Of a stretch of 64,000 nt of DNA, positions 1 through 64,000 are shown in pieces. The notes beneath the pieces were generated by a model. The model had not been told where the DNA came from and did no database searches. It was given only the letters and a program-made list of their open reading frames with translations. Source of the stretch: a virus; the IMG/VR virus record IMGVR_UViG_3300025168_000072, positions 4,596 to 68,595 of that record, one strand, 5' to 3'. The position numbers were made by a program, and so were the translations under genes. Within the stretch, counting starts at the first letter, position 1. Each line of letters begins with the position of its first letter.

Positions 1-1
1 G

Positions 2-214
2 AAAAACATAAGATTACTCAAGACGGTTAAGCGAGAGCGTTTGTTCAACGGCAAAAAATACAAAGCCGACGATGTGTATTCAAGTGTAGAAACTGCTAAT
101 TATTATGCGAGAGCATACCGCTACGAAGGTCGCAAGGCTCGCGTGATACCAACGAAATGTCAAGGTCAAGTGAAAACTACCCACTTTATCGTTTATGTGG
201 AGGTGTGGGGATGA
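2..214 (+). CDS. Partial hypothetical protein (5' end outside window)
   Basis: Open frame KNIRLLKTVK...FIVYVEVWG* read by hand; its TGA overlaps the ATG at 211 (ATGA coupling). Confidence 0.6.
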   Translation, partial: KNIRLLKTVKRERLFNGKKYKADDVYSSVETANYYARAYRYEGRKARVIPTKCQGQVKTTHFIVYVEVWG

Positions 215-1170
215 CTACTTGGATGATGAATAACGCTAAGTGGCGAGCCGAAAGAAACAACGGTATCACCGCTCTCTCTCTATTCGATGGCATGTCCGGT
301 GCGAGGGTCGCCCTAAAGAAAGCAGGTATTCCCGTAAAAGTATATTACTCTTCGGAGATTGACAAGTATGCTTTACAGATAGCCAATAAAAATTATCCTG
401 AAGATGAGCGTTACCGTTTAGGAGACATCACCAAAACACATTTCCAAGAATATGCGAACTCCGAATGGCCTATTGACCTTCTCATTGGAGGGTCGCCATG
501 TCAAGACCTATCATCATCGAATGTGTGGACTGAACAGCGTGGGCTTGAAGGTAAGAAGTCAAGTCTCTTTTGGGAGTATGTTCGGGTTCTTAAGGAAGTT
601 AAACCGAAATATTTTTTGTTAGAAAATGTTGGCTCTTGTCGTAAAGAGGATAGAGAAATCATATCGCGTGAACTCGGAGTCGAACCCATCCGTCTCAACA
701 GTAAGTTATTTTTACCCCAAAACAGAAACCGTTTGTATTGGACTAATATACCATTTAGTGTTCCGGTAAAAGCAAAGCACGACTTAACCATGCAAGACTT
801 GTTGGAGGTAGATGTTGAAGGCAAATACCACCTCTCGGAAAAAATGCGTGATTGTGTCATGCGACCGGCAAAGAAAGGTTGGGTGTCCGGCAAAATGGAA
901 ACAGACTTACCTATCGCTCGACCACTTACGGCGACGATGGCAAAGATGCACAGGGCCGATACCGATAACTATATTACTACCAACAATACACCTCAAAACA
1001 AGACGAGCCTCCGTAGACTGACCCCGATTGAGTGCGAAAGACTACAAGGTTTTGAAGACAATTATACTCAAGGTGTGAGCGACACGCAACGATACAGGAT
1101 GCTCGGAAACGGGTTCACCACTGATGCTATCGCACACATCCTGAAAGGAATTAGGAGGAAAATAATATGA
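211..1170 (+). CDS. DNA (cytosine-5) methyltransferase
   Basis: Motifs SLFDGMSG (I), GGSPCQ (IV), ENV (VI), QNRNRLY (VIII), RRLTPIECERLQGF (IX) and LGNG (X). Start placed at ATG 211 after GGAGGTG. Confidence 0.95.
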   Translation: MTTWMMNNAKWRAERNNGITALSLFDGMSGARVALKKAGIPVKVYYSSEIDKYALQIANKNYPEDERYRLGDITKTHFQEYANSEWPIDLLIGGSPCQDLSSSNVWTEQRGLEGKKSSLFWEYVRVLKEVKPKYFLLENVGSCRKEDREIISRELGVEPIRLNSKLFLPQNRNRLYWTNIPFSVPVKAKHDLTMQDLLEVDVEGKYHLSEKMRDCVMRPAKKGWVSGKMETDLPIARPLTATMAKMHRADTDNYITTNNTPQNKTSLRRLTPIECERLQGFEDNYTQGVSDTQRYRMLGNGFTTDAIAHILKGIRRKII

Positions 1171-1328
1171 TGAAAAAAGGAGAAAGTAAAAGATTACAAT
1201 GTAACTGCGAATATGACTGTTGGACTGTTCACCTCATGGGTGGCAAACCACACATCTTAAAATTGTCTTGTATTCAGTGTGGAACAGTTTTGAAATTCAA
1301 AACAGCAAGCAAAGATAGGGGTGTTTGA
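1167..1328 (+). CDS. Small Cys-rich (Zn-finger-like) protein, 53 aa
   Basis: Hand-translated MMKKGESKRLQCNCEYDC...SCIQCG...RGV*; ATGA overlap with the methyltransferase stop. Confidence 0.55.
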   Translation: MMKKGESKRLQCNCEYDCWTVHLMGGKPHILKLSCIQCGTVLKFKTASKDRGV

Positions 1329-1329
1329 A

Positions 1330-1641
1330 ATGCCACGAAGCACAGGCCCAAAACGCCGTAGAAACATTGCTCTCAAACGCCGCATGGTGTTAATCCTAAA
1401 ACAGAACGAGGGTCGTCTTGTTTCGGCAAGTGAAATGATTGGACTTCTCATTGACAGTGGGTTGAGCCAACGATACCTGAAGAACGCAGTCGGTATTGGT
1501 TTAATCCTAAAAGCAACTGCCGGAGTATCAAGAAGTCAAACACACTTCAAAGACTGCGGGGGGCAAACATATTCAAGTTACGGGTATACTCTTGAGGATG
1601 AGACGGCCTTTGAAAATTGGCTCGAATCCAAAGGTTGTTGA
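1330..1641 (+). CDS. Hypothetical basic protein, possible winged-helix DNA binder
   Basis: Arg/Lys-rich N-terminus followed by a helical segment; lies in the gene chain. Confidence 0.6.
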   Translation: MPRSTGPKRRRNIALKRRMVLILKQNEGRLVSASEMIGLLIDSGLSQRYLKNAVGIGLILKATAGVSRSQTHFKDCGGQTYSSYGYTLEDETAFENWLESKGC

Positions 1642-1644
1642 AGA

Positions 1645-2457
1645 ATGCGTATTGGTTCGTGGCTTTTTACGAGAACAGAAGATTTGTTTGTTGAAAACTA
1701 TTTCCCTTATAGTAAAAAGGGTAGAAACCGAATCTTCCAACCATACATCTATTTGTCCGGCCCGTCGGGTCGGATTAAATTACACGGTAAGCGCGCTCTA
1801 TGGTCGCTTCTTGACGCTATGTTCCCTAATGACCCTCTACCCCGAAAGATGCTCAATGAAGACCTTAAAGACCCCTTTATCGGCAAGGATTTGCTCAACG
1901 GTCTGTTGTCCGACCCCGACTCTTGGCCTCATCTCCGTTTGCATGTGCGAACCGGAGATTGGGTAGACGAAAGAGGTAAACCAAACGAAGGAACATTTGT
2001 CATGTCGGCAAGCGCATCATCATCCGACTTCGACGCAACTCCATCACTTCTCATGCTTGAGAAGGAATACCCTGAATCTTACATCATGCCCTTTACCCTT
2101 AATACTAAAACACGACTAATTACTATTCCCGCATTAGTAATACCATGCGTGAATGATTTACAAATGAGAGTAGTTTTGACTGATACCGTAAATGGAAAAC
2201 ACCTTATCTTTTCCGTAATAGAAAAAAATGGTTCCGCTTTCCGACCCCAACGCTTAGATTATTTACCGCTTTCCGACACCATTTCTATGCTGTCGAATAT
2301 CGGGGATAGAATGAAGAAGTTAGATTTTATTTCAACCATGAATTACATTTGGCCTAAAAATAACCCACTTGATGCCGGAATGCGCTATTATGAGCGTGAT
2401 GATTTAGAATATCGAAGGTTTGTTTCATCTCCTTCGTTTAATTCTTTCAATTCTTGA
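1645..2457 (+). CDS. Hypothetical protein, 270 aa
   Basis: Long ORF in the operon; no motif recognised. Confidence 0.75.
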   Translation: MRIGSWLFTRTEDLFVENYFPYSKKGRNRIFQPYIYLSGPSGRIKLHGKRALWSLLDAMFPNDPLPRKMLNEDLKDPFIGKDLLNGLLSDPDSWPHLRLHVRTGDWVDERGKPNEGTFVMSASASSSDFDATPSLLMLEKEYPESYIMPFTLNTKTRLITIPALVIPCVNDLQMRVVLTDTVNGKHLIFSVIEKNGSAFRPQRLDYLPLSDTISMLSNIGDRMKKLDFISTMNYIWPKNNPLDAGMRYYERDDLEYRRFVSSPSFNSFNS

Positions 2458-2460
2458 AAT

Positions 2461-2640
2461 GTTTCTAAAAAGAATAAATTGCTCGCAGTAGTGTATTTTT
2501 ATTTATTCTTTTATTGTTTCATAGAGGGTGAACGGCTCAACCCTGTATTCTATTACTATACTAATAACTACTTTTCTTAAACATCTATGAAACAATAAAA
2601 TAATTAACGGTATAGAGTCGCAGTCTACCGTTTTATTATT
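2461..2640. repeat. AT-rich palindromic element, copy 1 (candidate origin-like site)
   Basis: Perfect 17-bp inverted repeat TTTTATTGTTTCATAGA (2509-2525) / TCTATGAAACAATAAAA (2584-2600) with a 58-bp spacer. Homologous in inverted orientation to 50640-50815. Confidence 0.85.
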
Positions 2641-2702
2641 TCTGGGACATCGTAAATTAGAGAAAGAATGGTGTTATATAGTATGTTTTACTATCTCTTA
2701 GT

Positions 2703-3119
2703 ATGGCAAAAGGCAACCAACGAACCAAAGCGAGACTCACTGAAAGAATACGCGCTATACTTTTCGATGGGCCTATGCGTAGCGACGACATCCACTCAAT
2801 CTTACATCGTGAATACGGACATGAGAAATGGAGTGGTCTTGGTTCGGTCGCCACCATGTCTCAAACCATGAGGCAATCAGGAATGTTCCGTCGCAATCAT
2901 TGGGTAGACACACAAGGTAATGCACACAACGGTAAAATGAGCGTAAGCGAATTGAGAAAGGTCGGTGTGGTGGTGAATGTTCATTCTGTTTGGGAAAACA
3001 AATCAATGGATGAAATCATCGAACCTTTCCTCACTAAGACCCACACACGCCGTCTCATAGGGAGAATGCCCGCAAGTGTCCGAGAGGCATACAACTTAGC
3101 AAAGGGTGATGAACAATGA
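2703..3119 (+). CDS. Putative winged helix-turn-helix protein
   Basis: RIRAILFDGPMRSDDIHSIL resembles wHTH helices 1-2. Confidence 0.6.
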   Translation: MAKGNQRTKARLTERIRAILFDGPMRSDDIHSILHREYGHEKWSGLGSVATMSQTMRQSGMFRRNHWVDTQGNAHNGKMSVSELRKVGVVVNVHSVWENKSMDEIIEPFLTKTHTRRLIGRMPASVREAYNLAKGDEQ

Positions 3120-3865
3120 GTTACGGTATGGAATCATTCAATTCTCTCGACATCATTTGGAGAGAAAGGCAATCTACTTTTAACCCAAAAATATGTTATA
3201 TTTATGTTCAAGGTGAGTTCGGATTCTTACCATACATTTGTGCGACCGGTTTAGCAGGTAATCTAAAACCGCATGTTGAAATCCTATCGGCAAATATGTG
3301 TGTAGAACCTTTCAACCGCTTGCCGAACCCCGTTCCCCCTTCTTGGAATATAACTCAAATCGAAAGGGGTATTGCTCTTTTGAGTATCAATCACCATTTC
3401 CCTATGACAATGATGCCCGACACCAACCCCGATGTTTGGTCGAAGTGTTACGATACCATGCGTGATGTCCTGAAATTCCTTGAGGCTCAAGGTTGTAATC
3501 AAATTGTATTTGTTACATCTATGACAATGACCGAAGCCGATGAAGTCTCCGATTTGTATGTCTATGACATCAAAAACAATATCCAACCGGAGTCTCCGCT
3601 AATGCTTGCTCTACCTGCTTGGGCCATGCCTTACCTTTGGGATGGCATGGGTAAAGCCGCATCCGTTATCGCTATCGCCCAAGACGAAGGACAATTCATT
3701 GACATGGAGGCTTACGCATTATTACGGGAATACTTAATTGCAGTCGGACTTAGTTATGACGACACTCACGCTGAACGCACGATGAAAATGGTAAAAATGG
3801 TTCAGGGTTCTTTAGAATCAATCGGCTCATCCTTTGAAGACTTTGGCGGAGATGATTTGAGATGA
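3116..3865 (+). CDS. PAC2/PbaA-like (proteasome assembly chaperone fold) protein
   Basis: Segments YVQGEFGFLPYICATGL, YDTMRDVLKFLEAQGCNQIVFVTS and GKAASVIAIAQ...IDMEAYALLREYL..GLSYDD follow the PAC2 family pattern; 249 aa. Confidence 0.5.
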   Translation: MSYGMESFNSLDIIWRERQSTFNPKICYIYVQGEFGFLPYICATGLAGNLKPHVEILSANMCVEPFNRLPNPVPPSWNITQIERGIALLSINHHFPMTMMPDTNPDVWSKCYDTMRDVLKFLEAQGCNQIVFVTSMTMTEADEVSDLYVYDIKNNIQPESPLMLALPAWAMPYLWDGMGKAASVIAIAQDEGQFIDMEAYALLREYLIAVGLSYDDTHAERTMKMVKMVQGSLESIGSSFEDFGGDDLR

Positions 3866-5184
3866 ATAACATAATTGACCGAGTAGTAAAATTTGCTCAA
3901 AACAATTACTATGTCGATGTCGAAGACAAAATACCTATTTTCATTTGTTCAATCGGCGCACATATTTTTAACGCTATCAACAAGTGTTCACGGTGCGACT
4001 TCGACCCTGCCACTAATGCCCACTTTAACATACCCAACTGCCCGTTGCGACACAACTTTGCACCCATCTACACCCCGATGTCTCAACTCGCTGATACACG
4101 CCTTCACATCCTCATGCGGGGAGAGAAAGGTTCCGGTAAAAGTATTCTCATAAATCTATTCTTGGCCGAAGGGACAGGTCTTCTGTATTCCTCAAGTGCC
4201 ATGAACGACGGTATAGGGTTCCGCACCATGCTTGGCCCCAACTCCATTACAGAAGCCGGTATGTTCGGGTCTGTTGATGAAGAAGGCGACATCATGGGCC
4301 GACCGCTTGCGAGAGAGATGTGTGGCGGATTCTTGGGTTTTGAAGAATCGTCATCCTTGACCGATGCAAACAAAAAAGACCACAGCGTAGATATGAAAAA
4401 CCAATTGCTCACATCCCTCGACAACGGGAGAGTGAACAAAGCCATGCGTAGTGGTTGGGTTACTTACAATACTCGTTATACTATGTGGGGTGGCACTCAA
4501 CCTGCTCGCCTCGAAATGGAATCAGGTCTTGACCGAAGGCTGTTCATCATCGACATAGAAATGTCGCCGGAAAAAGAAGCCGCATACAAAATCGCACAAC
4601 ACAAGCAAAGCAACATGACAAGAGAACAACGGGCCGAACTCGCCGGAGAGTCTATCGCTATCCGCAATTGGATTAACACCCGTATGCTCGACGCTATGTT
4701 TGACCCGCCTTCTGGAGTTATCTTTGCCGAATCGTTGGGTGATTGGCTCAACCGACCGGACATCCGTTCTTACGAAGCCGACATCTTCCGCCGTCTCGCC
4801 ATCGGGTATTCGATGATGAACAAAGAATGGGTTGGTAACAAACCTCTTACAATCGAACTCGACAAAAAATTACTCGGTCTTCTTGAGTCGGCTCTCATCA
4901 TGCGTCGGTCTGTTATGGATGTTGAGGTTCGACTTATCAAAGACACTTATTGGATGCAAGACATTACCAAGTCTACCCTGCTAAAAGAAATTAGCCGAAT
5001 AATAACTAATGGTGATTATACCTCCGCAAAGCGGTGGATAGGCGAAAACCTTGAAGGGCAAATGTGGTATTCGGAATATGTGCCGAAGAGTAAGGGTCGG
5101 GGCCGTCGTGGTGTGATGTGTCGCATCGGGCCATTGACTGACCCTGAACAGGTCAAACAGAAGTGGGGTGCAAACAATGACTGA
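3862..5184 (+). CDS. MCM-like AAA+ helicase (short, lacking the typical N-terminal OB tier)
   Basis: Walker A HILMRGEKGSGKS; MCM-like SITEAGMFGSV and GGFLGFEE; pre-sensor-1 hairpin RVNKAMRSGWVTYN; TMWGGTQP; Arg finger LDRR. Confidence 0.75.
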   Translation: MNNIIDRVVKFAQNNYYVDVEDKIPIFICSIGAHIFNAINKCSRCDFDPATNAHFNIPNCPLRHNFAPIYTPMSQLADTRLHILMRGEKGSGKSILINLFLAEGTGLLYSSSAMNDGIGFRTMLGPNSITEAGMFGSVDEEGDIMGRPLAREMCGGFLGFEESSSLTDANKKDHSVDMKNQLLTSLDNGRVNKAMRSGWVTYNTRYTMWGGTQPARLEMESGLDRRLFIIDIEMSPEKEAAYKIAQHKQSNMTREQRAELAGESIAIRNWINTRMLDAMFDPPSGVIFAESLGDWLNRPDIRSYEADIFRRLAIGYSMMNKEWVGNKPLTIELDKKLLGLLESALIMRRSVMDVEVRLIKDTYWMQDITKSTLLKEISRIITNGDYTSAKRWIGENLEGQMWYSEYVPKSKGRGRRGVMCRIGPLTDPEQVKQKWGANND

Positions 5185-5818
5185 TAATCACACTTGGTTA
5201 CAGAACAAGTCTTGGAATGTCAAAGATGAATACTATACCCCTAAAATCTTAGTGGATGCTATCATGCCGCACCTCCCCCACCCCTTCACCACCTCCACCG
5301 TCCCCGCCACACGCAAAATCGTTTGGTGTCCTTTCGATACCGAGAATAGCGAGTTCGTTATTGGGTTGAGGGAGAAAGGTTACGATGTTATCCACAGCCA
5401 CATTTGGGAGGGGAAAGACTTCTTTCATTATGAGCCGGAACAACACTACGACATGATTATATCGAACCCTCCTTTTACCCTAAAACTAAAAGTGTTTGAA
5501 CGATTGTTCAATTTGGGAAAGCCGTTCCTCATGTTGATGGGGTTGCCGATTCTAAATTATCAGGTTGTCGGAGAATACTTTCACAAGAAACAGAATGAAG
5601 GTAAGAAGTTACAATTGTTAATCGTAGACAAGAAGGTTTCTTTTAACGGTGATACTTCTTCTTTCAACAACTCTTACTTTGGTTGGAACATACTTCAAGA
5701 AGACATTATCTTCGCTCACTTGGAACATAACAATAGTGGTGAAAATTATGTCGGTAGTAGAATGGGCGACAGTGAATCGTTGCCGGAGATAGAAAAGAAA
5801 AAGGTGGAGTGGTTTTAA
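5177..5818 (+). CDS. Small phage-type N6-adenine DNA methyltransferase
   Basis: DEYYTP, VWCPFD, GKDFF and ISNPPF motifs; ends KKKVEWF. Confidence 0.85.
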   Translation: MTDNHTWLQNKSWNVKDEYYTPKILVDAIMPHLPHPFTTSTVPATRKIVWCPFDTENSEFVIGLREKGYDVIHSHIWEGKDFFHYEPEQHYDMIISNPPFTLKLKVFERLFNLGKPFLMLMGLPILNYQVVGEYFHKKQNEGKKLQLLIVDKKVSFNGDTSSFNNSYFGWNILQEDIIFAHLEHNNSGENYVGSRMGDSESLPEIEKKKVEWF

Positions 5819-6438
5819 TGAGAACAAAGAATGAGATTGAACAACGGCTCGCATCCGAGCATAACGCATTGACGATTGAAACCCTTCGTTGGGTTCTCAA
5901 CAATCCCGACTGCCCCATGTGTGGAATCGGAACAAGAAAGGAATTAGAAGTCGGTGTTCATTCAGGTGATGTAACCACATTATATTTAGAGGAAAAGTAT
6001 TCTTGGCCGGTTGGCACAGTGATGACTCACATGGATGAGCATGTAGACTACGACCCCGAAGAAGCGAGACACATGGAAAGAATGCGAGGGGAGAGCATAG
6101 ACACGCTCGACAGCGCACAGGATATTGTCTCCCGTCTTTTGGGGTGGCTCGATGAATTGGAGGCTATCAAAGACTCAACCGGAGGTATAACTTCGGAGTG
6201 GGTTGCCGACGCTTCTAAATTGGTTGCTCAAGCAAACACCTCTCTTCGACTTGTCGGACAACTCAAAAAGGAAATTGGCGTGGACTCGCAATTACTTTTA
6301 GCGCAAAAACAAATGGATGGGGTTATGGGTATTCTGGTGAACAGTCTACGCGATTCACCGCATCTTTTGGATGACATAGAATTTAGAATCGCTTCTCTCA
6401 AACCCCCGACAAATGTTATTGAATATACGGATGTGTGA
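5818..6438 (+). CDS. Zn-finger/HTH plus coiled-coil protein (possible terminase-small-like)
   Basis: CPMC...HMDEH metal-binding/HTH-like N-terminus followed by long helices; function uncertain. Confidence 0.5.
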   Translation: MRTKNEIEQRLASEHNALTIETLRWVLNNPDCPMCGIGTRKELEVGVHSGDVTTLYLEEKYSWPVGTVMTHMDEHVDYDPEEARHMERMRGESIDTLDSAQDIVSRLLGWLDELEAIKDSTGGITSEWVADASKLVAQANTSLRLVGQLKKEIGVDSQLLLAQKQMDGVMGILVNSLRDSPHLLDDIEFRIASLKPPTNVIEYTDV

Positions 6439-6440
6439 TT

Positions 6441-6704
6441 ATGGCAAAAACATGGAGAAATAAACCACGCAACTCGCTCTACGCTCGGCGCATTCAACGG
6501 GTAGAGTTTCCTCGATTGATTGAAGCCATGAAAGATGACATGCTCGACTGCCAAATCCAAGACACCGGCTTGGTGTGGTCTATCAAAGGTTATCGTATCG
6601 CATCCTCCGAAGTGGCTCGCAATTGGGGTATCACTTATGCACAAATGAAAAGGTTTCAGGATTACATCTATGAGAAAGACCCTTGGTATGCGGAGTATCG
6701 GTGA
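6441..6704 (+). CDS. Hypothetical protein, possible HTH
   Basis: SSEVARNWGITYAQM resembles an HTH motif. Confidence 0.55.
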   Translation: MAKTWRNKPRNSLYARRIQRVEFPRLIEAMKDDMLDCQIQDTGLVWSIKGYRIASSEVARNWGITYAQMKRFQDYIYEKDPWYAEYR

Positions 6705-6709
6705 GTATT

Positions 6710-7375
6710 ATGGGAATAGTAATACTTACTGCCGATGATTCGGCTTACCGTTTGGGTAGAGTGATTGAATCGCGAGGTTTGAAACATCCTCCGACCGCAC
6801 CCGATACTACATACCTTGTTCACCAAAGTAAAATAACCGAAAAAGAAATCACTCATTGGATTGGGCTTGTCCCGTATCGTTTGGTATTTGTCATCAAGAA
6901 ATTACCGAGACTTAGTAAGCAAACTAAGGAGGCTATCATCATTGACAAGAGCCTCGCTGAATCTAAAAACCCATACAAGAAGGGTATTGATGCCCTGTTT
7001 AGGTGGGGCGACCGTCGAAGAGTTCACAATTTGTTCGTGGGAACGCCTGTCCCTTTAGCATTGGCGTTTGTAAGACAAAACAACAAAGACATCAGGTTGT
7101 GGCGTATGCTTGCCGATGTCTCATTCACGCTACCGACTGAATATGCCGAAGCGGTTTTGGTCTACGGAATCAAACCGTCGAACAAATCAGTGGCTTGGCC
7201 GAAGAAGTCAAAGAAGGATGATGAAGCACCTCCACAATTTAGGCAGTCCGATAAGTATTGGCGTAAAATTATTGACATCGAACCAAAGGTGAGAAATCAA
7301 ATCCGAACACAGACACCGGACAAAGCACCAACCACCATGAAAAAACGGAGGGAGAAAACCCATGAATGGTTTTGA
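6710..7375 (+). CDS. Putative degenerate clamp-loader large subunit (RFC-L/gp62-like, no Walker A)
   Basis: C-half pattern IDALF...AFVRQN...LADV...YAEAVLVYGI...WP resembles the archaeal RFC-L collar; ends EKTHEWF like PolB. Confidence 0.45.
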   Translation: MGIVILTADDSAYRLGRVIESRGLKHPPTAPDTTYLVHQSKITEKEITHWIGLVPYRLVFVIKKLPRLSKQTKEAIIIDKSLAESKNPYKKGIDALFRWGDRRRVHNLFVGTPVPLALAFVRQNNKDIRLWRMLADVSFTLPTEYAEAVLVYGIKPSNKSVAWPKKSKKDDEAPPQFRQSDKYWRKIIDIEPKVRNQIRTQTPDKAPTTMKKRREKTHEWF

Positions 7376-7640
7376 ATTTTCTTTTGGTGTTTTTACCTTA
7401 ATTCTAATTGGTTATGTTGGTAACAAAATCGAAGAGGCCAAAAAGAAAAGGATGCTTTTTCGGGCGGCTTACCCCACAATCCCTTATCACTTACAAGGCC
7501 AACCGGCGCGAGGCGGTGCGACACACAATTTTACTGTAAATCAAGACGAAGCCCAAGAAGAAAAGGCTTACGAGTTTCAGGAACATTTCTTTGATTGGGT
7601 AGACAACTCCGACTTCTTGACTTTCAACGATGACTTTTAA
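7362..7640 (+). CDS. Small membrane-anchored protein
   Basis: N-terminal hydrophobic helix FSFGVFTLILIGYVG and an acidic tail. Confidence 0.6.
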   Translation: MNGFEFSFGVFTLILIGYVGNKIEEAKKKRMLFRAAYPTIPYHLQGQPARGGATHNFTVNQDEAQEEKAYEFQEHFFDWVDNSDFLTFNDDF

Positions 7641-7684
7641 CTTTAACGGCAACTTTATTAAGCGACCAAAGAAACAATTATACA

Positions 7685-8092
7685 ATGAGTGCTACGAACC
7701 GCCGAGTCCGACGCGCCATACTTGAGATACTCTGGGATGAAGGCCCGCTAACAAAAGAAGAGGTGGCCGTTGAATTAGCAAAGCGAAAGGGCGTTGGTCG
7801 TGTGCCAAGCCCACACAGTCTTTCCGCTTTGTTGTGTAAATCTAATTCAGTAATTAGTGTCGGAAAGAAGACGGTGCAAAATATAATTGGGGTAAAAGCA
7901 AAACACTTACTGTATGATATTGACCGTGAAATAGTTCTCAAAGTCTCGGAGATAGAATACATCCGAGAGCCGTCTACTATGACCCCTAAAGAAAGGGAGA
8001 AAGCCGCAAAGTGCAAGTCCTGTTCCCGAACAAGAATCTTTCCTGAAAATGAGAATGAGTGTATTTCTTGTTTACGCACCCCGAACCCATAG
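7685..8092 (+). CDS. wHTH plus C-terminal Zn-ribbon protein (putative transcription regulator)
   Basis: RRAILEILWDEGPLTKEEVA (wHTH-like) and CKSC...CISC. Confidence 0.7.
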   Translation: MSATNRRVRRAILEILWDEGPLTKEEVAVELAKRKGVGRVPSPHSLSALLCKSNSVISVGKKTVQNIIGVKAKHLLYDIDREIVLKVSEIEYIREPSTMTPKEREKAAKCKSCSRTRIFPENENECISCLRTPNP

Positions 8093-8133
8093 TCGTATTA
8101 GTCGTCTATTAGTCGTATAGGCAGGTTTATATA
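8090..8133 (+). promoter_or_regulatory. TTAGTCG-box promoter
   Basis: TTAGTCG at 8098 and 8109 (plus TAGTCG at 8090), 10-bp spacer, TTTATATA at 8126-8133. Confidence 0.8.
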
Positions 8134-8168
8134 GTATGAGATGTATGTATATATGTAAGGGGAACCGA

Positions 8169-8393
8169 ATGAGAGCCGAAAGCATACCGCATGTAGAATA
8201 CGAGATATTGAACGAAGTCATTAGCAACATTGACATTGCCGATGTTCAAGACGCTATGGTAACTGATGCAGTTACCGCTAAGCGATTCAAGACCGGTGCT
8301 AAGAATGTTGCCAAGTTAATTCGCAACTTGATGTCTCGACGCACTCATCGTCTACCTGACAAACACAAGGATTACAAACAAAAGGAGGAATGA
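8169..8393 (+). CDS. Hypothetical protein
   Basis: First ORF after the TTAGTCG promoter; start placed at MRAESIP. Confidence 0.65.
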   Translation: MRAESIPHVEYEILNEVISNIDIADVQDAMVTDAVTAKRFKTGAKNVAKLIRNLMSRRTHRLPDKHKDYKQKEE

Positions 8394-8396
8394 AAA

Positions 8397-8801
8397 ATGG
8401 TAAATATAAAATGCTTAAAGGACTACGCCGATTACATGGGGGTAGATATTGACGACGAAGAAGCGGTAAACGCATTACAATCTAACTACGATGATTGGCG
8501 GTATGAGGCTCTAAGGGTCGCTTACTACCCAAACGAAACAACGGTTTGGGTTGAGAATACAGAACGCGAGGGTCTTGTGGATGACGGCAACGGGTATTTT
8601 TCATGCCCCGCTATGCTCAAGAAGACTGTTTCAGGTATTTGGAAATGGCAAGACACTATCGAAACCGGTGGGTATTGGGAACTCTACGACATAGAGCGAG
8701 ACTTTCACCGTTTCTTTTCTCGGTGTTCTTGTAACGACGCACAGATGGTTTGGTATAGGACTGACGGACAATGCGGATTTTGTTTCAATGGAGGGGTTTG
8801 A
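8397..8801 (+). CDS. Hypothetical protein with Cys-rich C-terminus
   Basis: GGAGG RBS; CSC...CGFC. Confidence 0.7.
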   Translation: MVNIKCLKDYADYMGVDIDDEEAVNALQSNYDDWRYEALRVAYYPNETTVWVENTEREGLVDDGNGYFSCPAMLKKTVSGIWKWQDTIETGGYWELYDIERDFHRFFSRCSCNDAQMVWYRTDGQCGFCFNGGV

Positions 8802-9239
8802 ATGTTCAAGAGAAGCCCATACAAAGTCGGACAAACGGTTCGCGTTAATGACATCAAGCCGAAAATGAACGGTCGTGCCAAAATGATACCTTCAGGAACC
8901 GGAGGTTTTGTCGTAAAAGAAGTTCACCCGCAACTTAATCAAAACAACGGTGGTTATCTCATCGTTGCCGAGAGCAACCGCAATATCGAAGGTGGTAAGG
9001 TTCACCTCTCATGGCATGTCATGTGGCCGCACTTCAACGGTCGCAAATCACCGACCGAATATCATTCGGCTTTCCGAATCATCGTTGAGGGTCGCACACC
9101 GACCCCCAAAGCCAACGCTTATATACCTCGCCAAACAACAGCAAATAGTGAAGACAAAACCAACACTATTATCGCTAAGTCTGTTCCCGCAGGTTCAAGA
9201 CCGAAGCGACTTGTTTTGGCAGACTTTTTGGAGGAATGA
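8802..9239 (+). CDS. Hypothetical protein with SH3-like N-terminus
   Basis: YKVGQTVRV resembles a KOW/SH3-like start. Confidence 0.65.
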   Translation: MFKRSPYKVGQTVRVNDIKPKMNGRAKMIPSGTGGFVVKEVHPQLNQNNGGYLIVAESNRNIEGGKVHLSWHVMWPHFNGRKSPTEYHSAFRIIVEGRTPTPKANAYIPRQTTANSEDKTNTIIAKSVPAGSRPKRLVLADFLEE

Positions 9240-9242
9240 AAA

Positions 9243-9395
9243 ATGGTAACAGTGAAAATAAGAATAGATTTAGAATTGGATATTGAAGTAGAAACAGACG
9301 AATTGATGGATGCGACCCTTCGGGATATTATCGCTCAACATATCAAGGACTATTACATGGATGACATTGCAGACAACGCACAGGTGATTGGATGA
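9243..9395 (+). CDS. Small acidic hypothetical protein, 50 aa
   Basis: Hand-translated MVTVKIRIDLELDIEV...; GGAGG RBS; ATGA-coupled to the next ORF. Confidence 0.6.
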   Translation: MVTVKIRIDLELDIEVETDELMDATLRDIIAQHIKDYYMDDIADNAQVIG

Positions 9396-9562
9396 GCGAC
9401 GAGATGGTAAGTGCATTAACAAACATCATCGGCTTATTGGCCGAATGTGATGAAACCTTAGATGATGTCGTTATCGTGAACCGTGATGGTGTCATTGAAG
9501 CCCTTCGTGGTATCATTCAGGATGAATGGATGCGAACAGGTGTTTTGGCGGTGGTTGAATGA
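9392..9562 (+). CDS. Small hypothetical protein, 56 aa
   Basis: Hand-translated MSDEMVSAL...; ATGA overlaps on both sides. Confidence 0.6.
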   Translation: MSDEMVSALTNIIGLLAECDETLDDVVIVNRDGVIEALRGIIQDEWMRTGVLAVVE

Positions 9563-9804
9563 TTACTCTTCACGATTTACTACCTCTTGTCGAAGCCCTT
9601 CGTGGTCTACAATTAGACCAAGTGCAAAGTGTCGCTGACCGCGATACCGACGAGGATAATTACAATTACTCTCACCTTATTACTATTAGGAGAACACTTG
9701 CTCGCTACAATGAAGCGTATGCCCCTTACCTCAACTTTGATGAAGACATTGCTTTCATCAAAGAATTGTTAGAGGAATATGCAAACGAGGTGATGAACGG
9801 ATGA
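9559..9804 (+). CDS. Hypothetical protein
   Basis: Coupled ORF in the chain. Confidence 0.65.
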   Translation: MITLHDLLPLVEALRGLQLDQVQSVADRDTDEDNYNYSHLITIRRTLARYNEAYAPYLNFDEDIAFIKELLEEYANEVMNG

Positions 9805-10070
9805 ACGCAAACGAATTGTTCAAGGGTCTACGAAGAATTAAGAGTAGAGTAAATTACTCGGACTTCATCAAGCACTTCTATGGCGACGACCGGTGCGGCG
9901 AAACATACCGCATGGCCCAATGGACTATGTTCAGGGATAACCTTGTGTCGTTTTGGTGTTACTCCGACAACACTCGCCAAGCACTTGTTGAGTCTTTGGT
10001 TGAGCGACATGCCGCAAAGGAAAAACAAGCCGAAGAACTCTCCGCAGTCATTGACGAGGTGGGCGTTTGA
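9801..10070 (+). CDS. Hypothetical protein
   Basis: GAGGTGA RBS; coupled ORF. Confidence 0.65.
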   Translation: MNANELFKGLRRIKSRVNYSDFIKHFYGDDRCGETYRMAQWTMFRDNLVSFWCYSDNTRQALVESLVERHAAKEKQAEELSAVIDEVGV

Positions 10071-10246
10071 TTGCTAAGTGGCTTGTTAAGCGTTTGTTGC
10101 GAAAGCAGGGTTGGGCTGTATGTCATACATGCGACGATTCTATTGTTCACATCAACAGCGATAACGGGCTATGCGCCCCATGCGAACAGGAGTTCTACAA
10201 AGAACAACAGCGACAATATCATCTTAATCAGGAGGCTTACCAATGA
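10067..10246 (+). CDS. Zn-finger microprotein, 59 aa
   Basis: TTG start overlapping the upstream stop; CHTC...CAPC. Confidence 0.55.
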   Translation: MIAKWLVKRLLRKQGWAVCHTCDDSIVHINSDNGLCAPCEQEFYKEQQRQYHLNQEAYQ

Positions 10247-10359
10247 ACTTCAAATGTTTGAAACCGTTGATTCATTCCCCTCAATTTGAAGGTAAGAAAC
10301 ACTGTAAGACATGCTACACTGAACATATCATTAAGGAAATAACAGGTGAGGAAGAATGA
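10243..10359 (+). CDS. Cys/His microprotein, 38 aa
   Basis: MNFKCLKPLIH...HCKTC...; ATGA overlaps on both sides. Confidence 0.5.
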   Translation: MNFKCLKPLIHSPQFEGKKHCKTCYTEHIIKEITGEEE

Positions 10360-10514
10360 CCGTAAAATTAACTTGTTGTCTTTGCGGTAAGGATGCCGGA
10401 AAATACGGGCATAATGCTCAACCTTTGGCTCAGGGCCGATGTTGCGATTCATGCAACACAGCCGTTATCTACGAGCGACTTACTCAAGCCATGAAAAAGG
10501 ATGGTTCGCTATGA
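10356..10514 (+). CDS. Zn-finger microprotein, 52 aa
   Basis: CCLCG...GHNAQP...GRCCDSCN, a pattern common in small phage proteins. Confidence 0.65.
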   Translation: MTVKLTCCLCGKDAGKYGHNAQPLAQGRCCDSCNTAVIYERLTQAMKKDGSL

Positions 10515-10627
10515 AGTGTGCTTGTGGTGCTTGGCATTGTGATACTATCGGAGTTGCATACTCCTTTGAATGTATCTTTTGTATTGAGAGAGGTATGTGT
10601 TTTCTTTTAAGTGAGGTGGGGCAATGA
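10511..10627 (+). CDS. Cys-rich microprotein, 38 aa
   Basis: MKCACG...CIFC; coupled to RFC. Confidence 0.45.
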   Translation: MKCACGAWHCDTIGVAYSFECIFCIERGMCFLLSEVGQ

Positions 10628-11538
10628 GCGTTTGGGCTACTAAACACCGACCGAGGACTCTACAAGATGTCGTCGGACAGGATGAAATCGTTAATGAATT
10701 AAAGGCAATAGTAAGTGGTAAAGCACCTATGCAACATTACATATTTCATTCTCCCGAAGCCGGAACAGGAAAGACTTCTGTTGCGAATGCTATGGCAACC
10801 GAAATGCGTTGGCAACTCATCATGTTCAATGCGTCTTCTAAGAAAGAGCGAGGTATTGACTTCATCGAAGAAGTTATTATTCCCTTAACAAGAAGTGGTA
10901 TCAAGGAACGGATATTCTTTTTGGATGAAGCCGACCAACTTACTGATGCGGCGCAGTCGGCACTGAAAGGTGTGATAGAAAACGCCAACGGTATTTTCAT
11001 CCTGACATGCAACAACTTGACAAAGGTTTCACGGTGGCTTCAATCTCGATGCCAAGTCCGAACCTTCAAACCGATTCCGCATGATGCAATGGTCGGTAGA
11101 CTGCGAGCGATTGTTACGATGGAGGGAATGCGTAGCCACCTAAGCGGAGGCTTGGAGACACTTGATATTATCGCAAAAGCACATGCCGGTGATTTGAGAA
11201 ATGCTATCGGTGCAACTCAAGCGTATGTTCACATGATTGTTCCCGACCAAGAGAAATTCTTGGATTCTTTAATCACACCAGAATTGAATTACAAATTACT
11301 TTTACGCCTATGTTTCCTTGAGAACGGATTCGATGAGGCATTGAAAATGTTCGTCGGAGAAGTCCGCGAACAAGTGCGTGAGACTTTCCGATACGCCGTC
11401 AATAGCGGTGCTAATGCGGAGTCTAAAATGCAGGTTATCGAAGCCGCAGTAGTGGCCGAGAGAGATATACTCAACGGAGTAGACGCTGAAATAGTGCGCC
11501 ATAACTTCATTAGAATGTTGGTCGGAGGGAGCCAATAA
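10624..11538 (+). CDS. rfcS: Replication factor C small subunit (clamp loader)
   Basis: WATKHRP, VVGQ, AGTGKTS, FNAS..RGID, LDEAD, QSRC and GDLRNAI motifs. Confidence 0.95.
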   Translation: MSVWATKHRPRTLQDVVGQDEIVNELKAIVSGKAPMQHYIFHSPEAGTGKTSVANAMATEMRWQLIMFNASSKKERGIDFIEEVIIPLTRSGIKERIFFLDEADQLTDAAQSALKGVIENANGIFILTCNNLTKVSRWLQSRCQVRTFKPIPHDAMVGRLRAIVTMEGMRSHLSGGLETLDIIAKAHAGDLRNAIGATQAYVHMIVPDQEKFLDSLITPELNYKLLLRLCFLENGFDEALKMFVGEVREQVRETFRYAVNSGANAESKMQVIEAAVVAERDILNGVDAEIVRHNFIRMLVGGSQ

Positions 11539-11590
11539 CAACCTTTTAATACCCCCCAATGAAAACGAATAGATACAGGAAGTGAACCAA

Positions 11591-12820
11591 ATGGTAGCAT
11601 ACGAACAGATGATAGAAAAAGTGGCCGGACAGATTAAAACAACCGTAGAAGCATTATCGGCAAAGGCCGATTTGCTTTTGGCACAAGAAGGTGCAGGTTG
11701 GGAAGCCGCCGGTAAGAATGAAGAACAGCGAAAGGTTTTGGCTCTACGAGTAGCGGCCCGACAAATCTCAAGCGAAAAGGCAAAACTGACCCGTAGTGGT
11801 GCTACTCTCTTTGAGGGTATGTTCGCATCCGTTCCCCGTGAAAAGGATTGGGCGAAGATGGCTTACAACAAGATGAAGAACACTCTCGCAACTATGGATG
11901 AATCAGGTCGTTTGGCCCTTGTTGAACAAGGTGCTATTGTTCTTTACGAGAACAACCACGACGGCACTTACACTCGACACTCCAACCCTTCTTTAATGGC
12001 AAAACAAACTTTTGAAGAAGGCTCAACCTCCGCCGACATTACTTCTCTCCCACCTCGACAAATGGACTTGGATGCAAACACATCCTTCTCTTTGATTTGG
12101 GATAAAAATAACATGACCTTTGCTAATGGTAATGCCAACTTCAAATACGGCTCAAACAGACCGCTTGAAGAACTCGACCGAACATGCTTGTTCTTGGGTC
12201 GAAAGCAAGGAACAAACGATGACCCTGAAATGATTGAAGTTCGCCTCTCCGGTGAACAGGCTAAAATCCAATTCCCGACATTTGTTTGCGGAACCATCGG
12301 TTTGAAACCTGCGGCTAAAGCAGGTCTTTGTTACGGCTCTAAGGCTACTGCCTTTACTGCCGATGACTCGGTGATGGATATTTTCTCCGCCCCGCCTCTC
12401 ATGCTTGACGACGACGGCTCTCCGGTCGGACTTGTCGCTGATTGGCTCGGTAACAACCTGAAACCTTCTATCGAATCGTGTGGTAAAGCATACGCCGAAC
12501 TCGACCAAAAGGCAAAGTGGAACACTCTCTTCGGAACTATTGTCGAAGTCGTTCACATTGACCCACGCGAAAACGGTGGCTTCATCGTTTCTCTTGGCGA
12601 CACTGACATTATGAGCGAGGCCGAAGTAGTCTCTCTCTATGTCCCTGCCGACCAAGAAGGTGAAGTGGACTTCGGAGTTGGTTCGGAACTACTCATCGTT
12701 GGCTCTCCTTGGATTACCCGTGAAGAAGAACTTCGATTCATGGTGAACTCATGGTGGTGTGTCAATCGAATCGCACCTATGGCCGACACTGAAACAGTAG
12801 ACGGCGACGGTTGGGATTGA
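11591..12820 (+). CDS. Putative single-stranded DNA-binding (RPA/OB-fold) protein
   Basis: Beta-rich C-terminal OB-like segment (GTIVEVVHID...FGVGSELLIVG), acidic-aromatic tail DGDGWD, and replication context. Confidence 0.5.
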   Translation: MVAYEQMIEKVAGQIKTTVEALSAKADLLLAQEGAGWEAAGKNEEQRKVLALRVAARQISSEKAKLTRSGATLFEGMFASVPREKDWAKMAYNKMKNTLATMDESGRLALVEQGAIVLYENNHDGTYTRHSNPSLMAKQTFEEGSTSADITSLPPRQMDLDANTSFSLIWDKNNMTFANGNANFKYGSNRPLEELDRTCLFLGRKQGTNDDPEMIEVRLSGEQAKIQFPTFVCGTIGLKPAAKAGLCYGSKATAFTADDSVMDIFSAPPLMLDDDGSPVGLVADWLGNNLKPSIESCGKAYAELDQKAKWNTLFGTIVEVVHIDPRENGGFIVSLGDTDIMSEAEVVSLYVPADQEGEVDFGVGSELLIVGSPWITREEELRFMVNSWWCVNRIAPMADTETVDGDGWD

Positions 12821-12849
12821 AACAAACATAACTTCAGGGGGAAAAGTAA

Positions 12850-14421
12850 ATGTCAAATGTTATCAAAGAAGGAACTAAAGATGCTATGTATGCGGCGGTA
12901 GATGCTATCTCCGACGCTATCAGTGGCACTCTTGGCCCATGCGCTAAGACTGTTGTTGTTTCAGGAGACGGCACTCGCCCTCCGAGAATACTCAACGACG
13001 GTGTTTCTATCGTGAATGCTGTGCGTTCCGATGACCCCGCAACCCAAACGGCAATATCTCTTTTCCGCCAAATCAGTAACGAAGCGCAACAAGCATCCGG
13101 CGACGGCACTACGACCGCTACCGTTCTCGCTCGCGCTATGGTTGATTACTCCAAGACACATTATGATAGTTTAGACATAAAAGGAATACAGGCCGACTTA
13201 GATGTTATCCTTCACCACATAGAGAACTCTTCGGAGGAACTCGACATTGACAACGAAGACGACGAATCTCGCATACAAGCGGTCGCTACCATAGCGGCCA
13301 ACAACGATGAATACTTAGGTGAATTGATTAGCGATATGTTCATCAATACCGGTGTAGATTGTATGGTGAATTTGAAAGTCGGTAGTGAAGACTGTTCCTC
13401 ATGGAGTAGAGAATCAGGGTTCAATATACCTGCCGGTTTCGCCTCTCCTATGTTCGCAAACACACCGAAGAAAGAATGTGTGTTTGACGACCCTCTTATC
13501 ATCCTCGCTGACGAAGTGATTGAAGACTTCGACAAATTGACACCTGCTCTTGAAGTGGCTATCGAAAACAGTAGACCAATTGTTTTCATGGTGAACGACA
13601 TTAAAGGAATTGCGTTGTCGAATCTAATTGCTAATACATTAGGGGGAATAGTAAATGCTTGTGCTATCCGAATGCCGAAAGGTGGTTACGATAGTGCGGC
13701 TTGGTTCAAAGATACCCAAGTGTTCTCCGGTTCGGGAACTCTCTTTATCGGGTTCGGTGAAGATGACCCATTGGGTATTCAAAATGCTAAGGCAGGTTCA
13801 GGACACTTCGGAACTTGTGATAGAATTATCGTAAAAGAAAAGACTACGCATTTGATTCTCTCTCAAGAAAGTAAGACTCAAGAATACAGAATCTCTATGG
13901 CCGAACACTTCGGTGGTTTGGGTCTACAAGGCGACAATGCCGAGCATTCCTTCGACAAGGAAAAGATACTTACAAGAATGAGCCGCCTTAGCGGAACAGC
14001 CGCTACAATCCATGTCGGCGGTGTAACCGAATTAGAAATCCGTGAAACGCGTGAGCGTATTGACGATGCCGTGAACGCTACTCGCCTCGCCCTCAAGGGT
14101 GGTGTTGTAGCCGGTGGCGGTTGGTGTCTTGTTCAGGTGTTGCGTGAAATTTACCACACCAATGAAGGTAGAGGTGTAAACAACTACAATATGTGGGTGG
14201 GTGTGCTTACTGCCCCTTACCGACAAATCCTAACCAACGCAGGGTTTGAACCTGTCATTAAAGACCACTTGACTTACAGATTCCTTGACGCTTTGACATT
14301 GGAGGATTCAACAAAAGAAATCCTCGACCCAAAGCAGGTCGTCATCAACAGCCTAAAGGCGGCTGTGTCTATTGTTTCCCTAATACTTAACACCGATACA
14401 ATGGTTATCGTTGGGGAATAA
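12850..14421 (+). CDS. groEL: Group I (GroEL-type) chaperonin
   Basis: TLGP, NDGVSI, GDGTTTATVLA, GFASPMF, VGGVTELE..E...RIDDAVNATR, GVVAGGG and LDP..V motifs. Confidence 0.92.
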   Translation: MSNVIKEGTKDAMYAAVDAISDAISGTLGPCAKTVVVSGDGTRPPRILNDGVSIVNAVRSDDPATQTAISLFRQISNEAQQASGDGTTTATVLARAMVDYSKTHYDSLDIKGIQADLDVILHHIENSSEELDIDNEDDESRIQAVATIAANNDEYLGELISDMFINTGVDCMVNLKVGSEDCSSWSRESGFNIPAGFASPMFANTPKKECVFDDPLIILADEVIEDFDKLTPALEVAIENSRPIVFMVNDIKGIALSNLIANTLGGIVNACAIRMPKGGYDSAAWFKDTQVFSGSGTLFIGFGEDDPLGIQNAKAGSGHFGTCDRIIVKEKTTHLILSQESKTQEYRISMAEHFGGLGLQGDNAEHSFDKEKILTRMSRLSGTAATIHVGGVTELEIRETRERIDDAVNATRLALKGGVVAGGGWCLVQVLREIYHTNEGRGVNNYNMWVGVLTAPYRQILTNAGFEPVIKDHLTYRFLDALTLEDSTKEILDPKQVVINSLKAAVSIVSLILNTDTMVIVGE

Positions 14422-14456
14422 CTACCCTTATATAGAATCAAATAGGAGAGAATAAT

Positions 14457-15398
14457 ATGTCGTGGAACACCAACAAAAAGACGAGCGCACCGACCCCTGA
14501 AAAGGTGGGGTTCGGCAAAGAATACTACCGAAATATGTTTGAGAACAATACGGCCCAATCCGTTCCTGTTCGCTGTGCTTTGGTTGCCAAAGAAAACTGT
14601 GCCAAGACCGGACTCGCTATCAGTCTGTCTCGCCAAGTAAACGCAAAGGGTAAAATCTATGTCATTGATGTAGACAACTCCGCTAAGGCCACCATTGATG
14701 AAGCATACCCGAAAGACAAGGACATCATCGTTCTACCTCTTTTGGATGAGCGAGACGACTCAATTTTCAATGAGGATTCGACCGTTGATTATGCGGCCCT
14801 CACTGACAAAATGAATATGTATACGAACATTATTGCCGAGAAAATCAAAGAAGGTGAAAACATTACCGGAATAGTATTTGACGGTGGTTCAACTTATCTC
14901 AAGTGGTGTGAACACGCTATGACTGCTGTTCTACTACGCAAAGGAACAATCAAAGAAGAAGGTGATGCTTTCAACCAGAAGGAATGGCGAACCCGAAATC
15001 AACTGTTCCGCCAAACCATGACTCGACTTCATGGACTCGCTGTGCCTTCGGTGTTCTTTACTTTTCACCTAAAGGATGTCTCAAATTATGTAGACAATGG
15101 TTCCGGTGGTAAAGTGCTAATGAAGATTGGCGACAAACCTGATTGGGACAAAGGCACTATGCGTTTGTTCTCTCAACAGATATTCCTTGCTCGATACATG
15201 AAGAAGGCCGACTCCGCCGTTGGTGTCAAGGCCGACCCAACGCTCAAGAACACTGACGATTGGGTTGTCAAGGCGACCCTTGAAGAAATCAAAGGTAAGC
15301 ACATGCAAATGGTCGGAGAAACACACACTATCCTTTCAGTTATTAAGGGTAAAGTAAAGTGGGATGGACTACCTATGCTTACATGGGGTGATGAATAA
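14457..15398 (+). CDS. RecA/RadA-superfamily (Sak4/AAA_24-like) ATPase
   Basis: Degenerate Walker A AKENCAKT, YVIDVD, Walker B IVFDG, and FFTFH. Confidence 0.7.
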   Translation: MSWNTNKKTSAPTPEKVGFGKEYYRNMFENNTAQSVPVRCALVAKENCAKTGLAISLSRQVNAKGKIYVIDVDNSAKATIDEAYPKDKDIIVLPLLDERDDSIFNEDSTVDYAALTDKMNMYTNIIAEKIKEGENITGIVFDGGSTYLKWCEHAMTAVLLRKGTIKEEGDAFNQKEWRTRNQLFRQTMTRLHGLAVPSVFFTFHLKDVSNYVDNGSGGKVLMKIGDKPDWDKGTMRLFSQQIFLARYMKKADSAVGVKADPTLKNTDDWVVKATLEEIKGKHMQMVGETHTILSVIKGKVKWDGLPMLTWGDE

Positions 15399-15658
15399 TG
15401 TCGAATAAAGATGACGAACTTACTTCTTTGCTTGTGTCGAATATCGAATTGATAGGAACTCGACTTGACCTAATCAACGAGAGGATGGAGAGAATGATGA
15501 AGCGTGTAGAATCGCTTGAAATCGACAACCTCCCGTTGAACGATGTCAATTTGTTGAAACAAGCCGTCGAAGAAATCCAACAGGAATACGAAGCACCGGC
15601 AACTCGATTCACATATCATGTGCCATCCGTCTTCAACAAGAAGGGGGCTAAACAATGA
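15398..15658 (+). CDS. Small coiled-coil protein
   Basis: Heptad pattern; coupled to both neighbours. Confidence 0.65.
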   Translation: MSNKDDELTSLLVSNIELIGTRLDLINERMERMMKRVESLEIDNLPLNDVNLLKQAVEEIQQEYEAPATRFTYHVPSVFNKKGAKQ

Positions 15659-16485
15659 ACATCAGTAACAATTCCCTGAAACACATGCTCATCACGACCA
15701 AGCGAAAGCAAACGGTCGCAGGTAAAGCGCAGTCGCAGGTGGAGTCTTGTTTGTTGAAGGTAGAGGCTAACATTGCTTCTATCACTTCTCTCACTAAGGA
15801 CTTGACCGGACTTACGCATGTTCAATGTGATGCTAACGGTTACGATTGGAACGGAACATTCCCTATTCCTGACATTGACCGAGTGCTTGGTATCTTGGCC
15901 CTTCACGGTGCTAATGTAGAACTTGCTTACAATGCCGGTAAAAATAAATTGGTATTCAAAAGTGGTTCTAAACAAACAACCCTCGACGCTTCTCCTGATG
16001 CTTTGGCGTTCTCACATAGCCAAGATACAATTAGCGACCATACAAGCCGCAGTAATGACCTCGCAGGGCGTATCAACGCTATGGGTGGAGTCTACACTAC
16101 TGCCGACGGTAACGAGATACAGTCAATCGCTTGTTACACTGTTAATTCTACTGAAATGTTTGAAGCACTACGATGCGATAACATGAACGGACAGAAGTTT
16201 AACCGTTATACTTTTTCGGGTGAAGACAAAGGACTTAGCGTTCTTGTTGGCGACCCATCTATCGGCGGAGAAACCTTGACCGCAATACAGGTTGAAGGTC
16301 TTTCACCGGTTGAACCGAAGGCTTGGGAATGGTCTTTCGACGGTGGACTTGATGAATTGTTCAAGCAATTTTCAGGCCCCTGCAACATCCACATATTTGA
16401 CTTTACAGAACACGGACAAGGAATGCGTATGGCTATTGGTTTTCACAACGGCTGTTGGGCTTTTCAGTCCGGTATTCTTGAATGA
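15655..16485 (+). CDS. Divergent PCNA-like sliding clamp
   Basis: 276 aa with two repeats of the clamp helix/strand pattern (SCLLKV..ASITSLTKDLTGLTHV...IPDIDRVLGIL...VELAY..KLVFKS); RFC and PolB are nearby. Confidence 0.6.
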   Translation: MNISNNSLKHMLITTKRKQTVAGKAQSQVESCLLKVEANIASITSLTKDLTGLTHVQCDANGYDWNGTFPIPDIDRVLGILALHGANVELAYNAGKNKLVFKSGSKQTTLDASPDALAFSHSQDTISDHTSRSNDLAGRINAMGGVYTTADGNEIQSIACYTVNSTEMFEALRCDNMNGQKFNRYTFSGEDKGLSVLVGDPSIGGETLTAIQVEGLSPVEPKAWEWSFDGGLDELFKQFSGPCNIHIFDFTEHGQGMRMAIGFHNGCWAFQSGILE

Positions 16486-16928
16486 TGCTAACATGGGAGG
16501 GGATTCGGTTGTCGAAAGATGATGAAAAGGTGCTTAACAATCCTCCACAAATGGATTCTGCGGGGAACTCGGTTTTCGCCTCGCGCACATCCTCCCGCCA
16601 TTTAGCAAACGGTCTACGCAACGGCACTATGATGAAGTCGCTGACCCAAAATCAATCCTTTGAATTGGTAGAGGCACTACACGGTCATGTCTCAAGTAGA
16701 AAATTGTATTTGAAAGTAGCATGTTTGGCTGTTCTAAAATACGATTCTTCAGGAGAGCCTTTGTCTCCGGCGGAGGTAGCGAACCGTTCTCGTAAATATA
16801 CTCAAAAGAACTGCACTATGTCGCCAAGAACATGCGCGAGCGTCTTGGCTATGTTGAGTCGCTTGGGTCTTATTGGTAGAACTCCACGAAAACCGTTTCA
16901 TTATTGGTGGGGTGTAGATGGAAATTGA
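16482..16928 (+). CDS. Putative wHTH protein
   Basis: PLSPAEVA...SPRTCASVLAMLSRLGLI...YWW. Confidence 0.6.
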   Translation: MMLTWEGIRLSKDDEKVLNNPPQMDSAGNSVFASRTSSRHLANGLRNGTMMKSLTQNQSFELVEALHGHVSSRKLYLKVACLAVLKYDSSGEPLSPAEVANRSRKYTQKNCTMSPRTCASVLAMLSRLGLIGRTPRKPFHYWWGVDGN

Positions 16929-18072
16929 TATTCTAAACGGCGACTGCATAGAAATGATGAAGAGTCTACCGGATAACTGCGTAGATACCTGCATTACCTC
17001 TCCGCCTTATTGGGGTCTTCGTGACTACGGAGGCGGCGGTAAGGTTTGGGGGGGCGACCCTGAATGCGAATGTGATTGGGAGGGTTACGAGCGACCGAGT
17101 GAAAATACCCGTAATAATAACAATTCACTACAATTGAAATCCGCATATTGGGAACCTCAAGAACAGGCTAACTGTAAACACTGTGATGCTTGGTTCGGAC
17201 AACTCGGACTTGAGCCGACCATAGAACAGTATGTTAAAAATATGGTAGAAGTATTCTCTCATGTTCACCGAATTCTCAAACCCGAAGGCACACTATGGTT
17301 GAATCTCGGTGATTCATACGCGAGTGGAAAAAGTAGATACTCTACTAAGAATAACACTATTGCCGGTGGCGGAAAACATGAGAAATTTGGCTCACTACAA
17401 GAGGGCAACAGGCCCGATGTAAAGTCTCATCCCGTTCTCAAGGACAAGGATTTGGTCGGCGTTCCTTGGAGGGTCGCATTTGCACTACAAGAAGCCGGTT
17501 GGTGGCTACGACAAGACATCATATGGGCCAAGCCCAATTGTATGCCTGAATCGGTCAAAGACCGTTGCACCAAGAACCATGAATATATGTTCCTTCTCAC
17601 TAAGTCTCACAAGTATTACTTCGACAACGAGGCTATCAAAGAAAATACGGTAAAAAAAGCCGACAAGAGAAAGTCGGCGTTTACCTATGCCGACAACGAA
17701 GAATGGGCTAAGGACAAAGACGCATCCAGAATCAGTAAGGCGAAGGGGATTGCCGAAGCGAGAACTAAGAATTACGCTAAAAGAAACAAGCGTAGTGTTT
17801 GGTGGGTCGGCCCGAAACCATTCCCCGAAGCACACTTCGCCGTATTCCCTATCGAACTGATTGAACCCTGCATCCTCGCCGGTAGTCCGGTCGGAGGAAC
17901 GGTGTTTGACCCCTTCGGTGGTTCAGGCACTACTGCCATTGCCGCTATCAAGCATGGTCGCAACGCTATCCTTACAGAATTAAGCGAAAAGTATATCGAG
18001 ATTGCCGAGAAGCGGATTGCCGACTTCAAAGCGCAACAAGGACTTGACAAGAAGAATGTTCAGTGGTTGTAA
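16918..18072 (+). CDS. Beta-class DNA methyltransferase (N4-cytosine type, SPPY)
   Basis: GDC, TSPPYW, LKPEGTLWLNLGDSY, IIWAKPN, HFAVFP and DPFGGSGTT motifs; ends KKNVQWL. Confidence 0.95.
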   Translation: MEIDILNGDCIEMMKSLPDNCVDTCITSPPYWGLRDYGGGGKVWGGDPECECDWEGYERPSENTRNNNNSLQLKSAYWEPQEQANCKHCDAWFGQLGLEPTIEQYVKNMVEVFSHVHRILKPEGTLWLNLGDSYASGKSRYSTKNNTIAGGGKHEKFGSLQEGNRPDVKSHPVLKDKDLVGVPWRVAFALQEAGWWLRQDIIWAKPNCMPESVKDRCTKNHEYMFLLTKSHKYYFDNEAIKENTVKKADKRKSAFTYADNEEWAKDKDASRISKAKGIAEARTKNYAKRNKRSVWWVGPKPFPEAHFAVFPIELIEPCILAGSPVGGTVFDPFGGSGTTAIAAIKHGRNAILTELSEKYIEIAEKRIADFKAQQGLDKKNVQWL

Positions 18073-18227
18073 TGTCTACCGGCAACGCCCGTAAATGTCT
18101 CCGCAGGTGTAGTGGGTGTGGTAGAACAATGATAACTAAGTCTACATCACACCGACCTTGGATTAACGGTAAAAGATACCAATGTGGAATTTGGCGAGTG
18201 GCCGACAAAGAAAGAAGAATACTTTAA
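18072..18227 (+). CDS. Zn-finger microprotein, 51 aa (paralog of 52309-52452)
   Basis: MSTGNARKCLRRCSGCG...TSHRPW...YQCGIWRV. Confidence 0.6.
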   Translation: MSTGNARKCLRRCSGCGRTMITKSTSHRPWINGKRYQCGIWRVADKERRIL

Positions 18228-18285
18228 TTGGGTTTATAGGGTTCATAGATAACTCTTATATACGCCGCCATTAGTGGTATTATTC

Positions 18286-18594
18286 ATGGTAACTGTAAAC
18301 CTCGACGGGGCAAGACATAATATCCCCGTAACGCTTGAAGAAATGAACAAAGAAAAATTGGTTTATCACACTATGCCGAGTGGCGAACAAGTAGTGATAA
18401 ATGTGTCATACAATGTCATACCTGACAAACCAATGTATCGCGATGCTCAATGGTTGAACGAAGAATACACCGTCAAGGCACGAACAATTCAATCAATAGC
18501 AAGTCAATTCGGTTTGACCCCTATGAGTATTCACGGATGGCTCAAAAAGTTAGACATCCCTACCAGAAGTCGTGGTCGTCGGAAGGGTCTTTGA
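18286..18594 (+). CDS. HTH DNA-binding protein
   Basis: WLNEEY..KARTIQSIASQFGLTPMSIHGWLKKLDIPTR; TATA box upstream at about 18255. Confidence 0.75.
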   Translation: MVTVNLDGARHNIPVTLEEMNKEKLVYHTMPSGEQVVINVSYNVIPDKPMYRDAQWLNEEYTVKARTIQSIASQFGLTPMSIHGWLKKLDIPTRSRGRRKGL

Positions 18595-18749
18595 TGGTAA
18601 ATTGTTGGTTCTGTAACGAAACAATGATTTGGGATAACGACTTTGAACCTATCGACATCGGCATGGCCGGTGAAGGTGTTGTTTCAATGTTGCATTGTAA
18701 ATCGGAATCGTGCGACTGCAACGCATATTTTATCAAAACAACCGAATGA
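18594..18749 (+). CDS. Zn-finger microprotein, 51 aa
   Basis: MVNCWFCNETMIWDND...LHC....C. Confidence 0.6.
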   Translation: MVNCWFCNETMIWDNDFEPIDIGMAGEGVVSMLHCKSESCDCNAYFIKTTE

Positions 18750-18770
18750 CTACCCTTATATACCCCCCCA
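18750..18770 (+). promoter_or_regulatory. Archaeal TATA promoter, ACCCTTATATACCCC class
   Basis: TACCCTTATATACCCCCC upstream of polB; near-identical copy at about 22899 and related copies at about 11541, 14423 and 18252. Confidence 0.7.
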
Positions 18771-18783
18771 CTAATTGTTAATT

Positions 18784-21012
18784 ATGAATGTGGAGGCAGT
18801 CGGTCGCAACGATGTTCTTGTTAGATACAGGGATATTCACGGCAAAAGAAAGGAAAAGCGAATCAAAGAGTATTTGCCTTATTGTTATCTACGCACAGAA
18901 GACGCTTCTTGGTTTTCCGAAGGTGATGTGCAACATGGCTACACCGGTATGTTCGGTGAAGAGTTATCCAAAGTTTCGTGTTTCTCTCAATGGGATATAC
19001 GGCAACTCGCAAAGACCGGTGAAACATGGGAGGGTAATGTTCCCTTCACTAATCAGGTATTGACTAAGCGTGTGCGAGACGGTTTGGAACCTTTCGAGGC
19101 TTACGACCATAGGGTATGGTATCTCGATGGTGAATGGAAAACAGGAACCGGTGAGATAACTATGCTCTCGGTCTATGATACTTTTACCGCTAATCTTTAT
19201 TCTTGGGTTGTTATGCCAAACGGCATCTCTAAGGGAAAATACAGTATGTTGAAGGATGAATCAGGTAAAGAATACCACTACGATACACCCATAATCGTCT
19301 TTGATACGGAGGCCGAACTACTAAATCACTTCATTGGGTTCATGCGAAAGCAAGACCCCGACATCATCACCGGTTGGTATGTGAACGGTGCGGATATTAG
19401 CCAAATCGTAAAGCGGTGCGGTAAGGTGAATGTGCGCGCTTCTCTCATGTCTCCTATCAACAAGTTAAGGTATGACTTTGGCGATTGGCAACAACCTATC
19501 GTTGGTCGAAACATCATTGACTTGATGCTCGCATTCCCTAAATTGTATGAATTGAAGAATGGCAAATTATCCGGCTACAAATTAGACGATGTGGCTTGGG
19601 AAGTATTAGGGGAAAAGAAAGTAGAGTTACCCGACGGCCACGACACATACTACTCCGACCCCGTAAAGTATCTCGATTACAACCGACAGGATGTGCGCCT
19701 TCTACCTCGGTTAAACAGAACCGTAAATGCTCTTGAGTATTTTGTTGCTGTTCAACATATCGCCCAATGCGAAATTCAATCCACTCCACACATTACCAAA
19801 GTGTTCACATGCCTCGCTTTGTCCGACCCTGAACTCGACCGACAACTCCCCTCCAAACCAATGTTTGACAAGGTAGATTATGACGGTGGAATTGTCATGG
19901 ATGGTGAAACCGGATTCTATGAGAACATAGGTATTTTTGATGTAAAAGCAATGTATCATAGCAACGCCGCACTTCACAACATCTCTTGGGATATGCTCGA
20001 TGAGAAAGGTAAAGATTGTGGCAACGGAACATCGTTTAATCAAGATAAGAAAGGTTTGCTTGTTCGACAGATGGATAGGATGACTACGCTACGAGATGAA
20101 TACAAGGCATCAATGTGGGATGCTATAAATGATGAAGAAGTTACTCGATACGATGCTCTACAATACGCCACTAAGTCTCTTGTTGCCTCGATGTATGGTG
20201 TGGCGGGTGATTCTAAGTATGGTCTTTACCACCCTGAAATAGCGGCGGCTATCACATTTACCTCAAGAACAACACTAATGAGATTGAAGGACATTGCCGA
20301 AGAAATGGGCCACGAAGTAGTTTACGGCCACACCGATTCGGTCATGTGTCGGGTAGATAGCCCAATCGTCGGTGAGGATTCGGTAAAGGAAATAAACGCT
20401 CAAATGTTCCCTATCATAGTGCAGTTTGAGAAGTGGTCTAAGTCATTCCTTCTCATGGGTAAGAACAGATACACCGGACTTGTCTCATGGACTGATGGCG
20501 AACACCACGAACCTAAGCGTTATGTTAAGGGAATAGAACTCAAGCAATCCCGTATGCCAACGGTGATGAAGAACGCTATGGGTCGGGTCATTGACGGCAT
20601 CCTGAAGCGAGAAGATGAAGGCGTAGTCTCCGAAGAATTAGTTACTCTCATTGATAATGTTATCTCAAAACAAATCGACCCTCTACTACTTTGTATGAAG
20701 GGTAAATTAAGTAAGGATTTGTCGAACTACCGTAGCGTTAGTGGTTCGGCGGCAGGGGCGCAATGGGCCAACCGCAACCTCGGTAAGTATTACCGTAAAG
20801 ATGATTACTTCTTGTGCGCTATAAATCCTGAAGGTAAATACTTGGCCTTTGACGAGCCTTCGGAATTGGAGGGTGTAGCGGAAATAGGCTACCGGACAAT
20901 GGTTGAGCGTTTTATTATCTCTAAAGTAAAACCATACTACGAAGTCGCTAAGTGGGATTTGGGGCCGTTGCTTCGTGCTATGGATGGAAAAAGCAAGGTG
21001 GAATGGTTATGA
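18784..21012 (+). CDS. polB: Family B DNA polymerase
   Basis: Exo I YLDGE, Exo II GWY..GADI, Exo III YNRQDV; Pol A FDVKAMY, Pol B K...ASMYG, Pol C YGHTDS; KNRY and KGIE; ends KSKVEWL. Confidence 0.97.
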   Translation: MNVEAVGRNDVLVRYRDIHGKRKEKRIKEYLPYCYLRTEDASWFSEGDVQHGYTGMFGEELSKVSCFSQWDIRQLAKTGETWEGNVPFTNQVLTKRVRDGLEPFEAYDHRVWYLDGEWKTGTGEITMLSVYDTFTANLYSWVVMPNGISKGKYSMLKDESGKEYHYDTPIIVFDTEAELLNHFIGFMRKQDPDIITGWYVNGADISQIVKRCGKVNVRASLMSPINKLRYDFGDWQQPIVGRNIIDLMLAFPKLYELKNGKLSGYKLDDVAWEVLGEKKVELPDGHDTYYSDPVKYLDYNRQDVRLLPRLNRTVNALEYFVAVQHIAQCEIQSTPHITKVFTCLALSDPELDRQLPSKPMFDKVDYDGGIVMDGETGFYENIGIFDVKAMYHSNAALHNISWDMLDEKGKDCGNGTSFNQDKKGLLVRQMDRMTTLRDEYKASMWDAINDEEVTRYDALQYATKSLVASMYGVAGDSKYGLYHPEIAAAITFTSRTTLMRLKDIAEEMGHEVVYGHTDSVMCRVDSPIVGEDSVKEINAQMFPIIVQFEKWSKSFLLMGKNRYTGLVSWTDGEHHEPKRYVKGIELKQSRMPTVMKNAMGRVIDGILKREDEGVVSEELVTLIDNVISKQIDPLLLCMKGKLSKDLSNYRSVSGSAAGAQWANRNLGKYYRKDDYFLCAINPEGKYLAFDEPSELEGVAEIGYRTMVERFIISKVKPYYEVAKWDLGPLLRAMDGKSKVEWL

Positions 21013-22211
21013 TATTGTATGAAGGGAATTGTTTACAAGAAATGAAGAAGTTACCCGATAACTCGGTTGATTCAATCGTTACCGACCCACCATACGGATT
21101 ATCGTTTCTTGGTAAAAAGTGGGACTATGATGTTCCTTCTGTTGAGATTTGGAGAGAGGCTTTGAGAGTCTTGAAGCCCGGAGGACACCTTCTTTCATTT
21201 GCGGGTTCTCGCACTTATCACCGTATGGCGGTGAACATTGAAGACGCAGGGTTTGAAATCCGTGACCAGATTATGTGGGTCTATGGGTCGGGCTTTCCAA
21301 AGTCAATGTCCGTCAGTAAAGCAATGGATAAGACCGCAGGTGCGGAACGAGAAATAGTGGGTCGAAACCCTAATTCAAGAGAGGAATGCGATAAATCGAA
21401 TACACTTTATGAATCGGGAACCGTTGGCAAAACTGATTACATTACTAAACCCGCTACACTTGAAGCGCAACAATGGGAGGGGTGGGGAACAGCCCTCAAA
21501 CCGGCCCATGAGCCTATTGTCGTCGCCCGTAAGCCCCTCATCGGCACTATCGTTGAAAATGTGCTTGAGCATGGCACAGGTGGCTTGAACATTGATGGTT
21601 GCAGGGTTGAAACAGATGAGAAAATAGTATCAGGTGGGCAAGGTGTGACCGGCAGACCCGCACCTCATTCTGCCGACGAAAGAATAGGGCAAGCATTAGG
21701 TATGTTTCAACAAGGAACAAAAAACACCTTTGTTCAAAACCCAAAAGGTCGTTTCCCTGCTAATTTTATTCACGATGGCTCGGATGAAGTCGTGAGCCTG
21801 TTTCCTGATACGAAAGGTGCAACAAGTCGCACCGACACCGTTTCAACAGGAATGTTTGCCGGTGGGGATGCCGGAACTGTATATCCCGACTCCGGTTCCG
21901 CCGCACGATTCTTTTACTGCGCCAAAGCGAGCAAAGCCGAGCGAAGCGCAGGTCTTGAAAATAACATACACCCAACCGTAAAGCCCGTTGCTTTGATGAA
22001 ATACCTCTGCCGACTTGTTACGCCGCCAAACGGTATTGTTCTTGACCCGTTCATGGGTTCAGGAACAACAGGAATAGCCGCTAAGGTTGAAGGGTTTAAT
22101 TTTATCGGAATAGAAATGAATGTAGAATACCTTGCCATAGCCGAATCCAGAATCAATCATTGGGTCGAAGAATACGAAATAATTCATAAAACAAAGCATG
22201 AATGGGTTTAG
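21009..22211 (+). CDS. Beta-class DNA methyltransferase (N6-adenine type, DPPY)
   Basis: TDPPYG, LKPGGH, GFEIRDQIMW.YGSGFPKS, HPTVKP and DPFMGSGTT motifs; ends KTKHEWV. Confidence 0.95.
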   Translation: MILYEGNCLQEMKKLPDNSVDSIVTDPPYGLSFLGKKWDYDVPSVEIWREALRVLKPGGHLLSFAGSRTYHRMAVNIEDAGFEIRDQIMWVYGSGFPKSMSVSKAMDKTAGAEREIVGRNPNSREECDKSNTLYESGTVGKTDYITKPATLEAQQWEGWGTALKPAHEPIVVARKPLIGTIVENVLEHGTGGLNIDGCRVETDEKIVSGGQGVTGRPAPHSADERIGQALGMFQQGTKNTFVQNPKGRFPANFIHDGSDEVVSLFPDTKGATSRTDTVSTGMFAGGDAGTVYPDSGSAARFFYCAKASKAERSAGLENNIHPTVKPVALMKYLCRLVTPPNGIVLDPFMGSGTTGIAAKVEGFNFIGIEMNVEYLAIAESRINHWVEEYEIIHKTKHEWV

Positions 22212-22254
22212 ATACATTTATAACTTAACTATACATGGGATAAGGTGAGAAGGC

Positions 22255-22584
22255 ATGAGCAACGGCATCCGACCAATGAAAAAGATGAGCGCGCACCAAT
22301 TGACAGAAGCATTCGTCGCTATGAATCAGCGTCTTGATATGCTTACCCACGCCGTTGCCGCCGATGTTCAACGGCTAAATGTCATTGTGTTTCAATTCCT
22401 AAAGGCTATGGGTTTTGCCGAAGAGATAGTATGTCCTCATTGTGAAGTCATAAATATGCGGCCAAACATTGACGGTATCGAAGTAGATGACCGATGCGCC
22501 GAATGTGGTGGCAACTTGCTACCGTTGCCGGATGAAGTCTTCACCGATGCCGAAATCATGGATGTTCGGGTCGAACAGGAATGA
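22255..22584 (+). CDS. Zn-ribbon protein
   Basis: CPHC...CAEC. Confidence 0.7.
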   Translation: MSNGIRPMKKMSAHQLTEAFVAMNQRLDMLTHAVAADVQRLNVIVFQFLKAMGFAEEIVCPHCEVINMRPNIDGIEVDDRCAECGGNLLPLPDEVFTDAEIMDVRVEQE

Positions 22585-22632
22585 TAACCATTAAATGACA
22601 TCTCAATTCTATTAAAAATTAAGGTTATTTTT

Positions 22633-22896
22633 ATGAATTACATTGTTTCCTCTCAAAAGACAGAAGACTTAGAAGCGGCTATTAAAGAGCATGGTGCTTC
22701 TTCGGTATATTGGTTCACCGACAGCACAAACGAAAGATTGGCTCTAAAGTCCGGTCTTGGTCGAAACCATATTCTCTCAACCCAAAATCTTCAAAGCATG
22801 AAAAATGCTCTTGAATTACTCGGTGAAGGGTGGGTAGAATACAAGGCTACTCCTAAACCAAAACCAAAGGCAAAAAAGGCTGAAAAGTCGGAATAA
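22633..22896 (+). CDS. Hypothetical protein with Lys-rich tail
   Basis: ORF with a TATA-like upstream sequence; tail KPKPKAKKAEK. Confidence 0.7.
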   Translation: MNYIVSSQKTEDLEAAIKEHGASSVYWFTDSTNERLALKSGLGRNHILSTQNLQSMKNALELLGEGWVEYKATPKPKPKAKKAEKSE

Positions 22897-22928
22897 CAAC
22901 CCTTATATACCCCGCCACCAATGTATAA

Positions 22929-23864
22929 TTGATGACGGAAGAGGCGACAAGCACATACGACCCAACTAAGGTTACTGATGAATTAGTGCTTCGCGTAAGC
23001 AAGTCTTCATTCGGTCAATATTCTAAATGCCCTCGTCAGTATTGGTGGAACAAAATTGCTCTACCTGATTTGCGCTCGCCCCCAAGCGAGGCTATGGTGC
23101 GTGGTAGTGCTATCCATCAAGTTATGGAGGATGGACTGCGTGAAGTAACCGAGAACAAGGTAGCAACTATCTTAGCCGGTATCAACGACGACCTCCACAT
23201 ACCGTTCAGTAAATACGCTATCGAACAAGGTGTGCAAACAGAAGTAGCAGTAGACGCTCTTATCGAAATACTACAAGACATTACCCTCAATTGGGGCCAC
23301 ATTGAAGTGCTTGAATTAGAAGACAAGCATGTAATTCCTTACACTGTTGAATGCCTCGTAGAAGGCGAAGACGGTGAGGCTGAAACAATCCTATACCCCG
23401 TTGAATTGGTCGGTATGATTGACGGTGTTTTCCGTATGCCTAATGGTAACATCGTTGTCGTTGAATTGAAGACCGGTAATGCGAACATGAGCAAATTGTC
23501 TCGGACAAGAGGCGAGTTGGCATTCTACCGAAAGATGTTGGTGTTGGCAGGTTACGACGAACCAACACACTTCTTGACTATCATGCCTGATGCCGATGAC
23601 TCCGACTTGATTCTAAAATTAGAGGGTAAAAGAAACACTGAATTATTCTTTGGTATGACACAAGGTTTGGGTGTGTTGGAAAAGATTAACAGTAGAAGTA
23701 TTACCGCTATGGAAAAGCGTTTGTCTAATGCCGTTCACGGTATTATGACTCAACAATGGCCTATCAAGTGGAATGAATACTTTTGCACCCAATGGTGTGA
23801 TTTTCATTTGTCGTGCAACGAAGAATTGCTCGGTGTGGGAACTTTGATAAACCAAGAACTGTGA
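22929..23864 (+). CDS. Cas4-like/RecB-family PD-(D/E)xK exonuclease
   Basis: CPRQY, GSAIH, GMIDG and ELKTG motifs; C-terminal C..WC.F..SC Fe-S ligands. Confidence 0.88.
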   Translation: MMTEEATSTYDPTKVTDELVLRVSKSSFGQYSKCPRQYWWNKIALPDLRSPPSEAMVRGSAIHQVMEDGLREVTENKVATILAGINDDLHIPFSKYAIEQGVQTEVAVDALIEILQDITLNWGHIEVLELEDKHVIPYTVECLVEGEDGEAETILYPVELVGMIDGVFRMPNGNIVVVELKTGNANMSKLSRTRGELAFYRKMLVLAGYDEPTHFLTIMPDADDSDLILKLEGKRNTELFFGMTQGLGVLEKINSRSITAMEKRLSNAVHGIMTQQWPIKWNEYFCTQWCDFHLSCNEELLGVGTLINQEL

Positions 23865-23873
23865 GAGATAAAT

Positions 23874-24023
23874 ATGCAAGTATGTGCCAAGTGTGATAGC
23901 GGGATAGTGAGAACAGAAATGATGTTCCGTGTAACAGGTCAAGAAGGTAACGCCCCAGAAAAGATAGAAGTTAGCAAATGTGAAGGATGCGGGTTTCAAT
24001 GGTCGAAAACAATGGACTCTTAA
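23874..24023 (+). CDS. Zn-ribbon microprotein, 49 aa
   Basis: MQVCAKC...KCEGCGFQW. Confidence 0.6.
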   Translation: MQVCAKCDSGIVRTEMMFRVTGQEGNAPEKIEVSKCEGCGFQWSKTMDS

Positions 24024-24025
24024 AC

Positions 24026-25021
24026 ATGCCAAGAGAAATCGGACTCAAGCGTTCCGCTTGTTCCGATAAAAGCCGATTCAAACAATACATCAATTCACTT
24101 AACGGTAAAAGTAATCTCTACACATCACTCTATTCTTTCCGAGACAAAGACCCTAATGCTTCATGGAAATTCGATGCAAACAGCGCAGTAATTGATAGAG
24201 CATGGTGGGATTTTGATGCCGGAGAACGGGGAGACATTGAACAGGTCAAACAGGATGTTGCCACCCTCGTTAGCCGATTGGATGGTGATGTTCGATTGGT
24301 CGCAACGGGTAGAGGGTTTCACATTCACCAACTGTTCAAGCGGTCTGTCATGGGATTCGATTTTCACAACCACCTCTCTCGATACCAACAAATGATGGCG
24401 AGTGGTTTGAAGACACTTGACGGATATGCTTTTCCCGCAAAACTAACTCGTATACCGAACACATACAATGCGACCCGTCGCCGTTGGGCTGTCTCGATAC
24501 CAACGACTTGTTTCATGGCCGACCCTATGGGCTTCGATATTCCTAAGTCTCCGGTTCGTGCTTATCTCCGCCACTGTCCTTTCTTGGGAGAGGGTAGACA
24601 ATCCAATTTTGATTTTCCGGTATGGGTGGCACAGAACCCACAGCAAGAAGTCGTTATGAGTAAATTCGACGGCGAGATAGGTAGTGCAGGTGAAATACCT
24701 ATCATGCCATGTCTCGATAGTGCAGTTAGGGCCGATAACCCAACACACCCTGTTCGGGTAGCCCTCGTTCAACACATGGCTCAGGAACTCCGTTGGTTCT
24801 CCGACCCTAAATCCCTATCTCAAGAGGAACGGGGAGAGATAGAAGATGTGATATTTGACTACATCAAATCGTTGGGTTGGAGAGACTTTAACCCACACCG
24901 AACGCGACAAGGTATTAGGACTAATTTAGATTATGACAATGCACCTTCTTGTCGTTGGTTTCACCTTAGAGGCATGTGTAAAGGTATATGTTGGCGATAT
25001 GACGGGACAATAGGTTCTTAA
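24026..25021 (+). CDS. Archaeo-eukaryotic primase, PriS catalytic domain fused to a PriL-like C-terminal Fe-S domain
   Basis: WDFD, TGRGFHIH and RIPNT motifs; C-terminal PCL...H..R...PSC....GMCKGIC. Confidence 0.88.
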   Translation: MPREIGLKRSACSDKSRFKQYINSLNGKSNLYTSLYSFRDKDPNASWKFDANSAVIDRAWWDFDAGERGDIEQVKQDVATLVSRLDGDVRLVATGRGFHIHQLFKRSVMGFDFHNHLSRYQQMMASGLKTLDGYAFPAKLTRIPNTYNATRRRWAVSIPTTCFMADPMGFDIPKSPVRAYLRHCPFLGEGRQSNFDFPVWVAQNPQQEVVMSKFDGEIGSAGEIPIMPCLDSAVRADNPTHPVRVALVQHMAQELRWFSDPKSLSQEERGEIEDVIFDYIKSLGWRDFNPHRTRQGIRTNLDYDNAPSCRWFHLRGMCKGICWRYDGTIGS

Positions 25022-25044
25022 ATCAAAGTCGGGTGTTTCAATAC

Positions 25045-25767
25045 ATGAGCGACCCATTACTCATAGACCGAAGGGAAAATGAAAAGTTAATTCACAAGTT
25101 ATTGGCTAAGATGGGCGACCACGACCAAGACCCAAAAGGGACTGCCAAAGTATTGCATCTCAATTCAGGAGACTACATTCTCGGTGATTGGGGAGTAGAG
25201 GCAAAGGAAATCAACGACCTCTACAATAGCATATTAGGGATTGGTCGCACTCGAACAATCGTAGCCCAACTTCACGACCTATGCGAGACATTTGACAAAC
25301 CGTTCCTCGTCGTTTACAATCGCGAATTGAAACCTTGGTTTCACGGTAGAAGACCAACCGCAAGAGAACTAAGCGAAGAGAGAGTGAAAATGGCTACGGT
25401 GATTAAATCTTTCAAGATGACAATGCACCAACGGTTCCCTAAATTACACTTTCTTCAATTGAATACTATGGATGACTTCGTAGATTGGTTATACACCAAC
25501 CACCGACAAAATGTAATTGCGAAAGTGAAACCGCCTATTGAACATCAGGCCAAGCCGGTGATTCGACACCATGACTCTCGAATCAAGACTTTGATGAACT
25601 GTGGTGTAACTGCCGAACAAGCGGAAAAATTACTGTTAAAGTATTCCTCAATCCCGATTCTACTACGCAAAAACACCAAACAAAAGGACATGATGAAGTG
25701 CGCTCGAATCACCCGCAAACAAGCAAAAAGAATACTTGCGTTGAGAGATACTTTCAGTAAGGATTGA
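25045..25767 (+). CDS. ERCC4/XPF-family (Hef-like) structure-specific nuclease with HhH
   Basis: IDRRE, GDYI and VEAKEINDL motifs; C-terminal GVTAEQAEKLL HhH. Overlaps the converging gene by 14 bp. Confidence 0.85.
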   Translation: MSDPLLIDRRENEKLIHKLLAKMGDHDQDPKGTAKVLHLNSGDYILGDWGVEAKEINDLYNSILGIGRTRTIVAQLHDLCETFDKPFLVVYNRELKPWFHGRRPTARELSEERVKMATVIKSFKMTMHQRFPKLHFLQLNTMDDFVDWLYTNHRQNVIAKVKPPIEHQAKPVIRHHDSRIKTLMNCGVTAEQAEKLLLKYSSIPILLRKNTKQKDMMKCARITRKQAKRILALRDTFSKD

Positions 25768-28700
25768 ACCCTTGTGAACTCGTAGACATTCCCTTCATGC
25801 TATACCGTTGAAAGTTAATTCTTGTGTTATGCAACACCAAAGATGAATAGGATGCGTTGTCATCTCCCGACCCTGATGTTCTTGTTAAGGTAATAGTAAT
25901 ATTGTTGCCTCCTGTTTCAGCACCGTTGAGGTTGCCGGACAACAAAGCCATAGACTGTTTTTCTTCGTCTCCACCAAAGGTTACTGTTCGACTTATACTA
26001 TTCCCTGTCTCTTCGCACTTTGCCGAAACTGTCAAAATTGCTCTCGACTCCACATTACCACCAAGACTGTAAGAACAATCAATCGTTATTATTTCATCGG
26101 ACACATCATCGGGAACTCGAACACTGATTGAGTGCGATTGGGTGGGCCGGTTGCTCGATTCGGGGTCTACTATTCCTGAAAACACCATACCTTCACCCGA
26201 CATGGTAGATGTGGCGGATGCGGCAAATGAAGTGTCTCCGATACCCTCTACGCTACGCTGTGTGTTCATAGGGGGTGCAGACCTCGCTTGACCGAGAAGG
26301 CCGAAGGAAGCGTCGGAAACACCGTTTTCTAAGAAGTCCATTCTACCGGAAACTTTCGCATGTATTCCCGAAGCCAACATATTACCTGATACGCTGTTTG
26401 AAAACGCACCTCCACCCACTTGAGTAAACCGACCACCCTCTATTTGAGAGGGGCTAAATGGTGTCGAACCTATTGGGCCGCTTGATGGTGGGGTATATGG
26501 CGTTCCTGTTCCTCCGCCTGTTCCTCCGCCGGTAGAAGGTGGAACATCAGGTTTCGGTATCGGTGGGGTAGTTCCGCCACCACCACCGCCACCAACAACG
26601 GGCGAACCTCGACCTCGCGATACTGTGGGGTATAGGAACGACGATAGACCGCCTTCATCCTTTGTTTGGTCGCGCTCTAAAGACAATTGAACACTTTCGG
26701 TAGATGAGCCGGTAGCCGACCAATTTATTTTTTGGATTGACAATGCTTCGGATGATAGACCCAAACCACTATCGGTAAAAGCAACTGTTGTTCCGGGTCG
26801 CCATCGGATGTCGGGAACGATATTGACTCTCGGACAATACCATGCGTTGCGGTAATCGAAAGCACCGGTCATGTTCGCATACTGTCTCAATCCGAGGGGG
26901 AATAGACTATTAGCGTTGGTTGCACTGAAATTAGTTACTCCCGTTGCTGTGTTGATGTGGTGGGCGTTGTGTAGAATACCTGATGCCGTCGGGTCGCCGC
27001 AACGATGCCGTAGTATGTCCTTGAGATAATCTACATTTACGGAAATAACAATTCTTTCGCTACCCGATTGAGAAGTCCAATATGTCGAAGGAATGGCAAT
27101 CTCGTAGAATCCGTTTCTCTTAACATCTACCGTCGTAGTTACCACTGAAGCAACCTCCATACTTGGGGAGAACTGTGCAGTAGTAGAGTAATCCGTAGCG
27201 AACTCCGGCTGTGGGTCTTGAACGAAAACGGGGTTGCTCAAACCAACGGTGAACTCGGCGTTTTCTATGTCCGTTCCTGATTGACCGTCTTTAAGTGCAA
27301 TCCATATTCTCAAATCGTCTGCGTTTGCAGTCATACTTGTAACCGGTGTTTTGGTCGGTATGTGAACAATTTGAACTGCGTGAGCGAGACTGTTTGCGCC
27401 CCACCAATAAAAATTATTATCGTATGTTACTACTTGAGCCGCATTTGTTCCTTGTGCGGTAATCCCTGCTCCGTATCTATCCCTGTTGAACTCGTCGGAA
27501 CCGTCGGTTCCCATATGACCGTCAAGGGCGTTCTGTGTGCCACAAAACATAATACCGTTTACAGCACACCAAACACCGTTATAATCTACACTTGGGGCGT
27601 GAACATCGTTATTCGACACATTGAAAATAGTATTACCAACCACCCCTCTTTCGGTGTGGCGGTAAGTATCGGCAACATATCCGTATCTCCCTTGGTCGAG
27701 CATCTTGTCGGTAAATGTTGTGTCCTTCAAAACATTTCCCGCAATACTAATTGACTTTTTCTTCGTCTTAAAGTATTCTTCTTTAGCGACCGCCTCCGCC
27801 TCCGGTTCATTTGTTACTTCAGGCATCTCAATGATTTTCCACCTGTATGTTTGGTTGAGTGTGGGTGTGGGGAAATCGGTAAAAGAAATACCGTTATTGT
27901 AATACACTCTTACATTGGTTATGTGTGAACCCATCTCGGCATCCAAACTACTCACCGAAAGAATATCGCGATTCACAACTTCTCCCGAATTGTAAGAAGG
28001 TCTTACCTCTAATTTATTATCTCTACCTATTTGATAAGTCATTGGTAATCGCAAAGAATTGTAGTAACCAAAACCTGTGCTTTCGTTAGTTTGTTTTATG
28101 ATAGAAAAGATAGATTTTCCACCTCGCATATCGGCGGCGGAACCGAAAGAATCATGGTTGGTGTTGCCTCCGTCGGTAGTCATGTTGTTTGATAGTGGGA
28201 CTGAACCTATGTCATACCAACAAGGGGTTGCCGCTTGAGCGAGCCAAGTGTTCGATAGCATGAACGACCACAAAAACCTCATCTTGTCGGAGAACCAATA
28301 TGTGCCTATGTTCGGGCTTGTTACGAACCCATCAACTTTCATCAAGAATCTAAGAGAGTATCGTGGGCTTACGCTTGCGACAATAACTACTTGGTCGTAT
28401 GCGCCCGACGCATTCTGTTGGCTTGCGGCATTCAAGGCTATTTCTAAGGAGATGCCTTGAGCCTTTATTACATCGTTCATCATTAACTCTTCGAGGTATT
28501 CTTCGGCAAGTGTCGGATAAGAAACCCAATTCCTACCGGTATCAGGTTCAAGGTAAACACCAAACAATTGTTCAGGTATACTGATAGTGTTTCCACTCGC
28601 AACTGTTTGCGTAGTTCCTCCGGTTTCGTTTGCTATGTTTGCACCTGTAATAGTAAGTGTCGTCGCCGTAACTGCTGTTATTTGTGCAACCCATTTCTGT

Positions 28701-31700
28701 GTAACATTTCTAACTCTCATCCCTATTTTAACTCCTTCTACAAGGAAATCAGCACCGCTACAAGTGATAACCATATTACCTGCGGCGTAAGATATTGTCG
28801 ATGTTGCCGATTCGACAATCGAAGAGTTTAATTTTCCTGAATAGACATACCAAAAGGTTTCGGATGAAGGTTGGTTTGTTCCGACCCCTCTCGATGCTTT
28901 TATTTTACCGAAGCCATAATTTTCAAATTCGGAAATTAGGCTTGTAGAAGGTTTAGTCTCTATGACCGTATCTCCGACTTCTATGGTTCTGTTCAACTCC
29001 GCCGACCCACCGTTCCACAATCTGTAATTAGGGTGTTGGCTGTATGGCTTTGCGCTGTTGCGTGTGGTAGCCGAACCTTGAACCCAATAGTTATCCATGA
29101 GAACGGGGAACCCGTGATACTCGGTTTCGTAATCTCCGATATTGACTCGACCACCCGCTTCTTGATTTATTGTTCCACCGTTAATAAAAGTATTAAGGTT
29201 AAAGAACTTAGAGCAATCGTAGACAACAAGACTGCCGCCTGTATTTTCCCAAGAGCGAAGAACCGATTCAGTATTCTCCGCTTGTAAAACAATAAAAGAT
29301 GGGTAGTTCGTATACGCTATGTCTACTGTGTGGTCTGTTGCTATCACGACAAGACTATTAGCCCCACTTACATTTTCAACAAAAGAAACCGTGTGTTGTG
29401 TGTTGTAAACACCACAACCGCCGATGAGTATTTTGTCGCCAACAGAAGGAACATCGGCGTCATCGGTATAAAAATAAGCCTTACCTGTGTAAGCACCCGA
29501 TTGATAACTTGCTATAATAGGGCCGTGAATTGCACCGCTAACATTTACTATTAACTTTGCACCCGCAGTTCCGAGAGGTAAAGAATACGGTATTCCTGTC
29601 GAGGGGTCTACCTCCGAATCCAATTCCCACATATCCAAATCACTACCAACCTTTAAGTCGGTAAAGTCAGTAAAGGAACCGTCATCTTCGTATTGGTCGG
29701 TGAAAGCGATAGAGACATTGTAATTTTCGGCAACGGGCTTCATCAATCCAACATTCTTCTTACCGAATCCTCCGCTTGCGTCGGCATCTCCGTTGTTTCG
29801 CATGTCGGCCCATTGTAGCCAAAGGTGTTTGTAATCTTCTTTTACATCTAAAATATACATGGTCGAGTCATCTATGTGGTCTTTGGATAACCCGCTTACG
29901 CCAACTATGACGCTTTGTGAATCGAGAAAACCTGTGTAAGTAAATGTGTCTACAAAACCATCAGCGTCTACAATCTGTCCGACTCCTGAACTGCCGGTCA
30001 TCGAACCGGTATAGGCAATCTGTGTTGCCGACGCTGTTATCGCGCCGTCGGTGAGCAAAGAATCTTTAGGGTTAGATTCGTAAATCGCGAAATGTTTTCG
30101 GAACCAAGGGGAGTCGGCCAATTGTCTCATCCAAACCGCATGTGCTGTTTTCATTTTCAGGTCTATTGCCGCCGGTCTTGCGTAGCCTGTGTCAATACTG
30201 AACTCCATAGCCTGTGTTACGAAGGGGAAGGCGGAGGCAACGGGAATAGCGTAATCTACCATAACATAATATTTTGAATTTGTGCCTCCGGCTGGCCCGT
30301 ATGCAATAGTTCCCATTACTTTGAACGAACCGTTGATGAAACTACTGTTACCTTTTTCGGCCACTGTCAAGTAATCCCCGACCTTCAAAGTAGAACCGTC
30401 GGCCCTAGTCGGGGCAATATTAAATCGGTAAAGGAGATAACCAATAAATTGAGCCGTTCCGCCATGCGCTGTGCTTCTTGGGTCGTAGCACCCATAACCT
30501 TCTAAATTAGCCGTTGTGTTTTTTGCATAAGTAACTCCGGGTAGAACAATCGCTTGAACGCTTGTTGTAACAAGACCATCACTACTGAAAAAACCTGCCG
30601 ATGCCGTGTTGCTCGCAGTAGTGCAAGCACCACTCGCCAATGTTCCGGCAGTTACATTATGACTGTCGCTATTCATAACGGTAAAAGTATCTCCGTCGGA
30701 GTAACCGGTTCCGTTTTGTTCCATGATGGCTTCACAAACCGTTCCCGTCGGGTTGTTGAAACCTTTAATCTTGTAACCCAACCATTCATTCTCAATGTCA
30801 TTTGGCCCCCGTTCATCTTCGTTATTATACATCTGTATCGGGTGCGCTGTATTTAGACGCATCCTTTGTTGGTGTAGTTCTTTGTATGATGTTCCTGATT
30901 CAAAACCAATAGTGGGGAGGCCCGACAATAACCTCGCCGCACCCATAAACAAGGAATCTTCTAAATCCGATACTTCACTTCGGCGGGCCAAAACTATATC
31001 GCCTTCACTCATGCCAACTTGACCCATCTCCCAAGATGCTATCTGTCGGTCAAGGAGTGAGAGTGAATCTCTTGCACTGATATTTATTTCTCTTGTTCTT
31101 CTATTTGCATTTTGTCTTACGCTTATTTTATCTATGACCCCATTCCATAGTGGTCTGTGGATATTACCACTAAACATCAAAAGTCGCCAATCACTAACAG
31201 CATCATTTGTAAACCAAGGAGTAAGGTTTTGTTCTGTGTCGTCATCTAATACAACTATGCTTGCTTGGCTAATACCGTTTGTTTGCATATTACAATCCCA
31301 CTTATCAACGGGGGCAGGTAACGCTGTTCCGTCGGGCATGTCGGTAAGAGGTCGATAGAGAGCCACGCGGTCAATCATTGTATCTACCAAACACTTGTTG
31401 TAGTTTGCGTGGTTTGGTTCCACAAACAATTCCCATCCTCTCATTTCTTCTTGATTGAAAGCGGCGGAGGTTTGAGTGTTATTGTTAAGGGTATATCCAC
31501 CACTGTATGAACCGGCGGCTGAATTGGTTGCTGTAACTTCTGTTCCGTTGTGGTAAACTTTGAACTTGTTTGACCCTATGAATTTGAAGTCAAAATCTTG
31601 CCAAGCCTGTGCCGCCGCCGCTTCCAAATCAGGGTTGCCTTCTTGTCGTTCCGCATCCCATAGAGTGTGATAGTATTGGTAAATGCCCGAAAGTCCCGCA

Positions 31701-32752
31701 CCGTCATGGGGAGTAAAAGCCCACTCAATAGCGGCTGTTCCTCCGCCTGAACCTGTTGTTCCAAAAGTGGTGTTTTCGGGGAATCCAATTTTAAGGGTAT
31801 ATTTAACTTGGGCCGAAGTGTCTATAAGTTTCGTCTGTCCGTTTGGGGGTGCTGAACCGGTATACATCCCCTTCATAGCGTGGGTTGCCATGCGTAAAGT
31901 GAAGTAGTCTCCGGTAGAGCGAGAGTTAAGTGGATTAGAATACGCTATAACGGGTCTGTAAGCACCCGCAGGGCCAACATTGTTTAATTGGTGGGCTGTG
32001 GAGTCTGCAAGGTAAGTCGTAACGCATAAGAAGGGTTTTCCGGCGAGACTTTTAATTGGTTGAAAGTGGCGTTCAGGATAATCGGCATGGGTTGTAGCCG
32101 AACCATCCGACGCATTGTAAGCACCGGCTTGTAATCTCTCCCCCATCCAAACTCCGGTCATGTGAGCATACTGCATAAAATTAGGTTGCGTTCCGGTGAT
32201 ATTTCCCGCTTCGCCCGATTCGTATGATTTGCCGTTAAAAGCATAATGACTGTCTCTACCAAACGAAGCGTCGGTGTCTCCGCCCGGTAGATAATATTTT
32301 GCGCTTGAATCCGAGGATGAAGAAATAATCATGTAAGTGTCGTCGGTAGATGCTGTGTTGTGTGGTGTATCGTCAAAGCGTAGTCTGTTAGGATGTGCAA
32401 GTGTAGATGGGTATTGTAATTGAGAACGACCGGCCCATGTAGCACCTTTGCCTAATCGGATGTGGTCGAAGGTAGCCCAACGGTGAACCCCGTCGTTGCT
32501 CAAAAGGTAATTGGTGCTACTCGAAAATTCGGTCGTCGAGGCGCGGTCGCGCATCGACCAACGGTAGCGAGGATTGAGTGTCGCTTCACCATTCATGGTG
32601 TTGCCATGATGTGTTTTATCGGCATCATAAGAACTGTCGGTAGACGGGGCGTTCTCGTCGTCAGTTATGACGCGTGAACCCAAAAAGTCTTCATAATATC
32701 CGGCAAGCCAAAAACCGTATTTACTTGTTGCTGTTCTAACCATTTTCTTCAC
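25754..32752 (-). CDS. Giant tail-tip/baseplate hub-adhesin protein, 2332 aa
   Basis: Follows the tape measure gene. Hub-like segments LWNGVIDKI..REINISARDSLSLLD and ITNVRVYY; beta-rich inserts; Gly/Pro linker. Confidence 0.7.
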   Translation of the reverse strand: MKKMVRTATSKYGFWLAGYYEDFLGSRVITDDENAPSTDSSYDADKTHHGNTMNGEATLNPRYRWSMRDRASTTEFSSSTNYLLSNDGVHRWATFDHIRLGKGATWAGRSQLQYPSTLAHPNRLRFDDTPHNTASTDDTYMIISSSSDSSAKYYLPGGDTDASFGRDSHYAFNGKSYESGEAGNITGTQPNFMQYAHMTGVWMGERLQAGAYNASDGSATTHADYPERHFQPIKSLAGKPFLCVTTYLADSTAHQLNNVGPAGAYRPVIAYSNPLNSRSTGDYFTLRMATHAMKGMYTGSAPPNGQTKLIDTSAQVKYTLKIGFPENTTFGTTGSGGGTAAIEWAFTPHDGAGLSGIYQYYHTLWDAERQEGNPDLEAAAAQAWQDFDFKFIGSNKFKVYHNGTEVTATNSAAGSYSGGYTLNNNTQTSAAFNQEEMRGWELFVEPNHANYNKCLVDTMIDRVALYRPLTDMPDGTALPAPVDKWDCNMQTNGISQASIVVLDDDTEQNLTPWFTNDAVSDWRLLMFSGNIHRPLWNGVIDKISVRQNANRRTREINISARDSLSLLDRQIASWEMGQVGMSEGDIVLARRSEVSDLEDSLFMGAARLLSGLPTIGFESGTSYKELHQQRMRLNTAHPIQMYNNEDERGPNDIENEWLGYKIKGFNNPTGTVCEAIMEQNGTGYSDGDTFTVMNSDSHNVTAGTLASGACTTASNTASAGFFSSDGLVTTSVQAIVLPGVTYAKNTTANLEGYGCYDPRSTAHGGTAQFIGYLLYRFNIAPTRADGSTLKVGDYLTVAEKGNSSFINGSFKVMGTIAYGPAGGTNSKYYVMVDYAIPVASAFPFVTQAMEFSIDTGYARPAAIDLKMKTAHAVWMRQLADSPWFRKHFAIYESNPKDSLLTDGAITASATQIAYTGSMTGSSGVGQIVDADGFVDTFTYTGFLDSQSVIVGVSGLSKDHIDDSTMYILDVKEDYKHLWLQWADMRNNGDADASGGFGKKNVGLMKPVAENYNVSIAFTDQYEDDGSFTDFTDLKVGSDLDMWELDSEVDPSTGIPYSLPLGTAGAKLIVNVSGAIHGPIIASYQSGAYTGKAYFYTDDADVPSVGDKILIGGCGVYNTQHTVSFVENVSGANSLVVIATDHTVDIAYTNYPSFIVLQAENTESVLRSWENTGGSLVVYDCSKFFNLNTFINGGTINQEAGGRVNIGDYETEYHGFPVLMDNYWVQGSATTRNSAKPYSQHPNYRLWNGGSAELNRTIEVGDTVIETKPSTSLISEFENYGFGKIKASRGVGTNQPSSETFWYVYSGKLNSSIVESATSTISYAAGNMVITCSGADFLVEGVKIGMRVRNVTQKWVAQITAVTATTLTITGANIANETGGTTQTVASGNTISIPEQLFGVYLEPDTGRNWVSYPTLAEEYLEELMMNDVIKAQGISLEIALNAASQQNASGAYDQVVIVASVSPRYSLRFLMKVDGFVTSPNIGTYWFSDKMRFLWSFMLSNTWLAQAATPCWYDIGSVPLSNNMTTDGGNTNHDSFGSAADMRGGKSIFSIIKQTNESTGFGYYNSLRLPMTYQIGRDNKLEVRPSYNSGEVVNRDILSVSSLDAEMGSHITNVRVYYNNGISFTDFPTPTLNQTYRWKIIEMPEVTNEPEAEAVAKEEYFKTKKKSISIAGNVLKDTTFTDKMLDQGRYGYVADTYRHTERGVVGNTIFNVSNNDVHAPSVDYNGVWCAVNGIMFCGTQNALDGHMGTDGSDEFNRDRYGAGITAQGTNAAQVVTYDNNFYWWGANSLAHAVQIVHIPTKTPVTSMTANADDLRIWIALKDGQSGTDIENAEFTVGLSNPVFVQDPQPEFATDYSTTAQFSPSMEVASVVTTTVDVKRNGFYEIAIPSTYWTSQSGSERIVISVNVDYLKDILRHRCGDPTASGILHNAHHINTATGVTNFSATNANSLFPLGLRQYANMTGAFDYRNAWYCPRVNIVPDIRWRPGTTVAFTDSGLGLSSEALSIQKINWSATGSSTESVQLSLERDQTKDEGGLSSFLYPTVSRGRGSPVVGGGGGGGTTPPIPKPDVPPSTGGGTGGGTGTPYTPPSSGPIGSTPFSPSQIEGGRFTQVGGGAFSNSVSGNMLASGIHAKVSGRMDFLENGVSDASFGLLGQARSAPPMNTQRSVEGIGDTSFAASATSTMSGEGMVFSGIVDPESSNRPTQSHSISVRVPDDVSDEIITIDCSYSLGGNVESRAILTVSAKCEETGNSISRTVTFGGDEEKQSMALLSGNLNGAETGGNNITITLTRTSGSGDDNASYSSLVLHNTRINFQRYSMKGMSTSSQGFNPY

Positions 32753-32767
32753 TCTCTATTACTATAC

Positions 32768-35700
32768 TTAGAAGCCTACATTTGTGCCGCCCTTGATGTT
32801 TAGGCCATTACTGTTTAACTGTGCGATTACTTGTCCGGTAATCTCTCTTGCGGCGGCGGTTGTCGTCATGCCGTTAAAGGTGTTTGTCATTATGACTTCG
32901 GTTGTGTTTATGAGCGTTTCTACACCCTTGTTCACTACCTGTTTCACCATGTCTCCGGTTAGGTTGCCCTTAGACATACCGAAGAACATTTCTTCTCTCT
33001 CGCTGTTGAACTCAAAAATTGCTTCTTTGGCCGCTTCGATAGGGCCGATGAAGTTATCCATAGCCCCCGCCGCATCTTCAAAAATAGCCCCGAAGTCTTG
33101 TCCTGATTCTTCGGCAAACTTCTCCAAATCGCTTAAAAAGTCTGTAAAGTCATCGGCGTTTTTTGCTATGTCGGCAACCGCACCTCGGTATTCTTCAGGT
33201 ATTTTTTGCATAACTGCGGAGACATTGGCTTCTGCATCGGCAACCATATCTTCTTGACCTACTCTCATTGCATATACATTATCCCTAAACCACTTTCCAC
33301 CGAGCATACCTTTTGTTTGGTCTACTCGCACTCCCGCGACATAAGCATACCCTTTATCGGTTTTTGCGGCATCGGAGGCGGCTTCGGCGGCTTTCAACTC
33401 TTGTCCTAAATTGAACATATTTTGTGCCGCCGCTTCATCTTTGAGTAAACCTCTTGAAGATTCAAGATTCATAATGTCTAACAAAATTGTTTTTTCTCCG
33501 TTGTATAGGTCTAATCGCGCTTGAAGAACTTTCTTGTTTGTATCGTCGGTTGAGTTTGCTAATTCCTTTTCCGTAGCGAGGATGTTTGAGTTAAGACTTG
33601 ATACATTGGATGCTATTGTCGCCGCATCTTTACCCGCCATTCGACTTTGTGCATCTTCGTATTGTTCGGCTGTGTAACTTACTGCCATGCCAAAATCTTC
33701 AATTGCATCTGTGGCTTCATTGTAATTGTCTTTCGAGGCCCACATAGCCGCCGCTATTACCGCAGTTACCGCAAGTAAAGCGAGGTTTGCTTTGGTAAGT
33801 AATTTTTGGCTCATGGTTAATTTTTTGGTAGCCACATTAGCCCCCTCCGTCGTTGCCGCTAATGTAGCCGTTGCACCGGCCATTGTTAGCATTTGAACTG
33901 TTGCGGGAATCATACTTGCGGTCATAAGAACTGCGGATAGTTTTGCCGCATCTTCGTTATCGCTAAGCATACTTAGTAGCATTGATACACCACCTAAAGC
34001 ACCAGACAATTTCATCATACTCATATTAGACTGCATACTCGAAGAGACTAAGGCTTTGTTCGCTTGGTCTACCCCCATGATAACATTTCGGAACGCGGGC
34101 ATAAGGGCGAGCAACCGCATAATATGACTCTCTTCTAATCCTAATTCTTGAGACAAGCGTTTGGATGTTTGAGTCATTGCGTCAGTAACTACTTTGTTCT
34201 GTTGTTGAGCGTTTGTTTTCATATTCAAAGCCGCCGCCGCTTGCGTATGCCCCTGTTGAAGAATCTTTTGAACATTGTTTTCTTGTGTGAAGGAAGATGA
34301 CGCCCTCAAGGAAAGCAAAATCTCTTGGCCCTTAGCACCTAAAGCCTGTTTAGAAATATCTAATTTTGCCTTTGCCGCCTTTACTTCATTACCCTCAAGA
34401 ATGGCTGTGTGCTTCTTTTGATTAGCAATGTTTATTTCCGTTCTTTCTATGGCTTTTCCCAATTTAACTATTCGGTCGTTGTCGGCAATTTCTTGTTTTT
34501 CGAGCGAGGCTTGAACTTTTTTAGAGTTTAAAACACCTTTATGAATATGCCCTGCTTTGGTTGTTATTCTTGCCTTTGCTTGTTCTGTGGTTAAACCTTG
34601 TTCCTCTAAAGCCTTGATAACTCTTTTTTCTTGAGTTATCTCTTTAAGTTTCGCCAATTCTTTTTCATTTGCCTCTAAGTTTGCTTTGCCGGTTTTACCA
34701 ATATATCGTGCCGGACTATTCCCGGTCGCTTCAAGTTCAATTGCTTTTTGTCGTATGTGTAATTGTCGCGCTAATTCAATTTGCGCGAGTTTATGCTTCT
34801 GTTGAATAAGGTCTAAGTTCCCTTTTTCTCTACTTGTGAGAATCGCCAACTGTTGTGCAATCGTCAATTCCTCTTCTCTTAACTGCATTTGTATAATTAA
34901 CTGCTTTGTAATCATGTCTTCTTTACCTAATTCGGTATCTAACATAGCCATGCTTATCGCGCTTTGATTGTTTTTTTGCCCGTATGCGTTTGCACGAACA
35001 ATTTCTTCACCTGAAATAGCGCGAGTCAAAGCCTGTTGCGTTCTCAAAGAAACATTTAGACTCATCATGTTGAGGTTTGCTTCGACAAGGGGAGAGAATA
35101 TTTTACCAAACTCGTTTATCGCCGCACCAAGACCCATTAGGCTTCCAACAGCACCTATTTCTTCGCCCAAATCAGCCATAGCATTCGACAAAAGACCCAT
35201 TTCTTTTCTTGCGAAAATAACACCCGGAACAAAGTGATTTCCTAATCGAGCATTGGCATTATTTAATGCGGCCTCTACTTGAGTTAATTGAAATGCTTGG
35301 TCTTCATACCGTCGGTTCAATTCTTCTTGGGCTGTGTCTAATCTTTGAGCCGCTTGTGTTGATAACTCGGTTGCTCGCTCGTAGTTATCTATCAATTTGA
35401 TAGCACGAACATAGTGGTCGTTACCTGCGATAGCCTGAGCGATTCGCATTTTTTCGGCATCGTTGTATATGATTGTAGAATTGTTAATGTCTCCGAGAAT
35501 AGCCTCCATAGACCGCATTTGACCGTTTGAATCTTTTACGGCTATACCGTATTTTGCTAATTCGGTCGCCGCACCGCTTGTATCAGCACCAAGACGGGCA
35601 TACATCATACGAAGCGCACGACCGGCCTTTCCTTGTTCTTCACCGGCTTCAATTAGGGTTGCCGACATAGCGGCCATGAACTGTGTGCTTTCACCGGCCA

Positions 35701-36415
35701 ACTGCGCCGAAGAAGCATACTGATTCATAACATAAGTAATTTGAGACATGGTGGCGGCGGAACGGTTTTCAATGGTGTTCAACTCATCCATCAATTTGAC
35801 GCTGTTCGCTCGAACAAGATTTGCTTTTTCGTCTTCGCTCAATCGCGCTACTTGAGAAGAAGTCAATTCACCATACATGAAGTTAGTCTGTTGTTGTAAA
35901 GAGATAAGACGCTTCATAGCATCTTCTGTTCCCATACCACCAATTAGACCGAACTCAATACCTGTTTGGGTAGCGGCGGCTACACCTGCCCCACCACCAA
36001 CAATGGCCGACAACTGCGCCATACGCGCACCTGCGTTCAATGCTTGGTCGGCAGTAAAACCTGCGGCCAAACCAATTCTTTCGATAGCACCGGCAACCTC
36101 ATCTCCACCGGCAAAGTTAGCGAACTTTTCAAACTCTAATCGGGCTTCGGCAATCTCTCTCGACAAGGGAACGGTAGCGTCTATAACCGCAGTCATTTGT
36201 TCGCTAACCGCCGCCGCCGATTCTTGAATACCTGATAGACCGTCAAGCATAAGTGATTGTAAAACAGTAACCTTAGCCTCGGCATCAGCAATCAATCGCG
36301 TAGCCTGAAAGGAACCTACAACATCGAAGAAAACCTGTGATGCACCGGCACGAAGCACGACCATAGCGAGAGCCGCTACGACAAAGGGGATTATTTCAAA
36401 AATAAGTTCAAGCAA
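32768..36415 (-). CDS. Tail tape measure protein
   Basis: 1215 aa, Ala-rich and helical; TP901-like AGEEQGKAGRALRMMYARL...LAKYGIAVKDSNGQMRS; lies after the chaperone genes. Confidence 0.9.
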   Translation of the reverse strand: MLELIFEIIPFVVAALAMVVLRAGASQVFFDVVGSFQATRLIADAEAKVTVLQSLMLDGLSGIQESAAAVSEQMTAVIDATVPLSREIAEARLEFEKFANFAGGDEVAGAIERIGLAAGFTADQALNAGARMAQLSAIVGGGAGVAAATQTGIEFGLIGGMGTEDAMKRLISLQQQTNFMYGELTSSQVARLSEDEKANLVRANSVKLMDELNTIENRSAATMSQITYVMNQYASSAQLAGESTQFMAAMSATLIEAGEEQGKAGRALRMMYARLGADTSGAATELAKYGIAVKDSNGQMRSMEAILGDINNSTIIYNDAEKMRIAQAIAGNDHYVRAIKLIDNYERATELSTQAAQRLDTAQEELNRRYEDQAFQLTQVEAALNNANARLGNHFVPGVIFARKEMGLLSNAMADLGEEIGAVGSLMGLGAAINEFGKIFSPLVEANLNMMSLNVSLRTQQALTRAISGEEIVRANAYGQKNNQSAISMAMLDTELGKEDMITKQLIIQMQLREEELTIAQQLAILTSREKGNLDLIQQKHKLAQIELARQLHIRQKAIELEATGNSPARYIGKTGKANLEANEKELAKLKEITQEKRVIKALEEQGLTTEQAKARITTKAGHIHKGVLNSKKVQASLEKQEIADNDRIVKLGKAIERTEINIANQKKHTAILEGNEVKAAKAKLDISKQALGAKGQEILLSLRASSSFTQENNVQKILQQGHTQAAAALNMKTNAQQQNKVVTDAMTQTSKRLSQELGLEESHIMRLLALMPAFRNVIMGVDQANKALVSSSMQSNMSMMKLSGALGGVSMLLSMLSDNEDAAKLSAVLMTASMIPATVQMLTMAGATATLAATTEGANVATKKLTMSQKLLTKANLALLAVTAVIAAAMWASKDNYNEATDAIEDFGMAVSYTAEQYEDAQSRMAGKDAATIASNVSSLNSNILATEKELANSTDDTNKKVLQARLDLYNGEKTILLDIMNLESSRGLLKDEAAAQNMFNLGQELKAAEAASDAAKTDKGYAYVAGVRVDQTKGMLGGKWFRDNVYAMRVGQEDMVADAEANVSAVMQKIPEEYRGAVADIAKNADDFTDFLSDLEKFAEESGQDFGAIFEDAAGAMDNFIGPIEAAKEAIFEFNSEREEMFFGMSKGNLTGDMVKQVVNKGVETLINTTEVIMTNTFNGMTTTAAAREITGQVIAQLNSNGLNIKGGTNVGF

Positions 36416-36435
36416 TCGTCATCCCCTCTACTGCA

Positions 36436-36741
36436 CTACTCTTGCTTAGACATAGGAACACCTAAGCCCCTAAGCATGTTTAGCCCGTCGTTGTCGTTTA
36501 ATAATTCCCGATTTGATATACGCTGTTTACGGCGAGCCGCCGCACTATTACCATCCATTTTCTTTTTGCTGTCGGATGTTGCTTTCTCGATTCTTTCGCT
36601 CATCTCCATAGCGACTAATAAATCCATACTTAACATTTCTTGACCGCCTTCGCAATCGTATCTGTCCCACAAATCCGAGGGTAGCGTTCCTTTATACGCC
36701 ATGCACAATGTTGGTGCTACTCGGAAGAAGGTTCCAAAGGG
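36436..36741 (-). CDS. Tail assembly chaperone, frameshift extension (gpT-like)
   Basis: The -1 frame is open from the slippery heptamer into the 36436-36708 ORF. Confidence 0.7.
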   Translation of the reverse strand, partial: PFGTFFRVAPTLCMAYKGTLPSDLWDRYDCEGGQEMLSMDLLVAMEMSERIEKATSDSKKKMDGNSAAARRKQRISNRELLNDNDGLNMLRGLGVPMSKQE

Positions 36742-37079
36742 AGGCCACCTTCAGGGTCATCTCCCCGAACAAACCCAAGAATCATTCTCAATTCTTCACC
36801 TGTCAAATCATCAATGTCAAAGTCCTTTGGTCGGACAATACTCTTAGGAACCCACTCACGGATTTGGTTTTCCATACCGCAACCGGCTTCTTCTAAAGCC
36901 TCGGCAAATTCTGTTTGTTGTTCGTCAGTCCACTCGGATGTGTCTAATCCAAAGTGCGAGAACTTGCGAAATGTTTTCGCTTGGAGGTTCTCAATTTTCA
37001 ATTTTGACATCCCACCGGCTTGTCGCACAATGAGTTTAGTTCCGTCGTCTAATTCAAATTCTTTTGTTAATACAGGCAT
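36717..37079 (-). CDS. Tail assembly chaperone (gpG-like)
   Basis: Lies between tail tube and tape measure; C CCT TTG heptamer near its 3' end. Confidence 0.75.
   Translation of the reverse strand: MPVLTKEFELDDGTKLIVRQAGGMSKLKIENLQAKTFRKFSHFGLDTSEWTDEQQTEFAEALEEAGCGMENQIREWVPKSIVRPKDFDIDDLTGEELRMILGFVRGDDPEGGLPLEPSSE
36735..36741 (-). other. Programmed -1 ribosomal frameshift site C CCT TTG
   Basis: X XXY YYZ heptamer in the correct frame, linking the two chaperone ORFs. Confidence 0.7.
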
Positions 37080-37122
37080 TTTCTTCACTTCTTTTCTATT
37101 TCCTTTTAGGGGAATACTATAC

Positions 37123-37317
37123 TTATGCTATAATGGCAACAACCGTTAAAGTTATGTCGTTGCTATCCTTTTTTCTTGTTGTATCACATGAAATGATAAT
37201 ATCATCATTTGCTATGGCGGCTCTAAAAGCCGTTTGGACTTCGGCGGCTGTTCCGGTGAACTGCAAGACATCAAGAGTAGTCTTATCAGCGATAACCGTT
37301 CCACCGTTATTTGCCAT
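37123..37317 (-). CDS. Small virion-associated protein
   Basis: GGTGA RBS; lies in the tail operon. Confidence 0.65.
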   Translation of the reverse strand: MANNGGTVIADKTTLDVLQFTGTAAEVQTAFRAAIANDDIIISCDTTRKKDSNDITLTVVAIIA

Positions 37318-37328
37318 ATTAAATCACC

Positions 37329-38315
37329 TTAATATGCGGAACTCTTTGTTGTTTGGAGGGTGCAATCCATCATCTTGTTATCGTTGCTTGAGTAAAGAGC
37401 AACAAAAGGAACAGACATTGTTTGTGTGTCTCGGCCTGAAACATTTGCGTCGGGTGCTTCAAATCGAATCTTGTAAAAGTTAAAGGTAAGGATGTCGGCA
37501 ACTGATTCATTACCGAATTGAACCTTCATTTCTATACCGCTACCGGACAACTCAAGACCATCAGCCGCAATCAAAGTTCCATAGTTAGGGTTGCTTGCAC
37601 CTGCACCGTCGTGTAGAATACGGTTGAACTCGATTGTTCCGCTAATCTCACGGCGTTGTGAAGGAGGTTGTCGGATGTATGTTGCATCTCCAAGACCGCA
37701 AGCGTTGTCGGTGTCGCTGTTCATGTTAATGTCGAAAGAGATTGACTTAACAGCGTTTGATGCGGTTGAGTCTGCATTAAAGAAAATCTTAGCGTCGGAA
37801 AAGTAAAGTGCGTTAAGACCATCGGCAAAAGAAGCGGTAAGTGTTCCAATTGCCGCAGTAGAGGCTTCCGCTTTACCAACAACGGATGCGGAAACCATGG
37901 CGTATTCGTTGATGTTTGCGCTTACTGAAAGTGAGTCTACAACACATCCTTTGTAGTAGTGTTCTTTGGTTTCTCGACCAATGCAAATAGTAAACGAAGG
38001 GATAGTTCCGGCTTCTGTGTAAACATGGGGATAAAGACCGCCTGAAATGCTACCTGTTGTATCTGTCGGGAAAAGACCAAGAAGTAATTGTCCTGTAAAA
38101 TTGTCGTTAATCATAGCGAGGTTAAAATCGCCGCCGGAGTATTCCTTTCCGGTTACTGCTTTAGAAGCACCGTATCGGGATAAATCGTCGCGAGTCATAA
38201 CATCATATTGATGCTTAATTGACTCGTCATCAACTTCACCGTAATAGTAAGTAGAGCCGGTCGTTCCGTATGCGGATTCTTTATTGATGGCGACAAATCG
38301 GTTTACAAAAGACAT
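37329..38315 (-). CDS. Major tail tube protein
   Basis: KESAYGT, PSFTICIG, YKGCVVDSLSVS, REISGTIEF; position in the operon. Confidence 0.85.
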   Translation of the reverse strand: MSFVNRFVAINKESAYGTTGSTYYYGEVDDESIKHQYDVMTRDDLSRYGASKAVTGKEYSGGDFNLAMINDNFTGQLLLGLFPTDTTGSISGGLYPHVYTEAGTIPSFTICIGRETKEHYYKGCVVDSLSVSANINEYAMVSASVVGKAEASTAAIGTLTASFADGLNALYFSDAKIFFNADSTASNAVKSISFDINMNSDTDNACGLGDATYIRQPPSQRREISGTIEFNRILHDGAGASNPNYGTLIAADGLELSGSGIEMKVQFGNESVADILTFNFYKIRFEAPDANVSGRDTQTMSVPFVALYSSNDNKMMDCTLQTTKSSAY

Positions 38316-38366
38316 ACATAATCACCTTTATGGCTAAACCACCCATCAATTGACACTTAAAGGTTA

Positions 38367-39425
38367 TCAACGCGTTCTCATATTTATGCGTCTAAGATAG
38401 GTAAAAGTAATCATGTGTGTGCATACTGTATCGTCATCATCTAATTTGTGGTCGAGGTCAAGAGAGTATTCGATAAGACTATCAGTAGTTCCGTTCAAAC
38501 CGGTGTTCTTATACACTTCGTCAAAAACTTCTCCGACAATGTTTAGTGCTGTCCGATACGCATTTTCATAATTTGTTCCTCTCGTAGTAACATACACAAC
38601 CGTTTGGTATTGTTGGTCTACACGACCGCCTCCAAGAGCCGCAAATGTCGGGGATGTTAAAGTCCTAAGCATGACATTGATGATGGGCGTGGAGAGCCTC
38701 ATAATCATGCTTTTAGAGACATCAAAGCCATACTTGATAGAAGAATTATCAACATGCGTTTTCAAATAGGTTTTTTGGCTGTTTTTTAGAAGGTCTACCG
38801 TAGACAAGGCCATTCTCAAAAGTGTGTTTGTTACGAAGTCGGATGGGGACAATTCATCGGGAGAAAAAACACCATGAGTAGAAACATACACCGAGCCAAA
38901 TTGAACATTACCGCTACTTGTGCCGAAGTTAATTTTTTTGCCTGTTCCGCTTGAGCCTGTTACCGAAAGATAATGCGTCGAACCGTCGTCGTCTTCGATA
39001 ATCTCACGCATGTATAACTTAGCATTACCTGATGCGTCAAGAGTTAATCTTAGCGTTAAAGGAACGGGGTTGTATTCGGCCATTAAAATATCCAAGTCGT
39101 CGCTTGTTGCTGTGGTTGCGCCAACCAATTTTATTTTATCGCCTGATGCTTGCACTTCGACATGGTAATCTCCGTTATCGAGAGACAACAGCACTTCGTT
39201 TGTGCTTGGTGTCGAGCCATATTTTATTACCGTAAAAATAGTGTAGTCCGATGTGGTGGGTGTGATATGATACTGTGCGTTTGTTACGGCCCAATATCCT
39301 GATGATGCCGATGCACCGCTACCGGTAGCCGAAAACACTTGGTTGTTTTCTGTGATTGTTGGTGATGTTGGGTTTTCACCGACCATGCGTGAAGTCCAAT
39401 ACTGTGATGTTGTTGCTATCGCCAT
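38367..39425 (-). CDS. Tail terminator-like protein with N-terminal beta-sandwich (lectin-like) domain
   Basis: C-terminal domain PIINV...YQTVVYVTTRG..AYRTALNIV is terminator-like; N-half is Ser/Thr beta-rich. Confidence 0.55.
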   Translation of the reverse strand: MAIATTSQYWTSRMVGENPTSPTITENNQVFSATGSGASASSGYWAVTNAQYHITPTTSDYTIFTVIKYGSTPSTNEVLLSLDNGDYHVEVQASGDKIKLVGATTATSDDLDILMAEYNPVPLTLRLTLDASGNAKLYMREIIEDDDGSTHYLSVTGSSGTGKKINFGTSSGNVQFGSVYVSTHGVFSPDELSPSDFVTNTLLRMALSTVDLLKNSQKTYLKTHVDNSSIKYGFDVSKSMIMRLSTPIINVMLRTLTSPTFAALGGGRVDQQYQTVVYVTTRGTNYENAYRTALNIVGEVFDEVYKNTGLNGTTDSLIEYSLDLDHKLDDDDTVCTHMITFTYLRRINMRTR

Positions 39426-40048
39426 TATGAAAACCTACCCTTTAACTCTCTATTAACATAACCGTTAATTCTGTTTCTAAAGTCTTGTTCAGCCGAAGCA
39501 ATGTAACCTAAAGCCGGAAAACCATAAGTGTAACTTTGACCGCCAACTGCCGGAATCCAAGCGGAACCGCCACCTTCCGAACCTATTTGACGACCCCTAA
39601 TATGTGCTGTGCCTTTACCGCCACCTTTCCAACGAAACATATGGGCTTGAACCCCGTCTTCTAAAGCGGCGGCAATAGGGTATGTTCCTCCTATATCATC
39701 GGGCGAAGTATGAACACCTTCTCCACCTAATGTTCCACCATGAACACTTGGCCCACGCGAACCAAACCTTGCTTCGGCATCAACCTCATGGCCTTTTACG
39801 CTTACCGAGTGTTCCGAATCGAGAGAGTGTCCTACTTTCTGTGCTTGTGGTGTATGAGAAGAAGCCGCATACAATTTATCTCTCGCTTTGAATTTGACTT
39901 GAGACATAGCCTTTCCGATAGCGTTTTTCATAGCGTGGGCGACATCATCTACGATGTCATCCATGAGTCTATTTAACTGCGTAACATCAACACTAACAGT
40001 CATGCCGTTTAGGGTCATGTCGTTAATTTTAATTTTGCGAGCCATCAA
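39425..40048 (-). CDS. Neck/tail completion protein (HK97 gp10-like)
   Basis: Position; helical N-terminus; YPIAAALEDG...PALGYI. Confidence 0.55.
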   Translation of the reverse strand: MMARKIKINDMTLNGMTVSVDVTQLNRLMDDIVDDVAHAMKNAIGKAMSQVKFKARDKLYAASSHTPQAQKVGHSLDSEHSVSVKGHEVDAEARFGSRGPSVHGGTLGGEGVHTSPDDIGGTYPIAAALEDGVQAHMFRWKGGGKGTAHIRGRQIGSEGGGSAWIPAVGGQSYTYGFPALGYIASAEQDFRNRINGYVNRELKGRFS

Positions 40049-40584
40049 TCAACACTCCCCAAGTGAGCGAGTCGCTTGAGGTTGTTTTCGCCTCTTTCGC
40101 GTAGTGGGCTACTGCGAAGCGACCCTTCGGTAGTGGTCGTTTGAAACATAGACTCGTCTTCAAAATAATAAGCGGCGGCTATGTCAGCACATATCTCTCT
40201 CAACACATGAGCGAACTCACCTTCTTGAACAGCCGTTCCGTCGGCGTGGTCGGCACTAACTCCGGTAACTCCGGTCAAGGTGTGTGTAGATTTACCGGTA
40301 TAGGAAAAAGAGTCGCCGTCAATATTACCTGAGCCGGATGACTCAAAGGATGAGCCGCTTGTTAAAACAATACTTGTAGCACCTGCGGCTACTGCACCGT
40401 TAAGGGTAGTTTCGCCAATCTCTCGGCTTGGTGCGCTACGGCCATAATCACGAAACTCTTGGTCTATGTCAATCGTAGCACGACGGATAGCGTTTGTCAA
40501 TCGCGAGGATGCTCTTGTTCGCTGTGCGCTGTCAAGACCAAGCCTTGAACCGACATCGGATGTAGTGCAATAATATGCCATCAC
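40045..40584 (-). CDS. Head-tail adaptor/connector with beta insert
   Basis: MAYYCTTSDV...AIRRATIDID...LREICADIAA. Confidence 0.7.
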   Translation of the reverse strand: MMAYYCTTSDVGSRLGLDSAQRTRASSRLTNAIRRATIDIDQEFRDYGRSAPSREIGETTLNGAVAAGATSIVLTSGSSFESSGSGNIDGDSFSYTGKSTHTLTGVTGVSADHADGTAVQEGEFAHVLREICADIAAAYYFEDESMFQTTTTEGSLRSSPLRERGENNLKRLAHLGSVD

Positions 40585-40736
40585 ATAACCCCCTGAACAT
40601 CAACACCAAAGGAAGCGAACAGGGCGATAGCGGCGTATTTAATGTATTTAGCCATAGTGGATAACTCAAGAACTGCTTGTTCAAGCAAACGAACTCGGTC
40701 GTCTAATTCATCGAGTCTGTCATCATTCCTCGGCAT
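40581..40736 (-). CDS. Coiled-coil plus C-terminal TM microprotein (possible lysis factor), 51 aa
   Basis: Hand-translated MPRNDDRLDELDDRVRLLEQ...YAAIALFASFGV. Confidence 0.55.
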   Translation of the reverse strand: MPRNDDRLDELDDRVRLLEQAVLELSTMAKYIKYAAIALFASFGVDVQGVM

Positions 40737-41034
40737 CTTCAATCACCTTTTTTGCTTCTTCAAGTCGAGAGATGAGGTCGGCCTTTGTTCCATCGACTGC
40801 GAGGCCGTTGTCGTTGGCAAGTGCAATCAATTCAGCCTTTTTCATTTTCTTGATAGAGGATAGTGAGGGTAAATCTTTAACAATATCTTTTAGGTCTTCG
40901 GCCAACTCAAGGACTTCATCGAGTGTAATTTTGCCATCGGCCATCAATTTTTTGTATGCTTTGTAACCGGCCAAACCAAGACCGACTGCAATAGCCGCAA
41001 GTAGTATAATCATTTCTACATCCATATTTCTCAT
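40723..41034 (-). CDS. Membrane-anchored protein with SAP/HeH domain
   Basis: N-terminal TM IILLAAIAVGLGLAGY; DGKITLDE; KMKKAELIALANDNGLAVDGTKADLISRL. Confidence 0.75.
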   Translation of the reverse strand: MRNMDVEMIILLAAIAVGLGLAGYKAYKKLMADGKITLDEVLELAEDLKDIVKDLPSLSSIKKMKKAELIALANDNGLAVDGTKADLISRLEEAKKVIEDAEE

Positions 41035-41204
41035 TCCTTTTGGTATAACACTTCTTTAACTGCGCTATGGGGTATAACGGTAAAGGGTCTGTTTTCACCA
41101 ACCCTATAAATCTTGTAGCCATGAGGTGTCTCTTCAATGTTTACATTTGTGTAACATCGTTCAGGCGGTTGATATACTATTTTTCCCTTTCTTTTTTGTG
41201 TCAT
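41031..41204 (-). CDS. Small hypothetical protein, 57 aa
   Basis: Hand-translated MTQKRKGKIVYQPPERCY...; coupled. Confidence 0.55.
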   Translation of the reverse strand: MTQKRKGKIVYQPPERCYTNVNIEETPHGYKIYRVGENRPFTVIPHSAVKEVLYQKE

Positions 41205-41206
41205 AA

Positions 41207-41380
41207 TTAACTCTCCAAAAACGCTTTTATTTCATCCGAACTCCAAACAGGCAATCCCGAAGGCCAATTTGAGCCTAAATGATATTGCCCCCTAAAGTAA
41301 TTGAAGCAGGTATCGTCATCCATAAACGACCAATCTTCATCGGGGAATGTTGTTTCTAATTTTTCTTTTACTGTTGGCAT
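41207..41380 (-). CDS. Small hypothetical protein (possible fibre chaperone), 57 aa
   Basis: Hand-translated MPTVKEKLETTFPDEDWSF...; directly follows the fibre gene. Confidence 0.5.
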   Translation of the reverse strand: MPTVKEKLETTFPDEDWSFMDDDTCFNYFRGQYHLGSNWPSGLPVWSSDEIKAFLES

Positions 41381-43386
41381 CACGCATCACCTAATCTAAT
41401 TACTTTTACTGATGTTCGGTAGTCGTTATATGCGGCAAGGTAATACCCACACCCATTAAGATAAGCGGAAAAGTAAATGTCTACTGCCGAACCGCCGGTT
41501 CTAATTTTTGCTGTTGTTTGGTGATTGTATTTTACATTTATACCGTTTATTCTAATAACTTTTCTTGTTGTAGCATATCGTCTGTCGCCACTATTGTTTG
41601 TTGATATTTCAATAAAGGAATCAATGTTGGCGGCACTTGTTCCGTGTCCGAAAATATCAGTCGAAAACCACACATCGTAAATACCATTAGCGGCTAAAGT
41701 AAGGTAGCCGTCGCTGTCTAAAACAATACTTGTATGGTCGCTTGCTGTGGTGGCCGCAGTCCAAAAACTTGTATCGGCTAAATCCGCAACCCATCTTGTA
41801 TTACTGTTAAAGTCATTGCTTGAGGATGTCGAAGGGTTGTGATTAACCATGCGGTATTCAGCGAACTCCAAAAGGTCAAGTGCGTTTAACTTGGTGTGGT
41901 CGTCATCAGTAAATACATTTGAATCAGTTGCGGCTTCAACAGCCGCCCTTACTTCGGCATTACTTAATTGAGTATTAGTGTCGGCGTGGTTACTTGCATG
42001 TATTGTCCCTGCGCTTGCACCGGCCCAATCAACATGCTCCGCCGCTACAAAATTGTTTAGCGAGTCGTGGTCTATTTCACCGGGAACAGCAACGGCTGTA
42101 ATTGTAGTGCCACTGTTTGTTACACCGACACCATTAGCACCCAACAAAGAAAAATCCGCCGAACCTCCTGTATCTTCGGCCTTAGAACCACCGCCACTAT
42201 CAGTAGTTATTGTTACTCCGGTTATGTCTCCTGAACCACCACCACCGGCTATTGCACTACCGGAGGTTAAGGCAATATCGTTTCCGGCATCGTTTGTAAA
42301 ATAAAGAGAATTGGGGGCATCGTTTTTTACCCAAAGCAAACCTTTGGTTGCGGCTGTTGTGTGTCCTGTTGCACCGATGTTTGCGGCTTCGTCAATGATA
42401 AGACCGTCTACGGTAAGGTTTTCTACTTTAGGAACGGGGCCGACTGCATATTTAGGGCTTCTGTAAAGTCCGTTACTAAGTTGAGAGTAAGACCAAGACC
42501 CCCTAATTTTAGGCGGTAAAGTAGTTCTTATCTCGGAACCCTGTTGGTCTGTTCCTTGTGGCCCAATCATCATGCACCCATCTTGTATTTCTAATTCATC
42601 ACAAGTAAGAATGCTGTTATCAGCGACCGTTATTTTATGACCTGCTGTTCCGGCTTTCAAAACCACCTTTCGATAAACCGGTGTAAAAGTGGCTGTTTTT
42701 ACCGGTAAAGCAAAACCTGAACCCGAACCTGCCAAAAACTCAAAAGTAGATTCTCCGGCATCGAAACCGGTAATACTACAAGTAAAAGCCGTAAAGTCAA
42801 AAATCTTTTTTCTATCATTTGCGTCTACTGCGGCTAATGGTGCAAAGGATGTTACCGTATCACCAATAGTAAAAGCAGTAAAAGATGCTTTACCGCTTGT
42901 TCCTGTGGGCGTTTCATAATCAGGCCCGTATGTTCCATCCGCAAGAACTACTGTTGGGTGTTGGCCGTCATCGAATTTCACTCCGGTTCCACTCATTGTA
43001 AAAAGTAAACCTGTTATTACTGCGTTATCACCAATTAAAACATACCTACTATTGTATGTTTTGTAAGCACCAAACCCACCATAAAAAATAATTTCCGTAG
43101 TGCTACCTGCAACAATAGTTCCGTTAGCAAAAAGACCTTTTACTCTTATTTTAGTGTTTAAAGTAATTGTTCTATTACTACCACCTGTGGCAAATGTAGA
43201 TTCGACAATGAGTTCATCAACACTCAAGGTATTTCCACCCGGAGTTGCTATGTCCCAAACACAATTAGCAGTAGCATTGTTGTCAAAAAGTGCTACATCA
43301 CCTGCGGCGGGTTTTGTTCCACCTTGCCAATTAGCGTCTGTGTTAGCACTTGTGCTTGAACCGCCAATCCATGTGATAGTTGCCAT
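41380..43386 (-). CDS. Fibre/adhesin-like virion protein
   Basis: Gly/Thr/Ala-rich; ANWQGGTKPAAGDVALFD beta-helix-like start; C-terminal jelly-roll-like domain. Confidence 0.65.
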   Translation of the reverse strand: MATITWIGGSSTSANTDANWQGGTKPAAGDVALFDNNATANCVWDIATPGGNTLSVDELIVESTFATGGSNRTITLNTKIRVKGLFANGTIVAGSTTEIIFYGGFGAYKTYNSRYVLIGDNAVITGLLFTMSGTGVKFDDGQHPTVVLADGTYGPDYETPTGTSGKASFTAFTIGDTVTSFAPLAAVDANDRKKIFDFTAFTCSITGFDAGESTFEFLAGSGSGFALPVKTATFTPVYRKVVLKAGTAGHKITVADNSILTCDELEIQDGCMMIGPQGTDQQGSEIRTTLPPKIRGSWSYSQLSNGLYRSPKYAVGPVPKVENLTVDGLIIDEAANIGATGHTTAATKGLLWVKNDAPNSLYFTNDAGNDIALTSGSAIAGGGGSGDITGVTITTDSGGGSKAEDTGGSADFSLLGANGVGVTNSGTTITAVAVPGEIDHDSLNNFVAAEHVDWAGASAGTIHASNHADTNTQLSNAEVRAAVEAATDSNVFTDDDHTKLNALDLLEFAEYRMVNHNPSTSSSNDFNSNTRWVADLADTSFWTAATTASDHTSIVLDSDGYLTLAANGIYDVWFSTDIFGHGTSAANIDSFIEISTNNSGDRRYATTRKVIRINGINVKYNHQTTAKIRTGGSAVDIYFSAYLNGCGYYLAAYNDYRTSVKVIRLGDA

Positions 43387-43387
43387 A

Positions 43388-43801
43388 TTACTCACTTTGC
43401 ATTGTCTTAGTGGATTTTAGTTTAGACAAAACCGCCATCCCACCTTTTTCTTGAACAACAGCAAGCATTTCTTCGGCTCTTTTACTAAACGAGTTAAGTT
43501 GAGCCGCAAAACGAATGTCTTGTTCTTTCTTTTCGCTATCTCTTACATATGAAGGGGATGTGTCAATAAGAACCTGTAAACAATCTACGCATACAAGTGC
43601 TTTTATTGCCGATTCTTTTTGAGCCGTTGATACAGCGTTTGTTGAATCGGCGGCTAATCCAGAAGAAGTAGTTTTACGGGAAGTTTTAGTAACTTGTTCA
43701 GTTCTAATCGTAATGTATTCGGTAATGGTGGCTTCATTCAAACCTCTCGGTCTGTTAAGCAAATCGCGTATGTTGTCCGTAGTAACCGCCATTTCACTCA
43801 C
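43388..43801 (-). CDS. Head completion/adaptor-like protein
   Basis: MAVTTDNIRDLL...ITEYI; position after the capsid genes. Confidence 0.55.
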   Translation of the reverse strand: MSEMAVTTDNIRDLLNRPRGLNEATITEYITIRTEQVTKTSRKTTSSGLAADSTNAVSTAQKESAIKALVCVDCLQVLIDTSPSYVRDSEKKEQDIRFAAQLNSFSKRAEEMLAVVQEKGGMAVLSKLKSTKTMQSE

Positions 43802-44144
43802 CTAATGGTTGTGATACAGGCCACCTATCGTTATAATCTTTCGGCACATCAATTGCTTGTGTTCCATTAGGGGGTGTGGCTGAACGACCCATGACAAATA
43901 CTAATTTTGTTTTAACAATATCATGTGCCATTTTACTATCGGGCAACCAATAAGTATTATTGTCGGGCAAAAGAGTTGCCGGAGAAAGAGGTTTTCTTGA
44001 TGTGGGTTTTGCTAAACGAAGCAACCAACCTGTGCCGGATAACCAATGGTTATCTCTATGACGCAAATCTACAATTTTTGCATTTTCAGGAATAGGTATT
44101 CCTTTTTGCTTTAGTGATTTTACAAGTTTAGCCTTTTCGCTCAT
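43794..44144 (-). CDS. Hypothetical protein
   Basis: Coupled ORF in the head operon. Confidence 0.65.
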   Translation of the reverse strand: MSEKAKLVKSLKQKGIPIPENAKIVDLRHRDNHWLSGTGWLLRLAKPTSRKPLSPATLLPDNNTYWLPDSKMAHDIVKTKLVFVMGRSATPPNGTQAIDVPKDYNDRWPVSQPLGE

Positions 44145-44293
44145 TCAACAACCTTCTTACTTTTCTTTGCTTTAGGCTTTGCTTTAGCCTTACTCTTACT
44201 TTTTGTTGGAGGGATAACATCATAGTTACCCTCGGCGTTTAGACGATAGACTGTGCCATCGGCTTCAGTCCACTCTTTGAGTTGCTCACTCAT
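44141..44293 (-). CDS. Lys-rich microprotein, 50 aa
   Basis: MSEQLKEWTEADGTVY...KSKSKAKAKPKAKKSKK; GAGGTGA RBS. Confidence 0.6.
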   Translation of the reverse strand: MSEQLKEWTEADGTVYRLNAEGNYDVIPPTKSKSKAKAKPKAKKSKKVVE

Positions 44294-44304
44294 GGTTAAT
44301 CACC

Positions 44305-44820
44305 TCAAACAATTGCTTCGTGGAAAGTAATATAAACATCACAAGCACCGGCTGTAATAGCGGCGGTTCCGATAGTAAGCAAAAGGCTGTGCGCCCCTGC
44401 TAAACCAATTGCGGCTCCACCCATAGTAGCGCAGTTTTCCCAACCAACGGTTGCGACGGTAAGTGCGGCATCGTTAAAAGCAGTAGCGGCCATAATACCG
44501 GCGGCTGTTCCTGTATACCCAAGAGCGATTGTTGCGCTTCCATCGGATGTAAATGCTTGAGTTGGGACTACCAAAAACGATTTGATAAAGGTTCCGGCAA
44601 CAAGTGTTTGTGCTGTTCCGTCAGGAGCAGTTAGAGTTTTAGCACCGGCAGTCTTTGAAGCACCGTCGTAAGAAAACTTTAGGGTCTTTTCGATAGTTGT
44701 AGCAGTTTTAGCATCTGTTACTGCATCATCGGCTAAGTCGGCAGTAGCAATACCACCTGCGGCGACATACTTTGTTTCTACAAAGTCTTGGAATTTACGG
44801 TTTTGAGCCAAATAAATCAC
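44305..44820 (-). CDS. Capsid decoration/spike-like protein
   Basis: Ala/Thr/Gly-rich beta protein directly after the MCP gene. Confidence 0.6.
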   Translation of the reverse strand: MIYLAQNRKFQDFVETKYVAAGGIATADLADDAVTDAKTATTIEKTLKFSYDGASKTAGAKTLTAPDGTAQTLVAGTFIKSFLVVPTQAFTSDGSATIALGYTGTAAGIMAATAFNDAALTVATVGWENCATMGGAAIGLAGAHSLLLTIGTAAITAGACDVYITFHEAIV

Positions 44821-44821
44821 C

Positions 44822-45757
44822 TCAAATTACGCCTGTAATCTTAGCAATTCTGTTTGAGAGTCCAGCCGAAGCACCGTCTTGATGTTGGTGAACGACAGCA
44901 CCCATGTAGCCGGTCAAGAGCCAATCAAAGCCGACTCCCGGTAGACGAGTAAGTTCGGTTTCTTGATAACCTGCACCGTTGTAAGTAAAGAACTCGGCAG
45001 TCTCGGAACCCGGTATCATAAGAACCGCGTCGTCTTCGATAGCACCAACAGTATTACCTGAAAGAAGAGTCTTACCACCTGTGTAATCACGGGTGTAGTA
45101 AACAGTCATCTTTGCGATTCGAGCCATGTGGTCTTGAAGGGATTCAACAACATTTCCGTAGAGTTGAGTGTTGAGCAAAGCACTTCGAGCCGAAGCAGGT
45201 AGAACGAGAGCCATTGCTTCGTCTCCTGAAACACGGGCGTTAGCGAAGACCTTATCCATAGTGTTGAGGATGTCGGATTCTTCGTCAGCAGTAGCCGCAC
45301 CAAATGTTGCGGTAGCGGCTTGACTTTGACCTGCGCCTTCGTGAAGTTTGTTTAGGATGAGGTTGTCGATAACATCAGCACGACCTCGGACAATAGCCAT
45401 TTGTTGTCGGTCAATGTTTTCAAAGGATTCGCCCCGAAGTCGAACTGTGTCAAGGAAGACACATCGGCCTTGTCCTTTTTCGAGTTTGACTGTGTAGTTG
45501 CTTGTTCCAATCTTGGTTGGGTCGGTTGTAGCCGAATCATCCAAAGGATAACTGAATGTTCCTTCAACGCCGGTATACCACTTGAACTCAAGCCAAGGGA
45601 CTGTTCGTGCGCCAACAAGTTGTGTTCCAATAGCCAAGCGTCGGCTTTGGAGTTGGATAAAGTCTCGGAGGGTTTGTTGAAGAACTTCGTCTCCGGTTCC
45701 GAATGGCCCTGCGGCCGCGCCTACTGATAGTATTTCTTCTAATGATTTGTTTGCCAT
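44822..45757 (-). CDS. Major capsid protein (HK97 fold)
   Basis: About 311 aa; position after protease and decoration genes; E-loop-like segment and C-terminal IAKITGV. Confidence 0.82.
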   Translation of the reverse strand: MANKSLEEILSVGAAAGPFGTGDEVLQQTLRDFIQLQSRRLAIGTQLVGARTVPWLEFKWYTGVEGTFSYPLDDSATTDPTKIGTSNYTVKLEKGQGRCVFLDTVRLRGESFENIDRQQMAIVRGRADVIDNLILNKLHEGAGQSQAATATFGAATADEESDILNTMDKVFANARVSGDEAMALVLPASARSALLNTQLYGNVVESLQDHMARIAKMTVYYTRDYTGGKTLLSGNTVGAIEDDAVLMIPGSETAEFFTYNGAGYQETELTRLPGVGFDWLLTGYMGAVVHQHQDGASAGLSNRIAKITGVI

Positions 45758-45792
45758 GATATTCACTTCCATATTTTTTTTGTTATTCATGC

Positions 45793-46218
45793 TCAAGCGA
45801 GAGCGACCCCACTAAGTAGAACAGGAACCATGTCTCCGTTGTCGGATGATGTAATTTCACCTTCACCGACATAGATTCCGATTTTCTTGTCGGAAGAGTC
45901 TTGTGAGTCAAGAAGTAGTCCAGCCGCACCTGCATAAACAGGGAGTCCGAAGGTGTATGTTTGAGAAGCCTTGGATTGAACCATTTGCACACCAACAAGA
46001 GGGAGGAAAGAAACGGTTGCACCGGTTGTCTCAAATGCTTGGTCGGCATCACGGGATGATTCACCGGCTGTAATACCGATAGGAACGACTGCGCCACCCG
46101 GATGGATTTTAGCATTGTTGGTTGTTCCGTCGTTTGTCAAAATAAGACCGACACCTGCAAAAGTTTCAGCGTCTTTCAATGTAATGCTTCGTGGGTCTAC
46201 TGCGTTAAATGCTACCAT
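45793..46218 (-). CDS. Capsid cement/decoration protein
   Basis: PIGIT...FGLPVYAGAAGLL...IGIY; lies between scaffold and MCP. Confidence 0.65.
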   Translation of the reverse strand: MVAFNAVDPRSITLKDAETFAGVGLILTNDGTTNNAKIHPGGAVVPIGITAGESSRDADQAFETTGATVSFLPLVGVQMVQSKASQTYTFGLPVYAGAAGLLLDSQDSSDKKIGIYVGEGEITSSDNGDMVPVLLSGVALA

Positions 46219-46219
46219 C

Positions 46220-46708
46220 TTAGTTCATCTCCTTTAGTTCGCTGTATTTAGGGGCGCGAATGCGATTGTCGGATGATTCTTGACCCGACAAGGTTCCGTT
46301 CCATGTTGAAGCCCATGCGTTCCATGCTTGAGCATAAACGCCTTCAGGGGTTTCGACCACTTTACCGTTTAGGTAATTGGCGACAACAGGTTCGGAGGTT
46401 TTTGCTTCTTCGGATGCAATAGCAGGTTCGGAAGCAGGTTCGGCAGGGGCCAAAACCTTTTCTTCAACAACAGGTCGGGATGATTCCCAAGATGCGATTA
46501 AAGATGTGATAGTGTCAGTTGAAAGGTCTTCATGTCCTTTTAGGCCGAGTTCGCTTGCTTTAGCAACAAGTCCACTTCGGATTTCTTCTGCTTTAGCGGC
46601 TTCGTTAGCCTTAAATTGTTCGATTTCAGCGCGAGCCAAAACCAATTCAGCCTGAATTGATTCCATCTCGGAGGCGAGGATTGTTTCTTCTTGGGTTTCT
46701 TCACTCAT
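46220..46708 (-). CDS. Nested in-frame scaffold protein, 162 aa
   Basis: Internal ATG (MSEETQEE) with GGTGA RBS and an upstream CCTTTATAGG TATA-like box. Confidence 0.6.
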   Translation of the reverse strand: MSEETQEETILASEMESIQAELVLARAEIEQFKANEAAKAEEIRSGLVAKASELGLKGHEDLSTDTITSLIASWESSRPVVEEKVLAPAEPASEPAIASEEAKTSEPVVANYLNGKVVETPEGVYAQAWNAWASTWNGTLSGQESSDNRIRAPKYSELKEMN

Positions 46709-48070
46709 TGGATTCACCGTTGGTTGATTCTCACCACTTAACGATTGACCTATAAAGGTTGGTGATGACGATGCTACTTCGTTATTTTTGTCTAAACGCT
46801 TTACCTCTTCGATATTTGCACGATTATAGGCCGGTTTATGCACAATAGCCAAGTGGTCGAAAGTAAAGTCCATGTCAAATACCATGCCGTCTTTATCGGC
46901 CTTAACAGGAACGCCGTAGCCGCCGATAGATACTCCATATTCGGGCTTTAACCACAAACCTGATTCAAGAGCCTCAAACAATTCAGCCCTAAGAACATGA
47001 GCAACATATCGCACTTCATACTTATTATCGCCTATGTCGTTAATTGTTGCCGAAGTTACTAATCCGACATTTGCTTCGTTTACGCCACCGTCAGTATTAC
47101 GGTCAAAACCAACATCCTTTGCTTTAGGATGATTTAGTGTAAGGTCAGCACCGAACATTTGTTCTACTGCGTTTTCCGCCCCTCTACGAGTTAAAGACCA
47201 ATTGTTTTTGTTGAAACCTTCGTGAAATGCTATTCCTTTTATCTCAATAATACTTTGGCCGGTGGATGCTTCTACTTTAGCGAAAATACTATCTACGGAT
47301 ATTTCCATAGTAACATTAACGGGTTGGCAAACACCTGCAACCAATTCTTCACCAATAGGACAAGAACAATTTTCGGATGCAATATTATCTCGCTTTAAGA
47401 CTCTACCATAACTTGCGTCTTTTTCTTTTTCTTTGTCGTAAGAAGCGTCTTCAGGGAACTCATGCCCTTCGTGTGCCGACATACAATCTTCGGATGAATT
47501 ACCCATTTGTTCACAGCGAGTCATAAACTTACTATGTGTTTCACCGTCTTCAGGAGAAGGTAGTGCGGCTTTTTTTGTTTTCATAGGAACACAATTAGGA
47601 ACTTTACGACCGTTTTTCATTTTCATACCGTATTGTTCCCAACCGGCTTCGCAAGGGTCGTCATCATCTTTTGCTTCCGCATGGTCGGAACAATCATCAC
47701 AACAAGCCTCTACTATTTCTTCAATGTTAGCAAATATAGGTTGTTCTTCGTTTTCCATCCACTCTTCATGTAATGAAGCCTCTACTTTCTTTCCACCACG
47801 CCATTGTCTACAAGACCAATAACCGGGTGTGGTTCTGTCTTTCTTTTCGGAACAATTATGGCGGTCGCGGAAAGCCTTACGCCTTTTAGGGTCATCACGC
47901 TTAATCTCCATGTTGGGGTCGCCAAAGCGCACGATAACTACTCTACCTGCACTGTTTTGAACATAAACAGCAAATTTCTTTTTACCGCCTGATGTGCGAA
48001 AAGGTTTGTTAAGTGTAACCTTTTTACCTTTGTATTCGGCGGCAACGGCAGGTAAATTGTCGTCATCCAT
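46220..48070 (-). CDS. Prohead protease-scaffold fusion with N-terminal accessory domains
   Basis: GIAFHEGFNKN, LNHP, VSIGG and DHLAIVHKPAY protease motifs; acidic coiled-coil C-terminus. Confidence 0.85.
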   Translation of the reverse strand: MDDDNLPAVAAEYKGKKVTLNKPFRTSGGKKKFAVYVQNSAGRVVIVRFGDPNMEIKRDDPKRRKAFRDRHNCSEKKDRTTPGYWSCRQWRGGKKVEASLHEEWMENEEQPIFANIEEIVEACCDDCSDHAEAKDDDDPCEAGWEQYGMKMKNGRKVPNCVPMKTKKAALPSPEDGETHSKFMTRCEQMGNSSEDCMSAHEGHEFPEDASYDKEKEKDASYGRVLKRDNIASENCSCPIGEELVAGVCQPVNVTMEISVDSIFAKVEASTGQSIIEIKGIAFHEGFNKNNWSLTRRGAENAVEQMFGADLTLNHPKAKDVGFDRNTDGGVNEANVGLVTSATINDIGDNKYEVRYVAHVLRAELFEALESGLWLKPEYGVSIGGYGVPVKADKDGMVFDMDFTFDHLAIVHKPAYNRANIEEVKRLDKNNEVASSSPTFIGQSLSGENQPTVNPMSEETQEETILASEMESIQAELVLARAEIEQFKANEAAKAEEIRSGLVAKASELGLKGHEDLSTDTITSLIASWESSRPVVEEKVLAPAEPASEPAIASEEAKTSEPVVANYLNGKVVETPEGVYAQAWNAWASTWNGTLSGQESSDNRIRAPKYSELKEMN

Positions 48071-48102
48071 ATGTTCAGCACTTTTGATTTGTCTTTTAAG
48101 TG

Positions 48103-48591
48103 TTAGCCAAGTCTCCATATTTGTTTAGATTCGTTGCGTATATTTTTGTATGTTTCTTTTGTCATAATATCTCTTACATCAGGAAACCATTTAACTTCTG
48201 TATAACCTAATCTTGATACTACCTTTGCTAAGTGTGGTAATGTAGAATCCTCAATCGGATTAAGAATTGTAATTTTAGGTATGTCTTTCAACCATAAAGA
48301 ATTATTTCTTTGGTTTAGCAGGTAAGAATGTAAACCATGCCCTCGCCAATATTTGCGTATGTATGTGTTGCCAACCAATACAAATTTTTGTTTACCTTTT
48401 TCTTTTATCGTTAAAGAACCTGTATGACCTGCGGCTTGCCCGTTAATCATAAGAACCCAATAAACCATATTGTCAAACAATTTAGGATAGCCTTTTTCCG
48501 ATGCGAGAGGTAATTGTCTACCCCATAATTCGCAAAGGTCTTCGTGCATCAATACAAGGTTTGTAGAAATAGAATCAACAAACAATGCCAT
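48103..48591 (-). CDS. GNAT-family acetyltransferase
   Basis: NTYIRKYWRGHGL acetyl-CoA motif A; C-terminal RLGY. Confidence 0.7.
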   Translation of the reverse strand: MALFVDSISTNLVLMHEDLCELWGRQLPLASEKGYPKLFDNMVYWVLMINGQAAGHTGSLTIKEKGKQKFVLVGNTYIRKYWRGHGLHSYLLNQRNNSLWLKDIPKITILNPIEDSTLPHLAKVVSRLGYTEVKWFPDVRDIMTKETYKNIRNESKQIWRLG

Positions 48592-48595
48592 TTAC

Positions 48596-49018
48596 TCATT
48601 CCTCTTGGGTTTGAATGGCGGCAATATTTTCTTTGTATTTTTCAACAATATGTGCGTGTTCTTGAGCCGATTTGAGCATTACTTGTTGATGCGACATAGA
48701 AGACTTTTCCATGTCAATAATATGTTGCTTTCGCATTGCATCTCGAACTCTTTCGTGTTCCATTTCAACACCCATGTTGTCAATCTCGATTGTTTGTTCG
48801 GATTCCCACATACGAAGAACTGTTCCAAGTGCCGGAACAGCCACACCACTAATAATTGCTAAAAGTGCAATGAATCCCTCAATCTCTACTAAGACAACAT
48901 CGGGCTTCATTATACCCATACCGACTATTGAACCTGCGGCAAGAAGCCATAGGTAGATTGTTGGTAATACTGTTCTCTTAACCATTCGGTCGTTAAATGT
49001 GTCGGTTTTTTTATTCAT
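48596..49018 (-). CDS. Two-TM membrane protein with coiled-coil tail (holin-like candidate)
   Basis: Two hydrophobic helices followed by a charged helix. Confidence 0.6.
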   Translation of the reverse strand: MNKKTDTFNDRMVKRTVLPTIYLWLLAAGSIVGMGIMKPDVVLVEIEGFIALLAIISGVAVPALGTVLRMWESEQTIEIDNMGVEMEHERVRDAMRKQHIIDMEKSSMSHQQVMLKSAQEHAHIVEKYKENIAAIQTQEE

Positions 49019-50391
49019 TCGGATTCCTCCTTTTTGCCTTCTTGTTGGTTTGTTCGTGGTAATTCACCAAGATTTGTTTTAGGTTGAGAGTCTTGTCGGG
49101 ATGCCCCGTCTTTTGTCGCAGGTAATCCCACGATGTCAAGTGATTCATTAAGTGTTAGTATACCTGATTGATAACCCATAACTGCTCGCTTCATCATATC
49201 CATTGGGGATTCTTCGGCAACAGGGGCAAAGTCAAAGTCCGGCAAGTCCGACATCTTATGTTCAATACCAAGTAATTCAAGGTGTTTTGAAAATAGTTTC
49301 ATAACTTCTTGTTTTACAACATACTGCAAACGACGAATCGCTGTGTTAGCCCACATATTTGCGTTGTATGTAGCGGCAAAGGTTGAACCCTTTTCTTGCC
49401 CTGCGGCTACACGGGGAACATGCAAAACTGCGGCGATATTTGCCCCGACCATATCAAGGAAAGCGGAGTTATCAGGAACGGTGTTATTGAGGTCTACATG
49501 GTGCAATTCTACATAGGATGGTAGAATAGGCATTTGGTCGCCTCGAAGCCCTTCAAAGAGTGTTATAACATCATCCATGATGGTGTTTAGGCGTTCTACT
49601 TGTTCGTCGGGGTCTTGGATGTGTTCGATAGCCGATTTGTCAATAGTAATAAATTGCTTTGTCAAAGCATCTTCAAGAGCAATACGATTATTCATACTGT
49701 TATACTTTGCTCGGATGGCTTGTTTGAGGGAGGTAAAACGGGATGCGCCCCACACACCGTATGTCTTGCGTAGTTTGATGTCGTCAAACCAATTAGAACG
49801 GTAATCTATGCGAAAGTGCATTACTTCGGCTTTAGGGAATATCATAGGGTCAAGCCCTTGTTCTCTTAGGATGTAGTAATCGTTTGACATAATCGGGTTG
49901 TTTTCGTTAGCGGTAAACGGCATACCAGAAGCACCTCTTTTGTCTACAATACTAATTTGTTTTATGGGTAAACTTTGCACATCAGTAATACCGACACCTG
50001 CTCTACCTACTAATTTGTTAATGTCATTACCGTATACCATAAGGTTACGCATAGCGTTAATCAAAAAGTCATCAAAGTCAAAAGACTCAATCATCATGTC
50101 TATTGCATTACGGATAGTGCCATTCTTTGCTTTCTTCATGTCAATGGTGTATGCGTTTGCTGTCAATGCGACTGAACGAACAGCACCGTTTAGTTCAGGG
50201 TCAAGTTTTACCATGCTATCAAACAAATCAAACTCATTGTCAAAATTAGTATCGGCTTGAAATTTGTCAGTTTCTTCAAATATGTTTGGTAAACCTGCGG
50301 CAACACTTAAAGAAACATTTGAACCTACTCTTTGAATTGGTTGTTGTTTTGCGACAACCGGCTTAGAACGGAAACGGTCAAAAATGCCCAT
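49015..50391 (-). CDS. Portal protein
   Basis: MGIFDRF, LMVYGN, EVMHFR...YGVWGAS, IAAVLHVP and GILTLNE motifs. Confidence 0.88.
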   Translation of the reverse strand: MGIFDRFRSKPVVAKQQPIQRVGSNVSLSVAAGLPNIFEETDKFQADTNFDNEFDLFDSMVKLDPELNGAVRSVALTANAYTIDMKKAKNGTIRNAIDMMIESFDFDDFLINAMRNLMVYGNDINKLVGRAGVGITDVQSLPIKQISIVDKRGASGMPFTANENNPIMSNDYYILREQGLDPMIFPKAEVMHFRIDYRSNWFDDIKLRKTYGVWGASRFTSLKQAIRAKYNSMNNRIALEDALTKQFITIDKSAIEHIQDPDEQVERLNTIMDDVITLFEGLRGDQMPILPSYVELHHVDLNNTVPDNSAFLDMVGANIAAVLHVPRVAAGQEKGSTFAATYNANMWANTAIRRLQYVVKQEVMKLFSKHLELLGIEHKMSDLPDFDFAPVAEESPMDMMKRAVMGYQSGILTLNESLDIVGLPATKDGASRQDSQPKTNLGELPRTNQQEGKKEESE

Positions 50392-50417
50392 ATTTTACGG
50401 GTATATCGGGTGGTTTA

Positions 50418-50549
50418 TCAATTATTGCCCCGTTTTTTTACTTTTTTTACAATTCCTCTACCGACAAAGAGCCAAAAGATAACTTCAAGCACAAGTAAAA
50501 CGAATGCAATTGGCCCGGAGTAATGATAGTCGAAGGCCATATCCGACAT
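50418..50549 (-). CDS. Single-TM microprotein, 43 aa
   Basis: GGAGG RBS; MSDMAFDYHYSGPIAFVLLVLEVIFWLFVGRGIVKKVKK. Confidence 0.5.
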   Translation of the reverse strand: MSDMAFDYHYSGPIAFVLLVLEVIFWLFVGRGIVKKVKKRGNN

Positions 50550-50639
50550 TCCTCCTGTATCATATTTAGTGATAGGCATGTTTGACTCTTAAGTATTAGT
50601 GATTCTTGATTATTTCTATTGTGTGTGTTATTACAAAAA

Positions 50640-50815
50640 AAATAAAACGACGCACTGAATACTATTAGTGTTAATTCTTTTTTTGTTTCAAAGACAATTA
50701 AGAAAAGTAGTTATTACAATAAGCAAATAGGCAAAGTTGGCCCGTTCTTTACCTATGAAACAATAAAAGAATTATGTAAAAACGCAACACTGTGTCTAAT
50801 TTAATTCTTTTTACA
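50640..50815. repeat. AT-rich palindromic element, copy 2 (inverted relative to copy 1)
   Basis: Arms 50678-50694 and 50752-50768 with a 57-bp spacer; TTAAGAAAAGTAGTTATTA (50698-50716) is the exact reverse complement of 2562-2580. Confidence 0.85.
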
Positions 50816-50872
50816 TAAGAGTAAACAATAAAAAAATAAAACCTTATAAGGGGAGGGGATAAGCAAGATTTA

Positions 50873-52309
50873 ATGCGCGCTCCACCTAACTACGGACACG
50901 ACTTAATCCTTGAATTTTTTGACTCCGAAAAAAGCGTTATGGATAATGCACGAATGTTGCATGACATGGATAACAAAAAATCTGTTAAAGGTTGGGAAAT
51001 GAGTATTGTTAAAATGAAAAGTGCAGGTAAATTAGTAATTGAGCCAAAAGTAAAAGACACATCAAATACTTTTGCCGAAAAGGTTCCTGAGTCATACTTT
51101 TACGACCAAGTAAATGATGAATACTTTACATTTCTTTCGACTGCCAACACCATGATTAAAGTTGAAGGTGATAGGCATAGAGCCATGAAAACCGCGTATA
51201 GTAATATGGTTGGTAAACCGGCATCCATCAACGAAGTATGTCGAGAGTTTGGCATACCGCGAGCATGGTTTGATGAGTATAGGCGGCGACATGGATGGAC
51301 TCACGACATGGATATTTACACTGATGAACAAATCATGGAGTCAAGTGTAGAACAATTAGTTGAAGACTTAGTTCTTAAGCGACGACATCAATTACATAAA
51401 AAGTTTGAGCGTAAAAAGTGGAAAGAAATAGAAGAAGATGCCGACAAGTATCGTATGTTTGAAACAAATGTTCTTGCCGATTTTAAGAATCTCATACAAG
51501 AAAAGGCAACAAGTGTCTCTCAATTGGCATTACCTGTAAGCAACGACCCATTCTCTCTTGTTATTAGTCCGACTGACTTTCATTGGGGCAAATACGGATG
51601 GGTTGATGAAGTCGGTGAAACCTATAACTTTGACGAAGCCAAAAAACGCCTTATGGGTAAAACCCAAGAATTGATTACTCGACTTTACAGTAAACCTGAA
51701 CAAATTATTATTTCTACCGGTAGCGATTGGTTCCATGTTGATAACGATGCGGGAACTACAACAAAGGGAACACCTCAAGACATGATAGGTTCCCCTGCCG
51801 AAATACTAATGACCGGTTGTAAGTTGGCGCGTGAACACATAGATTTGCTTAGGCAGGTTGCACCGGTCAAAGTAGTGTTTATGCCGGGTAACCACGATAG
51901 AATGTCGGCTATTGCTTTGATGATGTATTTGTCGGCAGTATACGAAGACTGCGAAGACTGCGAAGTTGTTGTATCTCCTTCAACCCGACAATATGTTGAG
52001 TATGGCAATAACCTTATTGGTTTTATTCATGGCGACGGTGCTAAAAACCTTGAAGAGTTAATGTCGTGCGAACAACGCGAGTTATGGGGCAAGTGCCAAC
52101 ACCATACTTGGTTTCACGGACATTTGCATCACCGTAAGGTTTTGGAAAGCAAAGGGTGTATGATTATACAATTACCATCCTTAGCCGGACATGACCGATA
52201 CCATGCTCGACAAGGTTATACTACTTCTCAGGCCGGATTAGCCGCACACATTATTGACAAAGAAAAAGGAATTATAGGTTCTATGTTTGCCCCCGTTGGT
52301 GAGCATTGA
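50873..52309 (+). CDS. Calcineurin-like metallophosphoesterase with N-terminal HTH/coiled region
   Basis: DFHWG, GSDWFH, GNHD, HGD and GHLH motifs. Confidence 0.88.
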   Translation: MRAPPNYGHDLILEFFDSEKSVMDNARMLHDMDNKKSVKGWEMSIVKMKSAGKLVIEPKVKDTSNTFAEKVPESYFYDQVNDEYFTFLSTANTMIKVEGDRHRAMKTAYSNMVGKPASINEVCREFGIPRAWFDEYRRRHGWTHDMDIYTDEQIMESSVEQLVEDLVLKRRHQLHKKFERKKWKEIEEDADKYRMFETNVLADFKNLIQEKATSVSQLALPVSNDPFSLVISPTDFHWGKYGWVDEVGETYNFDEAKKRLMGKTQELITRLYSKPEQIIISTGSDWFHVDNDAGTTTKGTPQDMIGSPAEILMTGCKLAREHIDLLRQVAPVKVVFMPGNHDRMSAIALMMYLSAVYEDCEDCEVVVSPSTRQYVEYGNNLIGFIHGDGAKNLEELMSCEQRELWGKCQHHTWFHGHLHHRKVLESKGCMIIQLPSLAGHDRYHARQGYTTSQAGLAAHIIDKEKGIIGSMFAPVGEH

Positions 52310-52452
52310 TGCCACATAAACCAATACCGAGAAAATTAAGGCGGTGTGCTATGTGTGGTTACGAATCCAAGATTTGTTATACAAGTCATAAAGTGTGGAG
52401 TTCTAAAGAAAAAAGAATGGTCTACTGTGGAATGATGAGGGTTGTAAGATGA
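52309..52452 (+). CDS. Zn-finger microprotein, 47 aa (paralog of 18072-18227)
   Basis: MPHKPIPRKLRRCAMCG...TSHKVW...YCGMMRV. Confidence 0.6.
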   Translation: MPHKPIPRKLRRCAMCGYESKICYTSHKVWSSKEKRMVYCGMMRVVR

Positions 52453-52577
52453 CTGAAATAAAACGAGAAGCGGTAGTGTGCGACTCATGCGGTTGGGCAA
52501 GTAAATATATGATGAGGGGAAAGGCTTTAACAAGAGTCTGTCCGTATTGTGGAATGCGCTCGCTTAGACCGCAGTAG
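52449..52577 (+). CDS. Zn-ribbon microprotein, 42 aa
   Basis: CDSCG...CPYCGMRSL. Confidence 0.55.
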   Translation: MTEIKREAVVCDSCGWASKYMMRGKALTRVCPYCGMRSLRPQ

Positions 52578-52646
52578 ATGATACTATGTATAACATAACA
52601 AAAACCGTATTTTGGCAAATTCCTATCGAAAATTATGTGATGTCCT

Positions 52647-54137
52647 ATGGCGAGTATAAAACAAGCATTAGCATTTGAAAGAGCAAGGCACGATGTTCAA
52701 TATTTTTATCGTTGGCTTGGTTATTCTTGGGGCGAACATATAGGTAAATGGATGGACTTATACACTGATAGGAAAGGTAGCCATGTTCACCGTGTATGTA
52801 TTATCGCGCCTCGTTCCCATAGTAAAAGCACAACTTTGGGTGTTAAGTTATTGCATCAATGCCTTTTTGAGAAGTATAACGGTAATCCTTTACAGGTTTG
52901 GTTATTTAGTGCAAGTCGCGATACTGCAATTCGCCGTTTGGCTGAAATTCGTAGTGATTTGACAAAGCACCCTGAATTATCTCGATACCTCGATACAAGA
53001 CGAGGTGGTAAAGTCGAGTTGTATTTTAACAACGGCGCAGTAATCCGTTGTTCTTCTGTGGGTTCCGCTATTCGTGGTGAGCATCCGGCTATTATTGCTC
53101 TTGACGATGTATTGCTTGACGCTAAAAAAGAGTTGAACAATGAACAGTTGCGCCATTGGTTGCGTAAGGTTGTTATGCCTATGCTTGACCCCGGCTCGTC
53201 AATTTACTGTGTTGGAACTCCAATGGCTATGACTGACCTTTACCACACTGAAATGTTGGATAATACCCAATGGAAAAGCGGAACATGGTCGGCATTCCCT
53301 AATTGGGATGAGCATAAACACGACCCCGACAAATTGGAGGCTCTTTGGCCGGAGTTTAGACCGGCTCAATTTTTGCTTGAACAGCGTGAGTCTATGGGTG
53401 CGTTGGAGTTTGCTCAAGAATTGCTTTGTCGAGTAATAGATGACGACTCGGCAGTATATCCCCGTAAGTATACCCGTAAAAATATGGACTTAGAACAAGT
53501 GCTTGATACAGAAAAGCGGGACAATTGCCGGTATGTTATTGGGTTTGACCCTTCGCAGGGATTAGGAAAAGACTACTCGGTGCTATGCGCTGTCCGACAA
53601 GAAAGTAATGGCGATTTAGTAGTGTCAAACATTTGGCGAAGGAACGACTTTCCCCCTGACAAACAGGCTGAAATGATTGGCGAATGGTGTAAGCGATACA
53701 GCGCACCTTTGGCGGCTGAAGATGTCGGATTTCAACGATTGTTTAAGTCGCTGTTAGAGGCTAAGGGTATCGGCGTAGATTATAGGGAAAGTAAAGTTAG
53801 CAACAAAGGTTTGAAACAGGCTTTGCTTAACAGGCTTAGGGTGTGGTTCGAGCGAGAAAAAATTGTCATCCCGTATGGCGACGACAAAACTCGACGCATT
53901 ATGAGCGAGTTGCTTGACGAATTAGAATCACACGCTTGGAAAAACGGCGAGATTGTTGATACAGGCCGACACAACGACTTGGTAATGGCATTGGCACACG
54001 CAGTAGACCAATTTTCAGGCGGAATGAAAGGTGCGAAAATGGTCTTTGGCAAATCGGGCAAAGGTGAATGGGCCGGTGGTAAGGCTAAAGCAAGAGCGCG
54101 TGGCAATCTTAAGGTCGTTAATCGACGCAGGTATTGA
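52647..54137 (+). CDS. terL: Terminase large subunit
   Basis: APRSHSKST (Walker A), IRGEHP..IALDD (Walker B), VGTP, GFDPS...DYS and HNDLVMALA (RNase H-like nuclease). Confidence 0.95.
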   Translation: MASIKQALAFERARHDVQYFYRWLGYSWGEHIGKWMDLYTDRKGSHVHRVCIIAPRSHSKSTTLGVKLLHQCLFEKYNGNPLQVWLFSASRDTAIRRLAEIRSDLTKHPELSRYLDTRRGGKVELYFNNGAVIRCSSVGSAIRGEHPAIIALDDVLLDAKKELNNEQLRHWLRKVVMPMLDPGSSIYCVGTPMAMTDLYHTEMLDNTQWKSGTWSAFPNWDEHKHDPDKLEALWPEFRPAQFLLEQRESMGALEFAQELLCRVIDDDSAVYPRKYTRKNMDLEQVLDTEKRDNCRYVIGFDPSQGLGKDYSVLCAVRQESNGDLVVSNIWRRNDFPPDKQAEMIGEWCKRYSAPLAAEDVGFQRLFKSLLEAKGIGVDYRESKVSNKGLKQALLNRLRVWFEREKIVIPYGDDKTRRIMSELLDELESHAWKNGEIVDTGRHNDLVMALAHAVDQFSGGMKGAKMVFGKSGKGEWAGGKAKARARGNLKVVNRRRY

Positions 54138-54530
54138 TACTTGTTTTTCATAATTTTTTGTAGTAAATTTTGCGGGAGGCTAAGCAATGGTAAATGTGCC
54201 TCTTTTTTTTACTTTTGGAGTAAAAAAAGAAAAAACCCCCCAAAACCCCCCCTAAATGGGCCTGAAATTTTCCGATGGTATCAATTGACCTATTGATACC
54301 TTGAAGGCTCACAGAGGCGTTTATATTGCTGTTTTTAGGGGTGTTTCGAGTTTGTCTATGTCGGCACTTTACAATTGACATGAAAAAGGCACCCGTCGGT
54401 TCATGTTTTGGATAAGTCAAATACGGGTGAACATTTGACTTTCTATCCTTTGTTTTCGATTCTTAGCACCTCGTTTTGGTATTGATTACAATAATTTAAT
54501 TCGATAAACAGGCTTTCAGTCAAGCGTTTT

Positions 54531-55814
54531 TCAGTCGTCTTCAGGTATCAAGTTCGGGTTGATTCTTTCACAGGCCAAGCCGAAAGTTACACCGTTGTAT
54601 GCAACATCGAAGCACACAGGCACGACTTTGGCGGGGACTTTGATGGAGTCGTTCCGTCGAATCATAACACCGTTTGAGCGAAGTGCTTTGATGGCTTCTT
54701 TCGCTGTATACACACCCATTTGGTAGCCAATAATTAAGCGAGCCGTTGCGACCGGTATCATGCAAGAGCGCATGTGGATTTGATGCCCGCCGTATGTCTT
54801 GAGTTCACCATCACTTTGAATTTGAGGCATTGAAATGGCATTCGCATGGCCCGAAAGTCTGTATTTTGGCATTGAGCATACAGTGCATGAGTTTGGCGAA
54901 TCGCCTCCCTTCTTTACTTGTCCGTTGCCCATCAAGTTGCCACATCCACCGTTCTTCTTAGAACATGACCATGACTTAGCGGAGACGGTCAAATCGCTCA
55001 AGGTGTCGGCATTGATTGAGAGGTGTGCATATCCAAGCACTTCATTGTCGGCGTTCTTCGTTGGGCCGTATGTATGAACCTTGATGCCATGCTGATAAAT
55101 TGAAGTGATAGGGTCATAGTGTCCCTCTTGTTCACTCAATCGCATTGAGGTGAAACCTTGACGGATTAACTCCGACGGGTTCAATTCAATGTATCGGACA
55201 AAGTCGTGAGCATCCATCAATTCAAACGCTTCAAGAGCGCGGTGTGAAGTGATGTCTTCAAGGGCGAGTGTATCACCAATTGTCGAAGCAACGGCACCCA
55301 TGTTTTCAATACCTGCTTTCTTCAAGCGAAGCAATTTATCGAAAGCCATGATACCCATAACAGCATCGCGAGCCTTCTTTGATGAATCAAGCACTTGCTT
55401 GAATCCGGTTCCGTTGGCATTCATTGAAACGCGTTCTTGATTTCGTCCGATGTATTCAACCACAGCAAGGCCGGCGTTCACCATTGCTTCGCTGTTGATG
55501 TCCTTTCGTCGAATGTTCGCAGTTCGGGCGTAAAGCATAGCGTCCTTGCACATTGGCGTCCCTTTGTATGCAAAGGTTTCGCGTTGCTTCTTGTTCAAGG
55601 TCTTTCGTGCCTTGGCGTCATTGACGGTCAAGGTTATTCGCTTGAACACTTCGTGGCGTAGCACATCCCCGAATCGCTTAAGCACCTCGTCGGAAAGGTC
55701 TATCATTGTCTCGTTTGAGGTTGCTTCAACAGCAACGACAACCGGTATTTTTTCGGTTTGTTCAATATCAACGACATTGAACACACCGTTTTTGGTATGG
55801 GTTTTTTCCTCCAT
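54531..55814 (-). CDS. Hypothetical protein with Zn ribbon, 427 aa
   Basis: GGAGG-preceded ATG (MEEKTH); CSKKNGGCG...CTVC. Confidence 0.75.
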   Translation of the reverse strand: MEEKTHTKNGVFNVVDIEQTEKIPVVVAVEATSNETMIDLSDEVLKRFGDVLRHEVFKRITLTVNDAKARKTLNKKQRETFAYKGTPMCKDAMLYARTANIRRKDINSEAMVNAGLAVVEYIGRNQERVSMNANGTGFKQVLDSSKKARDAVMGIMAFDKLLRLKKAGIENMGAVASTIGDTLALEDITSHRALEAFELMDAHDFVRYIELNPSELIRQGFTSMRLSEQEGHYDPITSIYQHGIKVHTYGPTKNADNEVLGYAHLSINADTLSDLTVSAKSWSCSKKNGGCGNLMGNGQVKKGGDSPNSCTVCSMPKYRLSGHANAISMPQIQSDGELKTYGGHQIHMRSCMIPVATARLIIGYQMGVYTAKEAIKALRSNGVMIRRNDSIKVPAKVVPVCFDVAYNGVTFGLACERINPNLIPEDD

Positions 55815-56105
55815 GTGTCTACGGTATCTATAACGCATATATCAACCGACCGACTAAAAAGGGCGTTTTTGGCGTTTTTAGGTTTGTTTTGGCCGGTTCC
55901 GTTGCGAATTTTCAGGTGTGGGTTGATGTGCGTTTTTTGGCTAATTTAGGGGGTTTTCTAAATCATGTTTCATGTTTGACCTGATTTTTAGGGCTAAACG
56001 CATGACTGCGAGGCATAACATGATTGAACATGATTCAACATGAATGATTCATGTTCGTATTTTTGGATTTTTTGAAATCGGTCGGCGCGCGGACCGGATT
56101 TTTTG

Positions 56106-56140
56106 AAACTTAGTGTATTTTCTACACTAAGTTTTTTTTT
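56106..56140. terminator. Perfect 12-bp hairpin followed by poly-T
   Basis: AAACTTAGTGTA-ttttc-TACACTAAGTTT then a T-run. Confidence 0.55.
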
Positions 56141-56426
56141 CACACTATCATAAATTAGTCGCGACTAATAAATCAAAACCCTGAAAAAAATTAGTCGTTA
56201 AAAAAGATTAGTCGAAAAAAAATTAGTCGATAAAAAAAGACCCAGAAAATTAGTCGCTAATAAATTAGTCGATAAAAAAATTAGTCGTAAATAAAATCAC
56301 CAAAAAAAAAAGCAAATAAATTAGTCGAAACCCAGAATTAGTCGTAATTTGGTTCCCGACCCCTCCGAAGGGGGGTCAGGAACGGCCTCGACATTAGTCG
56401 TATACTGTAAACGATTTTAGTCGTAT

Positions 56427-56846
56427 TCAAACGCTCTTGTAATTAAGAACTGCGTAGTCTTCAAAATATTCAGGGTGTGTTTTGCACATGCCCCATTCAG
56501 TAGCGTAAATTTTGAGCCTGTAAAGGTATTCAATGTCGCCGTGAATTGAGCAGGTGGGTTCATACGCACCACATTTCCAACCGTCGCTGATAGCACCCTT
56601 TAGAGTGCGTTTATTGCTGTATTCATAATGACCGGCTACAATTATCCAACCTGCGACCTGTGAGGGATTACTTCTCAAGTTGCCTTTGTTGATGCCTTGA
56701 AGGATAGGGTCAAGGGATGGGAGGACACTTGAAGGGTAGCCATCACAATGACGGTAGAAAATGAGGTCTTGACCCTCATCATGTAGCCACTCGCCAAACT
56801 GCGACCTTTCGATGTATTGAACAACGACGTTACAACGAGTAGACAT
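56427..56846 (-). CDS. Hypothetical phage early-type protein
   Basis: MSTRCNV...FYRHCDGYPS...GDIEYLY; GAGGTGG RBS. Confidence 0.75.
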   Translation of the reverse strand: MSTRCNVVVQYIERSQFGEWLHDEGQDLIFYRHCDGYPSSVLPSLDPILQGINKGNLRSNPSQVAGWIIVAGHYEYSNKRTLKGAISDGWKCGAYEPTCSIHGDIEYLYRLKIYATEWGMCKTHPEYFEDYAVLNYKSV

Positions 56847-57208
56847 CAAGCCACCTCTTGAACTGCGGAATAGTTGCACTTGAGGCACTCTCCCACAAGG
56901 TCGCCGTCGCCAAGTCTGTAAGCGCGTTGAGGATGGTGGCCGCAATTGAGTTTCGTCATTTCAGGGATGAGGAAATTGCACCACATCTTGTCTTCATCGC
57001 CTGTCGGTAGTGCTTCGGTATCAAGGGCTTCATACGCATCCTTGAGTGTTTGCATAATCTTCTCAAGTTCTTCATATCCTCTAATGGCTTCGGGGTAATC
57101 CCAAGTCATATAGTCATATACATCACAAATTGCTACCTCAAGGCATTGTCGGGTAACGGTGGATTCATCCACAATAGGGCCGTCTTCGGGGGTATGGTCG
57201 TTTGCCAT
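56846..57208 (-). CDS. Hypothetical protein with C-terminal Zn ribbon
   Basis: MANDHT start after a TTAGTCG promoter; CGH...CLKC. Confidence 0.7.
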   Translation of the reverse strand: MANDHTPEDGPIVDESTVTRQCLEVAICDVYDYMTWDYPEAIRGYEELEKIMQTLKDAYEALDTEALPTGDEDKMWCNFLIPEMTKLNCGHHPQRAYRLGDGDLVGECLKCNYSAVQEVA

Positions 57209-57230
57209 GTGTAATCCTATGTTGAACAGG

Positions 57231-57307
57231 TATATCAACACGGCTGAACGACTAATGAACGACTAATGCGATACGACTAATGAACGACTAATGCAAGGAA
57301 CGACTAA
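57231..57307 (-). promoter_or_regulatory. TTAGTCG-box promoter (five boxes)
   Basis: CGACTAA at 57249, 57260, 57274, 57285 and 57301; 10-bp spacer to TTGATATA. Confidence 0.75.
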
Positions 57308-57532
57308 TGCAAGCAACCCACTATTAGTCGCGACTAAGTTATCGCACCTGATTTTTTATTAGTCGGGGTTATTAGTCGTAAGTGTTTAGACCAAAAAAAA
57401 AATTAGTCGTAAAGAGATTAGTCGCTCTTAGTCGCTAAAAAAATTAGTCGTTAAAAAAGGCTTCACTTTCCGGCGAACCGGAAAGCAAAGCGGCATCGAC
57501 TTTTAGTCGTATACTGTAATTATTTTAGTTAA

Positions 57533-57748
57533 TTACTCTTCAACCAGAAACCAAGTTTTTTCCATTGTAATGTATTCTTGGTCGGTCGGGATGTTAATTC
57601 CGATGGCATCAACGGATAGGGTTTCGGTGTATTCAAACCATTTTGTTCCGCCGTTGCTTTTGTATTCTCCGCATGGGTATAAGTAGCCCAATTGCCGGAA
57701 CTCCGGCAAGGGGGTATCGTGCGTGTATATCATTATATCAGTGTTCAT
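57533..57748 (-). CDS. Hypothetical protein
   Basis: AGGAG RBS; has its own promoter and hairpin terminator. Confidence 0.7.
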   Translation of the reverse strand: MNTDIMIYTHDTPLPEFRQLGYLYPCGEYKSNGGTKWFEYTETLSVDAIGINIPTDQEYITMEKTWFLVEE

Positions 57749-57786
57749 TTTATGTCTCCTGTTCAATCTATCCTACGGGCCACACC

Positions 57787-57823
57787 TATTTATACCTACC
57801 GCTTCGACTAATATGACGACTAA
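57787..57823 (-). promoter_or_regulatory. TTAGTCG-box promoter
   Basis: Two boxes, 10-bp spacer, TATAAATA. Confidence 0.8.
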
Positions 57824-58823
57824 TATGGCCTGAGCGTTATTTTCTTAATCGCGACTAGTTTTTCTTTTTTTTAGTCGTTATTGTTATTTTTTACGACTAA
57901 TAGGCCATTAGTCGCGACTAATTTTATACCCTTTCAGTGTGCTTATTAGTCGCAATTCTCAGGCGTCGGCATTTATGGTGGGTTCGGAGGGGGATAACTT
58001 TTTTTTACGACTAAGAAGGGTATATCGTGCTGTTATTTTAGTCGCGCTTAATGCTAATATTAGTCGCGACTAAAATTACATTGAGCAGTAAGCGTATTAG
58101 TCGCAAAAAAACTTCATAGACACTTAGGAGGGGGTAATTGGAAAAGAGAAAAAAATTACGACTAAGAAGGAGACTGCGAACCTGATTATTAGTCGCGTTT
58201 AATATTAGTCGCGACTAAAAACATGGATTGTAATACGCATATTAGTCGCAATTTTATAGCGTCATTGTTTGCACCCCACCTAAGTGTCGAGGCCGCGTTT
58301 TTACGACTAATACGATGACTGCGAGCATGGTTATTAGTCGCGACTAATGGCGTTTTAGTCGCAAATAAATTAGTCGGTTGAAAAAAAATGCGCCAAAAAT
58401 TAGTCGGTGCAGAAAAATCACCAAAAAATTAGTCTCGACTAATGACAGGCCAAGTTTTTTTAGAAAAATCAGGTATAAAAAAATAGTCGCGATTAAGAAA
58501 CCTTTAAAAATTATTGAATAAAAAAATCCACGCCGAACTTTAGTCGCGTCTAATTATTGACTACAAATTATAAAAATTAGTCGTCTTTCCAACACCCGAC
58601 TAAAAAACGCGAAACCATTTCCTTTATTTAGTCGCGATTAACTTTCGCTTCGCCGGAATCAGGATTGGCCGCATTAGTCGCAAAACATTAGTCGCTCGAC
58701 TAATAATCGAAACCGAAAAATAACATTAGTCGCAAATCGCCCCGATTTCAAAAATAACATTAGTCGTCTTTTTCAGGTGTTTTTTCCGTAATAATATGAA
58801 CGCACATACGCTCGCGAGGGGCA

Positions 58824-58871
58824 TTAGTCGCCGTATTAGTCGCTCATTAGTCGTATCGGTAGTTTTATATA
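58824..58871 (+). promoter_or_regulatory. TTAGTCG-box promoter
   Basis: Boxes at 58824, 58836 and 58847; 10-bp spacer; TTTATATA. Confidence 0.8.
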
Positions 58872-58905
58872 GTAGTATGCACATGGGTAATTAGAGGCGA
58901 AGCAG

Positions 58906-59067
58906 ATGACCCTAAAAACCGAAACCCGACCAAAGACCGACCATATCACCTTGAAAGGTGTGCGCTGTAAAAAGTGTGGCTGTAAAAAGTTCACATCAAT
59001 AGGCGTATCAAACGAAAATGCCCGTTGCATTCACTGTGGCACATTCACATTCCTATGGGGTGCTTGA
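58906..59067 (+). CDS. Zn-ribbon microprotein, 53 aa
   Basis: CKKCGC...CIHCG. Confidence 0.6.
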   Translation: MTLKTETRPKTDHITLKGVRCKKCGCKKFTSIGVSNENARCIHCGTFTFLWGA

Positions 59068-59069
59068 AT

Positions 59070-59300
59070 ATGAAGACGACCGAATATTTCAAACCCATTT
59101 CAGTTATCACCACAAAGTTTCCTTTGAAAAAATATCATGTTATTTTTGTAGTCTCGCACACGGACACACACACACGCATAGCACACCTTGACACTATCAA
59201 CGGCATTTACAAAACATCTCGCACCATCACACAAGCGCAATTCAAAAACGGCTACCGACCACTCAATAAATCCGAGGTGCTTCAATTTGTCGAAGAATGA
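59070..59300 (+). CDS. Hypothetical protein
   Basis: Coupled ORF starting MKTTEYF. Confidence 0.55.
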   Translation: MKTTEYFKPISVITTKFPLKKYHVIFVVSHTDTHTRIAHLDTINGIYKTSRTITQAQFKNGYRPLNKSEVLQFVEE

Positions 59301-60804
59301 TATTTCAGTAGACTTCTCATGCACACACGCGCAATGGCCGCGTGTGCAAAAATCGCTTGAGAGATTTTCAAAGAAGTGTGCCTCGCGAGACATCCCGTTC
59401 AAATACGAATTTCAGGATTCGCCCCCACCCACCTATCGCGCCTTTGTCAAATGCAACCGAAAATACGGTTCCGTTTTCGATGAGCAATTTCAGGATATGA
59501 CCGGCGCGAAATGGCGTTTCAATCCGAAAGTGAACCGGCGTCTCTATCGACTCAAATCTCCCGACATCGAAAAAATATGGCGTAACCTCGACCACATCGG
59601 AAAATTGCACACACCTCCCGAAGTTTTCAAAGAGTCAAAATTTGTCGGATATTCTACCGTTCAAATCAAGGCCCAATACACACCCCCTTCAAAGTGGCGC
59701 GTCATAACCGTGTGCGACCCTGCCGACCCCAATAATCCTCAAGACACGCCCGCGATATACACGCCCATGTTTGGCGAAAAAATACCCGAACGCGTAGGCC
59801 GTAAAAAATTGCCCCACAAATATACCGACCAATGCGACCATTGCACTTCAGGGAAACGGCGTAGAAAACAGGTCTACATTGTCGAATCACCCAAAGGTCA
59901 AAAACGATATGTCGGTAAAACATGCCTCAAATCATACACGGGTCTTGACCCTAAAGACCTTGAGGATTTACTTTGCTACGCTAAAGCATCACCCGAAGAA
60001 CCCACCTCACATGGCGGCCGCGTGTCCGAGACTACCTTTGAAACCTCGCTCATGAACATGCTCATAGGTGCGTATGCGACCCAAAAAATGCCTTACAAAT
60101 CCGGTCTTGGCCGTTCTCTCTTGTTCTCCTTTGTAAAATATTTACCCGATGAAAACCTTTTAGAATTAGGTCGATGGGACACGGATTTACGGGGTCGAAG
60201 GACTTGGGAACCCCAATTCAAAATAGCAAACATATTCGATTTACGGCGACCCGATGACCTGCCGAGTGATTGGCAAATGCACATGCTCCTTCAAAATATG
60301 TCTTGGCGACCGTCGGCCAAAATTATGATGCTCGCGTCCGACTTTGCTCAAGCCGTCGAAGACATGAAAAACGACCGGCCAAGTGATTTTACCCGAAAAG
60401 TATTATCGGTGGCTGAATGCGGAGTGGTTCAACGAAAAACATGGAATGTCTATGCGGGCGCGTCCTCGCGATGGCTCAAGAAAATACATGAGCAATGGTT
60501 CAACGAAAAGTCCGACATCAAACCCGAACAAAAAACGGTTGCCCACACGGGCGAAGTCGGTGAAAGAATCACCGTTAAAGTATTCTATCACTCGCAACGC
60601 GAAACCAAAAACGGCTACACCATAACCGAGTTCCGCACCAAAAAGAATGAGGCGTTTGTAACCTTTGGCACAGCCGACATTAGCCAAATCAAGACCGGTG
60701 ATAAATTGCTCTTGACCGGAACTATCAAGCGACACGGTGCTTTCAACGGCAACGGCTCGACCACACTCAACCGAATCCAAATGACCGGAGGTTGGAAAGC
60801 GTGA
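59287..60804 (+). CDS. Zn-finger plus C-terminal OB-fold nucleic-acid-binding protein
   Basis: TTG start after GAGGTG; CDHC..RRRK..YIV...YVGKTCL; GEVGERITVKV...TGTIKRH..T.LNR OB-like tail. Confidence 0.7.
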   Translation: MSKNDISVDFSCTHAQWPRVQKSLERFSKKCASRDIPFKYEFQDSPPPTYRAFVKCNRKYGSVFDEQFQDMTGAKWRFNPKVNRRLYRLKSPDIEKIWRNLDHIGKLHTPPEVFKESKFVGYSTVQIKAQYTPPSKWRVITVCDPADPNNPQDTPAIYTPMFGEKIPERVGRKKLPHKYTDQCDHCTSGKRRRKQVYIVESPKGQKRYVGKTCLKSYTGLDPKDLEDLLCYAKASPEEPTSHGGRVSETTFETSLMNMLIGAYATQKMPYKSGLGRSLLFSFVKYLPDENLLELGRWDTDLRGRRTWEPQFKIANIFDLRRPDDLPSDWQMHMLLQNMSWRPSAKIMMLASDFAQAVEDMKNDRPSDFTRKVLSVAECGVVQRKTWNVYAGASSRWLKKIHEQWFNEKSDIKPEQKTVAHTGEVGERITVKVFYHSQRETKNGYTITEFRTKKNEAFVTFGTADISQIKTGDKLLLTGTIKRHGAFNGNGSTTLNRIQMTGGWKA

Positions 60805-60849
60805 ACGCGTTCACAGCCGATGTCTCTCAGGAAAAAAGAGAGCGTCATA

Positions 60850-60886
60850 TTAGTCGCCATATTAGTCGTATGCGAAGGTTTAAATA
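60850..60886 (+). promoter_or_regulatory. TTAGTCG-box promoter
   Basis: Boxes at 60850 and 60862; 10-bp spacer; TTTAAATA. Confidence 0.8.
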
Positions 60887-60928
60887 CTTGATAAGAGTAT
60901 GGTTAAATAACCGACAGGAGAGGAAACA

Positions 60929-61102
60929 ATGAATGAACAAAAACAATTAGATGATGATGTGTATTGGATGCTTACGAATGGCTATACAAACGAGCGTTGT
61001 AAAAAATGCGGTGTTTCAATATGGTTATCGAATTGCGAATCACGGTTTGATGAAAGCGTCGAAAAAATAGTTATCACTTGTAAAACCGAGGTGAAACAAT
61101 GA
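60929..61102 (+). CDS. Small hypothetical protein, 57 aa
   Basis: GGAGAGG RBS; CKKCG. Confidence 0.55.
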   Translation: MNEQKQLDDDVYWMLTNGYTNERCKKCGVSIWLSNCESRFDESVEKIVITCKTEVKQ

Positions 61103-61229
61103 AGGATTATAAACTTGAACAAGAGATATTTGAACTGATAGCGAATAGAGGCTTGGGACTCATAGAGGCGTGGCTTCTATTGAAAGACATGACCGACCAA
61201 ATAAACGCAGAGATTCATGGGGCGGTAGA

Positions 61230-61388
61230 ATGAGTTACAAACCATTCTGTGTAGCCTGTGGGCGTGAAATGCGCTACAATCCCGCACCACACTACCTATT
61301 CGCTTGTCGAACCGATGGTTGCGAGTGGATTTATCAAGGTGGCATATTCTTCAATACAGCCGATGATTCGGAGGCGGTGGTCGCATGA
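61230..61388 (+). CDS. Zn-finger microprotein
   Basis: MSYKPFCVACG...CRTDGC. Confidence 0.55.
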   Translation: MSYKPFCVACGREMRYNPAPHYLFACRTDGCEWIYQGGIFFNTADDSEAVVA

Positions 61389-61792
61389 GATTTGAAACAC
61401 CTAAAAAAGTCGAAAGTGTCGAAGACATTGAGGCTTTATGTTACCGTAAAAGAAAACCGTTTGGGGTTCGCGTTCCGTTGGCAAATCCGATATTCGGTAA
61501 ATTAAAATGTGTGGCGTGTGGCTACAAATTAAATGAGCCATACAAAACGCTTTCCGACCATGATGCGAATCGCGATTATGTAACCGACTTCAACCCGACG
61601 GGATTAACTCTCAACCCTGAAACCGGAGTTTTTGAAGACCCTAAAAAGTGGGCCAAAAAAACACGCACCACGCTTAAAATTAACCCTAAAACTAAAGAGG
61701 TTATTCCCATGCACTATTACTGTAAATGGGTCGGACTGATGAATAACATAGAAAGAATCCGAATACACATGCGAGATGGAGGTTTGATTTAA
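61385..61792 (+). CDS. Hypothetical Zn-binding protein
   Basis: CVACG...MHYYC.W. Confidence 0.7.
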   Translation: MRFETPKKVESVEDIEALCYRKRKPFGVRVPLANPIFGKLKCVACGYKLNEPYKTLSDHDANRDYVTDFNPTGLTLNPETGVFEDPKKWAKKTRTTLKINPKTKEVIPMHYYCKWVGLMNNIERIRIHMRDGGLI

Positions 61793-62186
61793 TGATTCTC
61801 ACGGCATGGTTAATTCAAATCGCGATTCGATATAATAGGTGGCGGTTTCAATGAGTTATCGAAGAATTAGATTATTCGACGGTGCTTGGGGCTACTGTAA
61901 ATTTTGCGGAAACAAGGCATACCACACAAACCATAAATCCGAAACATACGCTTTGTGTGCCGATGCTTGTGGTTATATTCGACACTATGGCGACATTAGG
62001 TATAACGATAAAAACATTATCAAAATTGAGGTGAGTCCTGATGAATGATGAATGTAAATTCCCAAACAAAAAACGCTTTAGAACGCGTGAGGATGCCGAT
62101 TTGGAGGCGTGGTTCATTGGTAAAGGTTTCAATGTCTACCGTTGCCGTTGTGGTGGCTACCACTTTACTTCAAGGGGGATTGACCG

Positions 62187-62717
62187 ATGACTAAGAATCG
62201 CGCCACCAAATATCGCGACCGGCGAAAACGCTATTCAAATAATTCGGAAAACCCGAATCAAAATGTATGCGCGCACCATGTCGCCCATTGTTTAGGGGTA
62301 AAAGAAAATGTTCGATACCTCCACAATTTAGGCGACCTTCTACGGGCGGCCCGTAAAAAATGGAATGTGCGTTCGCGCAAGAGTGTGTGGGCTACAAAGT
62401 TCAAGGGTGTTCCGTTCACTATGAATCAATTCCTAAAAAACTTCAACGACTTCAATGAACAAGCGGAAAATCAAAAAAGTATTACCCGTAAAAATTATTG
62501 GTGTCCTGAATCCGACCAACCTTGGATTGAACAAACCACTACTTCTATTTCTATTCACGCATACATAATCCATGTAGAACGCCATGTTCTACTGATAAAT
62601 GCCAACGGCGAAGTGCATGTAGATACCGCACCAAAAACCGGAACCGACCGTCGAAAAATCCTGAACCTTTACGCCGTCGGTAAAAAATACAAAAATGTGG
62701 AGGCAATCACAGAATAA
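62187..62717 (+). CDS. Hypothetical protein, possible papain-like Cys/His pair
   Basis: NVCAHHVA...HVLL...VHVD. Confidence 0.65.
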   Translation: MTKNRATKYRDRRKRYSNNSENPNQNVCAHHVAHCLGVKENVRYLHNLGDLLRAARKKWNVRSRKSVWATKFKGVPFTMNQFLKNFNDFNEQAENQKSITRKNYWCPESDQPWIEQTTTSISIHAYIIHVERHVLLINANGEVHVDTAPKTGTDRRKILNLYAVGKKYKNVEAITE

Positions 62718-62719
62718 TA

Positions 62720-62755
62720 TTAGTCGCTCATTAGTCGAACCGGCAGGTTTAAATA
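62720..62755 (+). promoter_or_regulatory. TTAGTCG-box promoter
   Basis: Boxes at 62720 and 62731; 10-bp spacer; TTTAAATA. Confidence 0.8.
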
Positions 62756-62964
62756 CTTGAAGGGGTATGGTTAAATGAAGCGGGAGAGAACCGCCGACAA
62801 ACAAAATACAAGGAGGAAAATAAAATGAAAAATATACCGAAAAAAGCAAAACAGACAACAGACATACCGAAGAAAGACCTTAACGCTTGGGGCCACCCCG
62901 ATGCAAAGAAATGGGCTTTCGTCGGCTACACAAAGAAAGACGAAACCGCATGGTGGGTGAAGAA

Positions 62965-63366
62965 ATGAAAGTCATAATCCCTGAAGCGGAAACTGAAGGC
63001 ACATTTGAGGGGTGGGTTCGCGTTGAAACCAAAAACGCCATATCCATTTACCGTAAAATGTTGCTTAGACAAAGAAGAGAGAACGAAGCCCGAACACCAC
63101 AATACCCGTATTCATTGGGTAGTCATATGAAAGCATCTATGCTTCTTCACTTGACACCGGAACAGCGTTCATCTCAATGGATTAGACTGCCTTTAGGTAA
63201 AGCCGAAAAAATTATGGAATTGCATTGCGAGGTAATAAAATACAGAAATTGTGTGATGAAACCTTTCTTTTACATGCAAACTCACCGGCACAGCATTTCA
63301 GTATGGCCTCAACATGAGCGCGATGAAACTCTCAACAGGGACAATAATTGGGGTGAAGAAGAATGA
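62965..63366 (+). CDS. Hypothetical protein
   Basis: Start MKVIIPE, coupled to a 47-aa ORF at 62825-62968. Confidence 0.6.
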   Translation: MKVIIPEAETEGTFEGWVRVETKNAISIYRKMLLRQRRENEARTPQYPYSLGSHMKASMLLHLTPEQRSSQWIRLPLGKAEKIMELHCEVIKYRNCVMKPFFYMQTHRHSISVWPQHERDETLNRDNNWGEEE

Positions 63367-63875
63367 AAAACCCAAGCCCGATACAAAAAATGCTAATCTA
63401 CGACCAACCACGCGTGTATGTGGCCTGTTTAGGTTGCTATAACGAAGGCCGACTGAATGGTAAATGGATGGATGCCGACGAGTATGAAGACTATACTCAT
63501 AAGTGCAAACGCCCATATCATGAAGAATACGCCATACATGACTATGACACGATGCCGAACTTAGACGAATATCCCGACCCTGAAAAAGTCGTTGATGTCG
63601 CCCACGCCGTCATGGAGCATGGTTATGATATTGTCAATGACTTCATAAATTGGGGTATGGATGATGTCTCAAAAATATCCGACGCATTCTTAACCGAATT
63701 AAGCGGATGGAATTACAACAAACAATTAGGGGAATACTTAGTGCATGAATTAGACATGATGAATATACCCGATGAAATGTCCTATTACTTCGATTATGAG
63801 GCGTATGGTCGCGATATGTCGGTGAACTGCGTCTATGTCTCGGACAAGGGCAATGTATTTTGGAGGGATTTTTGA
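63363..63875 (+). CDS. ardA: ArdA antirestriction protein (DNA mimic)
   Basis: VYVACLGCYNEGRLNGKW, EEYAIHDYD and YYFDYEAYGRD motifs; highly acidic. Confidence 0.9.
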   Translation: MKNPSPIQKMLIYDQPRVYVACLGCYNEGRLNGKWMDADEYEDYTHKCKRPYHEEYAIHDYDTMPNLDEYPDPEKVVDVAHAVMEHGYDIVNDFINWGMDDVSKISDAFLTELSGWNYNKQLGEYLVHELDMMNIPDEMSYYFDYEAYGRDMSVNCVYVSDKGNVFWRDF

Positions 63876-64000
63876 TGACTCGAATGGTTGGAATATGCGG
63901 CTACTGCTCATTTGTTCAAGGTTATTGCGTGGAAAATATGCTATTGATAGCAGACCATCCGAGCCTTTCACACGACTTTTGTAAATCGTGTAAATCACAC

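What the first reader, a model, noticed from the sequence alone, without database searches (positions are those of the whole stretch)
5795..22211. Shared C-terminal [VH][EQ]W[FLV] tag on PolB, three methyltransferases and an RFC-L-like protein: candidate private clamp-docking code for replication-coupled methylation
Seen: five unrelated proteins end in a Lys-rich W-penultimate peptide, namely the NPPF methyltransferase (KKKVEWF), 6710-7375 (EKTHEWF), the SPPY methyltransferase (KKNVQWL), PolB (KSKVEWL) and the DPPY methyltransferase (KTKHEWV). The codons differ, so this is not an RBS artefact, and I saw it on no structural protein. Known: archaeal PolB and RFC-L bind PCNA through C-terminal PIP boxes (Qxx[LIM]xx[FW][FL]), and eukaryotic DNMT1 rides PCNA. 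Inference: the virus evolved an orthogonal PIP variant for its divergent clamp (15655-16485) and appended it to acquired methyltransferases so that nascent DNA is methylated at the fork, before host restriction.
Basis: partly seen in the sequence, partly recalled or inferred. Interest (0 to 1): 0.92.

Follow-up and report, generated by a model that had tools for sequence, protein, structure and literature searches.

The report
Clamp-docking tails on viral DNA methyltransferases
In this marine archaeal virus (a magrovirus) the DNA polymerase, three unrelated DNA methyltransferases and one unknown core protein all end in the same Trp-hydrophobic peptide, which most likely hooks them onto the virus's own sliding clamp so that new viral DNA is methylated as it is copied; binding has not been measured.

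Summary
Five genes of the replication module end in K-rich x[VH][EQ]W[FLV]-COOH, and the motif occurs nowhere else in 19,209 residues of the window's ORFs.

It is selected at protein level. In 72 related viral contigs the W-hydrophobic end is kept on PolB (54 of 56), both N6/N4 methyltransferases (28 of 29; 12 of 13) and the 6710-7375 family (20 of 20). Codons, stop codons and downstream context all vary.

Other tagged proteins in relatives are mostly further DNA methyltransferases. Bacterial homologs (1 of 79) and other viral homologs (1 of 18) lack the tail.

In four of five lineages with other tail types, including a T4-type phage, methyltransferase tails copy their own PolB's tail.

ORF 15655-16485 has a sliding-clamp fold. 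A complex prediction gave only weak support for tail-clamp docking.

Not supported or untested:
- 'RFC-L-like' for 6710-7375
- a canonical PIP box
- orthogonality to host PCNA
- timing of methylation before restriction

The scan found the same phenomenon earlier on other DNA. My searches found no paper on it. Verdict: a new variant of the T4-type clamp 'tool-belt'.

The parts
5168..5818 (+). NPPF-type DNA methyltransferase (216 aa). Tail KKKVEWF at 5795-5815.
   Evidence: PHROG phrog_799 DNA methyltransferase, E 9.8e-29. Pfam MTS is weak. Tail. Of 18 viral homologs examined, only the 79%-identical L076 keeps the tail.
6710..7375 (+). Core magrovirus protein of unknown function (221 aa). No Walker A. 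Tail EKTHEWF at 7352-7372.
   Evidence: No Pfam or PHROG family. Tail kept in 20 of 20 homologs in the loci and 38 of 41 representatives of at least 170 aa. AAA+-like N-domain only at Z 5-6. No GK[ST].
10624..11538 (+). RFC small-subunit-like clamp-loader ATPase. Carries no tag.
   Evidence: Pfam AAA 4.9e-13 and DNA_pol3_delta2 1e-08. 0 of 39 homologs end in the tag.
15655..16485 (+). Divergent two-domain sliding clamp (276 aa), the proposed docking platform.
   Evidence: No Pfam or PHROG hit. AlphaFold model pLDDT 89.9, pTM 0.88. All top Foldseek PDB hits are beta clamps or PCNAs, e.g. 2awa_D E 7.9e-11 and 3ifv_B TMt 0.71. Viral clamps dominate in BFVD. Present in every related locus that reaches this region.
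16918..18072 (+). SPPY N6/N4 DNA methyltransferase (384 aa). Tail KKNVQWL at 18049-18069.
   Evidence: Pfam N6_N4_Mtase 7.8e-52. 28 of 29 homologs in the loci are tagged. 56 of 120 database homologs are tagged, including all 46 best hits. 1 of 79 bacterial-genome homologs is tagged.
18775..21012 (+). Family B DNA polymerase. Tail KSKVEWL at 20989-21009.
   Evidence: Pfam DNA_pol_B 2.2e-32 and exonuclease domain 2.6e-08. 54 of 56 homologous ORFs are tagged; the two exceptions are the two pieces of a split gene in L007.
21000..22211 (+). DPPY N6/N4 DNA methyltransferase (403 aa from ATG 21000). Tail KTKHEWV at 22188-22208.
   Evidence: Pfam N6_N4_Mtase 3.3e-34. 12 of 13 homologs in the loci are tagged.

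Best explanation
The window is the replication module of a magrovirus, a tailed virus of marine group II archaea. Its PolB, three DNA methyltransferases of unrelated families and a virus-specific core protein (6710-7375) carry a short address peptide. This is a basic linker followed by x-x-W-hydrophobic at the very C-terminus.

Proposed mechanism. The Trp, the last hydrophobic residue and the free carboxylate dock onto the virus's own trimeric sliding clamp (15655-16485). The clamp is loaded by the RFC-like ATPase (10624-11538). This is the way the T4/RB69 gp43, gp55 and gp33 C-termini dock onto gp45. PolB gains processivity. The methyltransferases ride free protomers, or clamps left behind the fork, and methylate newly made viral DNA as it is copied, probably as protection from restriction.

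Shown: the tag, its protein-level conservation, its restriction to PolB, DNA-modifying enzymes and one core protein, its absence from cellular and other viral homologs, the clamp fold, and the covariation of methyltransferase tails with PolB tails across lineages.

Inferred: physical binding to the clamp, co-replicative timing and the anti-restriction benefit.
For: (1) Conservation. W[FLVIMYW]-COOH is kept on PolB in 54 of 56, SPPY MTase 28 of 29, DPPY MTase 12 of 13 and the 6683 family 20 of 20. It appears on RFC in 0 of 39, the clamp 0 of 70 and GroEL 0 of 27. Of 131 ORFs ending W[FLVIM] in the 72 loci, 114 belong to these four families.

(2) Protein-level selection. Val, Gln, Leu and Ile codons and all three stop codons vary. 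The tail is followed either by an overlapping ATG or by an intergenic TTTATA-like stretch.

(3) Other tagged proteins in relatives are three C5 DNA methylases and a further N6/N4 methylase, plus one PLP-dependent enzyme.

(4) The tail is an add-on. All 46 best database homologs of the SPPY MTase carry it, and most hits further down the list lack it (56 of 120 tagged overall). It is found on 1 of 79 bacterial-genome homologs and 1 of 18 viral homologs of the NPPF MTase.

(5) Covariation.
- L095/L096: PolB ..PQEWW with MTase ..QKTFDDWW.
- L191-193: PolB ..PVSLW with MTase ..QRTLFDW.
- A T4-type phage lineage, L097/098/101/105/106, whose replisome genes were identified: PolB ..QKFFSF with two MTases ..SYFQF and ..NYFQF.
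- With one genome from each of five lineages, the true pairing scored highest of all 120 permutations.

(6) Clamp fold.

(7) Complex prediction, three clamp copies plus the last 30 aa of the SPPY MTase: score 0.58 (runs 0.52, 0.58, 0.61), best of 3 controls 0.02, verdict 'weak support'. The mark was reached by 58 of 80 solved complexes and 2 of 110 mismatched pairs. At 0.60 or under it was reached by only 7 of those 80 and by both mismatches that passed. The runs agree in at least 63% of contacts and partner pLDDT is at least 54. My own alignments and the three-copy design differ from the calibration.

(8) Precedent. [quoted passage not shown] The RB69 gp43 tail was crystallised on gp45 (PMC3012046, passages). 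Magrovirus PolBs group with the T4-like/B5 clade (PMC7544198, passages).

(9) The clade with 47-49% PolB identity lacks GroEL and mostly lacks methyltransferases. It keeps the tag on PolB and the 6683 family, and always has the clamp.
Against: - No binding was measured. The only direct test is a prediction rated weak, and no interface was reported.
- The tail fails the canonical PIP definition QXXhXXaa in all five proteins.
- The RFC-like ATPase carries no tag.
- Not every methyltransferase is tagged. Untagged examples are L050's SPPY-type and L007's DPPY-type copies and a third MTase in L098, 944-1828.
- In a fifth phage lineage (10 loci, L140-L173) PolB ends ..SFFE but the MTase ends ..RLKLDE.
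- In cultured cyanophage P-SSM4 the gp43 tail (..ASLEFLFG) and the Dam tail (..NPLADLLY) are only loosely alike.
- The covariation test rests on five lineages and on tails I picked by hand.
- Nothing here shows when methylation happens or that the host has restriction enzymes.
Confidence: 0.7

Rival explanations
1. The tag docks onto another common partner, not the clamp. Candidates are the RFC-like loader, the candidate SSB, the helicase, or a scaffold of a viral replication compartment. The enzymes would still be gathered at replicating DNA, but by a different hub.
For: The tail is not a canonical PIP box. Complex prediction is only weak support. Other module proteins carry their own conserved W-containing ends, so several docking codes may coexist.
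Against: PolB C-terminal tails bind the clamp in the related T4/RB69 system. The clamp is present in every related locus that reaches this region. Both partner-replaced controls and the clamp-replaced control scored 0.02 or less, against 0.58 for the real pair. In L095/L096 the methyltransferase tail is a canonical PIP-type Q..F..WW.
Confidence: 0.18
2. The tail is a turnover or handling signal, such as a C-terminal degron, a chaperonin tag or a proteasome-docking tag. It would time the abundance or folding of these enzymes rather than place them on DNA.
For: The module encodes a GroEL-type chaperonin. C-terminal hydrophobic ends serve as protease or chaperone signals in other systems (recalled, not tested).
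Against: The clade with 47-49% PolB identity has no GroEL between the SSB candidate and the AAA_24 gene, yet keeps the tag. The tagged set is restricted to DNA-acting enzymes. The tail type follows the PolB of each lineage, including a T4-type phage with a gp45-like clamp.
Confidence: 0.05
3. Nucleotide-level artefact. The shared peptide would be a by-product of a ribosome-binding site, or a stop/start overlap signal, for the next gene.
For: In the window four of five tails overlap or abut the next start codon. Two read AAGGTGGAR, which is Shine-Dalgarno-like. A true example of such an artefact seems to exist in L095/L096, where many genes end in ..GDE or ..GGDE at overlaps.
Against: In relatives the tail persists with different codons and all three stop codons. 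It also persists where the next gene is tens of bases away behind a TTTATA-like spacer. The DPPY tail in the window is 44 nt from the next ORF. The motif is never internal.
Confidence: 0.02

Closest known systems
Phage T4/RB69 gp45 clamp 'tool-belt': C-terminal clamp-binding epitopes of gp43 (polymerase), gp55 and gp33
   Same: A virus-encoded trimeric clamp. A short peptide at the extreme C-terminus of PolB is shared, nearly identical, with functionally unrelated proteins on a variable linker (PMC2988020 and PMC3012046, passages). Magrovirus PolB belongs to the same T4-like/B5 clade (PMC7544198, passages).
   Different: The T4 clients are late-transcription factors. Here they are DNA methyltransferases of several families plus an unknown core protein. 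The T4 epitope is described as hydrophobic and acidic. This one is a basic linker plus W-hydrophobic. Binding is shown for T4 and only predicted here.
Archaeal C-terminal PIP boxes (QXXhXXaa) of PolB, RFC large subunit, Fen1, RNase HII, NucS and NreA binding PCNA
   Same: Location at the extreme C-terminus behind a flexible linker, an aromatic residue near the end, and use by many DNA enzymes of one replisome (PMC4929162, passages).
   Different: There is no Q and no h at the defined spacing in any of the five tails. The partner is a virus-specific clamp with no Pfam PCNA match. That review names no methyltransferase as a direct PIP client; it only reports an adenine methyltransferase co-purifying with NucS.
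PCNA-coupled maintenance methylation in eukaryotes (DNMT1; Tetrahymena AMT6 complex)
   Same: A DNA methyltransferase is recruited by the clamp so that methylation starts right after replication (PMC11761967, passages). DNMT1 is recalled, and appears only as that paper's reference 55.
   Different: Those use internal canonical PIP boxes and the host's own PCNA for epigenetic inheritance. Here orphan viral enzymes carry a C-terminal non-canonical tail, with a viral clamp and a presumed anti-restriction purpose.
Bacterial beta-clamp-binding pentapeptide QL[SD]LF (recalled, not from a call)
   Same: A short, often C-terminal hydrophobic motif. The spacing V-x-W-hydrophobic resembles L-x-L-F. The D12 methylases of L095 and L191 end ..QQRLF and ..QQRTLF. 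The clamp model matches beta clamps as well as it matches PCNAs.
   Different: The clamp here has two domains per chain, not three. Q is absent from the window's tails.

Membership tests
Canonical PIP box (QXXhXXaa; definition from PMC4929162) | Gln at position 1 | tested here: not met
   Regex Q..[LIM]..[FYW][FYW] finds nothing in the last 30 residues of any of the five proteins. Position -8 is E, R, D, G or H.
Canonical PIP box (QXXhXXaa; definition from PMC4929162) | Leu/Ile/Met at position 4 and two aromatic residues at positions 7-8 | tested here: not met
   Position -5 is K, T, N, K or K. The last two residues are WF in 2 of 5 and WL or WV in 3 of 5.
Canonical PIP box (QXXhXXaa; definition from PMC4929162) | Binds the hydrophobic pocket of PCNA | tested here: inconclusive
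   Complex prediction scored 0.58 against a best control of 0.02 and was rated weak. No interface was given.
T4-type shared C-terminal clamp-binding epitope | Peptide at the extreme C-terminus of the family B replicative polymerase | tested here: met
   PolB ends ..KSKVEWL. The tail is kept in 54 of 56 homologous ORFs.
T4-type shared C-terminal clamp-binding epitope | The same peptide on other, unrelated proteins of the same virus | tested here: met
   Three methyltransferases and 6710-7375 carry it. In four of five lineages compared, methyltransferase tails follow the PolB tail.
T4-type shared C-terminal clamp-binding epitope | Binding to the viral clamp; epitopes interchangeable | not testable with these tools
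   Only a weak computational pass is available. This needs biochemistry.
Sliding clamp (DNA-clamp fold: PCNA/gp45/beta), for 15655-16485 | Two (PCNA, gp45) or three (beta) repeats of the DNA-clamp domain | tested here: met
   Model pLDDT 89.9. At least 500 Foldseek PDB matches at E <= 0.001, the cap of that count, and all 42 rows listed are clamps, with TM 0.55-0.71. BFVD hits are viral clamps. Sequence-level Pfam, PHROG and PDB searches found nothing.
Sliding clamp (DNA-clamp fold: PCNA/gp45/beta), for 15655-16485 | Closed ring oligomer loaded by an RFC-type loader | not tested
   Three copies were folded only as background, with pLDDT about 90 and no ring score. An RFC-like ATPase is encoded at 10624-11538.
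Clamp-loader large or accessory subunit (RFC-L, T4 gp62, bacterial delta), for 6710-7375 | AAA+-type fold (alpha/beta domain, lid, collar) | tested here: inconclusive
   Model pLDDT 57. Foldseek found no hit at E <= 0.001. VIA-align matched residues 1-84 to P-loop/AAA+ cores at Z 5-5.9 and residues 85-153 to MgsA-type helical domains at Z 5.2-5.7. Clamp-loader subunits scored Z 4.7-5.1, all below the tool's caution line of 8.
Clamp-loader large or accessory subunit (RFC-L, T4 gp62, bacterial delta), for 6710-7375 | Detectable sequence relationship to RFC or other loader subunits | tested here: not met
   hhalign against the viral RFC-S family gave probability 0.4%. The PDB profile search found nothing relevant. 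A profile search of 1.84 billion representatives found only 87 proteins, none longer than 267 aa. There is no Walker A or GK[ST].
Magrovirus (order Magrovirales) replication module | PolB, sliding clamp, RFC, RadA-like ATPase, SSB and chaperonin in one replicative cluster opposed to a structural cluster | tested here: met
   Pfam and PHROG hits, the clamp fold and strand layout match the description in PMC5434244 and PMC10768690 (passages). The SSB and MCM assignments were not tested.

The most novel reading that the evidence does not exclude
Viral replisomes use lineage-specific 'address codes'. Each lineage's clamp and PolB tail drift together: W-hydrophobic, WW, ..LW/..DW and F-x-F tails were seen here. 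Any DNA-modifying enzyme the virus captures is plugged into the replisome simply by acquiring that lineage's tail. DNA methylation in these archaeal viruses and T4-type phages would then be strictly co-replicative. The code might be private, read by the viral clamp but not by the host's PCNA or beta clamp, so that the enzymes ignore host DNA.
Probability: 0.35. Interest if true: 0.85.

Novelty: new variant of a known kind. Interest (0 to 1): 0.75.

Why it matters
If the tails do dock on the clamp, prokaryotic viruses couple DNA methylation physically to the replication fork. That principle is so far documented for eukaryotic DNMT1 and the ciliate AMT6 complex.

It would explain how orphan viral methyltransferases protect every new genome copy in time. 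It would also give a simple sequence rule for recognising DNA-modifying enzymes and clamp clients in uncultured viruses: does the protein end like the virus's own PolB?

The same data offer a natural set of co-evolving clamp-peptide pairs for studying how docking specificity changes. The idea is directly testable with a few peptides and one recombinant clamp.

My three literature searches and the main texts of three magrovirus papers ('methyltransferase' occurs 0 times in each) show no description of it.

Tried and rejected
RBS or overlap artefact. I considered this seriously because four of five tails touch the next start codon in the window. I rejected it on codon, stop-codon and context variation in relatives.

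Chaperonin as partner. Rejected: the clade with 47-49% PolB identity has no GroEL but keeps the tag.

Canonical PIP box. None was found in the last 30 residues of the five proteins. No ORF of at least 100 aa in the window has a looser PIP-like pattern in its last 20 residues.

Identity of 6710-7375. All of the following led nowhere or were inconclusive:
- Pfam and PHROGs: nothing.
- ESM Atlas: best score 0.88 to unrelated clusters, so no lead.
- PDB profile search: one irrelevant hit at E 0.44.
- AlphaFold: pLDDT only 57.
- Foldseek: nothing at E <= 0.001.
- hhalign against RFC-S: probability 0.4%.
- VIA-align: Z below 6.
- Profile search of 1.84 billion representatives: a narrow family of 87 proteins of about 220 aa or shorter fragments, with no larger relatives.

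A viral-contig scan with P0057 gave only three untagged loci at about 51% identity. A scan with P0058 did not find that lineage itself.

Clamp of L095. hhalign of the clamp profile against the 265-aa ORF upstream of L095's PolB gave probability 1.2%. hhalign of A3 against L095:1829-2395 gave 0.08%. The clamp of that lineage therefore stays unidentified. L191:5939-6718 has only a sub-threshold DNA_pol3_beta hit (E 0.0037).

I did not obtain host genomes, so I did not compare host PCNA clients.

Rows dropped:
- One search examined 18 of the 19 loci. L094, a 35% partial match, was left out.
- One search counted 79 of the 80 loci. In L293 the ORF ran off the contig.
- ignore ORFs that run off the 3' end of a locus, so truncated PolB genes are not in the denominators.
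Full report
WHAT THE WINDOW IS

The plus-strand block at about 150-25,800 encodes the following:
- a family B DNA polymerase
- an RFC-small-subunit-like AAA+ ATPase
- a GroEL-type chaperonin
- an AAA_24 (RadA-like) ATPase
- a RecB/Cas4-like exonuclease
- three DNA methyltransferases

It faces a minus-strand block of very long ORFs. This layout and gene set match the replicative and structural modules described for magroviruses, the tailed viruses of marine group II archaea. I saw passages of PMC5434244 and PMC10768690. A PolB search of IMG/VR returned 72 related loci with 40-97% identity.

THE OBSERVATION

| ORF | Protein | C-terminus |
|---|---|---|
| 5168-5818 | NPPF methyltransferase | KKKVEWF |
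| 6710-7375 | unknown | EKTHEWF |
| 16918-18072 | SPPY methyltransferase | KKNVQWL |
| 18775-21012 | PolB | KSKVEWL |
| 21000-22211 | DPPY methyltransferase | KTKHEWV |

The four-residue pattern occurs nowhere internally in 19,209 residues of 76 non-overlapping ORFs. About 0.002 tagged proteins are expected by composition. No structural-block ORF has it.

The five DNA tails are similar, and four of them touch the next start codon. Two even read AAGGTGGAR, which looks like a Shine-Dalgarno site. I therefore tested the nucleotide-level rival in relatives.

PROTEIN LEVEL, NOT DNA LEVEL

Across the 72 loci, W at position -2 is found in 257 of 4,237 ORFs of at least 60 aa, window included. Of the 131 ORFs in the loci that end W[FLVIM], 114 fall in four families. 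The counts below use the wider pattern W[FLVIMYW]:

| Family | Tagged homologs |
|---|---|
| PolB | 54 of 56 |
| SPPY methyltransferase | 28 of 29 |
| DPPY methyltransferase | 12 of 13 |
| 6710-7375 family | 20 of 20 |
| RFC | 0 of 39 |
| Clamp | 0 of 70 |
| GroEL | 0 of 27 |

The two PolB exceptions are the two pieces of one split gene in L007.

The codons for Val, Gln, Glu, Leu and Ile vary, and all three stop codons are used. The tail is followed in some genomes by an overlapping ATG and in others by an intergenic TTTATA-like stretch. A profile search of 1.84 billion representatives found 87 members of the 6710-7375 family. Of the 41 that are at least 170 aa long, 38 end W[FLVIM]. There the residues just before the Trp vary freely, while a basic patch (KKRK-like) sits 8-10 residues upstream. 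The invariant core is therefore basic linker, then W, then a hydrophobic residue, then the C-terminus. The [VH][EQ] positions are only preferences.

WHO CARRIES IT

Besides the four families, the tagged ORFs in relatives include:
- three C5 cytosine methylases (L024:4180-4791, L005:429-1034, L056:8678-9586)
- another N6/N4 methylase (L056:7755-8687)
- one PLP-dependent enzyme (L056:6795-7637)

The remaining tagged ORFs are short singletons or antisense frames and are probably chance.

The clade with 47-49% PolB identity mostly lacks methyltransferases in this module and lacks GroEL. It keeps the tag on PolB and on the 6710-7375 family. PolB and 6710-7375 are thus the core carriers, and the variable methyltransferases are add-ons.

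THE TAIL WAS ADDED TO ACQUIRED ENZYMES

- SPPY enzyme, database homologs. All 46 best hits carry the tail. Among hits further down the list most do not, giving 56 of 120 tagged overall.
- SPPY enzyme, bacterial genomes. Of 79 homologs at 38-53% identity, one ends W[FLVIM]. Alignments mostly stop at query residue 365-382 of 384.
- NPPF enzyme. Only the 79%-identical magrovirus copy (L076) has the tail. The 17 other viral homologs at 35-64% identity end differently, and alignments stop near residue 199-205 of 216.

COVARIATION ACROSS LINEAGES

Five database homologs of the SPPY enzyme end ..QKTFDDWW..QKTLMDW or ..QKTLMEW. Following these led to more distant viruses:

| Lineage | PolB tail | Methyltransferase tails |
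|---|---|---|
| L095/L096 (PolB 25% identical to the window's) | ..AKPQEWW | N6/N4 ..QKTFDDWW, a canonical Q..h..aa pattern; D12 ..LQQRLF |
| L191-L193 | ..SRPVSLW | N6/N4 ..EQRTLFDW; D12 ..QQRTLF; NPPF-type ..PVRWLFD |
| L097, L098, L101, L105, L106 | ..KKNAQKFFSF | two adjacent enzymes ..IQSYFQF (or ..INSYFEF) and ..IQNYFQF; a third (L098:944-1828) untagged |
| Ten further phage loci (L140-L173) | ..SFFE or ..SFFS | ..RLKLDE, no match |

The L097-L106 lineage is a bacteriophage with a T4-type replisome. It has a gp43-like PolB, a gp45-like processivity factor, and gp44- and gp62-like loader subunits.

I scored the last four residues with BLOSUM62 for one genome from each of five lineages. 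The true PolB-methyltransferase pairing gave the highest sum of all 120 permutations. The tails were picked by hand and there are only five lineages, so this is supportive rather than decisive.

THE PARTNER

ORF 15655-16485 has no Pfam, PHROG or PDB sequence match. With a 27-sequence alignment it folds confidently (pLDDT 89.9, pTM 0.88). All its top Foldseek hits are sliding clamps: bacterial beta clamps and archaeal and eukaryotic PCNAs, with TM up to 0.71. The BFVD hits are viral clamps. At 276 residues and two domains it is PCNA/gp45-like. It is present in every related locus that reaches this region.

One complex prediction used three clamp copies plus the last 30 residues of the SPPY enzyme, each with my own alignment. 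It scored 0.58 (runs 0.52, 0.58, 0.61) against 0.02 for the best of three controls, and the tool rated this 'weak support'. The mark was reached by 58 of 80 solved complexes and 2 of 110 mismatched pairs. At 0.60 or below it was reached by only 7 of those 80 and by both mismatches that passed. The runs agree in at least 63% of contacts, partner pLDDT is at least 54, and no interface was reported. The design also differs from the calibration.

The stronger argument is comparative:
- The RB69 gp43 tail was crystallised on gp45 (PMC3012046, passages).
- Magrovirus PolBs belong to the T4-like/B5 clade (PMC7544198, passages).
- A T4-type phage lineage shows the same sharing of the PolB tail with methyltransferases.

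WHAT IS NOT SUPPORTED

- The tail is not a PIP box by the definition QXXhXXaa (PMC4929162, passages). None of the five proteins has the pattern.
- 6710-7375 is not shown to be an RFC large subunit. It has no Walker A and no profile similarity to the viral RFC. Its model is poor and gives only middling AAA+-like and clamp-loader matches at Z 4.7-5.9. A non-ATPase fifth loader subunit remains an attractive guess, because only one RFC gene is present and archaeal RFC-L also ends in a clamp-binding motif. I put it at about one in three.
- Orthogonality to the host clamp, co-replicative timing and protection from restriction are inferences.

COMPARISON AND NOVELTY

The system works like the T4 clamp tool-belt and like PCNA-coupled maintenance methylation in eukaryotes (AMT6 in Tetrahymena: PMC11761967, passages; DNMT1 recalled). 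It is not a member of the canonical PIP family.

Three full-text searches found no paper describing clamp-binding tails on viral or prokaryotic DNA methyltransferases. Three magrovirus papers do not mention methyltransferases in their main text. Supplements were closed.

Earlier notes of this scan describe the same phenomenon on other genomes, both magroviruses and T4-like phages. They agree with my reading but are not independent evidence. I rate this a new variant of a known kind, with confidence 0.7 for clamp docking and interest 0.75.

Noticed in passing
window 11582-12820, and homologs in L001-L072: This 412-aa protein has no Pfam or PHROG family and sits between RFC and GroEL. All 40 of its 45 homologs' tails that were listed end in an acidic Trp tail, ..GDGDGWD(A) or ..EGWD. 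This resembles the acidic C-terminal hub tails of bacterial and phage SSBs (recalled). It may be the module's SSB with its own docking code.
   Followed up: partly
window 14457-15398 (AAA_24 / RadA-like ATPase): The 40 of 63 homolog tails that were listed keep G-L-P-[FML]-x-x-W one to four residues from the C-terminus (..GLPFLTWK, ..LPMLTWGDE). This is a second conserved Trp motif, distinct from the W-hydrophobic tag.
   Followed up: no
window 16482-16928 and 6435-6704: Two small conserved ORFs also keep Trp-containing ends (..HTYWWRDE and ..DSELISWE) across relatives. Their function is unknown.
   Followed up: no
L095 and L096 (several ORFs, e.g. 3363-4757, 4757-5953, 8989-9999): Many genes end in ..GDE, ..GGDE or ..SGE at short overlaps with the next gene. 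This looks like a true ribosome-binding-site artefact (GGTGAT-type) and is a useful contrast to the W-hydrophobic tag.
   Followed up: no
L056:6795-7637: A PLP-dependent enzyme (Pfam PALP, 2.4e-10) in a related virus ends ..EEPAWL. It is the only non-methyltransferase accessory enzyme seen with the tag, and might belong to a DNA-modification pathway.
   Followed up: no
L007:2147-3079: PolB of this relative is split into two ORFs. The second reads through the usual stop (..KVAWLLVFLKAIA). This is a frameshift, a sequencing error or a broken gene.
   Followed up: no
window about 22212-22254; relatives downstream of PolB or the DPPY gene: A conserved A/T-rich TTTATA-like element follows the stop codon, e.g. 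..ACATTTATAAC.. in the window and ..GTTTATAT.. in relatives. It lies upstream of the 22255-22584 gene and is a likely archaeal TATA-type promoter.
   Followed up: no
L219 and L221 (Prochlorococcus phage P-SSM4): The cultured cyanophage's gp43 ends ..ASLEFLFG and its Dam ends ..NPLADLLY. Both are acidic-hydrophobic-Leu-aromatic and only loosely alike. It would be worth checking whether cultured T4-like cyanophages also tether Dam to gp45.
   Followed up: partly
L095:15647-17017(-) and L191:16289-17446: D12-class (Dam-like) methyltransferases of two distant magrovirus-like lineages end ..LQQRLF and ..QQRTLF. This resembles the bacterial beta-clamp-binding pentapeptide (recalled).
   Followed up: partly

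Follow-up and report, generated by a model that had tools for sequence, protein, structure and literature searches.

A heptamer-box array in the early region of an uncultured marine siphophage as a possible binding-site cluster for a promoter factor

In this study, a 2.7-kb array of the heptamer TTAGTCG (the box) was characterized in the complete ~68-kb genome of an uncultured marine siphophage. The terminase module stands on one side of this array and the early genes on the other. With about even confidence, it is read as a cluster of binding sites for a promoter factor, probably phage-encoded, in an early region that shuffles cassettes. Positions are those of the window, the whole 64,000-nucleotide stretch that was analysed.

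The box occurred 71 times on the two strands of the window, against 7.22 ± 2.74 expected, and 0 of 100 shuffles reached 71. Sixty-two of the 71 copies fell within 56155–58853 (42 on the plus strand and 20 on the minus strand), consistent with the roughly 60 copies reported in an earlier note on this DNA. By segment, there were 62 exact copies in 56101–58900 and 8 in the remaining 60,800 bases. Away from the array and the promoters, the genome of this phage (G000) had 2 boxes (6708 and 41207) versus ~7 expected per 64 kb. Within the array, 62 boxes were exact and only 9 were one-mismatch variants; the constant core of the repeat was only 7–8 bp. The 14-bp palindrome TTAGTCGCGACTAA was found exactly at the six places expected from the note (56155, 57324, 57908, 58060, 58205, and 58334), with a chance expectation of 0.00. 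A CRISPR array consists of direct repeats of ~23–47 bp with unique spacers of similar length. The array, with its 7-bp core, both orientations, and spacings of 7–64 bp, was rightly described as not CRISPR-like.

The assembly was checked by comparing Logan contigs from four other runs with 55000–59500. Contigs of X2 spanned 55573–58106 and 58147–58905, and those of X3 spanned 56053–57401, 57394–57801, and 57782–58556, in both cases with 0 other letters and 0 gaps. The array was also present in related IMG/VR records from other data sets. An assembly artefact, a concern raised in the note, was thus ruled out. Among the 24 runs listed for the stretch, none was an RNA run.

The array had been taken for a single continuous non-coding block. 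The span instead holds three small leftward genes (56430–56846, 56849–57208, and 57536–57748), and the features of the region are as follows.

54534–55838, minus strand: gene X, 435 aa, leftward, between terminase and array (ORF)
55851–55857, minus strand: outlying box just upstream of gene X (motif search)
55950–56060, plus strand: conserved non-coding element with CATGTTT/AACATGA half-sites, the 19-bp palindrome AACATGAATGATTCATGTT, and CTAAACGCATGACTGCGAGGC (sequence)
56078–56135, plus strand: two tandem terminator-like hairpins directly before palindrome 1 (terminator scan)
56155–56168, no strand: palindrome 1, TTAGTCGCGACTAA (motif search)
56184–56344, plus strand: sub-array A, 8 orphan plus-strand boxes (56191–56338) with A tracts at 15–17 bp or more
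56351–56425, minus strand: G+C-rich hairpin (56351–56383), then module CGACATTAGTCGTATACTGTAA with boxes 56394 and 56417
56430–57208, minus strand: leftward cassette 1, genes of 139 aa (56430–56846) and 120 aa (56849–57208) (ORFs)
57230–57307, minus strand: leftward promoter, five minus-strand boxes (57249–57301), core TTGATATA at 57231–57238 of the plus strand
57324–57337, no strand: palindrome 2 (motif search)
57359–57450, plus strand: sub-array B, 6 orphan plus-strand boxes with A tracts
57460–57491, minus strand: intrinsic terminator of the leftward 71-aa gene (14 pairs, then CTTTTTT)
57499–57530, plus strand: module CGACTTTTAGTCGTATACTGTAA, second copy, box 57503 (sequence)
57536–57748, minus strand: leftward cassette 2, one 71-aa gene (ORF)
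57780–57823, minus strand: leftward promoter, tandem boxes 57805 and 57817, core TATAAATA at 57787–57794 of the plus strand
57887–58348, no strand: strict-geometry unit block, periods 151 and 145 bp
58355–58766, plus strand: sub-array C, orphan boxes, mostly plus-strand, and one-mismatch copies of the palindrome at 58429, 58540, and 58628
58824–58871, plus strand: rightward main early promoter, tandem boxes 58824, 58836, and 58847, core TTATATA at 58865–58871
58906–59064, plus strand: first early gene, 53-aa zinc-ribbon protein

The core of the leftward promoter at 57230–57307 stood 18 nt from the box start, and that at 57780–57823 stood 17 nt from it. At the outlying box 55851, the distance to TTGATATA was 12 nt, not 18, as read from the sequence. 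The segment 56351–56425 forms the 3' end of leftward cassette 1; its hairpin was not flagged by the terminator scan because it has no T run. The motif ACTGCGAGGC was exact at 56005, and elements of the non-coding element 55950–56060 were found near 52000–52140 of G001. A family-conserved motif, ATTATTGACTACAAA, lay at 58553–58567 inside sub-array C. The alternation of boxes with A/T tracts described earlier was observed in three sub-arrays (for example, a period of 15–16 with 7.5 copies at 56184–56297) and not elsewhere in the array.

Gene X matched no family in PHROG, Pfam, or NCBIfam, and an Atlas search gave no usable lead. Its tblastn identity was 24–32% in G001, G006, and G007, and BLASTP found no similarity to the gene at the same position in L146. 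Judged from these comparisons, gene X is fast-evolving in sequence and retained in position.

The relation of the box to promoters was investigated genome-wide. In G000, 8 of 74 boxes were followed by a TTATATA-type core at 17–18 nt, counted from the start of the box, and each of the 8 preceded an early, middle, or cassette gene. The core pattern, which was derived from those promoters themselves, has a background rate of 0.002 per position. The box-core distance was constant within each relative genome: 20–21 nt in 6 of 53 boxes of G001, 20 nt in 5 of 63 of G002, 19 nt in 6 of 63 of G003 and 6 of 64 of G004, and 19 nt in 2 of 37 in the available part of G005. In G006 and G007, the box was ~29–30 nt upstream of the core, one helical turn further out, and G000 has boxes at both upstream positions. 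No box-plus-core pair was found in the structural/late-gene arm. Since a TTATATA-type core follows the box at a set spacing, TTAGTCG is predicted to be the upstream specificity element of the family's own early and middle promoters, with the core assumed to act as the "−10" element. Promoters of the sigma-70 type numbered 7 in the window against 8.7 expected, so there was no excess.

Of the 62 boxes in the array, just 3 are parts of promoters, and the rest (~59) are orphans without a core. The leftward promoter (57805/57817) and the rightward early promoter (58824–58847) flank the unit block, confirming that it lies between divergent promoters. This position supports the general idea of a nucleoprotein platform; the note's interpretation as a whole was partly supported. 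Among the roles proposed for such a platform, sites of a promoter activator were favoured most by the data because the box keeps a set spacing to the core at 8 promoters; the sink part of that proposal is one that we infer.

On the preferred reading, the 2.7-kb region would be the family's early control region, with three promoters (two leftward and one rightward) and ~59 orphan boxes. The orphans take three forms: pairs set head to head, which make up the 14-bp palindromes; runs in one direction within A-rich DNA; and units of ~148 bp whose geometry is fixed. We infer that a protein binds the boxes and activates transcription, with the orphans as a hub or sink. One sequence-specific DNA-binding factor would read all boxes; a phage gene probably encodes it, since the box changes from lineage to lineage under a constant core and architecture. 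The orphan cluster may concentrate, buffer, or titrate this factor around the early promoters and separate the small leftward cassettes. Repeated decoy sites are described as sharpening the dose response of an activator (PMC3322331). The repeated modules (palindrome, box run, terminator, and promoter) may double as recombination substrates, so that cassettes would be gained and lost. Against this reading, a phage-encoded factor would leave the firing of the first early promoter without an account. Nor does the reading account for the near-uniform plus orientation of the orphans or for the A-rich strand, which may simply stem from array growth by tandem duplication.

The gene of the factor was sought among the ORFs. 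The 95 ORFs scanned against PHROGs and the 88 against Pfam gave no match to MotA or AsiA, and none to any sigma factor or RNA polymerase. The best candidate was a 135-aa protein (7685–8089) with a putative winged helix and zinc ribbon, which had sub-threshold Pfam matches only and a poor structure model (mean pLDDT 59). It had 22 homologous loci; the 21 that were translated were 65–86% identical with an invariant putative recognition helix, and none came from a lineage whose box sequence is distant. The early genes begin with the 53-aa zinc ribbon in three lineages (TTAGTCG, TTAGACG, and TTAGCCG), where it is near-identical, and it is absent from the others. In the ATAGTCG and GGTTACA lineages, the first early gene did not point to a factor either. 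A gene beside TerL encodes a 478-aa nuclease-like protein, a helix-turn-helix fused to a metallophosphatase nuclease. Its helix-turn-helix showed no difference between the TTAGTCG, TTAGACG, and TTAGCCG lineages, and among such close lineages it did not co-vary with the box. A 2332-aa protein was considered as a virion RNA polymerase and rejected; it lacks a DxDxD motif, matches no family in Pfam or PHROG, and looks tail-like.

The conservation of the array was investigated at 37 terminase-anchored loci with at least 3 kb downstream of TerL. A 7-mer with at least 12 copies was held by 35 of the 37 loci, compared with 3 of 49 upstream control stretches (maximum 13), and comparable arrays, which had been proposed as a test, are thus found in relatives. 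The arrays had 26–75 or more copies over 2.5 to 6 kb. The box differed by lineage: TTAGTCG, ATAGTCG, TTAGACG, TTAGCCG, GGTTACAAAAAC, and TACAAATTTGTA. Close lineages differed at box position 1 or 5 only (TTAG[T/A/C]CG and ATAGTCG), and L112 mixed two box variants; variation among close lineages may be tolerated drift and not changed specificity. A switch by methylation of the CG core, suggested in the note, cannot be a general property because sister lineages of the same architecture have the boxes GGTTACAAAAAC and TACAAATTTGTA without CG. The C5-methylase of this phage had no tblastn match in relatives G001 and G010.

In alignments, the boxes intact were 47 of 56 in L006 versus 13.8% of control 7-mers, 42 of 59 in L011 versus 27%, and 58 of 62 in L013 versus 59%. 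The boxes are shown by these alignments to be kept while the spacers drift. The family itself is, as far as the collections searched can tell, a widespread and uncultured one of marine siphophages, without a cultured relative in the phage collection. Positions 54000–61000 had no blastn match there, and tblastn with TerL gave 123 records, all below 60% identity (22–26% among the matches listed). No relative turned up when bacterial and archaeal genomes were scanned with a TerL profile.

The turnover of the cassettes was also investigated. The cassette genes (139, 120, and 71 aa) had no family in PHROGs, Pfam, or NCBIfam and no tblastn match in G001–G005. The 139-aa gene was absent from the close relative L013, and a gene-sized indel distinguishes L013 from this phage. 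The number of modules ranged from 2 to at least 7 among the phages compared. The array region had 67–82% nucleotide identity where the TerL protein was 92–99% identical, diverging faster than its flanks. Genome comparison thus shows cassette turnover in the early region. The variable module number, the unrelated cassette genes of different lineages, and the fast divergence would also suit orphan boxes without a collective function, as debris or duplicates of promoter modules left by recombination and slippage in a PeSL-like manner. The same-direction runs likewise fit growth by tandem duplication. However, neutral debris should decay, and the boxes stay exact while the spacers drift. Copies numbering 26–75 or more persist in 35 of 37 loci, including lineages with a changed box, and the unit geometry is conserved to within 1 bp. 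Debris is considered very unlikely.

The strong plus polarity of the orphans and the A-rich strand could also be explained by a plus-strand RNA with ~40 UUAGUCG repeats that sequesters an RNA-binding protein, as the RNA CsrB does. Such an RNA would run antisense to three genes, and the terminator and promoter scans found no promoter or terminator framing it. Palindromes and a fixed spacing to promoters belong to DNA rather than to a transcript. The Rfam scan gave no family match and nothing near the gathering score in the window, where no tRNA was found either. This explanation is hardly credible.

The geometry of the unit block was then considered. Higher-order units recurred at 151 and 145 bp (families D10 and D11), as the note had proposed, and not at 115 bp. 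The block has minus-strand boxes at 57894, 58008, 58159, and 58304, palindromes at 57908, 58060, 58205, and 58334, plus-strand boxes at 57946, 58097, and 58242, and ACTGCGA at 58173 and 58318. It comprises 3–4 tandem ~148-bp units with dyad symmetry. The spacing pattern (minus-30-plus, plus-37-plus, and plus-62/63-minus) was conserved to within 1 bp, and the spacings of 30, 37, and 62–63 bp approximate whole or half helical turns. They were maintained across the TTAGTCG, ATAGTCG, and TTAGACG lineages. A lineage-invariant motif, ACTGCGAG, has a fixed place in each unit. The spacing of boxes in direct runs, by contrast, was irregular and lineage-specific (10 to 64 bp). A simple sink would not need the strict unit geometry and ACTGCGAG, which look more like marks of an origin or packaging site; the units may possibly be one.

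A tentative reading joins both aspects. The array may be a built-in titration device of 60 to 100 exact decoys for a lineage-specific phage factor beside the early promoters, with box and reader co-evolving. Genome copies, and with them decoys, would determine how much of the factor is free, and thereby when and how sharply the early programme runs. The ~148-bp units with ACTGCGAG would then have a second, coupled function, for instance as an origin or packaging entry site that the same factor loads.

The array, or at least the ~148-bp unit block, may instead be a replication origin. An initiator would then use the direct boxes as iterons and the palindromes for binding as a dimer, with melting at the A/T-rich tracts. 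The promoters on either side might contribute through their transcription, as at the origins of T7 and T4. Direct and inverted copies of one short site adjoin A-rich DNA, and the tandem units combine dyad symmetry, maintained spacings, and an invariant ACTGCGAG. The P4 ori/crr likewise has an 8-bp site in both orientations and 120-bp repeat units. Unlike iterons, however, the box takes fixed promoter positions in 8 operons, and the direct-run spacing varies as above. No initiator gene was recognised next to the array with PHROGs, Pfam, or NCBIfam, and the replication genes were more than 10 kb distant. GC skew in the window followed gene orientation only, and DnaA boxes (TTWTNCACA) were not enriched (6 versus 8.4 expected). 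An origin is considered unlikely.

In every relative examined, the array was at the junction of the terminase/late arm and the early arm; in this phage it starts 2 kb downstream of TerL, and no TerS was recognised in the genome. This position would suit a region for packaging or for the genome ends, such as pac, cos, or an injection signal, at which a terminase-associated protein would occupy the boxes and the cut would fall at or near ACTGCGAG. Lineage-specific boxes with a family-invariant motif resemble a specificity site beside a cut site. Parallels are lambda cosB/cosN and the SPP1 and P1 pac sites. The TerL-adjacent nuclease-like gene and the many contigs of relatives that end within the array point the same way. 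The injection-stop region of T5 is likewise described as a conserved kb-scale block of repeats and palindromes by variable ORFs (10.1101/866236). Against this, the box is tied to promoters genome-wide, the helix-turn-helix of the nuclease-like protein is identical in three lineages with different boxes, and the ~125-nt overlap that makes the contig circular lies inside a gene distant from the array. The repeats of the array can account for contig breaks there. Word depth over the array was 3.4–5.6 in X2 and 3.5–5.1 in X3, no higher than in the flanks, so there was no sign of a terminal repeat, at a low depth and with contigs that cannot show ends. A packaging role is quite unlikely.

The preferred reading, a binding-site cluster for a promoter factor, has several implications. 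The box, a ACCGGCAG-like spacer, and the TTATATA core would define a new phage-specific promoter class, on whose specificity motif the family spends 2.5 to 6 kb in tens of exact copies. The motif varies by lineage under a constant architecture and therefore offers a natural series for the co-evolution of DNA-binding specificity and site. The boxes are an immediate handle for DNA pull-down of the factor and should make the early and middle operons of these viromes easier to annotate. Should the orphans act as decoys, the array would be a natural example of a virus that times its programme by decoys.

Iteron replicons (P1 incC/incA, F, R6K, and P4 ori/crr) carry direct and inverted copies of one site, and extra site clusters at iteron control loci titrate or handcuff the binding protein. 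The array resembles them in its many direct and inverted copies of one site. It differs in its ~60 copies, in sites that form part of 8 promoters, and in a 7–8-bp core with irregular plus-plus spacings where an iteron origin has at least 3 regular direct repeats of ~17–22 bp. A tracts lie between the boxes, with a GC of 0.38 in 58001–59000 that is equally low in other parts of the genome. No cognate initiator gene was recognised by PHROGs, Pfam, or NCBIfam, where many ORFs had no family. In T5, the injection-stop region has 8 host DnaA boxes within a long terminal repeat, compared with ~60 phage-specific boxes here. Two of the six TTWTNCACA sites of the window were in or beside the region, unpaired, unlike the boxes of T5, which are paired in inverted repeats, and no terminal repeat was detected at the low word depth of the contigs.

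The omega heptads of pSM19035, operators that double as parS, are also 7-bp sites in direct and inverted orientation upstream of promoters, and the head-to-head pairs of the array are contiguous like them. A functional parS is reported to require at least four contiguous gapless heptads (PMC9499535). Here, contiguity was found only in pairs (plus then minus at spacing 7, six times), with the other boxes 10–64 bp apart, and the PHROG/Pfam scan of the ORFs found no ParA or ribbon-helix-helix gene. The stoperators of mycobacteriophage L5 bind the repressor and are dispersed through the genome. The array shares with them tens of short asymmetric sites, with an orientation bias, for what would be one phage regulator, whereas its sites are clustered and tied to promoter activation geometry.

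No kb-scale clustering of orphan boxes is known from T4. At T4 middle promoters, the MotA box is given as 12 ± 1 bp from the −10 element and centred at −30 (PMC2988021). In the printed sequences of the 8 promoters of G000, the gap from box end to TATATA or TAAATA was 12 bp. The box is thus like MotA a phage motif 12 bp from an A/T-rich hexamer of assumed −10 type, in place of a −35 element. Unlike in T4, the box position shifts by lineage (18–21 or ~29–30 nt), and no MotA or AsiA homologue was detected in the ORF scans. In a hyperplastic region of T4-type phages, PeSL cassettes are described as small variable ORFs, each set between an early promoter and a stem-loop, with the repeated frames mediating shuffling (PMC2839356 and PMC4122927). 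The frames of the present phage differ in their long runs of orphan boxes and palindromes, and the sequences and the phage family are unrelated. The small variable ORFs here also come with promoters and a terminator or hairpins, with unshared genes and an indel relative to L013, and the likeness to PeSL is in the way the region works, not in sequence membership.

The heptamer TTAGTCG (the box) occurred 71 times in the window, compared with 7.2 ± 2.7 expected, and 71 copies were reached in 0 of 100 shuffles. The region 56155–58853 (the array) held 62 of the 71 copies, 42 on the plus strand and 20 on the minus strand, and A preceded the box in 48 of the 62. Exact 14-bp palindromes, each a head-to-head box pair, were located at 56155, 57324, 57908, 58060, 58205, and 58334 (chance expectation 0.00); three more places matched with one mismatch. 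Only 9 one-mismatch box variants were found inside the array, versus 62 exact copies. Repeat families of 48 nt and 21 nt returned at 151 and 145 bp. A tracts and boxes alternated with a period of 15–16 in 56184–56297 and in two shorter runs. The array described by the earlier note was thus confirmed, with 62 exact boxes, six exact palindromes, and 151/145-bp units. That note had named an assembly artefact as one thing that would refute it. Contigs from other public sequencing runs, X2 (55573–58106 and 58147–58905) and X3 (three pieces spanning 56053–58556), were identical to the array sequence without any difference; therefore, the array is not an artefact of one assembly.

The virus record has 68,595 bp, of which the window is bases 4596–68595. 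Its final ~125 nt (window 63875–64000) recur near its start (genome 6–131), within an ORF. This end repeat is an assembly overlap, and therefore the map is circular and the genome complete; the record itself is classed as linear. PHROGs and Pfam matches, including a tail tube protein, a family B DNA polymerase, a clamp loader, three DNA methylases, and ArdA-like and Lar-like proteins amid many small early ORFs, indicated that the genome is of siphovirus type. Three further matches were as follows.

32771–36415, minus strand: tape measure protein
49018–50391, minus strand: portal protein
52647–54134, plus strand: large terminase (TerL)

No tRNAs or Rfam families were found in the window. A GroEL-type chaperonin (12850–14418; phrog_5725, E 2e-90) was kept in relatives at 39–47% identity. 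An anti-restriction kit (157–1167, 5168–5815, 16918–18069, 61839–62045, and 63363–63872) contained a C5-cytosine methylase, an N6/N4 methylase, a third methylase-like protein, a weak Lar-like match, and an ArdA-like protein; the C5 methylase had no match in the relatives G001 and G010.

The array lies exactly at the junction of the late/terminase arm with the rightward early arm. Its parts, from left to right, were as follows.

56078–56135, plus strand: two terminators
Palindrome 1, then eight plus boxes within A-rich DNA
Hairpin and a module containing TTAGTCGTATACTGTAA
Leftward: two genes, of 139 and 120 aa
Five minus boxes: promoter of the 139- and 120-aa genes
Palindrome 2, then six plus boxes
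57460–57491, leftward: clear terminator, then a second copy of the module with TTAGTCGTATACTGTAA
Leftward: 71-aa gene, its promoter with two minus boxes
57887–58348: block of ~148-bp units with four palindromes
Another box run, mostly plus
58824–58847, rightward: early promoter with three boxes
58906: start of the first early gene

By our own classification, the 20 minus boxes comprised 6 palindrome halves, 7 in the two leftward promoters, 4 unit boxes, and 3 others (58436, 58597, and 58697). Left of the array, a conserved non-coding element (55950–56060) carried a second repeat system of TCATGTTT/AACATGA half-sites and the 19-bp palindrome AACATGAATGATTCATGTT, adjoining CTAAACGCATGACTGCGAGGC; these elements were also present in G001, near 52000–52140. 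The element probably holds sites for a second DNA-binding protein. Within the array's right part, ATTATTGACTACAAA (58553–58567) was conserved between the TTAGTCG and TTAGACG lineages, and G003, G004, and L112 carried two copies; it was similar to the boxes amplified in other lineages (GGTTACAAAAAC and CTACAAATTT).

Outside the array, boxes of this genome occurred almost only as ATTAGTCG-N3/4-ATTAGTCG, followed by an (A/T)ACCGGCAG-like sequence and then TTATATA or TTAAATA (the core). These sites were upstream of early and middle operons.

8098/8109, 60850/60862, and 62720/62731 (window coordinates): promoter boxes
1380/1391 and 3863 (genome coordinates): promoter boxes

Two boxes lay outside both the array and the promoters, versus ~7 expected, and no box-plus-core pair was found in the late arm. 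The core was found at 8 of 74 boxes (background rate of the pattern 0.002), a count that is partly circular as the pattern was derived from the same promoters. Every time, it was 17 or 18 nt from the box start; this constant distance is not circular, because the scan admitted 17–22 nt. The box is accordingly taken as a promoter element. Five relatives followed a one-box rule with a genome-specific distance to the core: 20–21 nt in G001, 20 nt in G002, and 19 nt in G003, G004, and G005. The GGTTACA lineage had the box 18 nt before TTATATA at two promoters. The box of G006 (ATAGTCG) and that of G007 (TTAGACG) stood ~29–30 nt upstream of the core, where the tandem pair here has its distal box, one helical turn further out. 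The variable box position favours an activator bound to one helix face over sigma region 4 reading the box directly. Twelve bp separated the proximal box from TATATA. T4 middle promoters have the same geometry: according to PMC2988021, their MotA box is centred at −30, with 12 ± 1 bp between it and the −10 element.

A leader ~22 nt downstream of the core was conserved at 8130–8165, 58872–58900, 60880–60915, 62750–62790, and genome 1410–1440. Its form was TATGG/TTA(T/A)AT(A/G), then (G/A)AGCGG(G/A)AG...CCGACAA, and G001 and G003 shared it. This leader may be a further −10-like element or a 5′ UTR signal.

The distribution of arrays was investigated by TerL-anchored scans of IMG/VR, covering 9 loci and then the best 80 of 194 relatives. 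A 7-mer with at least 12 copies in the 7 kb after TerL was found in 35 of the 37 loci reaching at least 3 kb beyond TerL, several of which are near-identical, so the 35 are not independent cases; upstream control stretches had such a 7-mer in only 3 of 49 cases (maximum 13 copies). Analogous arrays in relatives, for which the earlier note had called, therefore exist. The exceptions were L166, with a different gene order, and L163, which reaches only 3 kb. A separate scan for the palindrome yielded 47 contigs, of which 22 had 3–19 boxes per kb and the remainder ≤1.5. The box differed by lineage.

TTAGTCG: lineages with TerL 75–99% identical
ATAGTCG(CG): L129–132, L137, G006
TTAGACG and TTAGCC mixed: L110–112, G007
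TTAGCCG: L115
GGTTACAAAAAC: L144, L146, L147, L158–160, G008 (up to 98 copies in G008)
CTACAAATTT with TACAAATTTGTA palindromes: L142, L155

Compared with L006, 47 of 56 aligned boxes were intact, versus 13.8% of control 7-mers, a count somewhat biased toward boxes by alignment anchoring; spacers drifted. G001 was syntenic along the genome at 64–83% nucleotide identity, with an architecture identical in kind and place, and blastn aligned almost none of the array region. Since sister arrays without CG exist, the CpG methylation switch suggested earlier is not a general feature.

Because the box differs by lineage while the core stays the same, we think that the box reader is phage-encoded. The first promoter might then fire through basal activity with positive feedback, or through an injected protein. 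Among the ORFs scanned against PHROGs and Pfam, none matched an RNA polymerase, a sigma factor, MotA, or AsiA; the 2332-aa protein was tail-like. A 135-aa protein (7685–8089) is a candidate reader. A helix-helix-helix segment at its N-terminus drew winged-helix hits below threshold (E 0.0026–0.23), and its C-terminus has a CxxC...CxxC motif (zinc ribbon). It was 65–86% identical across 22 related loci, with a box promoter always directly after its gene. The putative recognition helix was invariant in 21 of 21 translated homologues from the 22 loci, and the structural model was poor (mean pLDDT 59).

Two other proteins were considered as readers; neither the 53-aa zinc ribbon nor the helix-turn-helix of a 478-aa nuclease-like protein co-varied with the box among the close lineages. 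In the TTAGTCG, TTAGACG, and TTAGCCG lineages, the zinc-ribbon protein (58906–59064; 50–53 aa; KGVxCxKCGC...CxHCGTFT.LWGA) is the product of the first gene behind the main early promoter. The 478-aa protein (50873–52306), which precedes the large terminase, has an N-terminal helix-turn-helix (ASINEVCREFGIPRAWFDEYRRRHGW) fused to a metallophosphatase (Mre11/SbcD-like) nuclease domain and is kept family-wide at 50–74% identity. No separate small terminase was recognised.

Each unit of the block had the layout CGACTAA-N7-ACTGCGAG-...-palindrome-...-GCAGT-N7-TTAGTCG, and its 62-bp spacer contained a G-rich tract. Start-to-start spacings were common to the TTAGTCG, ATAGTCG, and TTAGACG lineages: 30 bp from minus to plus, 37 bp from plus to plus, and 62–63 bp from plus to minus. 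Direct-run spacing was lineage-specific (15–17 bp here, 28 in G001, 14 and 20 in G003–G005). The motif ACTGCGAG(G/C)C was retained despite a changed box in L155, L141, L153, and G006. At ≤1 mismatch it occurred 11 times in the window, versus 3.4 expected.

56005, 58173, 58318, 2480 (minus strand), and 40796: ACTGCGAG(G/C)C sites

Elsewhere in the genomes it was often located in the loop of an A/T-stemmed intergenic hairpin, for example at genome 7084 (minus strand) and at G006 41588 and 60065. The strict spacings and invariant motif match the titration sink of the earlier note poorly, and keep two of its other readings alive. It is unlikely, on our estimate, that the block is an origin, and a packaging or end function seems slightly less probable still.

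The three leftward genes had no family in family searches and no tblastn match in G001–G005, and the 139-aa gene was missing from L013, whose TerL is 99% identical. G002 (L088) carried at least seven palindrome-headed modules in 13734–17001, each with a leftward promoter. Their start codons were ~30 nt after the core without a Shine-Dalgarno sequence, and AGCCCTAC or GCAGCCGAG was conserved after the core. Judged from the unshared, family-less genes, the gene absent from L013, and the G002 modules, the region's behaviour is like that of the hyperplastic regions framed by PeSLs in T4-type phages, as described in PMC2839356 and PMC4122927.

The leading reading, at about even odds, takes the array to be a homotypic site cluster for the family's promoter factor that serves as control hub in an early region of shuffling cassettes. 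The array belongs with a known kind, the clustered protein-binding repeats of phage control regions, among which it is unusual in scale, exactness, tie to promoter identity, and lineage-specific boxes.
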